A stretch of 64,000 nt of DNA from Trichosphaerium sp. ATCC 40318 (GCA_038496445.1 JALMLS010000309.1:372001-436000), one strand, 5' to 3'. Positions 1 to 64,000 are shown, counted from the first letter of the stretch. Made by a program: numbers and translations. Notes: a model not told the origin generated them from the letters alone.

Positions 1-3000
1 TGAAGACGAGTCCGCCGATCCGGATCAAAAGTTTAAACACATGATGTTCCAAAAGCTCGATCCTGAAGGCAACCAAATCATGAGAGCCATTATCGACGAC
101 AGAATAGTTGGTTGGAACTGGTATGGCAAACCTCTTCATCTCAAACCGTTTACTGCTCATTTATATAAAGTGTTTTTTGTTCCGAATTTTTGATTGCTTG
201 TGAAAGGTCAAGTCTAACATGTGTTTTGTAGGCTTGCTGGTGAAGCGCGCCTTTCTTACTCACCAAACTTTCACGGAAGAGGACCTACATACTTAGCGTT
301 TACTCCTGTTGGTGGAAGAATTCCTGGTTGTACGTTTCTTTTATGTCTTATTGTGTTGTTTTGTTTGAATAGAAACTGACTCTCTTTCGCAAATAGGTGC
401 CCTCAGTGGAACCATAGGTCATAGTGGGGGTAGTTGGCGTTACTTTTCTGCTATCGATGGACCTCCTGTACCGTATAATCCTAATAGGAAAATAAATTAC
501 AATCATGGAGTACCAAATGATCCAGTGCCACCTGTGTATGGTAAATGTTGGGGTACGCCATTTGTGATATATCCTACTTTTTGTAGTAATACCTCCTAAT
601 TTTAGGCGGAAACGGTCATGCTGTTGATATGAGAATAGCCACTGATCCAACCTCTGGCAACATGCTTCCAAGTACACTCAAAACATACTTCTGTTTCGAG
701 GTTGTTGACTGTTTTTTTTCTAGTCCATCTTGGTGATGCGGGTACAATGGCTATCATAGATCCTGGTCGCACCGGATATCCAGCTAGTAATGAACCATTA
801 TACCGTTTCAAAGGCTCCAACGTATTGATAGAAGCCAGACTTGGTATGTAACTTCATACTTTAGATACAGAAAAAAGTGCTTTTTTTAACATCTTGTTAA
901 GGTGATGCTATCTTGAACCATGATGGAGATGCTTTCCTAGTTACTTTCTGTGCGCCAAGATACGACAATTATGGCAAAAATAAAACATGGTCAGATGGAA
1001 TGGATATTGGTATGATAAAGGTAAGTACCCTGCTCATCTTCGTTGGTTTTTTTTGTAACCTCACTTTTTTTAGCTGGATGTTGATGGCAATGTATTGGAC
1101 CGTGTTTGGATTACAGACTACCCTAAATTATGGCCTCGTGGTGGTCGTATTGTAAAATATAAGAGAGGAAACTATCTATTGTTCTGGTTCACAACACGTA
1201 CACAAGCAATAACATCCGGACCAAAGAAATATTACGTAGCAGAAATCAACGAAGGTAAGCTCTTACTCCGTTTTACAAATGATAACAAACTAACTGTAAC
1301 TGTTAAGCTGGTACATTCCAACGTGGTCCTCAAGATATTACACGTACAGCATATTTCTCTTTAAGCAATGGTATGCACGCAAAAAAATAGGTTTTTTTCT
1401 CATTAGACCCACGTGTTATGTCTCTAACGTTAACGAACCTATCTAGATGTATTCCAACAAATGCCAAATGGTGATTTAGCATGGGTACTTTCGTCCTTAT
1501 TTTTGAGATGGGGTGGATTTTAATGGGTTTTTTTAGGTACATGTATGGGATGACAGTAGGTGGTTAGGGGCTAGTAGTGAATATGCAAAGCCATATCACT
1601 ATCCTGCACCTATGCCATTTTTTCAAATTGTTCAACTCACCGACGCAGAAATACCTCTTCCTGGTGCAGTAAAACCAGCTGATCCTGTATGTCGTCTTTT
1701 TCTTCGTTATACCTTCAAAGTACCTTTTGCTTATTTTCTGGATTTAGGCTCCATGTAATTACTACACTCAAGAAGGTAAAACTATCGTTATTGAAACTGA
1801 AATCAAAGACGGAAATATAACTGGTATCAGTCCAGTCACTGGTAACCAAATTCAATGGAATGTCAAAATTAAGGCAGAACCAAGTACGTTTTGTTTTTTT
1901 CTCTTCTATCTTTGTTGAACTGTGCACCTGCATCTACCTTTAATAATAATAACTCTGACATGTTTAAAAGGTAACAGAAAAGAAGTCTATGTTTCCAATA
2001 AAAAAGAAGGATTCGGTGATGACATTACACATTCACCAAGACTTGACTACAACCTCAAGGTAACCTTCAGTTTAGTTTTTTATCTTTTGCTTGAATATCC
2101 TTTTTTTTTAACTGTTGTGGTAGATTACGGAAGCAGGTGAATACACCTTCATTTGTCGTGGAAGAGGTGTATGTTGCGGTGATGATTCCTTCCATTGGGG
2201 CATAGACGGCAAACTAGAGAGTACGCACTTTAAAATTGAATTGAAGTTAACTTTTTTTCTTACAACGTAAACTTACTAAAGTGCAAACTTCTTTTAACAT
2301 GATTCTTATAGGTCCGGGCGGTCTTCACGGTATTAAATGGGGATGGCATTGGACTAATAAAGGTAGTAAACATATATTCCCAGCACCTGGTGATTACGTA
2401 CTTAATATCTGGGTACGTTAAACAAAAACCTCCATATGTATTTATGTTGATTCTTATTCTTTCCAGATGCGTGAAGATGGCACCAACCTTGACAAATGTT
2501 TTTTTACCACCGACGCCAACCTTTTGAGCCAGATTCCACCTCCTACCTCAGACTCAGGGTATGACGACTAACAAAATAGTGTTCTATTGAAACGCTTTTC
2601 TTATATACATTGATTAACTTTGTTTTCTTCTTCCAGACCACCAGCATCTCCAAGAGGACCACAACCTTGTGTAGATAACTACGAAGACCCTGTACCCCTG
2701 CCTATAGTACATGTTCGATCTCAAGATGGTAATAACGTCGCTGGATCCTTGTGGAGACTAGCAAATGGTAAACCCAACAATAGTCTTTGTATGTACCTTA
2801 TTCCGATTTAGTACCATCGGTTATTCCTGTAACTCGACCACCTACTACAAGGCCACCAACTACTGATGCACCTCAAGTACCTACCGAGCCACCAGAGACT
2901 GGTCCAGGAAGAGTTCCAATGGAAAGCTTTGTGGGAAGGGTTGATAAATCTTCGAAAAACATAGGTATTGTCCAGAGCACGGTGACAATCAATAGCAACC

Positions 3001-3593
3001 ACTAAACTATACTATTAGGTGGTAAAGTATGTGGAAATCCACAGGACATAAGCGAAGGAAATCTTGTTGATTTAGAGTTTTCAGCAGACCAACCTTACCC
3101 TGGAGGTTGCATTGTTGGTTGGATTGAAACTGGAGAAAGCTTAACATACAATATTCGCTTCCCTCAAACAACAATATACACTTTCAGAGGCCGTTGTGCA
3201 TCTAGAAAATGGCGTAAAAGAATTTTCTATGTTGACATTGATGGAGAAAGGATTGGGCATTCGACATTCGGGAGAACTTCAGGTATGTTCTTTTTCCTGT
3301 TTTTTTCCACCTTTTTTCTTTTTCTTTTCTATCACGTGTTCTAATTATTTTGAATAGGGTGGCAAAATTATGTATGGAGTAGTGATCTTTATCTTGGTAC
3401 TATAGAAAAGGGAAATCATACACTGAAGCTCTCGTTTTCTCACGACGATAGTGATGGTATAAACTTTCACTTTATGCAAATAGACCCACCTGGTGTTACA
3501 CAAGGAAGAGGCGCCACTACAGCAAGCGCATCAATATTTACTCCAAGCCTTTTGTTCTCAGCATTGATGTGTTTCTTAGTATTCTTTATGTAA
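1..3593 (+). CDS. 5'-truncated multi-exon secreted/GPI-anchored protein with carbohydrate-binding-type jelly-roll modules (C-terminal CBM6-like)
   Basis: Spliced exons give DDSFHWGIDG..YVLNIWMREDGTNLDK, a Pro/Thr linker (TRPPTTRPPTT), VGWIETGESLTYNI..SGWQNY..GNHTLKLSF..GINFHFMQI (CBM6-like), then a hydrophobic tail ASASIFTPSLLFSALMCFLVFFM* ending at TAA 3591-3593. Confidence 0.7.
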
Positions 3594-3879
3594 CGCAGCA
3601 AACATTATTAGCAGTAATTAAATAAAACTATTTAGAATCATATGACTTTGTCTCTTTGATCTGTATGTTGCACAAGTAGTTCTCAAATAGTTGAGAGAAT
3701 CAAGCCAACTTTAATAACATATTCAATACAAAACATCAACAGAATAAAGTGTTCTAGACGTCTTCTCGCTACGTTAAGGTACTACTGAATCTTTCTTACA
3801 GAGGATTTTAAGTCCCATTTAGGTTTTTGCAAGTGCATTACCAAACAAAGCACGCGTAATCAAAGGGTGAAATCAAAAC

Positions 3880-5086
3880 ATGGCAAGAACAAAGCAAGTC
3901 TCAAGGCAAGTGAAACCCGTACAGCCCCGCCAAAAGGAAACGGAAAAGGAAGATGTAACAACAAAAACAATCGAAAAGAAGCCAAAGGCAAAGAAAAAGC
4001 CCCCAAAAGTTATAGCTACATGCCCAAAATTGAATTATGTCGCTCAATTGCTGTTCGATAAAGATTTCGCCCGCCATTTTATGTGCACATACCTGACGCT
4101 ACCATCTGTCATTTCCATGGGTCAATGCGCTAAACCATGGAACCACATCAAAAAATCAATACCAGAGGTAGATATGCTCATTTTATGCAATAAATACCCA
4201 CTAGAATTGCTTGACGCACCGAAAAAGTGCGTTCGCAGTAAAATACTGTTAAATCTGATGTTTTAACATAGAATCGTTGATGCTATTGTAGAATCGACTC
4301 GAAACGGGACAGGCAGAGTCGTACAAAATTACTGCAACAAAAATCCAAGCAATCTTCTGAGACACTTGTTGACGGAGTCATGCTTCGCGGAGAGTAAATT
4401 AATATGTATACAAGCCTGCATTCTCTCTTAAGCACTCCTAACAAGTTTAACTGCCAGAAATGTGAATACAGGGCTTTTGATCCAGAACTTGACTACTGCG
4501 GATATGATCCTTGGGATTCTCCTCCTACTGATGAATACAATGGTAAAATAAGTACGCATTGAGAAAGAAGCGAATAATGTTCCTCCTAAGCACGTGGATA
4601 GGTCCAAATACAGCTAAAGTAAGTGTGATTGATAGCGGAAAAAAAGTGTTACTCTGCAAGTCGTGTAAATCTAAGCATTACCCTGATGTAGAATCAAAGG
4701 CTCTTGAATGCTGTAACAAGTATAGGGCAAACCATGACTTACAAGGTCAAAGAAAGCCGTCAACGTGTTACTGGAGAACTGTAACGTATGGAACAGAACC
4801 AGCTTTTGAGTTGGCGTCAGGAGATTTGATTTGCGAGAAATGTGCTTTTTCTGATAAACTATGGGTACTTAAAAAGTTGTACATGTGCGAAGGGTGGATG
4901 AGGGATATGTATGCCTTCTTTAGCCTTGAAATGAATGATAACTCAGAATTTGATACTGTACCAAGCTTGAAAAACAAGAAACTTAGACTACAAAAAGGGG
5001 AACATTGTATACAACTACTTAGTTGGGAAGAAGATATTTCAATGGGAGATAGATGGGTTAGATGTTCTTGGGTTGGAAAGTGGTAG
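3880..5086 (+). CDS. Multi-exon hypothetical protein: histone-H3-like N-terminus (MARTKQVSRQ), Lys-rich stretch, weak F-box-like segment, Cys-rich C-terminus
   Basis: ORFs 3880..4266 and 4559..5086 appear linked by GT-AG introns. LLFDKDFARHFMCTYLTLPSVISMGQCAKPWNHI resembles an F-box; CxxC pairs lie downstream. Confidence 0.55.
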
Positions 5087-5526
5087 TACTACTCTCCAAG
5101 TTAATAAATGTCTTTTGTTTATCGAAGTACATCATAGGAGTGAGGTTACAATCCACTGTTTGGAAAAATCCACAGTGTTGATCAAAGTAGTCAAAAGCTT
5201 ATTCTGTGCAAAACTGTGTACTGACAAACTTGTAACGCTGGCTGTACCTGCGCGTATGCGACCTATTACTATATCACGTGTTGAAAGGTTCCCTTCCTTT
5301 TTCAGTACCCATTTTAGTTAGGGCTGCCTGCAAGCGCTAATAGATCTTTGGTAGGCAGTTCATCAATCCATTTATTCTGTAGAAGAGTTTCCTGACTTTC
5401 AATATCCCGTAATGGCGTTATTTGGGCATGTAACGAGAACTAAAATAGATTTCACTGAACATAGTTATTAAGTTGGGTAGCTTGCTGTGTATATTGTCTA
5501 CAAACGCTGCCACAAGGCTACAAAAA

Positions 5527-6482
5527 ATGAGTCAATATGAAATTATCGTATTGGGCTCTGGAGGCGTAGGAAAATCAGTAACAATAGTACAATTCATTCA
5601 ACACGTATTTCTAGAAGTATACGACCCAACCATAGAAGAATCGTACGCATAGAGCTGTTTTACAATTTAAACAGCCTGAAAACAGTTAAAACCACTTCTA
5701 AACGCTCACTATTGGCGTAAGGTATCCTAGGACCGTCAATATAGATGACGAAGCTGCAAAACTTGATGTTCTTGACACAACAGGATCAATCGATAATTTG
5801 AATGAAAAGGCAAGTGCTAATTGTTCCAATGCCACTTTTGTAGAAGGCCAAAAACTAACTGCAGTTTTTAGTACATTGAAAGGAGTCAAGGTGTTGTTTT
5901 GATGTACAGTATTACGTCAAGATTCTCATTTGAAGAGATGCCAACATTCTTTGATGCTGTGTACAGGTACTCTTAAAAGATTATTTTCGTATGCTAGTAC
6001 ATTTGTAAAGTAGTGGTAGATGTCAGTTGACATTATTGCTATTGATCGAAACCAACCCTTTTTTTTTGTGACCCCTTGTTCAGTTTTTTATTATCTATTT
6101 GGGTATTATGTCCACGTTTTTGTAAGTGTTGTTCATTATGGCTTTAAACAAGATGTTCTTGATAGAGATATTCTGTTCAAATGTATTTTTTTTGTTGCAC
6201 TATCACTTGTACAGCACTAATGCTGTATGTAGGGTTAAAGATACGGATAAATTCCCTATTGTACTTGTTGGTAATAAAGTAGACTTGGTAGAAGACAGAC
6301 AAGTATCCACAGAAGAAGGAAAGGAACTTGCAGAAAAGTATGATTGTGCATTTTTTGAAGCATCTGCAAAAACACGTGTCAATGTTGATGAACAATTTTA
6401 TGAAGTAGTTAGAGAAATTCGTAAATTTAACAAACAACAAATTGCATTATCAGCACGCAAGCGTGGATGTGTACTAATGTGA
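5527..6482 (+). CDS. Ras-family small GTPase (4 exons) with CAAX box
   Basis: [39 protein letters not shown]-terminal CVLM. One GC-AG intron at 5810..5871. Confidence 0.92.
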
Positions 6483-6850
6483 TAAGTACAACATTGTTTA
6501 CCGCACCAAACAAGTTTTGTTCTTTAGTCCTTCATGTGACTATGTCCAAACCGTATTTCTTTGCACTATAAATAAATTCTAAGAGCCAAATGTTATGATG
6601 ATACTTTGTTATTCTTACATGGCCAGATACAAGAGCCCTTTTCTTAATGACAACGTTTATTAATATTTTGGAGTTTGATTTAAATATTAGAATTCTATAG
6701 AACAATCATGCCAGCTTCTATGAAAGTTGATATCGAAAAGATCATTGAAGTCGTTTACAATTTTTTTCCATAGTAATTACTGATCCCTTTTGAACAACAA
6801 ATTCACGTTGTTGTGAAGAATGCCCTTAGCCCTTTGCAACCTCATTCACG

Positions 6851-8200
6851 TTACGGTAGGTTATTGTTGTGAAACGCTTTGCGCTGAGCTTTTGATATCC
6901 TATGGATTTGTGGAGTAATACTCATATCCTCTGCAACACGCAACACAGCGCCTAAGATAAAAGTTACACCTGAACTGTTGTATTGAATCTTGACCACAAC
7001 TACCTTTGTTGCCTCCTCCGTAGCAAAAATCTGATGCGCTAAAGAGCGCATGTGTATATCCATACTGAATCAATTCATATCCTTCCTTTCTAATACGATG
7101 GGAGCAAATTATTGCCTTCAAATTGTTTGTATTCAAAAACTGCCGAGTCACATCAATCCCAAAAGTGTACCCTTAAAGCACGTGTAAATAGTAAACGTTT
7201 TCTGTTAAATTCGTACCGCTGCCTCTATTTCGTGGACCTCTATATGTCTCCCCCCATCCACGTCCTTTGTCTGGATCAGACCAAACTAGGTCACACAAAG
7301 GTCCTTTAATTGGTGTCTCTCGAAACCTGTCTAATCTTTGTACTTGTGCAATTGTATTAAACGATGGACTCAAACCTGAGTGAACACACATATACTGGTG
7401 TTCAACAATCGCTATCAAAGGCATTGCATCAAATGCAATACAGAACTCAAGCCATACAGTTGGGTCATATAATTGTCGACATTCATCAAAAAACCCATGA
7501 GCTTGTGTATGCATTCGAGATTCATGACTCCCACGAAGAATATGCACTTGTTTGGGGTATTTAACTTTCAAACCAAACAACAACACTAGCGTACGAAGAG
7601 AATAGCGTGCCCTAAGCCCATATAAAAAAGGTCCTGGTTACAAAAATAAAGATAGAACTTTTTTTGGTACATCACTTACTTGCTGTTGATGTAGTTTCCT
7701 AAAAATAGATATTTTGTCTGTGGAGGCATACCCTCAGTTCTTAGTATGTGTATCAAATCTGCAAGCTGTCCATGGATATCACCAACAATTGACAGTGGAG
7801 GTTTAAGCTCGAGTACATTTTTTTCAAGAGTTAAAACTTGTGTTGCACATTTTGTGATTGCTAGAACTGTTTCAATGCTCAAAGTCTTGTTTTCCATACA
7901 GGCATGTATCACTTGGCTTGCTAACGATGAATGGTCGTATTTTAATGCGAAATCAAAAGCTGTTGTCTCCTAAAACGTGTCAACACATATATGTTTGTGT
8001 TTTCGTGCGTTTTTATTGAGTGGTACACTGTTTAACGGCAGTGTTGTGTTACGGCACATAAACGACCAAAATCCCTCTGCGTCTATGAAACGGTTGAAAA
8101 AACTGGAAACTACTTTTAATTTGAAGCAATCAGTTACATTCAAGCCATTAGTTGTTATATTAAACAGTACTTCGGCTGGAAGAAGCTCAAAGTGTGCCAT
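6851..8200 (-). CDS. F-box + PPP-family (PP2A/calcineurin-like) phosphatase domain, probably catalytically inactive
   Basis: N-terminal FELLPAEVLFNI..CFKLKVVSSFF F-box. PPP motifs read GDIHGQ, GNYINSK, LRGSHE, HSGLSP, DLVWSDP, CSHR, FSASDFC across about 5 exons. Confidence 0.82.
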
Positions 8201-8709
8201 GCTGTCAGAACTAGAATTCACGCTACAGAAAGGTTAGAATATTAACTAGTTATTCAAGGATAAAATAATCGTGTTGACTTGTTACCCAATGTGATTGAAT
8301 TATGGGTTTTTTTCACTCCAAATGATATCACGTGTTGCTTGTGGATGTAGGCATGCAAGTTTAGAAATTTGCAGATGCTGGTGAAGATATTGATCTGTCA
8401 TGATGCTGTAGTCATCTCTTTGATACACATACCTCAATTGTTTTGACTTATCCACCTAAACGCGAAATTATTATATTTAACGCATTTAATACCTAGCGTG
8501 GTAGCACTGGAGAAAATGAAACCTTATGAATTGTTTAAAGACCAAAGTGGATCACTGTGGACTAGTAAACAATCACATGCACTTAAGTTGTCACTAGCGT
8601 GACATAGTGCTGTTCACAGGACAATTTGCGTAAGTTGTTGCTGACACACATACATTGTTGCATTCGCTAGTGCTTAACAACAACTGCAGCTATAACTCTA
8701 ACACAAGTA

Positions 8710-9537
8710 ATGAGCAAAAAACAAGAGCGTGTGGTAACAGAAACAATAATACCGCGGCGAACCTTGTTTACGAGTATGTCATTTTATGTAGCAGCGGTGT
8801 AAGTAGTTTTATCGTAGGTGGTCGTAATGGTAGTATTCTCTTTGCTGTTCTACCACCAGAGATTGTTGTACATATTTTTGGATATCTTTCCCTTCAAGAA
8901 GCTTTGATATTGCGCTTTGTATCAAAGAACTGGCTTTATGCGTTAGAGAGCACCAATGTATTTATTGATAGATATGGTATGACAGTGTCAGAAAGGTATA
9001 TTCACATGCATAAGCAAGAAGGTGTTTACAAAAAACAAGAAAGAGACAAGCAAATGAAGCGCATGAAGTCGTTTATTGCTCTTTGGTTTATATGCTCCTC
9101 GTTTATTTACTTGTTCTCCATTCTTCAAATATTCTTGGCAGTGTTCTATGGGAATGACAAATGCAAGGAAACCGCTTGTACGACCAGAACCTTTAACACT
9201 TCTCCTGCTACAGATAATGACTTCTTTAGTTTTGGGTCTTGGCGTGTGGACGTTAAGCGACGGCATTTTATGCATTGCGTTCAACTTAACATGTTGCCTG
9301 GCTTCTTTATGTTCTGTTCTGTCGGTTGACAAGTCTGCTGGTTGGGTACTTTTTTTTGTTTTGTCATATTGCTTTATGATACTAGTTTCTGTAATTACTG
9401 GCACTGTACTCGTTGCAGAGAGTAGAGAGTGCTTGGATTATGCGCCATCAACATGGAAACTAGGATTAGGAGTTGTTATTTCTAAGTGGATACTATATGT
9501 AATACATGTGTATTTGCCTTGTTGTATTGGTAATTAA
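8710..9537 (+). CDS. F-box + four-transmembrane protein, paralog A (introns 8774..8817 and 9178..9229)
   Basis: FAVLPPEIVVHIFGYLSLQEALILRFVSKNW F-box and four hydrophobic segments. Removing two GT-AG introns gives one continuous frame collinear with the paralog at 20350..21231. Confidence 0.8.
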
Positions 9538-10500
9538 AAAATATTTTTGCCATCTTGACGGATTTGACAAGTCTCAAAGTGATTCATAATATGCACGGTT
9601 TAGTCGGAGAAATGATACTTACCTCGTTCATCAAACTTATTAAAATGGTAGCCGTGTTTATGGCGGAACACGTACAAGGAAAGTTTGCGTTCCGTGCTAC
9701 AAACCCGGTTCTTTGTGCTTTTTTTCATTTTTTTTCATTTTTTTTGAAATTCTTAACTTTTCTTTTGTACAAAAGGAGTTGATGCTTTAAAAGTCGCCTT
9801 TAATGGGTTATGCTTATGTAGCTTTCTATCTCATTCCGTTGGTCATCGGTTGGGAGTCATTTGACGAACAGCAGACGTTAACTATCTACTTTTTAAGGAC
9901 TTGTTGTACTCGAGGGTAACTCAACCTGAAATGCTAATTATAGAATACTATTTACGCCAAAAATTTCACTTCCTCACATCTTCAAGTACACAAAGCAACA
10001 TTAAATGTTAATGCTAAGCCCAAAGGCGTAAGGTAACCAAAAAAACCAAAAACGACTATGACCTGATAGCTTGTATTTACTTTTTGTTCCCCGAAATGCA
10101 ATGTGTCATACTTGTTTTTCATGATCGGTACCTCGGTATCATTCGTCATACAGCTCGTTTTCGCCGCTATTGCAACCCTACGTATCTATTTCATCTAGGG
10201 CGCATGCAAGAAGGCAAAATATGACTAATACCTTGTAAGAACGACGGATTGTACTCCATCTATTACAAGCTTAAAAATGCATTCTGCGCGGTCCCAACCA
10301 AAAAGGAAATACCACGTCCAAGTCGGAAAATAGCAAATCCGTATGTAGGTGTAGTCACACTGTGTACCCTTGTAGCACTAATAAAGACGAATTAAAGAAG
10401 AATCAAAAAGGGATATTTAGTCCGTGTTTGTTGAGAGCCATTTCGAGGATCTCCTAATCGGAGAAATTAGAAAACAATTGAACATTTAAATACAATCACG

Positions 10501-12415
10501 ATGTGCACATGGTCTTGTAACAGCTGTAGAAGGCGTCACACCAAATGCGACAATAAAAGGCCCTGTGGTACAGCTATATAGTCCTCCAAGTCTTAGTTTA
10601 ATGCTCAGGAGCCTGTACACGCCTCGGGTATGAGTGTATATACCCCATTACCAATTTAAAGCCTAAAAACAAACGTACGTACATTATACGCATCATCTAC
10701 TATTATCAACGCGGTTTTATACTCAATTACAGTGTTTAAAGCACGTTTGGCTTATTTTCTGTAATTGTTAGCACTGACCTTCCTCTCCCCTTTAGGCACT
10801 ACACAAAAAGCTCTCAAAGAGAAAATCAAGTACTTAGAGGTTGCGATATCAGAGCAAAAAGTAAAGCAAGCAAATCTTCTGGAACTCCTTTATGCATCCG
10901 GCAATACCTCAAATCTTGCTCTCACAGGCATTAAAAGAAAGCGTAATTTCACTACGGATGCCAAGTTAGGACATAGCTTCGATATCAAAGCGAATATATC
11001 AATGTACAGACGTTTTGTTGGCGCCAAATATCCTCAGTGTATGCTACCTCCAATAAGCTATGAGGATTTTTTTGAAGGCAAAGGTACTAATGGTCCACTC
11101 TTCTAAAAAGATGATCTTAATCCGGGTGTCTTCTATCACGTGCTCCACTACTGATTGCTTCTTCAAGCACTTTTGATTTAAATATTTAAATTTCATGGAG
11201 CACGTGCCAATCTTGATTAAGTCCAATTCAATGCAAAGCATTTGATTAATTAAGTGAGTAACCGGTTTTGTTTATTGCAGCGACATCAAAAAATCTGCGC
11301 ATGTTTGCGATGCTTGCCGTACAACAATTGTATTGTAAGAATATGGACAGAGCTAGAGATTTTGCAACAAAGGCAGTAGCACTTCAGAATACGCTGCTAC
11401 ATAAGCCAAGTGTAGATACAGCCAGTACGTCAATCATACAAATAAAACAGAAGCTATCTAACCTTTACACTTTTAGTAAGCTCTATGATATTAGCTGCGT
11501 ACTTTGCTGGTTCAGGATATGATACACAACGTGGAATTAGACTTGTTGAATTAGCTGATGATACATTGGAATGTATTGACCAAGTGAGGCAGCTTAAAGT
11601 AGGCCATAGAGGACTTGGTCGTAATGCTACAAAAGACTATGTGAAAATACTTCGAGCACTGCTTACTCAGTATAAGTATGCTCGTAGATCACCTGAATAT
11701 AAAATAGAAAGAGACTTGGCAAAGAGCACATTGAGTAGAATTTTAAAAGGCATAAAGTCAAATATGGGAAGCAATACAAATACATTGACTCTTCAAATGA
11801 CTTTAGAAGCATTAGCAGACATACAGGTTAGTAATTGTTAGAGCTTGTTGCAACAACTGTTTCCTGACTTTTTTTTGGCTTTGTTGTTTAGGCCAATCAA
11901 TGGGATCAAACTGGAGTAGAACAATATAAGAATGCTGCTATTAAACTAATGTGTGAGTGTGTTTCTGTTTGTGAGATGATGCCAGAACAGCCTTATGCGC
12001 AGATGTACTGCAATACTGCTGCAGCACGTGTGTTCGCTCTTGTTGATTGTGAACAAGAGGCTCTAGAAGCCGCTGATAGAGTTAAACAAGGACTTCCGTT
12101 ATTCCAAAACTCTGTAGGTGTATTTCCTTATATTGGCTTTGGATTAGTTGACACGTGGAACACTTATAACCAATATGGTAGAACTGAAGATGCTGCTATA
12201 GTATTCGAATATATTAAGAAACTTGCTGAAGTCTACCACGTAATCAAATACAAAATAGAGGTACCATTAATCGACTACCCTCTTTTCTAGTTTTTTTCTG
12301 CTTATTTTTCTTATTTTTTTAGTTGGTTTCAAATCATGGCACTACAACACCTCCTGCAAGGACAGCGGAACAACGTTTTAAAAAGTTATTTCTTGAAAAG
12401 AAAGTTGAATTATAA
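10501..12415 (+). CDS. Zn(II)2Cys6 binuclear-cluster transcription factor
   Basis: Spliced N-terminus MCTWSCNSCRRRHTKCDNKRPCGACTRLGYECIYP (Cx2Cx6Cx5Cx2Cx6C), then a coiled coil (KALKEKIKYLE) and a helical C-terminal region over several exons. Confidence 0.85.
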
Positions 12416-12778
12416 CGTTAGGGGTTGGTTGATAAAAGTAGTCTTATGATTGTACTGGCGAAATAAAATTTCTGAAAAAAAAAGACAACCCTTTTGTCCG
12501 CTTAAGTGCAATATGTACAAGTGCAAAAAGAGACTAGTAACCATAATTATTGGGTTTATAACGCTATCAGTACAACAGTATTGAACAGGCTACAAACACC
12601 TACGAGAGGTGCTTATGACATTGGGTATGCATACAACTATAATTCTCTCAAGAAAAACGGAGTACATAACCATGTGGGTAGGAAAATGGAAGTGACATTA
12701 TTGTCATAGTAAAAATATAATAAAGCAATGCACTGCAACTTTGGTATGTACAAAATTTTTATGGGTAGGTATCCTGAG

Positions 12779-15397
12779 TTATGATGCCACAGTGTATGAT
12801 GCATGACCTACATCATTACTACTATCTACAAGCATCATCTTTTGTTTAAGCTTGCCTAATATCGAACGTGAGAATAAAAAGCGAAAGGTGAACTTACCAA
12901 GGTTCTTATTTTTAATGGCTAACGACTGAGGCATATCTATTAAAGGTTCTGCAGAACAACCAACATCAAGGACAATATGAGGTGCATAATGCATTATAGT
13001 AGCTGCTAGTGATGGTATATCACCACTATTCCACCAATAAGGCACAGGAATGAGTGACAAACCTGCAAAGTAAGTCAAAAGGGAACGAATTAAAAAAGAT
13101 GCAAACGTACCCAAATATTTACAAAGCTGCGCTTTTTCGACATCTCTTGCTTCGTATAGTCCTGTTGAAGACATATGATATCCGACATGCTGGTAATGAT
13201 GTTCTCCTATTATAGAAAAGTCAGAACAGGAAACTACAAGCTAACCAAACACCAAACCTTGATACTCAAAAGCAATACTAAAATCAGATACGTAAACATC
13301 GATTGAAATAGCATCAGCGCCAACAGTAATTGCATTGAAAAAAACTTCTTCTTGTACTTTAGAACGAGGAAATATCGCTTGTACAGCTTCCGCTAGTACA
13401 CTGTAGAACAAATGAATACAACAAAACCAAAAGACTTCAAAGTAACATACCGTTGGATTGATCTCTTTGTTTGAAGTGGAAATCTCTTCCACGACCAATT
13501 AATACCAGGATACAACTTGTTAAGAACCATTGGATAATAATTAACTAGTCCTTGAGCTTTTTCTACTACTTGAGGTAAAGATACTCTGTACCTACAAACA
13601 TAAAGTTAGTACCAAAAACACAATAGCTCATGTGAAAACTCGAACTTTTGTTTTTCTTTTACAGTGCTGACAAAAGTTTTGGAACTGATAAACTTTACTA
13701 CAAAACATATAGGTTACTTACCAATCATACGGTGATTTAATATTAAATTTCGATTCTATGATTTGTAGGTACTTTGTAACGTTTTCTGTTTGACTCCAAA
13801 ATTTTTGTGGAACTTTCCTATTTTTTTCGTTAGAGCTTCATATCAGAATACTTTGAGAATAAAAAACATATTCTACAGTTAGTAACATACCCAAAATTTA
13901 GTGTCTCCCAGTTATACTCGGGGTAAACCTCTTGAAGTGTCATTGGCAAGCTTTCATTGAATCTAAATAAAGTAAGAAAAAAGTAAGAAAAATTTAGAAA
14001 GATCTCGTAATCTCATACTGATACAATATACTCCTACCTCCTTCCTCGGCTACCGATATTGCAGAAACACCATACCATCCTTCTAACGTCTTAACTTCAA
14101 GAGCCTGAGCAATAACATTCAACCGTTGCTTAATGTTTTGGGTGTTGTGCCAAAATCTCTGAGGCACGTTGCTAGAGAGTCCCTTAAAGAGTTGTTTGTT
14201 GATTCTGTTGGTACGTACGCAAACTTCCATGGTACCCAATCATGCTCTGGATATATTTTTACCACTGCGTTGTAAAGAGAATTTCCGTATTGATGTGCAA
14301 GGAGTGCTGATAAGCCATGACTGCTTATTTCTCTTCTTGTGAACCCATACCAATCCGAAATTGTCTTAACGTTTAGTTCTTTCGCTAAAGTATTCATACG
14401 ATGTCGTTGATATGTCAATGACTTCCATGTTCCATGAAGATTAGTCCTAAATTAAAAATAAAGATTAAAACAAAGAAGCACGTGACAATACAAAGAAGGC
14501 CCCAAAAAAAGTTTTTTTTTTACCTTAATTTTTCCATGTCCCATTCTTTGTTTGGATATAGCGCTTGTAAAGCTAAATCTAAGCCACCATACCTAGATTA
14601 AATTTATGTAAGAGATACATGGTCATTAATTTAGGTACTTGTGAAGGAAGCCAAAGGTATTATTAGTCTTATCTAGTAATGGGACTGTGCACCAATCATC
14701 AAGAACTTTAATATCCAAAGTTTCACTAATCTTTTCAACACGTGCTTTTTGATTATTCCTTTCATTCCAATATCGCCAAGGTAATTCCGCCCTAAAGCAT
14801 AGAAAAATAAGAAAATCGAAAAAAACAGTTGCTGTGAGAGAGTTCTGTGAACAAGAAGAAGGTTTTGATTTCAGGACTTTTTACATTCGACGTTTTTCCT
14901 TTTTTCCGGCTTTAAAACACGTACTTGAACAACCACGGTATGAAATCATAGTCTGTAGAGAATATGGTATTCAAAGCATCACTTACAGAGCCATTAAAGC
15001 TAGTGGTGGTCAAAAAAAAGAGAAAATTGAAAACTATAAACGTACCCTTCTAAAATATCGCCTAGGCCATTTTGTAGTAGCTCGGCTTTAGTCACAGTGT
15101 ACCAATCATCGAATATCTTGACGCCAATGCGTTCAGCAATTACATTTAACTTTTGTTTGTAGTTAACAATTGCGTTAGCGTTTTTAAACTGTTCTATATC
15201 GATTTTGGCGTCTTTTAATGGTTTTAGTTCTATTTGATGACAAAAGCATGCGAATTGAACTAAAATACAATTAAGTATACTTTTTAGCGCGTATGAGATA
15301 AAAGTATGCATTGGAGAGTCAAAACGTTAAAAAATCTTAACCACTTACCCCGCAGTTGATTTCTGCTACATAGCGAAGAAGTACGTCTAAATAGCAT
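12779..15397 (-). CDS. Tandem-repeat protein (W-x-n-DWY-x-n-GG-x-n-YP-x3-W units) with C-terminal PD-(D/E)xK/RAP-like nuclease domain; putative mitochondrial presequence
   Basis: About 5 units such as VKTISDWYGFTRREISSHGLSALLAHQYGNSLYNAVVKIYPEHDWVPWKF. C-terminal IDVYVSDFSIAFEYQGEHHY..RDVEKAQLC..SLIPVPYWW. N-terminus MLFRRTSSLCSRNQLR. Confidence 0.72.
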
Positions 15398-16435
15398 ATG
15401 CGATAAGCATGCCAGACCGCCAAAAAGTGAACCAACAGCCAAAGTCAACCAAAATCAGATGCAATTCAACATTTGATGTATTTCACTCTTTTTATTTATT
15501 CGTTTTTGTTTGGTAAGTTATGGACGTGGCAACAAGCAAGAAAAAGAAAAGGGTGTCCAACAGTTGCACGTGACGGTTTGCTCTAAACCAAGTATTATTA
15601 TGACGCATTTGTTGCTGTTGTGAGCGCTAGGTAAGTCGATAGCCAAGTGGAGGCGGCTGGTTTAGTTGAATACGTGAAACACAATAGTCTAGCATTAAGG
15701 ACCCCTAAGGTACTACAGCTGTTGCTCAATTTCACTGAAAGTTCAAACCAGGACAACGTTTTCACTGCGCTCCATTGCAGAACTGTTAGGACAAAAATAG
15801 AGCGGAAAAAATCGTATTTTTACAGTTTCGAACAGGCTTAAAAAAGGTTATTTCAAGAAAGGTACTGTGTGCAGCAATGACATGATGTATTTAGAATTCA
15901 TGCCTTCCCTACACTTCTACTACCTAAATACTGCGAACCTGAGCCTCTCTGTGTTTCAATCATCTGCGGAAAGAAGCCTGTATCCAACACACAAAGCCAC
16001 TTCTCCTTGATAAGCCAACAAGATCGTCTAAACCTGCTAGAGTTTAACGGTGAGAGTATACTAACATTAAACGCTATAACATTCTTCAAGTGGTAAGAGT
16101 TACAGTTCTTTGTACGTTGTGTTTATGTTGTTACTAGCTCTCAAAAAGCCACATTCTCAAATTATTAAGCTCGAAGTGCATCTCTTAGTTCAGATTGTCG
16201 AAGTAAGTCGCTCTGTCTTGCTTTATTGAAAGGTGCCCTTATTCGTGCTATGCTTACTAAAGAGTTAGTGCAGTACAGATGAAGTCGTGTGGTGTGGCTC
16301 TACATACACATACGTGTACAATTGGACTTGTACAGTACCATAACTTTGATTGTTAGTGCTATCATACCTTTTTTAAGCAAGAACACTTCATTTTGACTAC
16401 TTAACAGGACACATGTCCGGAGCTACATTACAGTA

Positions 16436-17907
16436 ATGTACAAGCTATGTATCTTTTCTAACGCTTCAAGAAACATGGCTTCACTGGCTGCAGCTTTTGG
16501 GACTTGTGCTGATGTCATTGCTCTTAAACTAAGAGGAGCAAACATGAATTGTACTAATGAATTTGGTGAATCTCCACACGTGTACGCAATATGCGCGTGT
16601 CGTCCATTTATTGAACGTCTATTACTTAGACTAGGTATGCAGTGTTGTATACAACAGCTTATAGGTTTTTTCAGGTGTGATTATTCAACTCCAATTGGGA
16701 ATCCTCCAGTGGAGATTTCGAACTTGAATACTCGCGTGGTAACCACATCACATGATGTCAGGGCTATAAAAAACCTTGTAGATTGTGTTGATACCATAGA
16801 TAATGTTGCTGCTACATCACTTAGAGAACTAAGATCACCTTGGTATCAAGATAATGCATTAAAAAAGAACACTGTAAACCAAGGATCTTACTTAGTATTC
16901 AATCTATTCACACAGCACCACTTGCTAAATGATATTTATTTTGATGGACACTCGAAGTGAACAATGTCAGTACTAGTTTATACTTCTATTGGCATGTAGT
17001 TTGTTTCATCGTTATCACTGGTTTCACTACTGCTACTGCTATGTTTTGATGGTTTGCGGGCACTTGAAGAATCGGCACTTTTAATTAGTTTTGGATCTGA
17101 AGCAGAAGAGGGTTGAACAAACTCCGTTTAGTCAATGTCAAAAGAGGTTAAACTTATCAACAAAATATGCTTGTAAGCATTGGGCTTTATTTGAAATGAT
17201 GACAACATCACGTGTAAGAGCTACAGGCGTAACTGCACGACAGATAAAAATTAAACTTTGCTCTCTGTCTTACTTTGTATAGGAAGCTGGTTTGTATGAT
17301 ACTCGCACTTGCATCAATGTACAGCTCAGTAGTGAAGATATTACAGAACATGAGTGCGAGGTTGTTGGGCACGTGACACGTCCAAAGCAAGTACTCAAAT
17401 ACAGCTTTGATTGTAAAACTGAAAGCGAACGTGATGTTGTAGCACATGTTATACATCCAAAGCAAGAACTCATAAACAAATCGTTGAGGGTAAAAGAACA
17501 TGCAGTACAAAGTGGATATGACACATACGAAGATATGAGACAAAGTGAAAGCTTGAAGATGATGAAACAATTCGAAAGAAGGCTTAAAAATACGCCTTTG
17601 TGTAGAAAACGAAAGCGGTCTGAAAAGAGTACGGCATCTGGGTAAGTGTCAATTTACATTTACAACACTAACAATGTATCAAGGTCATCCAAAGCGAAAT
17701 CGCATTTTGATACCCGAAGATACTACCAACATAGATATTTATGATGAGTTATTGTGTGCCCTGACATGTCCACTCTCTACACCAGTAGCCTCCGAACGCA
17801 ATTACCCTCTTATTGGAAATGATGTACATGAACTCAACTTGAATGAATATCCTGGTTCATTAGTTGATGAACTGGACAGCATGTATAACAACCCAGCTTG
17901 GCTATAG
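16436..17907 (+). CDS. Hypothetical multi-exon protein with an ankyrin-like segment (5' end unresolved, probably extends upstream to about 15.5 kb)
   Basis: ASLAAAFG..LKLRGANMNCTNEFGESPHVYAI ankyrin-like motif; basic NLS-like CRKRKR; GT-AG-bounded exons. Confidence 0.45.
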
Positions 17908-18332
17908 CTATGGACGGCGAGTAATAGTTGTGTTTCTTGCCTGTGTAAAAGAATCCTAAAAGATCAAATAAAGCCTCATTGCTAGTGGCTGAAGCTCGAC
18001 AGTATTGAAACACCGACAAGAGGCTAGAACTATCCAAGTATCTTGACACTATTTTTTTATTAACAAGTTCCCACAGAAGCTCTAAAAAAAAAAGGTGTTA
18101 TGGTGCTACAACGAAGTTTGTAGCACTGTAACTAGCGATAGTTTTAAGGCGAAAGTGCATGGGTCGATAAGCAATTTATGTTTATTTTAAAACTGCATTT
18201 GGGAACAAGTTACAATATTGGATACTAGACACTATTATTTTTTGACTTGATTGCATCCACCACGTTTTCTGCTTTTTTCTTCACACGTGACATTTCTTTT
18301 TTCTTTTTTTTCTCGTCAACACAAGTCAAGTT

Positions 18333-20220
18333 TTATCGGCTTCGTGATCGGCCACGTCGTCTACGTGGAGGTGTTCTTGATCTTCTCCTTCTTCTAGGCG
18401 GTGTCCTGGACCTTGATCGACGATACCTACGGCGTGGAGGTGTCCTTGATCTCGACCTTGATCTTCGTCTACAAAAACATTAAAAACATTTCATAATGCC
18501 TTGTTGAAGCATACCTGTATGGTCTATCATCTCTTCGTCTCCTTTTAGACCTAATTGGACTACGCCCGCTTCTTTTCTTTTTTGTAGTTGCTTTTTCATC
18601 GTCGTTTCTTCATAGAGGTTAGTTCTAAGCCAATTTTTACAAAAAAAACGCACTCTGTGTCTCCAGCTCCATTCTTTTTACCAAAACCTAATCTATCATT
18701 CAACCGTGCCAATACACCACCTACTTTTCGTGATTGCTCCCTTTTATCTCTATCTGTAGGGCTATATTGCAACGAGTAAGTAATAACACAAAAACAACAG
18801 CAGATACAACTGTGTTATCAAACAAGTGCTTTTACATCCACTGCGTAGTAGAAATCGGATATAAAAAAACAAGTAGATGTGTGATACTTACGCATTTGGT
18901 CTTGTGATTGGATTTTTACTCGGACCGATCCTTAATGGTTTACCAACAAGCATAGTGCCAGAAAGAGCATAAGACTTTTGCGCTCCCTCTAAAGTTTTAA
19001 ATTCAATAAAGGCATATCTACCGAAGAAACGGTGGTTAGTACGTGATGGTGTACACGTTTGGTCATAATGAGTTTAGAAGGCCAAACGAGTTATTGGTTT
19101 TTTAGTGGGTTGTTCAGGTTAGGGGGTCGACTTAAACTGTTGACTAAGCGAGTTGAGGAAGTTGTAGAGGTAGCTACGCGAATACATTGTTTTAAAAAAT
19201 GCAAAGCGTGTATCTCTTAATTACATGACTCCTAGGGTAGTAACACCCAAGGAGCCAACAGAAATCAAAAAGTAAAAGATAAATACCTCGTTTGATGTGT
19301 ATCTTTGCCTTCCATCCTCAGATAGTTTATTTCACCGCATACTTTGAAAAATCTTATGAGTTGCTTATCAGTAATCTATATAATCCCATGAGAAGGCTAT
19401 AAATACATAAAAATAGTGATAAGACGCATCAATAACGCAATCTACAAAAAACTTTCGCTATTCTGAACGCGAAGAAGAATTTTTTTGACACTTTTGTTTG
19501 AAGCCTCACCTGTCCTGGGATATTACCAACATATACTGTTCTAGATACAACCTCCTTATGCGTTCTCAAATCCATTGCTTTCTAACGAAAATACAAGCGG
19601 TGTAAAGAATAAAACTATTTTTGAAAAAAAAACCAAAATTCTCGGGTTTACCTGTGCTCCTGGAAGTACCATTTCATCTGGCGCTTTAAGCTCTTGTGGC
19701 GTAGCGTTAACCTATTAATTGTTTTAATGGACTTTATTTCTATTTTGTTCAAATATTTTAATAGAGCTCTTAGGTGGTTTGTACCCCTTGTATCATAGCG
19801 TCTGGTAACTCTACCATTGTTTTTTGCGCTGATTTTACTTCTATTTTGCGCCCTAGCAATTCAGTACCTACATAGTGATTAATAGATATAAACAGCGTTA
19901 TCTAGTCACCTGAAAGAATTTTTGCTGTTACTAAGGCAGATTCTTCTCCAAACTCAATAAAAGCGTGGCGCATCTCTCCATCTGTTGGTCCTTTGCTAAA
20001 ACAAACGTAAGAAATCGTAATATAACGTATACCCTTACTTTAAAATTTTAACAAGCGTAACAACACCACAACAGCCAAAGAATCCTCGCAGGTTTTGTTC
20101 CGTTAATCCTCTGGCCAGGTTATCAACCCAAATAGTCCTAGCTCTGTTGAAATCTCTCTGCGTTGCCGCAGCGGCACCTTGTTGTAATTGCTGTGCTAAT
20201 TGCGTTGGTAAATTGATCAT
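18333..20220 (-). CDS. SR-type splicing factor with two RRMs and an RS domain (SRSF11/SREK1-like)
   Basis: RTIWVDNL..HAFIEF and RTVYVGNI..RYAFIEF RRMs; C-terminal RSRSRTPPRRR repeats. Confidence 0.85.
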
Positions 20221-20349
20221 TGCATCGAAGGAAATGAATATTCTGAACTGAACGAAAGTTGTTTTTTTGAATGTCATTGACTCGTTTTGTTGAACTTTCC
20301 CTTTGTTTCATAGGCTACAAAATGAAGAATAACTGACAATGGACAAGGT

Positions 20350-21231
20350 TTATAAGCGTGTAGGCTGGATTTTAAAAATAATAACATAGCATACAAAAGG
20401 CAAATACAACACGTGACATACGTATAGTATCCACTTAGAAATAACAACTCCTAATCCTAGTTTCCATGTTGATGGCGCATACTCCAAGCACTCTCTACTC
20501 TCTGCAACAAGTATAGTGCCAGTAATTACAGAAACTAGTATCATAAAGCAATATGAAAAAACAATCCAATTTAACCAACCAGCATACTTGTTACCTATGT
20601 AACACCATAAACAAACCAGGCAACATGTTAAGTTGAACGCAATGCATAAAACGCCGTCGCTTAACGTCCACACGCCAAGACCCAAAACTAAAGAAGTCAT
20701 TAGCAGGAGAAGTGCTAAAGGTTTTGTCGTACAAGCGGTTTCCTTGCATTTGTCATTCCCATAGAACACTGCCAAGAATATTTGAAGAATTGAGAATAAG
20801 TAAATAAACGCGGAGCATGCAAACCAAAAAGATAAAAAAGATTTGATATTATTAATTCGATTGCGTCTTATCGTCTTTTCGTAAAAATCTTCTACAGAAG
20901 AAAAGCTGCTCTCACTGCCAAACTGCTTATGCATGCGAATGTACCTTTCTGCCACTGTCATACCATATCTATCAATAAAAATATTGGTGCTCTCTAACGC
21001 ATAAAGCCAGTTCTTTGATACAAAGCGCAATATCAAAGCTTCTTGAAGGGAAAGATATCCACAAATATGACAAATAATCTCAAGTGGTAAAACAGCAAAG
21101 AGAGTACTACCATTATGACCACCTACGATAAAACTACTTAAAACCACTGCTACATAACATGACATACTAGCAAAAGAAGTTCGCCCCTGTATTATTGTCT
21201 CTGTTACCACATCTTCTTGTTTGTTGCTCAT
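20350..21231 (-). CDS. F-box + four-transmembrane protein, paralog B (introns 21123..21167 and 20688..20732, both 45 nt)
   Basis: FAVLPLEIICHICGYLSLQEALILRFVSKNW; long near-identical stretches with 8710..9537. Confidence 0.85.
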   Translation of the reverse strand: MSNKQEDVVTETIIQGRTSFASMSCYVAVVLSSFIVGGHNGSTLFAVLPLEIICHICGYLSLQEALILRFVSKNWLYALESTNIFIDRYGMTVAERYIRMHKQFGSESSFSSVEDFYEKTIRRNRINNIKSFLSFWFACSAFIYLFSILQIFLAVFYGNDKCKETACTTKPLALLLLMTSLVLGLGVWTLSDGVLCIAFNLTCCLVCLWCYIGNKYAGWLNWIVFSYCFMILVSVITGTILVAESRECLEYAPSTWKLGLGVVISKWILYVCHVLYLPFVCYVIIFKIQPTRL

Positions 21232-21460
21232 TTGTGGAGTTATAGCTGCCTGTTTGAGCAATCAATTAGAACGTGATTCGAAACGATTCCATAGGTAATA
21301 AAACTGCCTCTATTTTCTCCAGTGACATACCACGCAGGTATTAAATCTCGGGAAAAATAGTTTGTGTTTGGCTGCCAAAAAACGTGACGTTCACGTTCTC
21401 AAAAGTGGCTTAACGTTGATAAGTTGCATTCCGTGCCAGTGTGGGTTTGCAAACAGCTGA

Positions 21461-22902
21461 ATGGCCATTGTACGTTGTCTCAGTCGAGATAAAGCTAATA
21501 CTTCTTCAGCGCTTAGTTTATCATGGTTTGAGAACATATCGATGTACTTCACATATAAACGTCAAAAAACCAATCAAATCAACTTTTTCTTGCGTACCAC
21601 GGCGTAACAGCACTAAAAATAGCGTTTTAAATCAAAACACACTACTATCTTCATATCTGTCATTGACAACACGCCAGTATACTTTAAACGCGCAGAATAC
21701 GCCAACAAACGATAAAAGCGATGTTGTTATACCTAAACTCAGTCATGCACTACAAGTACCACGCCTGGGATGCGATGAGCGACTTGGAACTATTTACTAT
21801 AATGAAGAGTACCTTGACCATGGAGAACAGTCAAGTGAAAGAGGTATCACCCTTGCAAGAGTAACAAACTCAGAAGGAAGAGAATTTGAAATTCTATCCA
21901 AAGGTGTTGGCTATGTTAAACGACTAGTTCCTGATGGTTCTTCGGTGAGTGTTGGACAAGATGTTATTCACCTCATGGATAAACATGAACACGTTGAGTA
22001 CCAGCAAAAAGACAAGATGTCACGTGATATTCCAAAAGCAACAAAAGATGAAATAGAAAAGTGGTTTGAAGAACAAATGAAGAAACGAGAAGATGGGCTC
22101 AATGAACCACCCCAGGAATACTGGAAATGTGAAGAGATTCCTAATCCAGTCTCAGTAAGTCTTATTACCTTAGTGTACACAAAGAAATTAACTCTGTTCT
22201 TTAGGATTACTATAGGAATGGAAGACGTCAAAAACCTTCTCGGGTTTCAAACCCAAATGATATTCTATCTCAAAGTACTTGCAATGAGATTGATGACATC
22301 ATCAACAAAATGGGAGATATCAAACTAACTAACGGGTGTTACCCTCATATGTCAGTTGTTGTGATCAATGCTATGTACTACGAAAATGGAGAAGATAAAG
22401 AGAAAGTGAGCACAAAGAAACGCACATGTTAACATGCAGCTAACTGTTTCCCCAGCTTGCCCATCGCTTTATATCTAATTTACAGGTATTGTGGAAATTG
22501 GGGTATGTATTTGAAACATATACATTCTCCCTCACATTCAATAGGCTCAAAAGTTACAACTCCAACATTATGTTGTTCATAACAAAGGATGGTGGGAAAG
22601 CGTACCTATCTACTGGCAAATACATTCAGCAAAAGCTATCCAGTAAACACCATAGAGAGATAATCGACAGGTTAAAATCTCACATACGAAATGGTAGGTA
22701 TAGTCACTTCAACTTCGCTATGCAAAGAGCTAAAACAGTTCACTGCCGTTTAATTTACAATTGTTTAGGAGACTACAATAGAGCCCTTCTCAAAAGTACA
22801 AAAGAAATTGATGCTCTCCTTCGTGCTGAAACAAAGCAAACACAGTTCACAAAATCCTTCTGTTTGGCACTCTACGGGCTTATAAAGTACTTGATTCTGT
22901 AA
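21461..22902 (+). CDS. Putative mitochondrial protein: lipoyl/biotinyl-like domain + TPM (TLP18.3/Psb32/MOLO-1) domain
   Basis: Spliced start MAI|RLVYHGLRTYRCTS is presequence-like. VPRLG..GTI..GYVKRLVPDGSSVSVGQDV is lipoyl-like. IPNP..RVSNPNDILS..SVVVINAM..WKLG..IMLFITKDG..LSTG..NGDYNRAL is TPM-like. Confidence 0.65.
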
Positions 22903-23960
22903 GAAATATTGCTATCGTCTAAACATTGGAAAACACCCAACTCGGCAGTGTTGCCTAGGGTAAAGGTGCCTCTATTACAATTTGAGAATAGCTCTCTATA
23001 ACTTATTGGGTTCCCTCGTGTTATTGTAGACAACGAGACCTCCTGCAATAAGATAAAACCAAAATAGAACCAAAAGAAGAGCGTTCATGACAGCGTTTGG
23101 TAGATAGATATTTTTTCTGACGTGCAGTAAATCTATCTAGATAGACGGTGTTCAGAACATATATGGTTTGCTTTTTATTCGATCATTTGTTCGTTATTTT
23201 TAATCCCCGGTAAATAGATTGTGCTGCTAACATTTGCATAAAAAGCCGTCTACGTATTTGTCACCCTTAAAGAGTAGTATGGCGAAGTTCGCTAGCTAAA
23301 AACGTTCACAACTCACAGCAACTTTGTAAAAAAACATATTGCTTTTTTATCTGTACGAAACACGTGGTTATTAATAATAGGGCGTGAAAACGATATAAAA
23401 ATCGATTTGTACACGAACTGATCATTTTTCAATAGTATCACCTATTTAATGTTTACTTTACAGGCAATTGCGGGTACATAAAATGTTTTATTAATAGTCC
23501 AAAAGGAGTAATAAAAAAGATTGTTGTAAGTGTATGTGATTAAAACTACAGAGATAGTACAGCTGAGTTACTAAAGTACGATTATGCTTTTTTTTGACTC
23601 ACACGTGAGAGATAAATTCAGTTGAGATATTTTAATTTTTTCCATCTTTGTAGGGAGTATGTTTATCCACTATATGCATTTCTTTGTAAAACGTTTAATA
23701 AATGATTGATTTGAAATTACACCACAAATGGGTAGAATGTTTACACCTGAAGGCGTATTGTATGGATACAATTAAGTGAATGAGTGTCCACAACTATGTA
23801 GTCCACATTATCATTGTGCTGCACAATACGTATTCGTATCGCTCGAATAAAACTCTAACAAATACACCGAGGAAGCTTTACCACAGAATGTTGTGTTCCA
23901 CAACGCAAAAATTTGAGAACCAAAACTTGGAAATAGTTAAGACAATAACTGACAACCACG

Positions 23961-25321
23961 ATGACGAAGGCAACAGCTCTCTTACTTATTTCAGCTTGTA
24001 TTTTCTTTCACGTACAATCAAAAGGTGTTTATGTTGGGTACAAGGGTATTTTCCCCAATGGCGATGTCTACGATGCTATTGCGAAGGCAAATCTTGAAAA
24101 AGGTAAACAACCGCTTTAGCAAAGTCTGATTTACTTTGTTTTTGTTTTGCAGTTCTTTTCGCTTATATTACGAGCTGCGTACAAAAGTGTCTTTCCAGAA
24201 AGCCATAAATACTAAAGCGCACGTGTTAGGAGAATTAGAAGAAATCTCTATTGGCAACGAATTTACAAGCGAGTTCTCTTCGTATAGAACTCTTGCTGGC
24301 AATACTGCCTCAGGAGGTAACTATCTATACTATACATCTATGCAGCGTGTTATTACACAAATCGATGTTGAAAGTGGAAAATCGCATACAATCCATACAC
24401 AGCCCATTGAAGATCTAAAGTTGTAAGTTGTTTACTCACATATGACTCCATCTAAACTAAGGTTAGTATACTCCCGGTTAATACAGGCGATTTTGGTGAT
24501 TATTTCCTCATTGGCTCAAGCTTCAAAGGAGAGCTTGAACTTATTGCAGTATCTGCTACAAGGAAAGAGCCGGACGTAATTTGTAAGTACTCCTTTTTGC
24601 AAAGTTGAAAAAATCAATGCCTTTTGCTTGTTGATAAATTATCTAATCACGTGATTTTAGTTAGCACAGACTTTTTCAATACCTCAGCACTACAAGCGTT
24701 TACTGTTGCAGCTGATGAAGCTACCAATATGTTTTATTTCTTATTACAAAGCGGGAAGCTAATGACAGTCAAGTATATTGATCCTGATCACTTAGAGGTT
24801 GAGTCAATTCAAGATTTATCTAAAGCCTGTACAACTGATGAAGACTTATTTGCTAATCCTACAAATATATTCTTTAATCATAAAACGGGTAAAATTGTGT
24901 TTTTATTGCACGTGTTACCAAGTACGTTGTGGTTTTTACTTTTTTTTTTTCAATCAAGAAACCACAATTGTGGTGCCCTTGAAGAAGGGCGTGTTCTGAC
25001 CCTATTCCTTTTCTTTGATTTAGTTCTATTACTGTTCTACGACTGACTTTGGTTACAGAAAACAACTCTATCGAGAATGCCTATACTACAGCTGGACAAG
25101 CTTCACCAAGTGATGTAATGAAAACTTGCAAACGCTCGGATGGAAAATACAATACTAGTGCTATTCAATACTCTTACGACCACAGCACTAATACTATTTA
25201 TGGAACAGAATTTGCTTTCGCTGCTGGTTCACATAAAATAGTTTCTTTTAATGTTGATACTGGTAAACAAGCAAGTTACAACTTCCCTGACAAGGAAGTA
25301 CAACATGTGTGGGTTCTCTAA
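23961..25321 (+). CDS. Secreted beta-rich (possibly propeller) hypothetical protein
   Basis: Signal peptide MTKATALLLISACIFFHVQS; exons match ORFs at 24136, 24624 and 25049; ends KIVSFNVDTGKQ..VWVL*. Confidence 0.6.
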
Positions 25322-25914
25322 AATATACATCCTCAATAAATGTTTCAGAGCAACTGTGAGTACATTCCTTTTTAGGTATGACTATTACCAACCACGTTTA
25401 TGTTGACATGATACACGAATACTAAAATTCGCAACAGAAGAACTAATTAGTCCGGTATTATTTGTTGTTAACTTTATGTTGCCTACATTAAGAGCAAAGC
25501 TCATCAAAACGGAACTGCTTTGTTTGCGCTCATGCGCTTGAAGAAGAATTACAGATCATATTCTAACGTACCAGGTAGAATTATAATATGCCGTTACTTT
25601 ATCTTGACTAAAAACTCTGTACTTTATTTGCTAGTCAAACAATAGTTGTAGTTTTCGTGGAATTTTCTGAAGATCTACTTAATTTTGTTTCCAAAACCCT
25701 CGTATCTATGGAAATGATGGTGGTACTTGTGCCATGTGATAGTGCTCACAATGTAAAATATAAATGTAACATTGGGTTGGTCACGTGGGTCTTTTAGCAA
25801 GATCTATCAGCTGAGACTAACTCGAAAACCAAAAGTCACAAACAACACAATTATGTTATTCTACAGGGTTTATGTACCATTAGAAATTGGCTATTTAATA
25901 CTAATACTAGTATA

Positions 25915-26298
25915 TTAGGCAACAGTCTTTACAAACCCCAAGCCTCTTGACGTGTTTGTTAATGTGAATCCTCTGCTAACAAAAAACTTTCCAACAAAAA
26001 CAATAAGTGATGGTGTTACTTCATACACATTTAAAAGACGTATGACTGCATGAAATCCACTGATACTATACAGTCCCTGTTGTGGTAAATGTTTAAGTTT
26101 GAGCTCCTTCTTTACTTTAAACCCTGCTGGAGGTGAAAAACCTCGTAAACATTCCATCAAATTATCCAAGTATGGTTTTGCTTCCTCTGTTAGGTATATA
26201 TGGTCACTACGAAAGCTGTACAAGGGATTAGTAAATAAAACACCAAAAATAAGATTCCTAGCTTACTTGACAATAATAAACTTTACCTGAGATTCCAT
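25915..26298 (-). CDS. Small hypothetical protein (2 exons, about 110 aa)
   Basis: MESQVKFIIV followed by a GTAAGC..TACTAA..CAG intron that joins in frame to ORF 25915..26223. Confidence 0.55.
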
Positions 26299-26987
26299 TT
26301 AAAGCACGTGTATTATTAGTTGATACTTTGACACCATTTAATAGTCAAAATGGTTCTTCCCTACCATTCCAGGTTTTATCAAGACAGGATAACTTATTTA
26401 TCTAATTCCGTGACTGTCTTCATCTGATACTTCCTTCAAGATTCGCAAGTTATCCCTTGTTAATAAAGTAAAGTCAGCAGAACCAAGGTATTAAACGGGT
26501 TTACGTGCTCATAGCAACTATGTCCAGTGAGATCCAACAACCAACTTGTTATCAAATGTTGTATTTTAGGAACGTTGGCCAACGGATGAGTTTAGCTTTT
26601 TATTTGAGTGGCTGGGTTTGCAAAACCCTTGAGACCAAAGTAGGGCTTTCCTTCCTCTCAAAAACACGTGATAACAGTTTTAATACCACGTTGAGAAACC
26701 AAGGAATGGTATCCAAAGGGATATAGATATACCCAAGCTTCAGGATTCTATATGAGTTCTGTAGGAATTCTTAGAGTTACACTGTCTTGCACAGAATACA
26801 AATGTTTCATTCCATTGGAAAAGGTTGAAATCTTCACTTTGCTGCTTGGTCACGTGACAACGAAGGCTGTCATTTGCTGAATTGTAAAACAACCTTGACT
26901 TAATGTAGTTCCTGCTCAGGAACTCGTAAGAAAACTTACATTCAGCCCCATATTGCATCAAAACAAGTCTACATAAGCACTCATCAA

Positions 26988-27392
26988 ATGTATTTGAGAT
27001 CAATAAAGCGTGTTGCTCTAAAATCAGAAGGATCCTCACCAAGGTACATAACAGAAGTAGATGGATTAAGCAACGACATCAACAAAGGCATGGGAGGTGA
27101 TTTTGTTTACTTACAAGCCGAATGGACAAGCAATAGAAACGAAGCAGTCAGTAATATCACCTTTGTGCGCAGTAATGTCCGTCAGAAAGAGGATACAGAA
27201 GACTTGGCTTCGGGAGCTGGTGGGGACTACAGATACTTACGATTCTCAAAAGAAGCCAACCATAAAATTGAACGATTGTTTTTATGGAGAACCTCGAAAA
27301 AAAACTCTCTTCCTTCAAAGAGAGGTTTTACAGGTTGGACAAAAGATATAAACCAAAATCGTAAGGGTGACTATCTGTACCTGTGCTGGTGA
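26988..27392 (+). CDS. MABP-like beta-prism domain (three D-[IL]-N-x-G-x-G-G-x2-Y-L repeats); 5' exons unresolved
   Basis: DINKGMGGDFVYL, DLASGAGGDYRYL, DINQNRKGDYLYLCW. Confidence 0.65.
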   Translation: MYLRSIKRVALKSEGSSPRYITEVDGLSNDINKGMGGDFVYLQAEWTSNRNEAVSNITFVRSNVRQKEDTEDLASGAGGDYRYLRFSKEANHKIERLFLWRTSKKNSLPSKRGFTGWTKDINQNRKGDYLYLCW

Positions 27393-27787
27393 ACATCAAC
27401 AACGAAGTCTCAAAAAAAAAGAACACAACTTTTACTGTATCGGGTCATACAATGTATGTAGAGCTCACAGAACGGTGTGTCAATGTGAATGTACTTTATC
27501 ACAGCTACTAAATATAATGTCATAAACCTGCCATCGCATACAATCTAGTAACTTCTCAAAGTTGTAAAAGTTTTGAGTGTCTGAAATTTGAAATTGTTTT
27601 GGGGTTTTTTAACACTCTTGCAGCAAACTATATCGTATTTTGTGGAAAATAACAGGGAGATAGGTTAATCTGTACAATAAAACTTTGTTTTGCTTTGTTC
27701 CATTTTTGGCAATACAGTGAATAGAAGTTTTTTTGTTTTCACTCAAGTAATACTCTGTTAAGCCTGATTTCAACATGTTTTCTATCG

Positions 27788-30700
27788 TTAACTACCAACC
27801 TGAGATGGTGCGGTAGGTACTTCTACGCCTTGGAAAGGTGCATCAGAGAATATATGCATCTCAAAAGCTCCTTGACTGCCAGCATGAAATCGAGTAGGAA
27901 TAATCACATAAAAGTTAGGAAGCAACTGTAACTGACATCTCACTGTAAAAACAAAAGTCAGCAACCACTGCCAAATAAAAACAAAGAATTAAAAAAAATC
28001 ATACCTTCTCTACTACAAGAATACTCGCTCTTTCCGGCCAAATGACGTCGTGAGAAAACAGCGTCTAACAGAATTCAGAAAACACGTGACAAAAAAAAAC
28101 TTAAAAAAACTTCAGGAAAAAGAGCAGTATGATCTTAAGCTGCTTCTGTGACTTTTCTTTCTTTGGATTTGTACCTGTAGGTCTTTTGAATACATAGAAT
28201 CCCATCGTTTGAAGACTGTCGTGATCTTTTTGAGACAGAACAAATAAAACCTTGGCCTCCGCCTTTAAAATAAGCGCATACTTTGGATTTTGAAGCCAAG
28301 TCTTGTTATTCATACATCCACCAACAGTTTCATTCTTTTTGCTCCAATTTCCCTACCAAACTGTTAACCACATAACAATAATACCATAAAGCTTACATGG
28401 AACGCTTTATGAGCCCATCTATTCTCGATATGTCTAAAAACAAGATTCTTTGGACCAGATGCAGTAATCGTATAAGTATTAACTTCATCAACACCAAAAG
28501 TAGAAGGAATAACAACAAGAGTTTCACCACGCTTTACAGCAACTGTCTGTAATACTAAACAACATATTAAACAAACAAAAAACCGATAAAATCCAAAACC
28601 ATACCTCTCTTGCTAGGAAAGAATTTTGTTGTAACAATAACATCAGATATATCAAAATTCAAGATTTTGTTACCATCAAAGTTATTAACACGAACAATAC
28701 AAAGACCTGCATGAGGCATATTGTCTCGTTTATCCTGTTCAAGTATTATATCAACCTTAGTATCAATAGGTGATCCTAGACAGTATTGACTATTCAAACG
28801 CCAAGTAGGAAAGTTGATACAACCACCAGAAGTACCAAGTGCCCATTCTCCCTGTTTGAAAGAAAATTAGGTTACTCTGTGAGTTTTTTTTTTTAAGAGT
28901 ACCTTGTGAGAGATTATTTGATCGCTACTCTCCTCTATTAAGTTCAACTGTACAGAATGTAGACAAAATATGCGAACAGCATATGGTCCAATATAACCAG
29001 GTTTATAAGTGCAAGGCATCATGACATATTGCCCTGGTTCTAACTGAACAGTACGAGATACTAATTAAAAAAGTTAACAAACGAAAGTTAACTATCAAAA
29101 AGGGGGTTGGTACCTTCTCTAGTCTCAACAAAATGCTTAGTTTTCGCATGGATATCACTAGGCCTTAATCGAGATGCATCATCTTCAGACGCCGTCTTGA
29201 ATAAATAACAACCAATATACGGTCCAGAAGAGCCTAAATAAAAAAGAATAAAAGTCAGTAAAAGAGTACAGTTTTTCTTAACTATCAAGTACCTGGTGAT
29301 CTCATTTTATCAAGTATAAGCGTAGCAACAGATCTTTGCTTCACAGTCACAAGAATCTTTGGATTACGCACCCAAGTAGAGTGATTCATACATCCTCCCG
29401 CTGATTCCTTCTTCCATTGACCATTCAATGTATGCTCAATTTGTCTCTTAAGAGGAAAGAATGATACTGAAGTAGTAGACAAAGCAGTGATTGTAAAAGG
29501 AGCAGTCTTTCCATCATTAAAAGTACAAGGTAAAAGAATATAATCTCCTTTCTTAAGAGATAACTTTCCTGTTGTTACTTCATTGATCATATGAAATCTG
29601 CTATCCTTATTAACAAGTCTTTCACGTTCAAACGTCAACAGAGGTTGTAAAGGCATATCCTCATCTAAAAACAAATGAATCATAACAACAACATCTTATT
29701 AAAGGTCGTACCAGCATCGAAACAATATAAGCCAAGGTAATGTGGCGTTGGGACGTGTTGTGTCAAAAAAATATAAATATCGGAAACGTCTTTATACAAC
29801 CGCATAATATATTGCGGGTTTCTACGCCATGTAGGGAACTTTGTACATCCTCCAGCTGTTTCTTTGTTCCATTCTCCCTTGATTTAACATATAAGTTATA
29901 AAAATAGAGCGATTGGGTCTAAGGTCAAAGTCAAGGAAGGGAAAACGCACGTGGACAACAGCGTTTTGGTACTTTGGCAATTGTGAAATATTGATCATGC
30001 CGCTTCGCGGAGCGAGCAAGATGAGTGCAAAACGACTGGTAGAACCACGATCAAGACTCTCTACACATGGTACAATCACGTATTTGAAGTTAGGATCATC
30101 TAGGTAAACTTCTGTGTTGACTAAAGGCAAAACAACAGTTAGCAAAAAAAACATACCAAAAAATTATTTTGTGCCTTCTTGACGAACAGAGTACGGTACT
30201 TCTTTATGTGTATATTTTGGAAGAATAGGTAAACTGTAGTCTATTTCACGGAGCTTTAATACATAGAATCCAATAGACAAATTATTTTTATCTTGCTGCT
30301 GAAGCGTGACAAGAATCTAAACAAAAAAAAAAAGATTAATAAAGAAAGAAAAAACAAAAAAAAAAAAACAGTTCTGAAAGTTCTCTTTGTCAACACGTAC
30401 CTGTGTTGGTTTAGAAATAGATACGACAAACTGAGGGTTATTCCTGAATGGATTTTCACCTTTAGCAATACCAGTCCAAATGCCCTTCTTCACATGAGAA
30501 GCGTAAGCTGTATTTTTTTGTGCATAAATATCACGTTTGAATGAATGTGTTTCAGCAGATCCTCTCTTGACAAGCTTCTTCTTCCTTGGATTTGACGTTT
30601 GAAAGTTAGCATCAAGAGCATCTAGCTCTGAGAGCAAGTCATCGAACTCTGTTCTTTTTTGTCTTCGAGTTTTACTTACAGCAATCTTGAAGTCATTTAT

Positions 30701-33334
30701 TTTTCCTGGAGGAACCGATAATGGTCTGTTACCGTTCTTGTTGTTTAAAAGTGAACTGAAACTTCTTGATGGTCTTGTTAAAGGCTTTGGTCTGAGCAAA
30801 GAATCAGAACTAGCAAACTTATTGAATAAGTTCTTGGTGTAAGGTGATCGTGTTTTTTTCTTGTGATCTTCAAGTTGTTTGACTGTTGCTGAGAGGTCAT
30901 GACCTTCAAGTTCCTTGCTAAGCTCATCCCAATTAATAGATGTCTTTGATTGCGCCACTGGTGGTTCTGTAACCTTTGGCACTTCAACCTTTGGCACTTC
31001 GGGAGATACAACTGTTTGTACACGGCGAGCACTGGAGTTGGAAATAGGAGCTTTTTCTTTTTTGTTAAGAAGAATAATTTTAGATTGTTCTTTGCCAGGA
31101 CTCAAAAACCCTGGAGGCGTTGACTTTTTACGGGTTTCGCGTACAATCGTAGTGTTTCTATTATCATTAAGTTCTTCTTCGGATTCATCACTTGTATAAA
31201 CCTAAAACAGATCTTAAGCACAAGCAAACAAAAGAAAAGAAAAGTCAAGTCTATTGGCTTTGCCAACCAAACTCATCTACAAGCTTCTTTACGCACATCA
31301 TCTGAGTCGTATTCTGACTCTGTAATAGATTCTAAATCATTAAGATCAAACAAAGCCATACTGGCGGGATTATCAGCTTCTTTAGGTTCCTCCTTTGTTG
31401 CATTTTCGAAACCTCCTTTTTTCTCAATAACTTCCTCAGCCTGACGAATCAACGTCGTCATGGCTCGCTTATTAGCCTTCTTTAGAAACGAATGCTAAAA
31501 AGCATACAGTTAGAAGGACGAAAATCCCAAACAAAAATAAAGACGTGATAAGTCACGTGCGAGTACCTCAAGTAGTTCTGAAGCAAAAGGTCTAGATGCA
31601 GGATCCTTTGTTAATCCTTTGGCAAGAAAATCGTTAAATTCTTCGGACCAATGCATTGGATGCGTCAAGGTAGGTGCAGGGTTTGTCGGAATCAGAAATA
31701 ACACTCGCATAGGATGAACATCATGGAAGGGAGGTTCCTTCTCCGCCATTTCTATGGCGGAGATACAAAGAGCCCAAATATCTACTTTAAAATCATAACC
31801 GGATTCTTGAATTATTTCCGGAGCCAAATAGAACGGTGTGCCAATAACAGTCGTTCGAGGCTATTAAAAAACAAAATTTAACCACACGTGATATAAGTGT
31901 AATGAATTATACCTCATTTGCGCCGTCAGACGCCACACCAAAGTCAGCTGTAAACTTGTTAGCAAAGTATTTCGATAAAAAAAATTGGGCACTACAAAAA
32001 AAAAATTTATACAGCTCTATTTTCAGTACATACCAAGTTTAGCTTCACCTTTGTGGTTAACCAAGATGTCTATAATAGTGTTAAAATAGAAAATTCGATT
32101 GATTGTAGATCAGGAGACGAACAAACAAATAAATAAATTCAAAAGAAAATTGTTATGTTGATTGTAAATTTTCTCCTTACTATGAGGTTTTATATCTCTG
32201 TGAATACTCTTTATCTTTTGCAAATAAGCTAAACCACGCAATGCATACTGACAAACAGTCGCAATTTGTGCCTATCAACCAATAAGTTCAAAACTTTCAC
32301 AGAACGGAAAAAAATGTCCAAAAGTCAGGGGTATCGTTTTTAACTGCATTCGTGTCGTTATTCGACAACCAAACGCCAATACTAATACACACCTCTTCCA
32401 AGGTTTTATTTGTCATTCTCATAACATCAGAGACAGATCCCAAAGAGCAGTACTCCATAATAATCTATTTAGAGTGAGTTAAAACATGATATGAAAAAAA
32501 CAAACTGCTGGACAAAAAGAAAATTTTTTTCTATTTGCAACACCATGTTTTTGTTACTTTCAAGAAATAGCTGCGTATTTGATACAAAGAGTACATTTTG
32601 AAGCGATGAAGAAGAAGATTTTGACTATTGATTTTTTTTTTGTAAAACTTGACGTTCTTCTTCGTTTAACACAAAACAAAAGGCATAATTATAGCGAAAA
32701 CAAATATATATAGTATACTACTTTGCGAAGCGTATAAAGAATTTCCAAAAAAGACGGTTTAAACTGAATAAAACAAAATAGATGTATTTTTCCGTTTGCA
32801 TTGTAATGCTATGTTAATAGTTGCATAGTTTAAAGTACAATGGTTAATAAACGATGGAGTAATAAAATGGAGTTCGAAACAAAAAGTAAAAAATGCGTTT
32901 GTACTCCGATAGGCGTTAATCAAACCAAGCGGATTTACAAGCTATGTATTACGCACCCACATGACACTCTCTACAAGGCAGCTTCCAAAGTAATGAACGA
33001 TTGCAGGACTATCACAGTCTTTCATGATCTTAATCTCGCGCATGAGCTCTGCACTCTCTTCTGCATGGTTCCAAACTATCTTTTTAATCGCTAGGACCTT
33101 ATCTGTTTTCTTGTGACTTGCTTTCCATACTTCGCCGTCGGCACTAATTGGGAGTAGTTAGAAATATGATTACGACGCATTGTGGCATTTTAATCAATTA
33201 GCGGTACTAAAACGGGTTTTCTTTCCGTGGTATTCATCTACCATAAATTGTAAGTGTGCTCACCCTCTACCAAGGCATTCTAAAAATTCAAACTGCTTTT
33301 CAATGTTATTATAAGTTCCATTCGTGAGAGCCAT
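27788..33334 (-). CDS. krsB: STE20/MST-family kinase with C-terminal calpain domain-III repeats (KrsB-like)
   Basis: Spliced kinase LGRGADGEVWK..LAIKKI..IIMEYC..HRDIKPHN..ADFG..TVIGTPFYLAPE..DIWALCISAIEMAEKEPP, then five G-x-W..GGC..W..NP-x-[YF] calpain-III units. Confidence 0.85.
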
Positions 33335-33635
33335 TTATAATTCAATTTGACGCGTTAGGTTGCATCACAGTCCAGGAGCTTGTCTTTTGGGGCCAACTTG
33401 TATTTATTTTAGGTTACACGAGGCTTTGACGCTGCGTATATTTGAAAAGTTTCCGTATGGCACTTCCGAGTGGAGATAAACCAATTGAATACAATTGTAA
33501 ATTTGCAAAACAAACCTCTAAAACTTTTTTTCTTATCCGAAGAAATATTGCGTACTAACGTCAAGACTATTCACGTACGTTTTTAGTTTCTAGCCAGTGA
33601 TTGTCGCCGTTACTTTGTTCCAAACGGTTGGTTCA

Positions 33636-36600
33636 ATGTCTTCTATAGCTGTACGTTTATAACATTCCGATCATTCCACCTGGTTGACAGAACCTTCAGC
33701 AAAGCGGCTACCTAAAGAAGCAAGGTAATGATGCTTTCAAGAGGTTCATTACTAGGTACATACGAGATGATTTCATAAAAATCTGACGCTTACAACCCGC
33801 AAGGTGGTTCGTTTTAAAGGAGGACAAATTATTTTACTACAAGCGAAGGGAAGATGCATCAGCAGTGTCGTACATTGAAGTGGGAAACATTTTCAAGGTT
33901 GAGCGTGGTGCGGATAAAAAAGATACGACGTTCAAGCTTCATACACCAGACAGGGCACGCGTTAGAACAGATTATGGAGTCCACAAAAAGAGTTTTTGGT
34001 TAATACTTTTGGTAGATTTTTGTTTTACAAGCTAAAACAAGCGATGACGTTGAGAACTGGGTACAAACAATAGGTAAAGTGTCAATAACTCAAGAACAAA
34101 AAAGAAAAAACTGCAATTTTTGCTTTATGAAGTAGAATGCCTCAAAACACAACTTATAGTGATATAGAGACTGCCAAAACAATAAAGAGACGTTTAAGTG
34201 GACGTAAACGAACTGAAACAGGCCGCAGAGTGCGTTTTTCGTGAAAAACTAATTTGGTAAATGCCCAAAGAGGCAATTATCGTAATCACTGTTTTTATCT
34301 TTACTGAGGTGTACCAACAGTTAATTTATTTATTTTTATTTTAGAGAAAGGCTACGATAACTGATTCAGATGAGTCTTATAAGCAATTAAAACAGAACAT
34401 TCGTATGTCCTTCAAAACCCCTTTTTTTGTTTTGAAAAAAAATGAGTTTTCTTAACGGTTTTTTCTTAGAGAGCTTTGATGAGGCACAAAGGAACTCTCA
34501 TGACCCTCCACAAACCCACACAGGTGTAGTATTTAGTGGCTCTGGACCTGGTAGTGTTGGGAGTCTGCCTCGGGGACGTAAAAGAACGAGTGACGTTTGG
34601 AGTAAACCTTCTAAGGTAAGTTTAAATGTTCCATTAAAAATAAAACCCGTGCCAAACTTTACATGTGGTTTGTTACAATACACGTGTTCTGTATGCTTAT
34701 GTTTCCCTTCTTATAGTTCACTGTCAAGTCACCAAAGACGACGAGCTTCTCTGGAGGTAGTAGGAGTAATAGATCTTCTATTGGCGAAGAAAGACGTATG
34801 TCGATTGGTATGGCTCGTTCTTTTGCTTCCACCGATAGTGTTAGTGATCCAGACGGTGACTCTACTCCAAAATCTACCAGTATATCTCCAAGAGAACGTA
34901 AAAGAGAACGGTCAAGAGGGGTATCAACACCTAGTATCAACCCAGAATCTTTGAATAAACCTGAACCTGTTGTAATTCAAGACGAACCGGAGCCTAATGT
35001 TGTCGAAGATATCCAGGACGCACCGCAAACTCCTTCCGATTCTACGAAAGAAGAGCCTAGCATTAGGTTGAAAGCGGTAGAGGAGGCCAACAAAGAGCCA
35101 GAAAAGAGTGAAGAAGAAACCCCTGAGGAAATAGAATCACAAGCCAATGAAGATACCACAGATGAACAACCACAAATTTTTGAAAATGAGCCTGAAGAAA
35201 ATACAGTAGTTCAACCTTCAGAACCACTACACAATAAAGACGTTGAACCAACTCTTGATGAAGAGGTAGATGAGCAGCAGCCTCGCGATGTAGAAGAGAA
35301 TGACGAGGAGATTGATGACAATGAGAATGAAGCTAGCAATGACTCTGATTCTCAACAAGAGAACTTGGTGCAGTCAGAAGAGATAACTTCAGAAGTTGAA
35401 AACAATACTCTCTCAACTAAAGAGGAACAAGACACACTGCAAATGGAAGATGAGAATAATGTGGTAGCCCAAAACGTGGAGAATTCACATGAAGACCAAG
35501 AGGCCAAAGAAGCACAAGCTCGACAAGCACAAGAAACCAGACAAGCACGGGAGGCTCTAGAAGCTCAAGCTGCTCTAGAAGCCAGAGAAGCACGAGAAGC
35601 TGAAGCTCAAGCAATTAAGAAAGCACAAGAAGCCAAAGAAGCTCGACAAGCTCAAGAACTCAGAGAAGCACAAGAAGCTCTAGAAGCTGAGGAAGTTAGA
35701 CAAGCTAAAGAAGCACAAGAAGCTGAGGAAGCTAGAGCAGCTCAAAATACACACGATCTAGTTGAGAACGAACCAAGTCCCCAAATGAAAGCACATGAAT
35801 CAATACAAAGGCAGGCTTACACTGAAAGCGATGAGGAAAGCGAAGATTCCCTCGACAACATCAACATTGGCGAAGAAGTGAAACCATCAGATGATACAAA
35901 AGTCGATGTTAAAGAAAGTAGTCCACTTCAAGCCACGTCTAAACACTCTGTCGAAAGCGTTACAACACAACCGAAAGGAGACGACGAACAGAAAGATGTA
36001 CAGGATACTGATCTTCATTCGACTCTTTTGGCATCAGAAGAAATTCTAAAGGAACTTGGCGAAGAAGAAGAAGAAAAATCATATTCTGATGATAGGGTAG
36101 AAGGAGATCCTGTTTCTGAAGATGAACAGAGTCCAATTATACCAGCAAGGGTACCTAAAAATACAATCAACGTATCACGCAACGATCCGCGACGTTCAGA
36201 TCCAGTACATGTCGCCCCTGCACATGATTTGATGGATGACGAAACAACTAGTTTACCTGTTAAGAACACATTGTCTGCTTTGTCCCAGTTTAACTCACAA
36301 CATACTGGTGATGATGGTAGACGTTCTTGGAGACATGTTAGGGTTGGTAGAACATCAAGTAAAGAGATGTCTTCACGTCAAACAAGACTTAATACAGAAG
36401 CTTCAATTGAACTTGAAAAAAAAGAAAAAAAATCAAGAGTCAATATTTCTGTCGCGGAGAACACACCAGAAGCAACTGCGGTATCAAAATCATCTGATGA
36501 CGTGGGTGATGAATCAAAGTATAACCCTTCTTATAAATTACCATGGACTCTTGATGAGATAAAGGTGGAAGTCACCAATTTTAACTGCTCAGTTCATCAG

Positions 36601-37647
36601 CAAGGTATTTTTTCTGTTGACACAGTCAACTTTTTCTGTCACTTTTTTTGTTCAAAATGTTACGACAAGACAAGCCTTAAATACATTCAATTTTAACACT
36701 TCATATCTTAAAAAAATACACAGCACCTTTCTTTATGTGTAGAACCTCAGATAGGGTGTAGTCAATTACAATTTCTGAAGTGGTTTTTTTGTGTTTTTTG
36801 ATTTTAAATGTCATTTTATCGCTTTCATTTTTCAGTTTAATTTGTACTTATACAGGTTTTAGGGCTATTGTGGCATCTTTTTTCTATTGTAGATATGATA
36901 TATACATATTATTATAACCCACAAGTGCTTACAGATGAGATGAGAGAAGAACTAGGAGACGATACAAAATCCTTAAGTATTGGCGATAAAGTTCGAGGTC
37001 CTTTGTGTACTGCACTTGCATGTATTCTATTTGATAACTTTAAATCATATCGATTATTTGGTCGTTACCATGTTTGGGACTATATAAAGGCAGCAGGAAC
37101 AGGAAAACGCACGTGATAACTTTTTTTTCCTTTGTTCAAGTTTTTTTGTTAACGTAAGTTTTTTAGCTTCTGTGTTTGATTTGACGCAACTCAGCATGTC
37201 CACAACACTTAAAAATATTGTAAAGAATGGACATAGAACACAAGATAATAGTGAAAGGTTTAGAACATTTGTTGTGTTGGCACTAAAGTACGTACTATTT
37301 TACCAATGCTTTTTGTTTTAACCATGTTTTTTTTTTTGTAGTAAACGATCGTTACACAAATGGCTGCGTTTGTGTCTTATCGATCCTTGTACATATAGAC
37401 ATTATAAGCCTAATGCTTTGACATTAACTACAGCTGACTTTATTTTAAAAGCTCTGGAACCATTAAGTACGCTTTTTTTTTTGAACTTGACTTTTTTAAA
37501 AAATACCCCAAGAGTTTTTGTCAACTGTCTTTTACTGTTTGTATAACTATTTTGACTTTTGTTTCTTTAGGTAAATTTCCTTTCCTTTTGACACTAGATT
37601 TTGAGATACGACAGAAGAAAGAGCGTGAGAAAGCTGAGGAACCTTAA
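33636..37647 (+). CDS. PH domain + long acidic/coiled-coil region + C-terminal RUN domain protein
   Basis: SGYLKKQG..RWFVLKEDKLFYYK..FKLHTPDRIFVLQAK..WVQTI (PH). GPLCTALACILFDNFK..HVWDYI..RFRTFVVLALNKRSLHKWL..LEPLSKFPF (RUN). Confidence 0.82.
35491..35745 (+). repeat. Coding degenerate minisatellite (GAAGCACAAGAAGC-type) encoding EAQEA/EARQA helical repeats
   Basis: EAKEAQARQAQETRQAREALEAQAALEAREAREAEAQ.. inside the PH-RUN gene. Confidence 0.75.
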
Positions 37648-38270
37648 AGCCAAAGAAAAAAAAAAGAAAGAAAAAACAAACATGTACATAGTAAAATAAT
37701 ACTTGCAATCACAATCACAGCTTGCTTATTTATTTATTTGGGAGACTTTTTTTGTGCCTGCATTGAAGTGATAAGAAAGTACAATTTTATACACAAACAC
37801 CTCCTCTTTGCAAGTCAGGGATGCAGAATAAAGACATCTTAGCGGTAACAGCAGCTTGGTAAAAGTCTTGTAATTAGGTCAACGCTTCAGCCACTCAATT
37901 GACATTTATACGAGTGAAGAAGGGTAACTGTTTTAAATATATTTACTAAACTATCTTGCAATTGTATAAAAATGGCCTTTTGCTATCAAGGAATATCGTG
38001 ATAATGGTCAACTTTTCAAGGATGCCAAACACCAAAGAATAATAGTCAGCAAGTAAATATTGTATGGCATTCTAAGCTCAAAAGTACAAATATGTTCAGT
38101 TAGTCTAGTTTCTTGCAACGTCACAATTGTTAAAAACTTGGCCGTCACTCAAGGATGCAGAATAAACATGTGACTTATCCTTAACGGCTTTATGTTTGCA
38201 CCTAAAAATAGAATTCATCAGCTTTTAATCTTCCACTCAATATACAAGCTGAAGCTTATAGTAGTGTCAG

Positions 38271-39747
38271 ATGACGAATTTCCTTGGTATTTCCGTTGAA
38301 CAAGCAACTTCATACTATCGTAGGAACCACAAAGAAGAGTTCAGAAGAATTACTGAAGAACAAAGCGAAACATTCATAAACCAACTTGAAATCATCTTGT
38401 ACAATGCGAAAACAAGCCTTGCGTTACAATTAGACCAATATCTCTTTGAAAACGTTGAAACAGTATCTAAAACAAGCAAACTGCGTCAAGTACATTCTAA
38501 TCAGTATCGTACGCCAAAACATAGACAATCAAAGACCGCAGAGGTTGTAAAACGCAAACATACGTACGTTAAATCTAAATAAGGATGAAGTGTACTAACT
38601 CACTTTAACTAGATCACAGACAACGCTCAAAGTACAGAATATTCTCAAATTCCCACCAGAGGTTATTGCATGTATTCTCCACCATACAAAATCAAAAACA
38701 AGATTCATTGTTGCTCAGTCATGTCGTTTGATGGCTGATATCATCCACCATGTTGTTGGATATGAGAAGGTGTATATCTACAATATTCCAGACGTTTTAA
38801 GGATAAGACAGTACAAGGGTATCATGAACAATACCATTGTCAAGATGAGAGTAAAGAACAACACATTGTTTTCTTTATTGTCTGGATGTCGTATTCTTGA
38901 TACTACATTTGTGAGAAGGACACTTGAATCACATGAAGAAAGTAGTGTGATCAATGATCATGATCTTAAAGAGCTTGCAGGTGTTCACACTATTTATCTT
39001 TGTCGTTGTAAACATGTGACAGATGAAGGTATCAAAGCACTAAAAGGTGTTCATGAAATTCATCTTAATTGTTGTGATGTGACAGATGATGGTATCAAAG
39101 CACTTGCAGGTGTTCATACAATTGGCTTAGCAGGTTGTACTAAAATTACAGACGAGGGTTTCAAGTCGTTAAGTGGAGTTCACACAATTAATCTTTATGC
39201 GACATCAATTACTGATGCATGTCTCAAAGAACTTAAAGTGGTTCATTCCATTTATCTTGGTCGTTGTACATCTGTGACTGATGAAGGTATCAAAGCATTG
39301 AAAGGTATTCATACGATTTTTCTGAACAATACCTCAGTGACAGATGAGGGTATCAAAGCGCTTGCAGGCACTCATACTATACACCTTGGAGATACTGCAG
39401 TAACTGATGAAGGTATTCAAGCTCTTGCAGGTGTCCATGCCATTGATCTTAGTCATACATCAGTGACAGATGAAGGTATCAAATCACTCAAAGGGGTTCA
39501 TGCTATTAACCTTGCAAGCACTTCAGTAACAGACGAAGGAATCAAATCCCTAGTGGGAGTCCACACACTTGGAGTTATGCATTGCGAGCATGTGACTGAA
39601 GGAGGCATTAAAGCAGTACAAGGTCTCCACACTGTGCAGCTAAGTAGTGATCAACGGTGTGATTTTGGAGTATTTAGTGTTGAATGTCATGATCTCGATG
39701 GCAAGTTTCTAGAATTTACTCAAGACTTAATCAAATTCCCAAACTGA
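38271..39747 (+). CDS. F-box + leucine-rich-repeat protein, copy 1 (intron 38564..38612), intact
   Basis: A GTACGT..TACTAAC..TAG intron joins exon 1 to ILKFPPEVIACILHHTKSKTRFIVAQSCRLMADII (F-box) and about 10 VHxIxLxxTxVTDEGIKAL repeats. Confidence 0.9.
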
Positions 39748-39930
39748 TACTCAAAATTGTTTTGCAATGAACACTATGAGATAATCCGCCAACAACATCA
39801 ACCGTTAATTTAAACCACTTACAAATATAAAATCAAATAAAACAAAGTCTTATTTGAAACCTTGCTACGTTTTATTTTTAGGTAAATATTAAAAACCCAC
39901 GTGGGTATTACAACGGGATTGTCAAGCAAG

Positions 39931-41247
39931 TCATTGGTGAGCATCAGGTCCAGAAACTTGCGCACCATTATTGTACCAAGTGACTATCACTGGAGATTCA
40001 AGCCGCAATTGCCTTCCATCAAGCTTATTGTTGACATAATTGCAAGTTTTCTTCTTTGTACCATCACGATCCCAGCACTCCCATAACCCTTCCTTACTAC
40101 CTTGACTGTAAGTGCACAGCCTATGTAGTCCTCCATTTCTCCAATACTTCCTGTATTCTCCTTCTTTAACACCATTGCGGTAATGGCACACTACATCTAA
40201 ATAACCGTTTTCCCACCATTTCTTGAATTCGCCCTCCCGTTTGCCAACAGCATAAAAACATTGCTTCGATAATTGACCATTTTCAAACCATTCTTTGACC
40301 TCACCATGAATTTCATTGTCTTCTAAATAACATTGCCTCAACAAGTGTCCATTTTTGAACCACGTTTGGCACTTGCAACTATCTTTGCCTTCACTATTGA
40401 ATATCCATTCAGATTGTTGACCATCATCATGCCACTCCCTAATTGTCAACCGTTTACCCTCGAAGAAAAACGCCTTTTTCCACATTTTACCATTGCAATG
40501 GAAATAGTAGACATCTCCGTATTTCACACCATAAAAGTACATTTCTTGATATTGTAGCTGTCCCGTTTTGTAGTATTTTCTTTGTTTGCCGTGTCTTTCT
40601 CCTTCCTCATATTGGCGATGGCACTTCAATGCACCATTGCTAAAATACTCTTTATGGTCGCCGTGAAACTTCCCGTCCACCCTACTGTACTCTTTAACTT
40701 TGACACCCTGGAAGTATACTTCACGTTTCGCCTGCTCCATGCCATGAACAAAGAAAAAAAGCGTTGTAACGCCCTTGCCATTAAAGGTATAACACTTGCC
40801 ATGTTTTTGGTCATCAACAAAAGAACATATCGATTTTGTTCCTCCATTGGGGTACCAAACAAACTGTTCTCCTTGGCGTTTGCCACGAACGTAACAGATC
40901 AATGCTTTCAATTCACGTGACTCATCATTACCGGATTTAACCAAATACCACTCCTTTTTTATGCCATGTATTCTTCCGCTAACATAAGGTGTTTCCGTGG
41001 CTATCTTGGTTTCAGATTCGGCAAACCAAGTAAAGGCAGTCCAGTTCAAACTTCCATGATTGATTTTGAAGTTGCTGACTTCTTCCCCATCCTCACTCCA
41101 TTCGAGAAAATACCCATGCAAAGCCAAGTTCTTGTCAAAGCGAGTTGCAAAGGCTGCACGTTTACACAAAAGTGGCCATTTGGTGTACGCTTCATGATTT
41201 TGATATGATATCAGCCTTTGCAATGTCGCTGGTAGTTGCATAGCCAT
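39931..41247 (-). CDS. Intronless MORN-variant (YwqK-like) repeat protein, copy 1, intact
   Basis: 438-aa ORF with repeats such as HGEVKEWFENGQLSKQCFYAVGKREGEFKKWWENG; N-terminal QLPATLQRLISY..LLCKR is weakly F-box-like. Confidence 0.9.
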   Translation of the reverse strand: MAMQLPATLQRLISYQNHEAYTKWPLLCKRAAFATRFDKNLALHGYFLEWSEDGEEVSNFKINHGSLNWTAFTWFAESETKIATETPYVSGRIHGIKKEWYLVKSGNDESRELKALICYVRGKRQGEQFVWYPNGGTKSICSFVDDQKHGKCYTFNGKGVTTLFFFVHGMEQAKREVYFQGVKVKEYSRVDGKFHGDHKEYFSNGALKCHRQYEEGERHGKQRKYYKTGQLQYQEMYFYGVKYGDVYYFHCNGKMWKKAFFFEGKRLTIREWHDDGQQSEWIFNSEGKDSCKCQTWFKNGHLLRQCYLEDNEIHGEVKEWFENGQLSKQCFYAVGKREGEFKKWWENGYLDVVCHYRNGVKEGEYRKYWRNGGLHRLCTYSQGSKEGLWECWDRDGTKKKTCNYVNNKLDGRQLRLESPVIVTWYNNGAQVSGPDAHQ

Positions 41248-42215
41248 TGGTAGAGGTTTAGGAGCGTTCTTTAGCTACTAAAAGTTAGTTCAGCATTTAG
41301 GTTTTAAAGTGCCGTACTTGTCTCTTTGATACTGATTTCATTTCTTTATCGTTATATTTGAGAGGTGTGGTTGCTTTGTTGTGAGGTTTTGTATTATGAA
41401 AGGTTCAATTTCAATCAGTTCGTTTTCACAACTTTATCAATCACTTTCTTTATTAGACAACTTTTTGTGGATATTTACTATTTTCTATTGCGTGCCTAGA
41501 ACATATTCCGAAACTTGTTTGCATTTCTCAAAGTAAATTCTCCATACTAAGCTACAATAATAGCTGTATGAAATCAAAAGTGACCAGTAGTTCGAAGTAC
41601 TCATTCAATCTTGAAAAAACATGATTTAATTTCACTCACATCAGTCAACCGTGCAAATGCGACTTCTACTGTAGCTGTTAATATTGACATTTACAATTTA
41701 TGTGAGCAAAAGTTGCGGATACATATCAAAGATTGATAAAATAGTTCTAAACACAGAAAGTATCAGCTTTTTCGATTTAGCATCTTTGGTACACAAGTGG
41801 TGTGCTGCCAAATAAATACATGTTAGATCCAGAGTAATGGAGCTTGCCTGAAATAACACTATTTTAATTTAGCATTAAAGATACTCTTCAAGAGGTGACT
41901 CCAATCAGTAGCATGCACGTGACCTTTCTGGTCGTATGTACATAAAGTGCTCCATACATCAATAGGCCAGCTTGTGTACTCTGGGGCTGGCGTGCATTAC
42001 AAACAATCTCTGGAAAACTAGTCTTAGTCTGCAGTCTACAAATACAAGCAGACACTCGCGTTCTCAAAGCAAATCAATTGTTAGCAATCTTGCAAAGTCA
42101 CAATTTTTAAGAACTTGGCCGTCACCAAGAATGTGACAAGGACATTTATGTTCGCTGCTAAAAATAGAAATATCAGCTTAAACTTCCATTCAATATAAAT
42201 TGCTAGCAGTGTCAG

Positions 42216-43749
42216 ATGATGAATTTACTTGGTATTTCCGTTGAACAAGCAACCTCATACTATCACAAACACCACAAAGAAGAGTTCAGAAGAATTACTG
42301 AAGAACAAAGCGAAACATTCATAAACCAACTTGAAATCATCTTGTACAATGCGAAAACAAGCCTTGCGTTACAACTAGACCAATATCTCTTTGAAAACAT
42401 TGAAACAGCTTCTAAAACAAGCAAACTGCGTCAAGTACATTCTAATCAGTATCGTACGCCAAAACATAGACAATCAAAGACTACAGAGGTTGTAAAACGC
42501 AAACATACGTACGTTAAATCTAAATAAGGATGAAGTGTATTAACTCACTTTAACTAGATCACGGACAACTCACAAAGTACAAAATATTCTCAAATTCCCA
42601 CCAGAGGTTATTGCATGTATTCTCCACCATACAAAATCAAAAACAAGATTCATTGTTGCTCAGTCATGTCGTTTGATGGCTGATATCATCCACCATGTTG
42701 TTGGATATGAGAAGGTGTATATCTACGATATTCCAGACGTTTTAAGGATAAGACAGTACAAGGGTGTCATGAACAATACTACTGTCAAAATGAGAGTAAA
42801 GAACAACACATTGTTTTCTTTATTATCTGGATGTCATACCATTGATACAAGATTTACACGTATATATGAATCAGACAAAGAAGGTAGTGTGATAAATGAT
42901 CACGATCTTAAAGAGCTCGCAGGTGTTCACACTATTTTTCTTAGTCATTGTAAACATGTGACAGATGAAGGTATCAAGGCATTGGCTGGAGTTCATACAA
43001 TTCGTATTGGCTTTACTTCAACAACAGATGAAGGTATCAAAGCACTCAAAGGTGTTCATGAGATTCATCTTAATTGTTGTGATGTGACAGATGATGGTAT
43101 CAAAGCATTGGCTGGTGTTCATATAATTGGCTTGGCAGGTTGCACTAAAGTTACAGACGAGGGTTTCAAGTCGTTAAGTGGAGTTCACACAATTCATCTT
43201 AATGCGACATCAATTACTGATGCATGTCTCAAAGAACTTAAAGTGGTTCATTCCATTTATCTTGGTCGTTGTAAATCTCTGACTGATGAAGGTATCAAAG
43301 CATTGAAAGGTTCATACGATTTTCCTTGATGAGACTGCAGTGACAGATGAGGGTATCAAAGCACTTGCAGGCACTCATACTATACACCTTGGAGATACTT
43401 CAGTAACTGATGAAGGTATTAAAGCGCTTGCAGTGATCTTACTCGTACATCAGTGACAGATGAAGGTATCAAATCACTCAAAGGTGTGTACGCTATTAAC
43501 CTTGAAAGCACTTCAGTTACAGACGAAGGAATCAAAGCCCTAAGAGGCGTTCACTCACTTTGCTTAATGGATTGTGAGCATGTGACCAAAGCCGGTATTG
43601 AAGCAGTAGAAGGTCTCCACACTATTAATATAAGTATCAAGCGCTACTTTGATGATTATAATAGACAAATTAATGTTAGAGTTAACCATCTCTCACACAT
43701 GTTTTTGGAATATACACTTGGCTTACCAAAGTTTACAAGATATCAATAG
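42216..43749 (+). pseudogene. F-box-LRR copy 2, frameshifted
   Basis: 2-nt deletion near 43311 (AAAGGTTCAT vs AAAGGTATTCAT) gives a stop at 43329; a further 13-nt deletion near 43433. Confidence 0.8.
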
Positions 43750-44943
43750 TCTCACAACAAACATTGTATTCCAATTTTTCAACGATACAAAAACCATAAT
43801 AGGAGCAACGCATACAACAATAAAAACTCGCTACAAAAACAAACTGCATAATAAAAAAATCTGTTGTATTGTTTAGCAAATTATTGGCTAGTATAAAGGT
43901 CCTTAAGGAAACTTTCTCACCGTTCTTATAGCAAGAAACTTTTGGTTTTGAATATCCAAACAACTCATGTTTTCCCTCAAGCTTATTATTGACGTAATAG
44001 CACCTTTCCCTCTCATCTCCTTGAGGAAACCAGCGCATACATGGCCCTTCCAACACACCGTGACTGTAAGTGCACAACACATTCAAGTGATGATAATCTT
44101 TCCAATATTGTCTGTATTTTCCTTCTTTAACGCCATTGAGGTAACGGCACAGTATAAATACATAACCATCTAAAAACCATTCCTTGTACTCGCCTCCTAG
44201 TTTGCATCCAAGTGCATAGTTACAGCACATCTTCAATTGGCCATTCTCGAACCATTTTTTATACTCACCCATATGTGCGTCGTTAACATAATTGCATTCA
44301 GATTCTTGTTGACCATTTGCATGCCATGTCTTGCAGTCACCCTCTAGTTTGCCAAGAGCATAAAAACAGTGCTTCGATAATTGACCATTTTCGAACCATT
44401 CTTTGAACTCACCATGAATTTCATTGTCTTCTAAATAACAGAGCTTCAATAATTGTCCATTTTTGAACATTTGGTGCTTGCCAAAAACTTTGCCTTCACT
44501 ATTAAAAGTCCATTCAGATTGTTGACCGTCATGCCACACCCTGACTCCTAACCGTTTACCCTCGAAGAAAAACTCCTTTTTCCATATTTTACCATCACAA
44601 TGCCAATATTCGACCTCTCCGGATTTCACACCATAAAAGTACGTTTCTTGACACTGAAGCTGTCCCGTTTTGTAGTATTTTCTTTGTTTGCCGTGTTTAT
44701 CTCCTTCCTCATATTGGCGATGGCGCTTCAATGAACCATTGCTAAAATACTCTTTATGGTCGCCGTGTATCTCCCCGTTAACAAAAGGTGTTTCTGCTTG
44801 AGAAAATACCCATGAGAAGCCAAGTCCCTGTCAAAGCGAGTTGCAAAGGCTGCACGTTTACACAAAAGTGGCCATTTGGTGTACGCTTCATGATTTTGAT
44901 ATGATATCAGCCTTTGCAATGCCGCTGGTAGTTGCATAGCCAT
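43733..44943 (-). pseudogene. MORN-repeat copy 2, internally deleted and frameshifted
   Basis: Frameshifting deletion near 44797 after HGYFLK; in-frame loss of several repeats (ETPFVNGEIHG joined to DHKEY); frame runs past the position of the copy 1 and 3 stops. Confidence 0.8.
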
Positions 44944-45625
44944 TGGTAGAGGTTTAGGCGCGTTCTTAAGCTACTTAACGTTAGTTCAGTTGTTTGATAA
45001 GCATTTAGGTTTTAAAGTGCCGTACTGGTCTCTTTGATACTGATTTCATTCTTTATCGCTATATTTGAGAGGTGTGGTTGCTTTGTTGTGAGGTTTGTAT
45101 TTATCAAAGGTTTAATTTCAATCAGTTTGGTTTTCACAACTTTATCAATCACTTTCTTTATTTAGACAATTTTTGTGGATATTTACTATTTTCTCTATTG
45201 CGGCCTAGAACATATTCCGAAACTTGTTTACATTCCTGAAAGTAAATTCTGCTTACTGAGCTACAATGATAACACCTCTTTGAAAGCAAAAGTGAGAGGT
45301 AGTCAATCTTGAAACAAACTTAGAGGTTTGATTTTCGCTCAAACTGATGTAAACTTAAATATAACATACAGAGAACCTTGTTTATTTATGTGAATTTACA
45401 AGTTAAGAACCCATCTCTAGGTCACTCTAGAACCGGTTTTATACATCAACACCTCAATAACCGTATCATCAAAGTGATAAGAAGATCTTTTTGATGAATA
45501 CCAGAAAAATGTATGGTGTTGAAGTTCTTTTATCAAGACGTCAAGACTAAAGCTTTTTTTGTTGTTTTTTTTTAAATGGTTTTTTTTTTCCTGCAAGGAG
45601 GACGGGAGCTTCTAAAAAGAACTAA

Positions 45626-48600
45626 TCAAGTCGTTATTGTCTCTGCTACCTGTTTATAGCTCCAAATACGACTCTTGAAGTCTCCTGATCCTGTAGCAAA
45701 CTTTCCTGATGTGGCATCACTTGTAATACTGCTCAAAGCAACGCTAATAACTAAGAAGGATTGTTAGAAAAAATGTGCTCCGTTTGAATTTCAAAAGACT
45801 TTATCAGTGCTAGTATACGTACCAGAGTTCGAATGGCCATGTAAGATAATATGAGGTGTCCCCGTGCGTGGATCCCAAAACTGTAACGTACGATCTTTAC
45901 TACCGCTAACAAGCCAACGACCATCTGGGCTGTATGCAACGGATAGAACAAAGTCCTAAAAAGGAATCAAAATCAGAAAACTTCTCCGTTTCTTCTTTTT
46001 CTTTGAAAAATAAACACTGCGTACCTTGTGACCTGTTAGTGTGTTTTTACACCGAGAGCGAGATCTACCACTCAAGTCCCATATATTTACCGATCTATCA
46101 AGCGATCCACTTGCCAAGGACTTACCATCAGGTGAAAACGCAACAGAGTATACAGAATCTTCATGACCTTCATATCTATCCACGAAAAAACCAGTTCTAG
46201 CATCCCAAAGGCGCACAATCTTATCAAGGGATCCAGCAGATACAAGAGTTCCTGCTTTATTAACTGAGACCGATGTAACTCCATCCTTTGGTCCAACTTC
46301 ATCATTACCAAGAGTGTGTAAGCACTAATGAATGTAAATGTCAAATTAACCAAAAAAAAAAAGGAACCGTTAGCGAACTTCCGCTTTTATTTCTGGTTAC
46401 GCACCTCGCCAGTTTCCATATCCCATATCTTAATCTTTCTATCACCTGAACCAGACACGATTTTGGTACCATCAGAGGAGAAGTCAAGTGAGTAAATATC
46501 GAGTTCATGACCTTCTAAAGTATATCTTATTGTTTTTGTTTGAATATCCCAAACCTTAACAGTCTTATCCTCTGCCCCAGTCACCAAGAATTTCGAATCT
46601 GGACTGAAACACACTGAACGAATGTACAAATCACCGCCAGATGGGTTACCATCAGCAAAAGTACTAAAAAAAATGATAAGAAGCAACGTGTGAGAAAAAA
46701 AACAAGACTTCGGCTGACTTTGGGAGCACCACTTTGCTAAAACGAAACAAATTCGTCTAAAAGGTTCAAACAAACGTACTGGACTTTTTTCCCTGTTTCT
46801 GTGTCGAAAATATTAGCGGCTCTATTACATCCAGTAGCGAGATACTTAACATCGCGAGAAAACTCAACACAGCAAACAACGCTGCTGTGATCAAGCGTAT
46901 GCGCTAGATCGACTTCTAGGCATCGTGTTACGGCCGGATTATAGCTAAAGAAACGAAGTTAATCACCAAAAAACACAAAAAAAAAATAGGAAAAAAGGTA
47001 CACACTCTCTCATTCACCGACAATAAATGAGCGTAATGTACTGTTGGTAAACGCGGTATTTTTTGGACGCCAAATATACGTTACGTATTGCGTGAATTAA
47101 AAGTGTGCGACAAAACGACGCGCAACAAAAAACTGCACAGCGAAAAAAATCTGTAACACAACCAAAAAAGATGCGAAATTTCTCACACCGCCTGATTTTT
47201 ACGTAGAACATACGCGTAGAGCGTGTAAGAGGTTTTCTAAATTAAAACGTACCACACGAGCCAATCAGGTCCTTTCTCTTCTGTAGGTACATTACCAGGT
47301 TGAGGCGCAAAGTTAGCACCCATTTGAGCATTATTGGCGCCTTGTGGTCTTGTTACAAGAACATCTGCGTTGATTGGCGGTGCAGCCGTCTCTTCTACGA
47401 CCCTGGCGGCCCTATAGCGCGTTAACCATATTAACAGTTCAGAAAACAAAAATTCAGACAAAAATCGCTCTAGCCTTCGTAGTCGGAAATAAAAATACGT
47501 ACGGCGTGCCGTTAAGCGCTGGAAGGTTTGGAGCCGGAGCTTGTGGCAATGGTTGTGAAGGTTGAGGTTGCTTTGTATTTGTGATGGCCTTTATTGGTGG
47601 TAAACCGTTGTGACCCATAGGTTGCGCTTTTGGAGCTGCTGGTGGTGGAGCTGCCGCGAGGTTAGGTATTTCTACAGGCTTATTAGCTAAAAAGCAAGTC
47701 GTGATAGAGTGTAGGAAGGTTTTCCAAAAAAACTTTGTACTTCGTTTACTAAAACTACTTCAAACGCGTTTGGAAATGAATACGCCAGCATTAAGCGCTC
47801 TTTAGTTAAAAACTGAAAAAAAAAAAATGTGACGTACTACTAGGCGCTGGACTTGTACGCGGTCGCTTTTGCAATGGTGCGAGTTCAGAGTGCTCATGGC
47901 GTCCTAGAAGGAAGGTAAATATCACTCTACAATAAAAATTGCTGTGACGTTCATTTTCGACAAAAAAGGCATTACAGCTGCCTCTTCCTTCCTAAAACAT
48001 TTCCAAAGCGCAATTCAAAAAAAAACAATTTAAAAAAGCTGTTTTATCACAATCCAATAGGATTTCTTCAACATACGTTTAGTGCCACCAGGTTGCATTG
48101 GGTTCAAGCCAAGTGCGGGAGGTGCGCTTCCATTTGTAGTTGTATTTGCAGACTGCCCGTTAGTTGTTCGAGCAAACGAAGTGTGTGTAGAAACAGTTGG
48201 GGTATTGGTGGTTGTGTTTGGTACTGTTGTAGCTGCGCCTTGATTTTGAGCCGGTTTTCCTCCCAGTTCCTTTATTTGATGTCGTAGACGCATATTTTCT
48301 TCCTCATACCTGTTGAAGATGGTTTTAGCAATAGTCGGGCTTTTATTTGAGCTTTTGTAAAATAAAAAGCTGTTGCGAAAACACGAAAAGCCTTGGTTTG
48401 AAGGACCACGATGGCGCGTTGTTGCGTACTGTTTTTTGATGGCCTGATGGCTGCGGTCTAGATCCCTAATTTCTTGCTGAAAATTGCTGCTCTCTTGTAC
48501 TTGCGCTTGTACTATTACCATTGAGTTAGTGGGTAAGTAATTCAGCCGTTAGTCAAAAAAATCGAAAAACAGCGTTGGAAGCAGAAGCTGTCGAATAAAA

Positions 48601-48994
48601 GCCCATTGCTATTAATTTATAGTGGTGGGCGATTAATTCGTAATAGAAATTACTATAAGCGCTGTTGTGCAGTTTAGCGCCGCTTTTTTTAAAATAATCC
48701 AATGCAATCTAAAAATCAAACACAACCAACCAAAAGAGGGTAGAGTTGTTGGGGGAGGTGCTCAATTAAGAAAAGTTTCGATTATGGGTGAAAGCGCCAC
48801 GTACTCTTTCTTTCAAATTCATCTCTTTCTCTCTGCAATATTTGGCGTTGTTTTGATAATTGGTCAAACTCGTGTTTTAGCTTATCAAATAGCTCTAGGT
48901 AACCACTGCTAGTCGCAATTTGCGCCACTGAAGCTCCTACTACTGCTGGTCGAACACGTTGCCCTCCGTGGTTCTGGCCATGTGGTTGAAACAT
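45626..48994 (-). CDS. tupA: Tup1/TupA WD40 transcriptional corepressor
   Basis: N-terminal [24 protein letters not shown] coiled coil; [80 protein letters not shown]. Confidence 0.93.
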
Positions 48995-49224
48995 TGGTTA
49001 TTCTACCAGTTTGTACTATACGAGTTTAAAAGGCAGCACCACTCCTTGAGGACATAAAAATAATATGGTTTTTTAATCCGGACCACAGCTTAACTGCGGG
49101 TTGGGAGGAATCAAAATCTGGCGTTTGACCTCGCCCAAACCACACCTCCTTGACTTTTTTTTTTTGGTATTCGTCCTACAGTCATTCCACAAGTATTTTG
49201 AGGCGTTTGGCATCATTTTAAAGA

Positions 49225-50139
<915 letters not shown>

Positions 50140-50504
50140 ATAAAGAACTAATACAAGAAACAAATAAAAAAGAATGGTGTCGTGATCAACTAAGACACGT
50201 GCCATCAAAATTCTAATGACATTCTATTTGTGTTTACCTACTCTTTGTAGTTTTGTTGTTTACAAATCATGCAATTGAGTGATCTATCGCCGTGCCTACA
50301 CAACTTAAATGGGGTTTTGACATCAACTTATTAATTAATCAATAACTCCAACAATTCACCTGCAGATCTTACCGCCTCTTCTTAATAGCCTTGTGGCCAT
50401 TATCAATATAAAGATGGTATTGAAGTGCTAGTTCAGATTGTGACATAAATTGTGTTGATATGTACTCAGGCGCGTTTGATGTTTCTTTAGAAATATTTTG
50501 TTTT

Positions 50505-53500
50505 TTATTTTTTGGCTTGTTTCTTGTTATTTGCAAGGTATAGTTCAATAACAACATCAAACAATTTTTGTACATTATAATTTGTCTTTGCACTTACTTC
50601 TATACCACAAATACCAGCAGACTTACAATACGCCTAGATACACAGTTAAATTACGGAACCAAAAACCATTCTTTAATTTGTGCTTACTCTCACTTCTCCC
50701 ATGTGAACTTGCCGATCTTCGATTCTATCAGCATTAAGTAAAGCTAGAATTGTAGGAGCTCCTTCGTTTCCATATCTACTAACGTCTCTATGCCACTTTG
50801 CAACGCTCTTAAAACCTACAATGTCCATCAGCAAACAATTTAGATGTTTGTTCAAACAAAGACGGATTTGTACAAAAAAAGAAAGGCACGTGCAATTTAT
50901 TTTAATGTAATTTACTTTAAAATACAACAAAATAGATCAAGCACACATGTTGATGTTAGAAGAAGTATCATGGTAGATTTGTGTGCATGAAATAAAAAAA
51001 ATAGTTGAAATGTACGTACTCTTCGCGCTGTTCATCGCACAGCAAACTATAAAACAATCTACTTGCCGATATGCACTGTTACTAACATAACCGCTAGGAT
51101 CTTCATGTGGTCTTATCTAACGAATACAACCCAATGAGATTCAGACTAAAAAACTTAAAAAGAGCACGTACAAGTTGTAGTTTTATAGCCTTAGATTCAA
51201 AATGGACTGTCTTAACGAGAGTCTAATCCACTGTAAGCGATTTTTAAACAACTATACATACCGTGTGTTGGTTGGCTAGAGTATATAGTACATCTGGTTT
51301 GCCAGCAGAAAATCTTTGCATGAGAGGGTGCCTGCCGACACCAAGGTCACCGACCAAGACAATTTTTATAAAGTCATCACAAACTACATTAGCTTGTAGT
51401 TTTATGCTCCTCTTAAGACTTGACAGCGATATTTTTCGACTTGCACGTGATTCTAAGTATTGAATGTTAATATTGCTGTTTGCAATCTTTTTATGCATTT
51501 ACCCATTACTCTGATGTTGCGTTGTGGTAAAGATAGCCATGTCGGCTTAAAGTTGTGCATTCCTAAAATAAAAGTTACACCATGGAAAAACTACTTTACA
51601 ACTTGTTTAGATTCTTGGCTCTTGGTATGTATATTGAACTGTAGTATGTCTGACCCGAGAGCGAATGGAAAAAAAACGTGATTGCGAAAAAGAATTCTTG
51701 GTTGGAATTGAAGAGTTTGTTTACCTGTACAGTGTTCGTCTCTTACTATATGACCAATCATTGCTCCAAAAGTGCGACATGTCCACGCCATGGCAAGAAA
51801 ACTTGTATGCGATGTTACAAAACCAAATACATGAGACCAGACTTCAATAGGAAGCAAAGAAGAAAACTGTGTTGATTCCGTTGGAGTGCTGTATTTCTCA
51901 ATGATTTTACAGCTCTTTTGAGAATGTTTTCCTGCTATATCTATCAAACTTCCGTTCGAGCCCTTAAGGAATAATTAGAATTTTCGCGCGAACAATATCA
52001 CGTGATATTGTGAGAACGGATACCAAAAGTTTATCATTTTTTTTTTCGAAATTAAATATTTAATGCTTACTTGTTCTTCGAGAAGGTACTCGAGCCTACG
52101 TTCTTTCACGTGATTCAATAGTGCTTTAAGCACTTTTGTAGACTTTCTACGGGCTGCCTAGAGTAAAATTATTTAAATAACGTAATTAATTAAGTACATA
52201 ATGAAGTGCGGTCTCTCCTGCTCTACGAGTGAACTTAGATATTTGAAAAAAAAAATCACTTAAAAAAACGCGTACTTTGTAAGACACGTGATATCAGCTC
52301 CTTTGCGAAGAAGATACTTTACAACAAAAACTGAACTATAAAAAGATGCACAATGGAGAAGCGTCTCATGGGTGATATCATCAAAAACGGAAATTGTCAC
52401 TATGAATAAAGTAAGTTGAAACCGAAATTGATCAAACCCACGTGCCAAAATCCTTCCTCATTAGAGTCTCAAAAACACGAATAAAGTTATATCGCTGTTT
52501 TTCTCCACGTGGTTGAAGGGTTACTAGAGTAAAAGGAGCGCTTCCAACGCCATGCTTGAACAAATCTTTTGCAGAAGCCAGGACAAGTGCCATTTCAAGG
52601 GCAGCTCCAATGTCTCCACAACTACTCATAACATGCTCAAAGAGTCTTGCTTCTTTCCCGTCGATCGTATGTTTAGCATTTACTGCACATCCAAGTATCG
52701 TAACACACTGTTTAAATATTGGTGCCACCCCTACAGTACAATCATGTCAATCCCAGAAACAATTATTTTGAGCCCAAAGCGAAAAATTTTATTGTGAACT
52801 CTCGAATAAAAAACTGTCTAATGTGAGCAAGTGCTAAAATACTGCACCATATCAAATACTTTTAATGAAAGAAAAAGCGGTTGAAGGTAGCCACAACAAG
52901 ACAAAAAAAAACCAAAAGAAAAAAGACTTACCATTCTTAACAGCGTTTAAAAGTACAATATCTCTGTCGCTATATATCGTCAATGCGTGAGAATATGCTT
53001 CATATGCGGTTTGAAGACGTTGAGCAGACTTCTCTCCTATTCGTTCTAGTATCCTAGGAAGCGCTGCATTCATTTTAATCCACAGAATCGGAGAAATCCC
53101 AAAACTACCCATCCGATGTAAACATTTCCCAACTGTTTTTTTTTTTTTCACATGCACAAAAAAAGTACCTGTTCTTTTTGTTAATATCAACGCTATCAAG
53201 TTCCAACAACCAACTAAATAATCTCATATTGTCATAGTACAGACAATAATGAAGAGGTGTGTCACCGTCATTATTAAGCATATTGACATCAACGCCTGTA
53301 AGTCAAATGTCAACCGTTTTTTTTTTTTTCAAAAAGAGTTTTTGATTTGGGAATAAAAAGTTTTCACAAGCGGACCCCAAAAAACTGAAGAAATAGAATA
53401 CCCAGTGTCATCAAACGCCATAGGTTAAAGTCCTTGTCAATAATTTTCCGCGCTAGCACGTGTATAGGGTTGTCTCCATTTTCATCAACAGGTTCTGTTA

Positions 53501-53875
53501 TACCCTCCTTTGATAGATATGCTACTACCTTTGGTGGCGCTGAAGAAAAAGAAGGAAGTTTCTTTTGATGATTTTTGATTTTTTTGGTTTGGGATGTGTT
53601 GTCTTGTGTTTCATCATTTGTTGCTTTGATTAAAGACTTATCCTCACGGGATGCGCTATTATATGGTTATTTGGAAACATAAAGCAGTAATTACTGTACC
53701 TCATACGCAGATTTATCGCTCTACGATCACTAGGAGCGTCATGAGACTCTAGTAAGCGTACTATTAGTATTTAAACGCGAAATAAAAAAAAGCTGAGCGT
53801 TCTTTTCGACATTTCAACTCTTTAGTGCTAACCTTTCTTACTCTTCGTGGGCGCTTTTGCTGGACACCATGACAT
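50505..53875 (-). CDS. Ankyrin repeats + F-box + degenerate Rab-like GTPase domain in one multi-exon gene
   Basis: GDNPIHVLA, DGDTPLHYC, ETLLHCA, AGETALHYAA; exons splice in frame into SLLPIEVWSHVFGFV..MAWTCRTF (F-box), then IKIVLVGDLGVGRH..KAIKLQL..SFKSVAKWHRDV..EVSAKTNYNVQKLF. Confidence 0.72.
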
Positions 53876-54739
53876 TGTTTATATACAGTTGAGAGTATTT
53901 AGTCGTGTTAAATTTACAAAAATACTTCAAATGGGGTACCAAATGGCACGTGTTTATATGGTTGTACTCGAACAAAAAATTTACGAAACGTTTTTTTTTG
54001 GGTTTTCTGAGTTTGACCACCACAGGATTTTCTGTAAATCTTAAATGGTAGCTAACACTGTGGATAATATAAGGGGATCGTATATCATTGATTTTGGCTA
54101 GCGTATCTACTAACAGCTTCACATGATGACGAAGAATGTCGTTACCAAACTTGAGAATTTCTCTTTTTGTTATTGCTTTAACAGTCATTCTAGTATTAAG
54201 TCATATCTTGCTAAGTTTAACCTAATCGTGGAGTATGTTGTATCAAATAACATATCTAAGCATTGGCAGATCTCCTGTAAAGAGCTGTCATTGTTGAACA
54301 ATTTGTGATTGTGGGAAACTAAGGGAAACCACAAGAAGGAGAGTGCTGGAAAGAGTATTACCGATTGAGTTCCATCAAGCAGTGCCTTGAATCACATATC
54401 CTGCTATTGTTTCGTGAAATGAAAACCGGTCATTTATGTACGTTTAAATCAAAAGTCTAAGAATCAATAGCGCGAGGTGATGGCTTCAGACAACGTACAT
54501 GTGGTTGAAAAAATATATCTTTGTGTGACTGTAACCCTATATTATGGCCACTATTTCTAGACTTGTCAGTGCGCCTTAGGTTCAACAACAATTCCAATAA
54601 TATAGAAAACTCAAAAAGTATGTACGGAGAACTGAATATATGTCTTTGGCAAGTGTGGCTTCACTTGTTAAAGAGTTTTCGTTCAGTGAAGTAATCGCTT
54701 ACACGTGTACGTTTTTTTTATTCATTTTTCAGAATAAAT

Positions 54740-56422
54740 ATGAGCAATACTACTGATGAAGAGAAAAAAGATGCCGAACAGCTAAAAGAAGCATTGAGTA
54801 AACTGAATACTGCCCTTGATGAGTTATTTAAAGATGATATCACAGATAGCGATATGGTTGAGGCCATGGGTACTATACGGGCTGAATTAGGGACCTGGTA
54901 TTGTATTTGTGACTTTTTCTACCACTAACAGTAGAAAAAGGGATTGGAAGCATTCATGTATGACTTATAGGCGATACGTGAGTTCGTTGACAACCTTTAG
55001 CGGAAACTCGCCGTTTTTGCTTAAAAAGAGATATTGTGCCGTTTTACAAGCGATTGCTAGATAATGATGAGTATGCACTGTTTGTTGTAACATGTATTTG
55101 GCATTTTGTATCAGACGGTACGATTTCTTGACCAAAAAAGCTTGCCTTTGATTTTGAAGTCTTATTCTTTTCAAAAGAGGAGTTTGTGAGGCCTTTCTAT
55201 CTTGCGGGTGTTGTTCCTACTTTTGCGAAGATGATGTCGTCAAAAGATCGGGATGAAAGGTCAAATGGTTCAGGAATCATGACAAATTTTTTAGAATATG
55301 GCACGTGATAGAAAAACAGACAGTTTGTTTGACAAAAAAACCCCACCTATATGAAATTTGTTGTTGCATCTTTGTACTCACATTCTTCCTTTGGTTCAAG
55401 TTAACGCCGATTTTATAGAAGAAATACGTAGTGAAGCTGCACATAATGGTGTCTTAGATTCTTGCTTTAAGTACTACACCGAAGAAGCGTACTTTGTATG
55501 CCTTACACTTCTCATCAACAATGGTACACTTATGTTTCACTTTATATGTTTGTTTAATTAAAGTTAATGTATGAAGCTGAATGTCGTAAACGTATTGTTA
55601 CTTGGGACCTTCTCAAACAAATGTTCATCATTAAAACTGATGATACTCTTCATATGCTTTGTTCTATTCTCAATGATAGTGAGTTTCATGCGCTCCTTCC
55701 TCACAATTTTGAATCTCAACAGCTTGCCTAGAATCACTACAAAAGATAGTAGAAGACATTGATTTATCAACAGAAATAGAAGAACATGAGAAATACTTGG
55801 AAGAACACAAAGGACCGAAATTAAAAGAGTAATAGAAAGAAAAAACGAAAAACTCAGTTTTGGTTTTCTTCTAATAGCTTCTTAGACAAGCTGAGCTTCA
55901 GGATGGTATTCTTTATCATGTTATACAACCGTTTTATGATTTTTCTAAATCTCAAATACCTATTGTACATCGTTATGGCGCATTATGCATGGCTGCATGT
56001 TCATATAGACGTACGACCTCTAATCATTTTATATTTGTCTGTGATTTTCTATTGCACCTTTCACATGTTATCTTTGTAGTTGGCACGTGTATTCAACTAA
56101 AAGCTACAATACACAGTGTCATGATTTTTAATAACAGTCATTCATTTATTCCAAGTAACATTGCTTTTTGTAAAAACACGTGGAAGATAAAAATGTTGTC
56201 TGACTTTGTTATTATTTTCTAGAAGTCTACAAAGATCGTATAGTCGATCGTAAATGGACTGATTACTTGTTCTGTTTTCAGTGGTCTTCTGACAATACTA
56301 TTAAATCATATGGAAAGGAAATTATAGATAACTTGAAGCCATACAATCCTCCTTCATTGTTCACTCTAACCAAATGGTTCATGAGAAAAAATAACATTAC
56401 TGTACCTGCAAACTTTGCTTAA
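54740..56422 (+). CDS. ARM/HEAT-like helical protein with C-terminal BC/SOCS-box-like motif
   Basis: Helical repeats (AGVVPTFAKMMSSKDRDERSNGSGIMTNFL); C-terminal NPPSLFTLTKWFMRKN; GC-AG intron 55301..55400. Confidence 0.55.
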
Positions 56423-56948
56423 AATATATTTTATACGACACCAACGAATAACGACTACAACATAAAGTCAAAATTGAAAGTCTGAGAGACGTACAAACTC
56501 AGTGAAAAATCAAAAAAAAAAACCATTAACCGATGTGCAAAGAGTGAATCACAGTTTTTTCAAGATTGAATGAGTACTTCGAACTACTGGTCACTTTTAA
56601 TTTCATACACTGCTATTATTGTAGCTTAGTATGGAGAATTTACTTTGAGAAATGTATACAAGTTTCGGAATATATTCTACGCCCGCAATGAAGAAAATAG
56701 TAAATATCCACAAAAAATTGTCTAAATAAAGAAAGTGATTGATTGATAAAGTTGTGAAAACGAACTGATTGAAATTAAACCTTTGATAAATACAAAACCT
56801 CACAACAAAGCATCCACACCTCTCAAATATAACAATAAAGAAATGAAACCAGTATCAAAGAGACCAGTACGGCACTTTAAAACCTAAACGCTTATCAAAC
56901 AACTGAACTAACGTTAAGTAGCTAAAGAACGCTCCTAAACCTCTACCA

Positions 56949-59620
56949 ATGGCTATGCAACTACCAGCGACAGTACAAAGGCTGATATCATATCAAAATC
57001 ATGAAGCGTACACCAAATGGCCACTTTTGTGTAAACGTGCAGCCTTTGCAACTCGCTTTGACAAGAACTTGGCTTTGCATGGGTAGGGACGATTTTTGTA
57101 AGCAGTTCACACTTTCAAAAAAATTCTAGGACACCTCAAAAACGTTATTTATGTCCAATTTTTGAGTATACTTCAGAATACATATGTGTTTATAATATAT
57201 ATTAACCAGAACTTGCTGGTAATTAATAGTGTGCTTCAATCAACTATTTCATTGAAACTAAAACTGAGTTATTTCTGCTTGGGATCATATTCTTATCCTC
57301 TAACACCACCATGTTTTGCAGGTAACTCTTTTACATCATGATGAGTAAGGATTACATTCTTTCGTTTAATGCATTTTTTATCACTTTCAGTGTCCCACAT
57401 AAAGCTATCGTCACCTGTCTCTAGACCAGATTGTTGTCAATTGGTCGTTCTTTTGAACAATCATTCTAATCCACAAAAACCTTTTTCAAATCTTTCCTTT
57501 TGGCTGCAGGTGCTCAATAAATCATGGTGTACGTATGCACAGTTATAGCGTATTTGATAATTTTGGTATCAAAATACAGAGGTTTCTTTTTCAAAGAAGT
57601 TGATGAACATAATATTTACATGAAAATGTCAAAAAACTCACTCTTGCTTGGGTACTTTATTGCATCAGATAGCCACAAAGGTTGATGTAGTTATTTTTTA
57701 CCACTATAGGAGTTTTAGAGACAGAACTTGGTTTTCGAATGGAGATACTTCAGGCTTTACCAAAAACAGGTTCATTGAAACTGTGTCACTACACTCCATC
57801 AACTATTGCTATAAATTACACTGTGTAATACCACACATATTGACTATCACTATGAAAAGTGTGGGATGGTCAATTAGCTCTTGAGGTATTTAATTCCAAA
57901 AATCGCTTATTGTCCACTAGTACAGAATATTGGAATTTATCAATTACACAAGGCTCGACAAGCTTAAAACTAATCTCAATACATGACAAATAGCATTAGG
58001 TGACACTTCTGTAATTTAAACACTTGTCAAAGCTTGTGTAATTGTTAATTTTGGGAACTCGCTTTTTTTTCATTCTGTACCCTGAAAACTAACGTTTTCA
58101 GCGTTTCCCGTGCGATAAACGTCATTTGCAGGTACTTTATAGAAACGCCCTCGTATTTTGGTAGCATACGCTCTGTTTTTGCCAATAACCCGTGAATTGC
58201 ATTTCAAGCACCTTGTATGGTGACACAACTCTTGAATCATCTGTTTGCGTGCATTGAAGCTCAGTTGGTGCTTTTTTAGTTAAGTCAAAACAAAAACCAC
58301 AAAAAAACTCGTAAAATAGTAAATAATTTATTTTACACTTAGATCTTAACAATGGAGCCAGCCATTGTAGGAGTACCTTCACATACGCAAAATCATTAAT
58401 ATGAGAGGTGTGAACTGCATACAAAAATCGTCCCTATTTTCTCAAATGGAATCGTGCTGGGGAAAAAATCAGTCACTTCAAAATCAATCATGGAAGTTTG
58501 AACTGGACCGCCTTTACTTGGTTTGCCGAATCTGAAACCAAGATAGCCACGGAAACACCTTATGTTAGCGGAAGAATACATGGTATAAAAAAGGAGTGGT
58601 ATTTGATTAAATCCGGTAATGATGAGTCACGTGAATTGAAAGCATTGATCTGTTACGTTCGTGGCAAACGCCAAGGAGAACAGTTTGTTTGGTACCCCAA
58701 TGGAGGATCAAAATCGATATGTTCTGTTGTTGATGACCAAAAACATGGCAAGTGTTATACCTTTAATGGCAAGGGCGTTACAACGCTTTTTTTCTTCGTT
58801 CATGGCATGGAGCAGGCGAAACGTGAAGTATACTTCCAGGGTGTCAAAGTTAAAGAGTACAGTAGGGTAGACAAGAAGCTTCACGGCGACTATAAAGAGT
58901 ATTTTAGCAATGGTGCATTGAAGTATCATCGCCAATATGAGGAAGGAGAAAGACACGGCAAACAAAGAAAATACTACAAAACGGGACAGCTACAATATCA
59001 AGAAATGTACTTTTATGGTGTGAAATACGGAGATGTCTACTATTTCCATTGCAATGGTAAAATGTGGAAAAAGGCGTTTTTCTTCGAGGGTAAACGGTTG
59101 ACAATTAGGGAGTGGCATGCTGATGGTCAACAATCCGAATGGAATTGTGACAACGAAGGCGAAATCTGTGGCCAGCGGAAAACGTGGTTCAAAAATGGAC
59201 AATTATCGAAGCTGGGTTATGTACACAACTTTCATGGTGAGTACAAATTTAAAGGTGAGTACAAAGAATGGGCAATTATCGAACCAATCTAATTATGCTC
59301 TTGGCAAACTGGAGGGTGAATTCAAGACATGGTGGGAAAACGGTAATTTACGTAAGCTTTGTCACTACCGCAATGGTTTTGAAGAGGGGGAATGCAAGAT
59401 GTACTGGAAGAATGGAAATCTGAATGTGCTGTGCACTTACAGTCAAGGTAGTAAGGAAGGGCTATGGCAGTACTGGAATCGTGATGGCAAAAAGAAGAAC
59501 ACTTGCAATTATGTCAACAATAAGCTTGACGGAAAGCAAGCGCAGTTTGAATCTCTAGTAGAGGTACTTAGTTGGTACAAGAATGGTGTGAAAGTTTCTG
59601 GACCCGATTCTCACAAATGA
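56949..59620 (+). pseudogene. MORN-repeat copy 3, interrupted by a TIR element and frameshifted near 59270
   Basis: MAMQLPATVQRL..LALHG, then the insertion, then YFLKWNRAGEKISHFKINHGSLNW continues in frame; later an FEN-coding deletion shifts the frame. Confidence 0.88.
57086..58434. mobile_element. Non-autonomous or degenerate TIR DNA transposon, 1349 bp, TA target-site duplication
   Basis: 27-bp TIR GGGACGATTTTTGTA[A/T]GCAGTTCACAC with 1 mismatch; TA at 57084-57085 and 58435-58436; the empty site CATGGGTATTTTCTC is present in copies 1 and 2. Confidence 0.93.
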
Positions 59621-59789
59621 TGTGCTTGGCAACGCCATTTATTTTCCAATTGTCTAAAAAATAAAACAGATTTTGTACTATGCTGCACTTTTATTGTACA
59701 CTTTGTGAAGATTGTAAGCATTCGACCCTATGTAATTATCGCTTGCTATTTGTAATGAGTCATCCCAAAGAGAAAACGCATTGATTGCA

Positions 59790-61316
59790 TCAGTTAGGGA
59801 ATTGGATTAAGCCTTGGGTAAATTCTAAAAACATACCATCGAGATCATGATATTCAACATTCTTAATTACTGAGAAATTATCCATAAAAGAATGACTTAC
59901 ATTAACAATGTGGAGACCTTCTACAGCTTCAATACCGTCTTTGGTCACATGCTCACAATACTTAACTCCAAGCGTATGGACTCCCACTAGGGATTTGATT
60001 CCTTCGTCTGTAACTGAAGTGCTTTCAAGGTTAATAGCATTTACCCCTTTAAGTGATTTGATACCTTCATCTGTCACTGATGTACGAGTAAGATCAATGG
60101 CATGGACACCTGCAAGCGCTTGAATACCTTCATCAGTTACTGCAGTATCTCCAAGGTGTATAGTATGAGTGCCTGCAAGTGCTTTGATACCCTCATCTGT
60201 CACTGAGGTATTGTTCAAGAAAATCGTATGAATACCTTTCAATGCTTTGATACCTTCGTCAGTCACTGATGTACGACCAAGATAGATGGAATGAACCACT
60301 TTAAGTTCTTTGAGACACGCATCAGTAATTGATGTCGCATAAAGATGAATTGTGTGAACTCCATTTAACGACTTGAAACCCTTGTCCGTAACTTTAGTGC
60401 AACCTGCTAAGCCAATTGTATGAACACCTTTGAGTGCTTTGATACCATCATCTGTCACATCACAACAATTAAGATGAATCTCATGAACACCTTTGAGTGC
60501 TTTGATACCTTCATCTGTTACTGATGTACAAGGAAGACGAATTGTATGAACACCAGCCAATGCCTTGATACCTTCATCTGTCACATGTTTACAATGACAA
60601 AGAAAAATAGTGTGGACACCTGCAAGCTCTTTAAGATCGTGATCATTGATCACACTGCCTTGTCTCAAAAAGCTTGCATCAATGGTACGACATCCAGATA
60701 ATAAAGAAAACAATGTGTTGTTCTTTACTTTCATTTTGACAATGGTATTGTTCATGACGCCCTTGTACTGTCTTATCCTTAAAACGTCTGGAATATTGTA
60801 GATATACACCTTCTCATATCCAACAACATGGTGGATGATATCAGCCATCAAACGACATGACTGAGCAACAATGAATCTTGTTTTTGATTTTGTATGGTGG
60901 AGAATACATGCAATAACCTCTGGTGGGAATTTGAGAATATTTTGTACTTTGTGCGTTGTCCGTGATCTTGTTAAAGTGAGTTAGTAGTTAGGAAATACAC
61001 TTGATCCTTATTTAGATTTAACGTACGTATGTTTGCGTTTTACAACCTCTGTAGTCTTTGATTGTCTATGTTTTGGCGTACGATAGTGATTAGAATGTAC
61101 TTGACGCAGTTTGCTTGTTTTAGAAGCTGTTTCAACGTTTTCAAAGAGATATTGGTCTAGTTGTAACGCAAGGCTTGTTTTCGCATTGTACAAGATGATT
61201 TCAAGTTGGTTTATGAATGTTTCGCTTTGTTCTTCAGTAATTCTTCTGAACTCTTCTTTGTGGTGTTTGTGATAGTATGAGGTTGCTTGTTCAACGGAAA
61301 TACCAAGTAAATCCAT
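59790..61316 (-). CDS. F-box + LRR protein, copy 3, intact
   Basis: Same two-exon structure as copy 1; open 353-aa LRR frame with one more repeat than copy 1. Confidence 0.9.
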
Positions 61317-61679
61317 AATCTGACACTACTATAACCGGACCTTATAAGTAGCGTAAATAAAAATGACAACTATTTTTAGCAGCAGAATAAGTCACATGTT
61401 TGTTCTGCATCCCGTATGTGAGGTAAGGTATTTTAAAAGTTGTTGTTCTAGTCACTTCAAGATAGGTCAGGAAAAGGTGTAAGGAACTATTTGAAGTGTT
61501 GGCCGTTACTTCATTTAGGACAACATATTGTATATTGGCTTTGAAACGTCTTCGAGTGAACTCATTTTTATGAGCAGCAGATTTTGCTCTTGGTAAGTTT
61601 ATGTAATGTTTGTACAAAATTAGCACACAGCACTAGATACTACAAGTGATTTTGCGGTGCACGTGATTGACATTTGATT

Positions 61680-62591
61680 TTATTTGCAAGTAAATTTCTT
61701 GTCAAAGTCATAGTTGATTGTAGTATCATACTCTCGATTAATCTCTTCAATATCAATTTTATCACCCATCCTTTTTGCATGTACTTTACCACGTTGTCTT
61801 GTAAAGCTACATTTTCTTTTTACGTAAATAAATCTATTACACTGTGGGTGATACTCATCAAAATCAATCGTGTCTTCTTTCATTTTTTTCCCAAAATTTT
61901 CATGGTAAGTATCAAACGGGTGTATAAAGTAATCAGAGTTCGGAGGGTTATAAAGTGTCTGAGATATTGAAGAGTGTTTAGGCTCATTAAACGGAAAAAG
62001 ATAGTACGACCCGTCATCAGGATATAGAAAGGAGCCATTATCCAGTGAAATATAAGCATGTTTTGTTAAGTCATGATAATCCATTTGTCTCATAACACAC
62101 TCGAAATAATCACTTGGTGGTATATCATCAGGATCCATTAATATATGAAGCGTCTTATTATTAGTCCCTTTACGTACTTGGCTTCTATTTAAAGCAATCT
62201 GACCAGAATTTACAACCTTTATTGGTAAGCTATGACTGAAATGTTCACACTTGTATAATTCGTTTGTAATAAACTGGAACTTATCTGGGTTGACATAAAG
62301 GAACAATTGAATATCATACAAATCCATCCTTGATATATAAAATCGAAGAAAACCATGACAGAAAAAGTGTTCAAAGTCGTACTTTGGTAAATCGTCACCC
62401 CACGTGTACACGCTGGCGTAGACATAAAAAGACCAATCTGAACCCTTTTCATGTTCTGTCAGTGTAGTATCTACGATGTCAGTACTCCAGAATGTGGTAT
62501 TCGCTACCGCCTTGCTGCCAAGAAGGAAATAAACCGTAACCATAGAAATGAGACTCCACACAAGCAGAAGTAGTGTTATCTTATTCATCAT
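61680..62591 (-). CDS. Intronless type II membrane protein, possibly GT-A glycosyltransferase-like
   Basis: N-terminal signal anchor ITLLLLVWSLISMVTVYFLL; LHILMDPDD is a DxD-like motif after a hydrophobic strand. Confidence 0.55.
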   Translation of the reverse strand: MMNKITLLLLVWSLISMVTVYFLLGSKAVANTTFWSTDIVDTTLTEHEKGSDWSFYVYASVYTWGDDLPKYDFEHFFCHGFLRFYISRMDLYDIQLFLYVNPDKFQFITNELYKCEHFSHSLPIKVVNSGQIALNRSQVRKGTNNKTLHILMDPDDIPPSDYFECVMRQMDYHDLTKHAYISLDNGSFLYPDDGSYYLFPFNEPKHSSISQTLYNPPNSDYFIHPFDTYHENFGKKMKEDTIDFDEYHPQCNRFIYVKRKCSFTRQRGKVHAKRMGDKIDIEEINREYDTTINYDFDKKFTCK

Positions 62592-63200
62592 TTAATAAAA
62601 ACAGCGTTTTGGTTTGCGGGTTTTGCGGGGAGCTCTGTTTTTTCACGTGTTGTATAAGTACGGGATAATAGGAGTCACGTGCGGCCGTCTCTATGATGAA
62701 TAAAGTAACGGGTTTAACTTAACACACTGACTTTTCTTCCTTGTTTTTTTTTTTCATCTAGACGCATTCGCAGCGCTTCATTCTTACACAATATAACGTC
62801 GGCTTCGCCTCCTAACATACCGTTGTGATTCATACTTTTATGTTGAGATATCTTTACTAAAATAAACACTTTGAAACCTATAAAAAGCTCATTAGACACC
62901 TCTGAGTTTTTGGCTTCACACAACGTGTCAACGGAGAAAAAAACAGTCCTGTTGCTGTAAATAATTTTGGAATTTGCTTATTTTATCGGCTTATCTCACC
63001 CACGTGCGTCCTCTTACTTTTTTTGTAGAATCACATGTCTTTTTCCGATGCTACATCTTATATGACTACACATAGATCATTGTAGTTTGAGCTAGTAGGT
63101 GCAGCATGTCCTAATGCACCATACTAGATAACAAAACGAATTCAGTTTATATACCTACTGTTTTAGACTTTAAATATATCTTTCCTGAAGTGTTTCTTGC

Positions 63201-63291
63201 TCCATCAACCACTTTGATACCCTCGTCAAATACTGAAGTGATATTAAGGTAAATACTATGAACCCAGCAGTGCTTTGATACCTTCATCAGG
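63201..63291 (-). pseudogene. Relic of the cassette LRR gene
   Basis: DEGIKAL, frameshift, VHSIYLNITSVFDEGIKVV; same GATGAAGGTATCAAAGCA nucleotide repeat. Confidence 0.65.
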
Positions 63292-64000
63292 TATCAAAGT
63301 GCCTTGAAGAGGAACAAGTTGTTTTTTGACAGTTTGCACTAGGTATGTACCCTCACTGGTTTGACGTTTACACCTGTCTATGGATAAATTCGCGGTTTCC
63401 AGTACTATGGTACCGATTCTATAAATTCGCATTGACAAGTTGTCAATTGTAAAGCAGGAACATATAAGTAAATGACTATGATTTTTGGATTTTAATTTTG
63501 ATTCAACACATAGCAGTGGTCGCTAAACGGCTACAGCCAAAAACAATCTTGATGCTTATGATTTTTATTAGCGTGTTGAGTTGTTTCTTTCAAAGTAGTT
63601 GGGTGGTAGATCAGAAAAAGAGACTGAGATTAAAAATACATCAGCTGTCAACGTCAGTGAATAAATACAAGGCAAATAAATAAACAATATTCCATCAATG
63701 CGGCGTCAAACGTGAATAAATGAACGATAAATCATTCAATTAACGGCGTCGAACATACCGTGAGCACATGATAAACACCACTTAATTAAGCGAGTGCTCG
63801 TTCTTCAATTTTCTTTCACTAGTTAAGTCATTTCTGGTTCTAACAATTAGTTCTCCGCTCGAAAGGGTTTATTGACGTTGTCGTTGCAGTATAAGTAAGT
63901 TTTCACATCGCGATAGTCATTTAAAACGCGCTAGGTATTTTTTTTTACTTGTAAACGATATTCGGCGTTAGATTGCATTCATACGCACTTTGGAGGCGCT

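What the first reader, a model, noticed from the sequence alone, without database searches (positions are those of the whole stretch)
38110..61415. Triplicated convergent F-box-LRR / MORN-repeat two-gene module
Seen: the same tail-to-tail pair, with flanking noncoding DNA, occurs three times (two direct, one inverted, with conserved genes in between) and always moves as a unit. The MORN gene is intronless and the LRR gene has one intron, in a very intron-dense region. Known: MORN-variant repeats typify bacterial YwqK-like antitoxins and amoebal giant viruses, and short-LRR F-box families are also expanded in giant viruses. Inference: a horizontally acquired, co-inherited pair of repeat-scaffold binders coupled to SCF, acting as an anti-virus/anti-endosymbiont module or a selfish unit. 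The MORN N-terminus (QLPATLQRLISY..LLCKR) may itself be a degenerate F-box.
Basis: partly seen in the sequence, partly recalled or inferred. Interest (0 to 1): 0.8.

Follow-up and report, generated by a model that had tools for sequence, protein, structure and literature searches.

The report
Triplicated F-box/LRR and MORN gene pair
A 3.5-kb stretch holding two neighbouring repeat-protein genes (an F-box/LRR ubiquitin-ligase adaptor and a MORN-repeat protein) has been copied three times in what is almost certainly the marine amoeba Trichosphaerium; both belong to large giant-virus-associated families already published for that genome, two of the three copies are decaying, and evidence that the genes work as a pair is weak.

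Summary
One unit occurs three times at 83-98% DNA identity: A 38111-41620, B 42088-45303, C 56554-61334 (inverted). Each holds a convergent F-box/LRR gene and a MORN_2 gene.

Only copy A is intact in both genes. B is broken in both. C keeps the LRR gene, but its MORN gene has frameshifts and a nested non-autonomous DNA transposon.

The LRR gene is a genuine FBXL-type F-box protein: 49-nt intron, top structural matches FBXL2-SKP1 and FBXL17-SKP1. The proposed F-box at the MORN N-terminus fails three tests.

Gene order, GC and intron statistics place the window on scaffold 00025 of Trichosphaerium sp. (Tekle et al. 2023). There the three LRR genes are already listed as putative giant-virus transfers (TRSP32999, 33001, 33008; 'Harvfovirus8_11'; not detected in the transcriptome).

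'Moves as a unit' follows from segmental duplication. In 241 ordered genes of that genome, MORN-type and F-box-type genes are adjacent about 3 times more often than chance, but 10 of 16 MORN-type genes have no such neighbour. About 17 distinct viral-type loci show no linkage.

Verdict: an ordinary local duplication of two known expanded families, with a weak hint of recurrent pairing. Interest is low to moderate.

The parts
38111..41620 (.). Duplication unit, copy A (both genes intact)
   Evidence: blastn and the repeat finder bounds; intact ORFs
38271..39747 (+). F-box/LRR gene, copy A: exon 1 38271-38563, intron 38564-38612 (GTACGT..TACTAAC..TAG, 49 nt), exon 2 38613-39747; 475 codons
   Evidence: MMETSP transcripts with the same architecture support the splice model; corresponds to TRSP32999
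38641..38754 (+). F-box domain of the copy A LRR gene
   Evidence: Pfam F-box E 1.4e-3, 18.9 bits, just under the cutoff; helices 15-48 in the AF2 model and FBXL-SKP1 complexes as top Foldseek hits
38938..39642 (+). LRR solenoid of about 11-12 short (21-residue) LRR_6-type repeats
   Evidence: Pfam LRR_6 E 1e-19; 63-nt internal repeat period (family D1 in copy C); AF2 strand-helix repeats at pLDDT above 90
39931..41247 (-). MORN_2 (YwqK-like) repeat gene, copy A: intronless, 438 codons, intact
   Evidence: repeats start near residue 40; AF2 all-beta hairpin array, pLDDT 81.7; presumed TRSP33000
42088..45303 (.). Duplication unit, copy B (tandem to A; both genes broken)
42216..43749 (+). F-box/LRR gene, copy B, broken: exon 1, intron signals and F-box intact; the exon-2 reading frame is interrupted at least once
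   Evidence: corresponds to TRSP33001, modelled with 3 introns
43733..44943 (-). MORN_2 gene, copy B, broken: large deletions totalling about 400 nt, at least one frameshift (2 frames used), original stop lost
45959..48548 (-). Neighbouring host gene between B and C: Tup1-like corepressor (Tup_N plus WD40 exons)
   Evidence: Pfam; matches TRSP33003 'transcriptional repressor TUP1'
56554..61334 (.). Duplication unit, copy C (inverted; LRR gene intact, MORN gene broken)
56949..59620 (+). MORN_2 gene, copy C, broken: at least two frameshifts (3 frames used) plus one nested insertion of about 1.35 kb, bounded by 29-nt terminal inverted repeats with flanking TA and no recognisable ORF (non-autonomous DNA transposon)
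   Evidence: no second copy of the insertion in the window
59790..61316 (-). F-box/LRR gene, copy C, apparently intact: one frame over exon 2, one extra 21-residue repeat, 60-nt intron with conserved donor and branch point and an AG acceptor
   Evidence: corresponds to TRSP33008

Best explanation
The window is almost certainly part of scaffold 00025 of the Trichosphaerium sp. (Amoebozoa) draft genome. A segment of about 3.5 kb carries two neighbouring, convergently transcribed genes. It was copied twice by ordinary segmental duplication, once in tandem and once inverted across the TUP1 gene, and the copies later exchanged sequence by gene conversion. Gene 1 is an FBXL-type F-box/LRR protein of the 'Harvfovirus8_11-like' family, which has at least 182 rows in the published table for that genome. 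It has a lineage-specific N-terminal domain of about 97 residues (exon 1), an F-box expected to dock on Skp1, and a solenoid of 21-residue LRRs expected to bind a substrate. It therefore most likely acts as a substrate receptor of an SCF ubiquitin ligase. Gene 2 is a MORN_2 ('YwqK-like') protein, an array of about 17 beta-hairpin repeats. It most likely acts as a protein- or membrane-binding scaffold and belongs to a second, very large family in the same genome. The two genes travel together here because they lie in one duplicated segment. The duplicates are not maintained: only copy A keeps both reading frames, copy B has lost both, and copy C has lost the MORN gene to frameshifts and a transposon. 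Shown: the duplication, the gene structures, the domain folds, the decay, the family sizes and the viral relatives. Inferred: Skp1 binding, scaffold function, organism identity (indirect but strong) and gene conversion.
For: Repeat map and identities. ORF and intactness analysis. TIR-bounded nested insertion without an ORF. Splice model and its conservation across copies. MMETSP transcripts with 47-51% identity and the same exon-1 domain, F-box, linker and LRR architecture. Pfam LRR_6 and MORN_2. AF2 and Foldseek: FBXL2-SKP1 6o60_C at E 3e-12 over 416 columns, plus FBXL17-SKP1 and KDM2A-SKP1. The MORN model matches giant-virus MORN proteins at E 1e-28 to 1e-17 and apicomplexan and trypanosome MORN1. 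Organism: published GC 37.69%, mean intron 75 bp and mean exon 154 bp (PMC10521059) against about 37% in the window. TRSP32999, 33001 and 33008 ('Harvfovirus8_11', with 1, 3 and 1 introns) flank TRSP33003 (TUP1) with exactly the spacing the window's gene order predicts. dN/dS is 0.32-0.38 for the LRR gene and 0.54-0.60 for the MORN gene. The GC and GC3 of both genes fall in or near the range of neighbouring host exons. Mirrored gene-order duplications also occur elsewhere in that assembly.
Against: Adjacency of YwqK-type genes with F-box or virus-hit repeat genes is about 3-fold above random order in 241 ordered genes: 7 pairs against 2.2 expected, P 0.004. Collapsing one tandem run gives P 0.04. 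The parts not chosen for a pair give P 0.012, or 0.12 collapsed. One further YwqK plus Harvfovirus8_11 pair lies on scaffold 00149. Pure chance neighbourhood is therefore not fully satisfying. Organism identity rests on table matching, not on sequence identity. The assembly used long reads, so a few small frameshifts in B and C could be assembly errors; the large deletions and the transposon cannot be.
Confidence: 0.72

Rival explanations
1. One reading: the F-box/LRR gene and the MORN gene form a functionally coupled, co-inherited two-gene cassette. For example, one could be an SCF receptor and the other its adaptor, substrate or decoy, acting in antiviral or anti-endosymbiont defence or as a selfish unit that spreads as a pair.
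For: The same kind of pair (a YwqK-type gene next to a Harvfovirus8_11-type gene) occurs on another scaffold, TRSP10581/10582. Harvfovirus20_10-type and F-box genes also sit next to YwqK-type genes, at TRSP10679/80, 10757/58 and 10726-29. Adjacency is about 3-fold enriched, P 0.004 to 0.12 depending on treatment. Both families co-occur in the same giant-virus lineages, Harvfovirus and Hyperionvirus.
Against: The three local copies are one duplicated segment, not three independent linkages. Only 1 of 3 copies keeps both genes. 10 of 16 YwqK-type genes sampled have no such neighbour, and 2 of 3 other Harvfovirus8_11-type genes seen in context have no annotated YwqK neighbour. None of about 17 distinct viral-type loci carries both families within the held flanks of up to 10 kb per side. 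MMETSP relatives of the LRR gene exist at about 50% identity, but no MORN relative above about 34% overall identity exists anywhere. PADLOC finds nothing. The three LRR genes are marked not detected in the transcriptome. Some 'pairs' in the table may be mis-split gene models.
Confidence: 0.15
2. The module is a fragment of an integrated giant-virus genome, an endogenous viral region recently inserted and then duplicated.
For: The best public hits for the LRR genes are Harvfovirus proteins, with Alien Index 86-103. GVMAG and IMG/VR relatives reach 28-56% local identity. The highest local identity for the MORN repeats (43-44%) is on giant-virus-like contigs. BFVD matches are strong. The MORN gene is intronless, with the highest GC3 in the window (0.41 against 0.27-0.38).
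Against: No viral hallmark gene was found, and intron-rich host genes flank each copy. The LRR gene has a spliceosomal intron with host-type signals. It also has an N-terminal domain absent from all 11 viral relatives and present only in eukaryotic transcripts. GC matches the surroundings. The closest LRR relatives are eukaryotic transcripts, not viral proteins. Transfer could equally have gone from host to virus.
Confidence: 0.08
3. The triplication is an assembly artefact of a long-read draft genome, such as a fold-back or collapsed-repeat error.
For: The source assembly mixes Nanopore, PacBio and Illumina reads. It shows mirrored gene-order blocks with identical BLAST E-values elsewhere.
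Against: The copies differ by 2-17% in sequence and have copy-specific indels, an extra LRR repeat, a private transposon insertion and different flanks. Artefactual duplicates would be near-identical.
Confidence: 0.03

Closest known systems
FBXL-type F-box proteins (FBXL2, FBXL17, KDM2A/FBXL11), substrate receptors of SCF ubiquitin ligases
   Same: An N-terminal three-helix F-box followed by an LRR solenoid. These are the top Foldseek PDB matches over the full length of the exon-2 product, all solved in complex with SKP1. Pfam LRR_6 matches.
   Different: Only 13-19% sequence identity. The repeats are short, at 21 residues. An extra N-terminal domain of about 97 residues, encoded by exon 1, has no Pfam match. 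The Pfam F-box score is just below the gathering cutoff. Skp1 binding is not shown.
'Hypothetical protein Harvfovirus8_11' and other F-box/LRR_6 proteins of protist giant viruses (Klosneuvirinae-type MAGs, GVMAG contigs)
   Same: This is the best public match for these very genes in the published annotation (PMC10521059, Table S3). 11 IMG/VR loci encode relatives at 28-56% local identity, some with a detectable F-box. The viral genes form tandem clusters.
   Different: The viral relatives lack the exon-1 domain and the intron. They are less similar than the eukaryotic MMETSP transcripts, which reach 47-51%. None has a MORN_2 neighbour within the held flanks.
MORN_2 / 'YwqK family antitoxin' repeat proteins (PF07661) of bacteria
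   Same: The repeat motif: Pfam MORN_2 at 66 bits against a cutoff of 29.6. There are thousands of bacterial and metagenomic hits. Paralogues in the source genome carry the same annotation label.
   Different: There is no toxin partner and no toxin-antitoxin context. This is a eukaryotic nuclear gene. Similarity is repeat-driven, at 34% overall or less.
MORN-repeat proteins of giant viruses (Marseillevirus LCMAC102, Orpheovirus, Pithovirus LCPAC, Harvfovirus, Hyperionvirus)
   Same: Similar length (about 300-600 aa) and the same beta-hairpin array. BFVD Foldseek E-values run from 1e-28 to 1e-17. The highest local sequence identity is on giant-virus-like contigs L003 and L004.
   Different: 14-20% identity in structural alignments. 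No orthologue was found. Some viral versions carry T5orf172 and DUF5758 N-terminal domains that are absent here.
Published catalogue of giant-virus-derived genes in Trichosphaerium sp. (Tekle et al. 2023, PMC10521059)
   Same: The paper states that F-box and MORN are the commonest domains among about 1,570 putative viral transfers, about 40% of them with introns. It lists TRSP32999, 33001 and 33008.
   Different: The paper does not describe this triplication, the convergent pairing, the decay of copies or any test of linkage.

Membership tests
FBXL-type F-box/LRR protein | F-box domain recognised by a curated profile | tested here: inconclusive
   Pfam F-box scores 18.9 bits (E 1.4e-3) against a cutoff of 20.5; F-box-like has E 0.026. 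Relatives P0042 and P0065 carry precomputed Pfam F-box hits.
FBXL-type F-box/LRR protein | Fold: helical F-box packed onto an LRR solenoid, as in Skp1-bound FBXL structures | tested here: met
   AF2 pLDDT 83.3 and pTM 0.78. The top PDB matches are FBXL2-SKP1, FBXL17-SKP1 and KDM2A-SKP1, at E 3e-12 to 4e-10 over 412-528 columns.
FBXL-type F-box/LRR protein | C-terminal leucine-rich repeats | tested here: met
   Pfam LRR_6 at E 1e-19; designed LRR proteins and internalins in the PDB sequence search.
FBXL-type F-box/LRR protein | Binds Skp1 and assembles into an SCF ligase | not testable with these tools
   No complex prediction or experiment is available here.
MORN_2 / YwqK family (PF07661) | Multiple MORN_2 repeats above the gathering score | tested here: met
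   66.2 bits against 29.6; the AF2 beta-hairpin array runs from residue 44 to the C-terminus.
YwqK-type antitoxin of a toxin-antitoxin pair | Encoded next to a cognate toxin gene | tested here: not met
   The neighbours are the F-box/LRR gene and spacer DNA. No toxin-like Pfam hit was found among the ORFs scanned in the window. PADLOC finds nothing.
F-box protein (as claimed for the MORN gene's N-terminus) | F-box detectable in residues 1-48 | tested here: not met
   No Pfam hit at E up to 10. The session HMM scores -1.9 bits, and 581 of 1000 shuffles score as high. HHalign gives probability 0.2% and P 0.38, against 58% and 1e-4 for the positive control. AF2 predicts no helices, though with pLDDT below 50. 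None of 185 MORN_2 relatives has an F-box.
Co-inherited two-gene module | Linkage at independent loci beyond the local duplication | tested here: inconclusive
   One further YwqK plus Harvfovirus8_11 pair was seen. Adjacency is about 3-fold enriched, P 0.004-0.12. However, 10 of 16 MORN-type genes and 2 of 3 other Harvfovirus8_11-type genes have no such neighbour. The sample is 241 of about 27,000 genes.
Co-inherited two-gene module | Both partners kept intact in each copy | tested here: not met
   Only copy A keeps both. B has lost both. C has lost the MORN gene.
Co-inherited two-gene module | Linkage conserved in viral relatives | tested here: not met
   No MORN gene lies on the 12 loci holding F-box/LRR relatives (L002, L005-L015), and no LRR or F-box gene lies on the 8 MORN loci (L003, L004, L016-L021; some overlap, about 5 distinct).
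Giant-virus-derived gene (published Alien Index criterion) | Best public hit is viral, with Alien Index above 45 | tested here: met
   For the LRR genes only, taken from the paper: AI 90, 86 and 103. The MORN genes (presumed TRSP33000, 33002, 33007) are absent from the stored part of the tables. The criterion does not give the direction of transfer.
Non-autonomous cut-and-paste DNA transposon (nested insertion in copy C) | Terminal inverted repeats, short target duplication, no transposase | tested here: met
   29-nt TIRs at 97% complementarity with a TA at each end. The two homology blocks overlap by 2 nt in copy A, consistent with a TA duplication. No Pfam-recognisable ORF. The superfamily is not determined.

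The most novel reading that the evidence does not exclude
In Trichosphaerium, and possibly in the giant viruses it exchanges genes with, MORN_2-type genes and F-box-type genes form a recurrent, functionally coupled cassette. The MORN protein could be an adaptor, decoy or substrate of the neighbouring SCF receptor. The cassette would proliferate as a unit, and the triplication here would be one visible burst of that process.
Probability: 0.12. Interest if true: 0.6.

Novelty: new member of a known kind. Interest (0 to 1): 0.3.

Why it matters
The finding gives a concrete, dated example of how two giant-virus-associated repeat-protein families expand and decay in an amoebal genome. The sequence is segmental duplication (tandem and inverted), gene conversion, transposon insertion and pseudogenisation. 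It also shows that 'viral' F-box/LRR genes in the amoeba have acquired a host-type intron and a lineage-specific N-terminal domain. That cautions against reading Alien Index hits as recent virus-to-host transfers. The only possibly new biology is the modest excess of MORN and F-box adjacency. If it held genome-wide, it would point to an unrecognised partnership between SCF receptors and MORN scaffolds at the host-virus interface.

Tried and rejected
1. Exact look-ups of three window proteins found nothing. This fits an unannotated WGS deposit.

2. The third word search, with a PPP-phosphatase exon and meant to place the organism, returned nothing because of the length filter. That search was wasted.

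3. The MORN N-terminus as an F-box was rejected by three tests.

4. I looked for a remnant of copy C's transposon in copy B, to order the events. None was found.

I used P0217 and P0198 as queries instead.

6. The PDB sequence search for the MORN protein found nothing. PADLOC and Rfam also found nothing.

7. One Pfam call failed because of a bad reference. A corrected set of ORFs from the insertion was scanned later.

8. I did not build a phylogeny of either family. Both are internally repetitive, alignments are register-ambiguous (mean column identity 18-19%), and a tree would not be trustworthy.

9. The stop-codon counts printed for LRR exon 2 are wrong, because I used the wrong codon phase. 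Ignore them. Intactness rests.

Full report
OBSERVATION

The repeat is real. The repeat finder and blastn show one unit three times: A 38111-41620 and B 42088-45303 in direct orientation, and C 56554-61334 inverted. Segments are 83-98% identical. The region's GC (about 0.37-0.39) is the same as the rest of the window.

Each unit carries two genes tail to tail. One is a + strand gene with LRR_6 repeats (Pfam E 1e-19). The other is a - strand gene with MORN_2 repeats (E 6.5e-19). In copy A, 183 bp separate the two stops.

The shared DNA extends about 150 bp upstream of the LRR gene and about 370 bp upstream of the MORN gene. Between B and C lie intron-rich host genes, including a Tup1-like corepressor. 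No other member of either family occurs in the window.

GENE MODELS

In copy A the LRR gene has exon 1 at 38271-38563 and exon 2 at 38613-39747. The 49-nt intron has GTACGT at the donor, a TACTAAC branch point and a TAG acceptor.

In one search I joined the two exons in memory only, to check length (1428 nt, in frame) and internal stops (none). The joined product was not printed, saved, searched or folded. All searches and the structure prediction were done exon by exon, by reference, so the joined-product search was left out.

Transcripts independently support the splice model. MMETSP proteins P0033, P0034, P0035 and P0153 are 47-51% identical. They carry, in one chain, a domain homologous to exon 1, then the F-box, a conserved linker and the LRRs. 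Donor, branch point and an AG acceptor are conserved in B and C. Copy C has an 11-nt insertion inside the intron.

The MORN gene of copy A is an uninterrupted 438-codon ORF.

STATE OF THE COPIES

Only copy A is intact in both genes.

In copy B, the LRR gene keeps exon 1, the intron signals and the F-box, but its exon-2 reading frame is interrupted at least once. Its MORN gene has large deletions totalling about 400 nt and at least one frameshift, and has lost its stop.

In copy C, the LRR gene reads through in one frame with one extra 21-residue repeat. Its MORN gene needs three reading frames, so it has at least two frameshifts. It also carries one nested insertion of about 1.35 kb.

That insertion is bounded by 29-nt terminal inverted repeats (97% complementary) with a TA at each end. 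It has no recognisable ORF and no second copy in the window. It is therefore a non-autonomous cut-and-paste DNA transposon.

I compared the pieces on either side of the insertion separately and joined nothing across it. I do not list break positions here.

Between copies, dN/dS is 0.32-0.38 for the LRR gene and 0.54-0.60 for the MORN gene. Identities are mosaic. B and C are closest in the 5' part of the LRR gene, while A and C are closest in the MORN gene and its upstream DNA. This suggests gene conversion.

WHAT THE PROTEINS ARE

The start of exon 2 gives a borderline Pfam F-box match of 18.9 bits against a cutoff of 20.5. An AF2 model of the exon-2 product is confident (pLDDT 83.3, pTM 0.78). 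It shows N-terminal helices packed onto a regular LRR solenoid. Its best PDB matches are FBXL2-SKP1, FBXL17-SKP1 and KDM2A-SKP1 over the full length. I accept it as an FBXL-type F-box/LRR protein, most likely an SCF substrate receptor. Skp1 binding is inferred, not shown.

Exon 1 encodes a domain of about 97 residues with no Pfam match. It occurs only in the window copies and the MMETSP transcripts.

The MORN protein is an array of beta hairpins from residue 44 to the end (pLDDT 81.7), and the repeats begin near residue 40. Its structural matches are giant-virus MORN proteins: Marseillevirus LCMAC102, Orpheovirus, Pithovirus, Harvfovirus and Hyperionvirus, at E 1e-28 to 1e-17. It also matches MORN1 of Toxoplasma, Plasmodium and Trypanosoma.

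The exhaustive search found 22,430 hits. All are repeat-driven, at 34% overall identity or less. The best local identity (43-44%) is on giant-virus-like contigs. No orthologue exists in the library.

Pfam finds nothing at E up to 10. HHalign gives 0.2% probability, against 58% for a positive control.

SOURCE ORGANISM AND PRIOR KNOWLEDGE

A literature search led to Tekle et al. 2023 (PMC10521059) on Trichosphaerium sp. That genome has GC 37.69%, a mean intron of 75 bp, a mean exon of 154 bp and 8.7 introns per gene. The authors state that F-box and MORN are the commonest domains among their putative giant-virus transfers.

Their tables list TRSP33003 as TUP1 on scaffold 00025. TRSP32999, 33001 and 33008 are listed as 'hypothetical protein Harvfovirus8_11', with Alien Index 90, 86 and 103, and 1, 3 and 1 introns. 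All three are marked not detected in the transcriptome.

The numbering matches the window exactly: LRR-A, MORN-A, LRR-B, MORN-B, TUP1, three further genes, MORN-C, LRR-C. The three 'introns' in 33001 fit a predictor bridging the breaks in copy B. I therefore take the window to be that locus. This is an inference from tables, not a sequence match.

The family is large. The stored part of Table S3 alone has 182 'Harvfovirus8_11' rows, and the stored part of Table S2 has 51 'YwqK' and 18 'MORN' mentions.

IS IT A LINKED MODULE?

Within the window the three copies are one duplicated segment, so they are not independent evidence of linkage.

Elsewhere in the genome I read 241 genes in scaffold order (Table S2 parts 7-9). 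Sixteen are YwqK-type. Seventeen are F-box, Harvfovirus, Hyperionvirus, Tupanvirus-hypothetical or LRR type.

Seven adjacent pairs occur against 2.2 expected (P 0.004). Collapsing one tandem run gives P 0.04. In the two parts not chosen because of a pair, the count is 5 against 1.5 (P 0.012, or 0.12 collapsed).

One of these pairs is a YwqK gene next to a Harvfovirus8_11-type gene on scaffold 00149. Against that, 10 of the 16 YwqK-type genes have no such neighbour. Two other Harvfovirus8_11-type genes, TRSP10133 and TRSP11876, also have no annotated YwqK neighbour.

Three explanations cannot be separated from the table: regional clustering of both families, mis-split gene models, or true pairing.

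On viral-type DNA there is no linkage. Eleven IMG/VR loci and one Logan contig hold F-box/LRR relatives without a MORN gene in the held flanks. Eight MORN loci, about five of them distinct, hold no LRR or F-box gene. Each family instead forms tandem clusters of its own kind.

ORIGIN

The direction of transfer is open.

The LRR gene has a host-type intron and an N-terminal domain absent from the viral relatives. Its closest relatives are eukaryotic transcripts. Composition is host-like, although the MORN gene has the highest GC3 in the window (0.41 against 0.27-0.38). No viral hallmark gene lies in the window.

VERDICT

This is a local segmental duplication of two adjacent members of two known, massively expanded, giant-virus-associated repeat-protein families. 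Two of the three copies are decaying.

The F-box/LRR call is right. The MORN F-box call is wrong. The 'co-inherited module' is at best weakly hinted by a modest genome-wide excess of adjacency.

I file it as a new member of a known kind, with interest 0.3.

Noticed in passing
window 8634-9326 (+) and 20353-21261 (-): A second inverted duplication in the window. Two Pfam-confirmed F-box ORFs (E 1.5e-7 and 7.5e-7) are about 67-73% identical as proteins, on arms 81-93% identical, about 11 kb apart. They are unrelated to the LRR gene at E 1e-4 or better.
   Followed up: partly
window 56949-59620 (MORN gene of copy C) and 43733-44943 (MORN gene of copy B): The large deletion in copy B ends within about ten bases of the site where copy C carries its TIR-bounded transposon, yet B holds no remnant of it. 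This may be coincidence, or excision followed by deletion repair. It is unresolved.
   Followed up: partly
window 41296-41620, 45004-45303, 56554-56888: The noncoding DNA upstream of the MORN gene is 93.5-96% identical between copies. It is less diverged than the synonymous sites of either gene (dS 0.15-0.46). This points to gene conversion or a constrained regulatory stretch.
   Followed up: no
window 63206-63290: An isolated fragment of about 80 nt is 73-78% identical to the LRR repeat unit. It lies outside the three copies and in no long ORF.
   Followed up: no
L002 1732-5601 (Logan SRR28401850 contig): An F-box/LRR_6 gene sits beside DUF723 and a TnpB/Fanzor-like gene (HTH_OrfB_IS605, OrfB_IS605, Cas12f1-like_TNB). 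The contig is dense, same-strand and intronless, and looks like giant-virus DNA.
   Followed up: no
L003 5757-15331 (NCBI GCA_013565555.1, contig JACCDP011087084.1): A tandem cluster of several MORN_2 genes lies on a dense intronless contig inside a very fragmented assembly of unknown organism. It looks like giant-virus-type DNA. Nothing suggests it is human, and I searched for no more of it.
   Followed up: partly
Table S2 of PMC10521059, scaffold 00149, TRSP10535-10542 and TRSP10548-10555: Mirrored gene order with identical BLAST E-values in the two arms. Inverted segmental duplications, or fold-back assembly artefacts, recur in this assembly.
   Followed up: no
Table S2 of PMC10521059, TRSP10726-10729: The run is F-box (83 aa), YwqK (431 aa), F-box (247 aa), YwqK (235 aa). 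It may represent mis-split F-box-MORN fusion genes or a tandemly duplicated pair.
   Followed up: no
window 34798-36696 (+): A 632-codon single-exon ORF encodes a highly acidic, low-complexity protein with an alanine/glutamate/glutamine-rich repeat core. It has no Pfam family above cutoff and is not on record.
   Followed up: no
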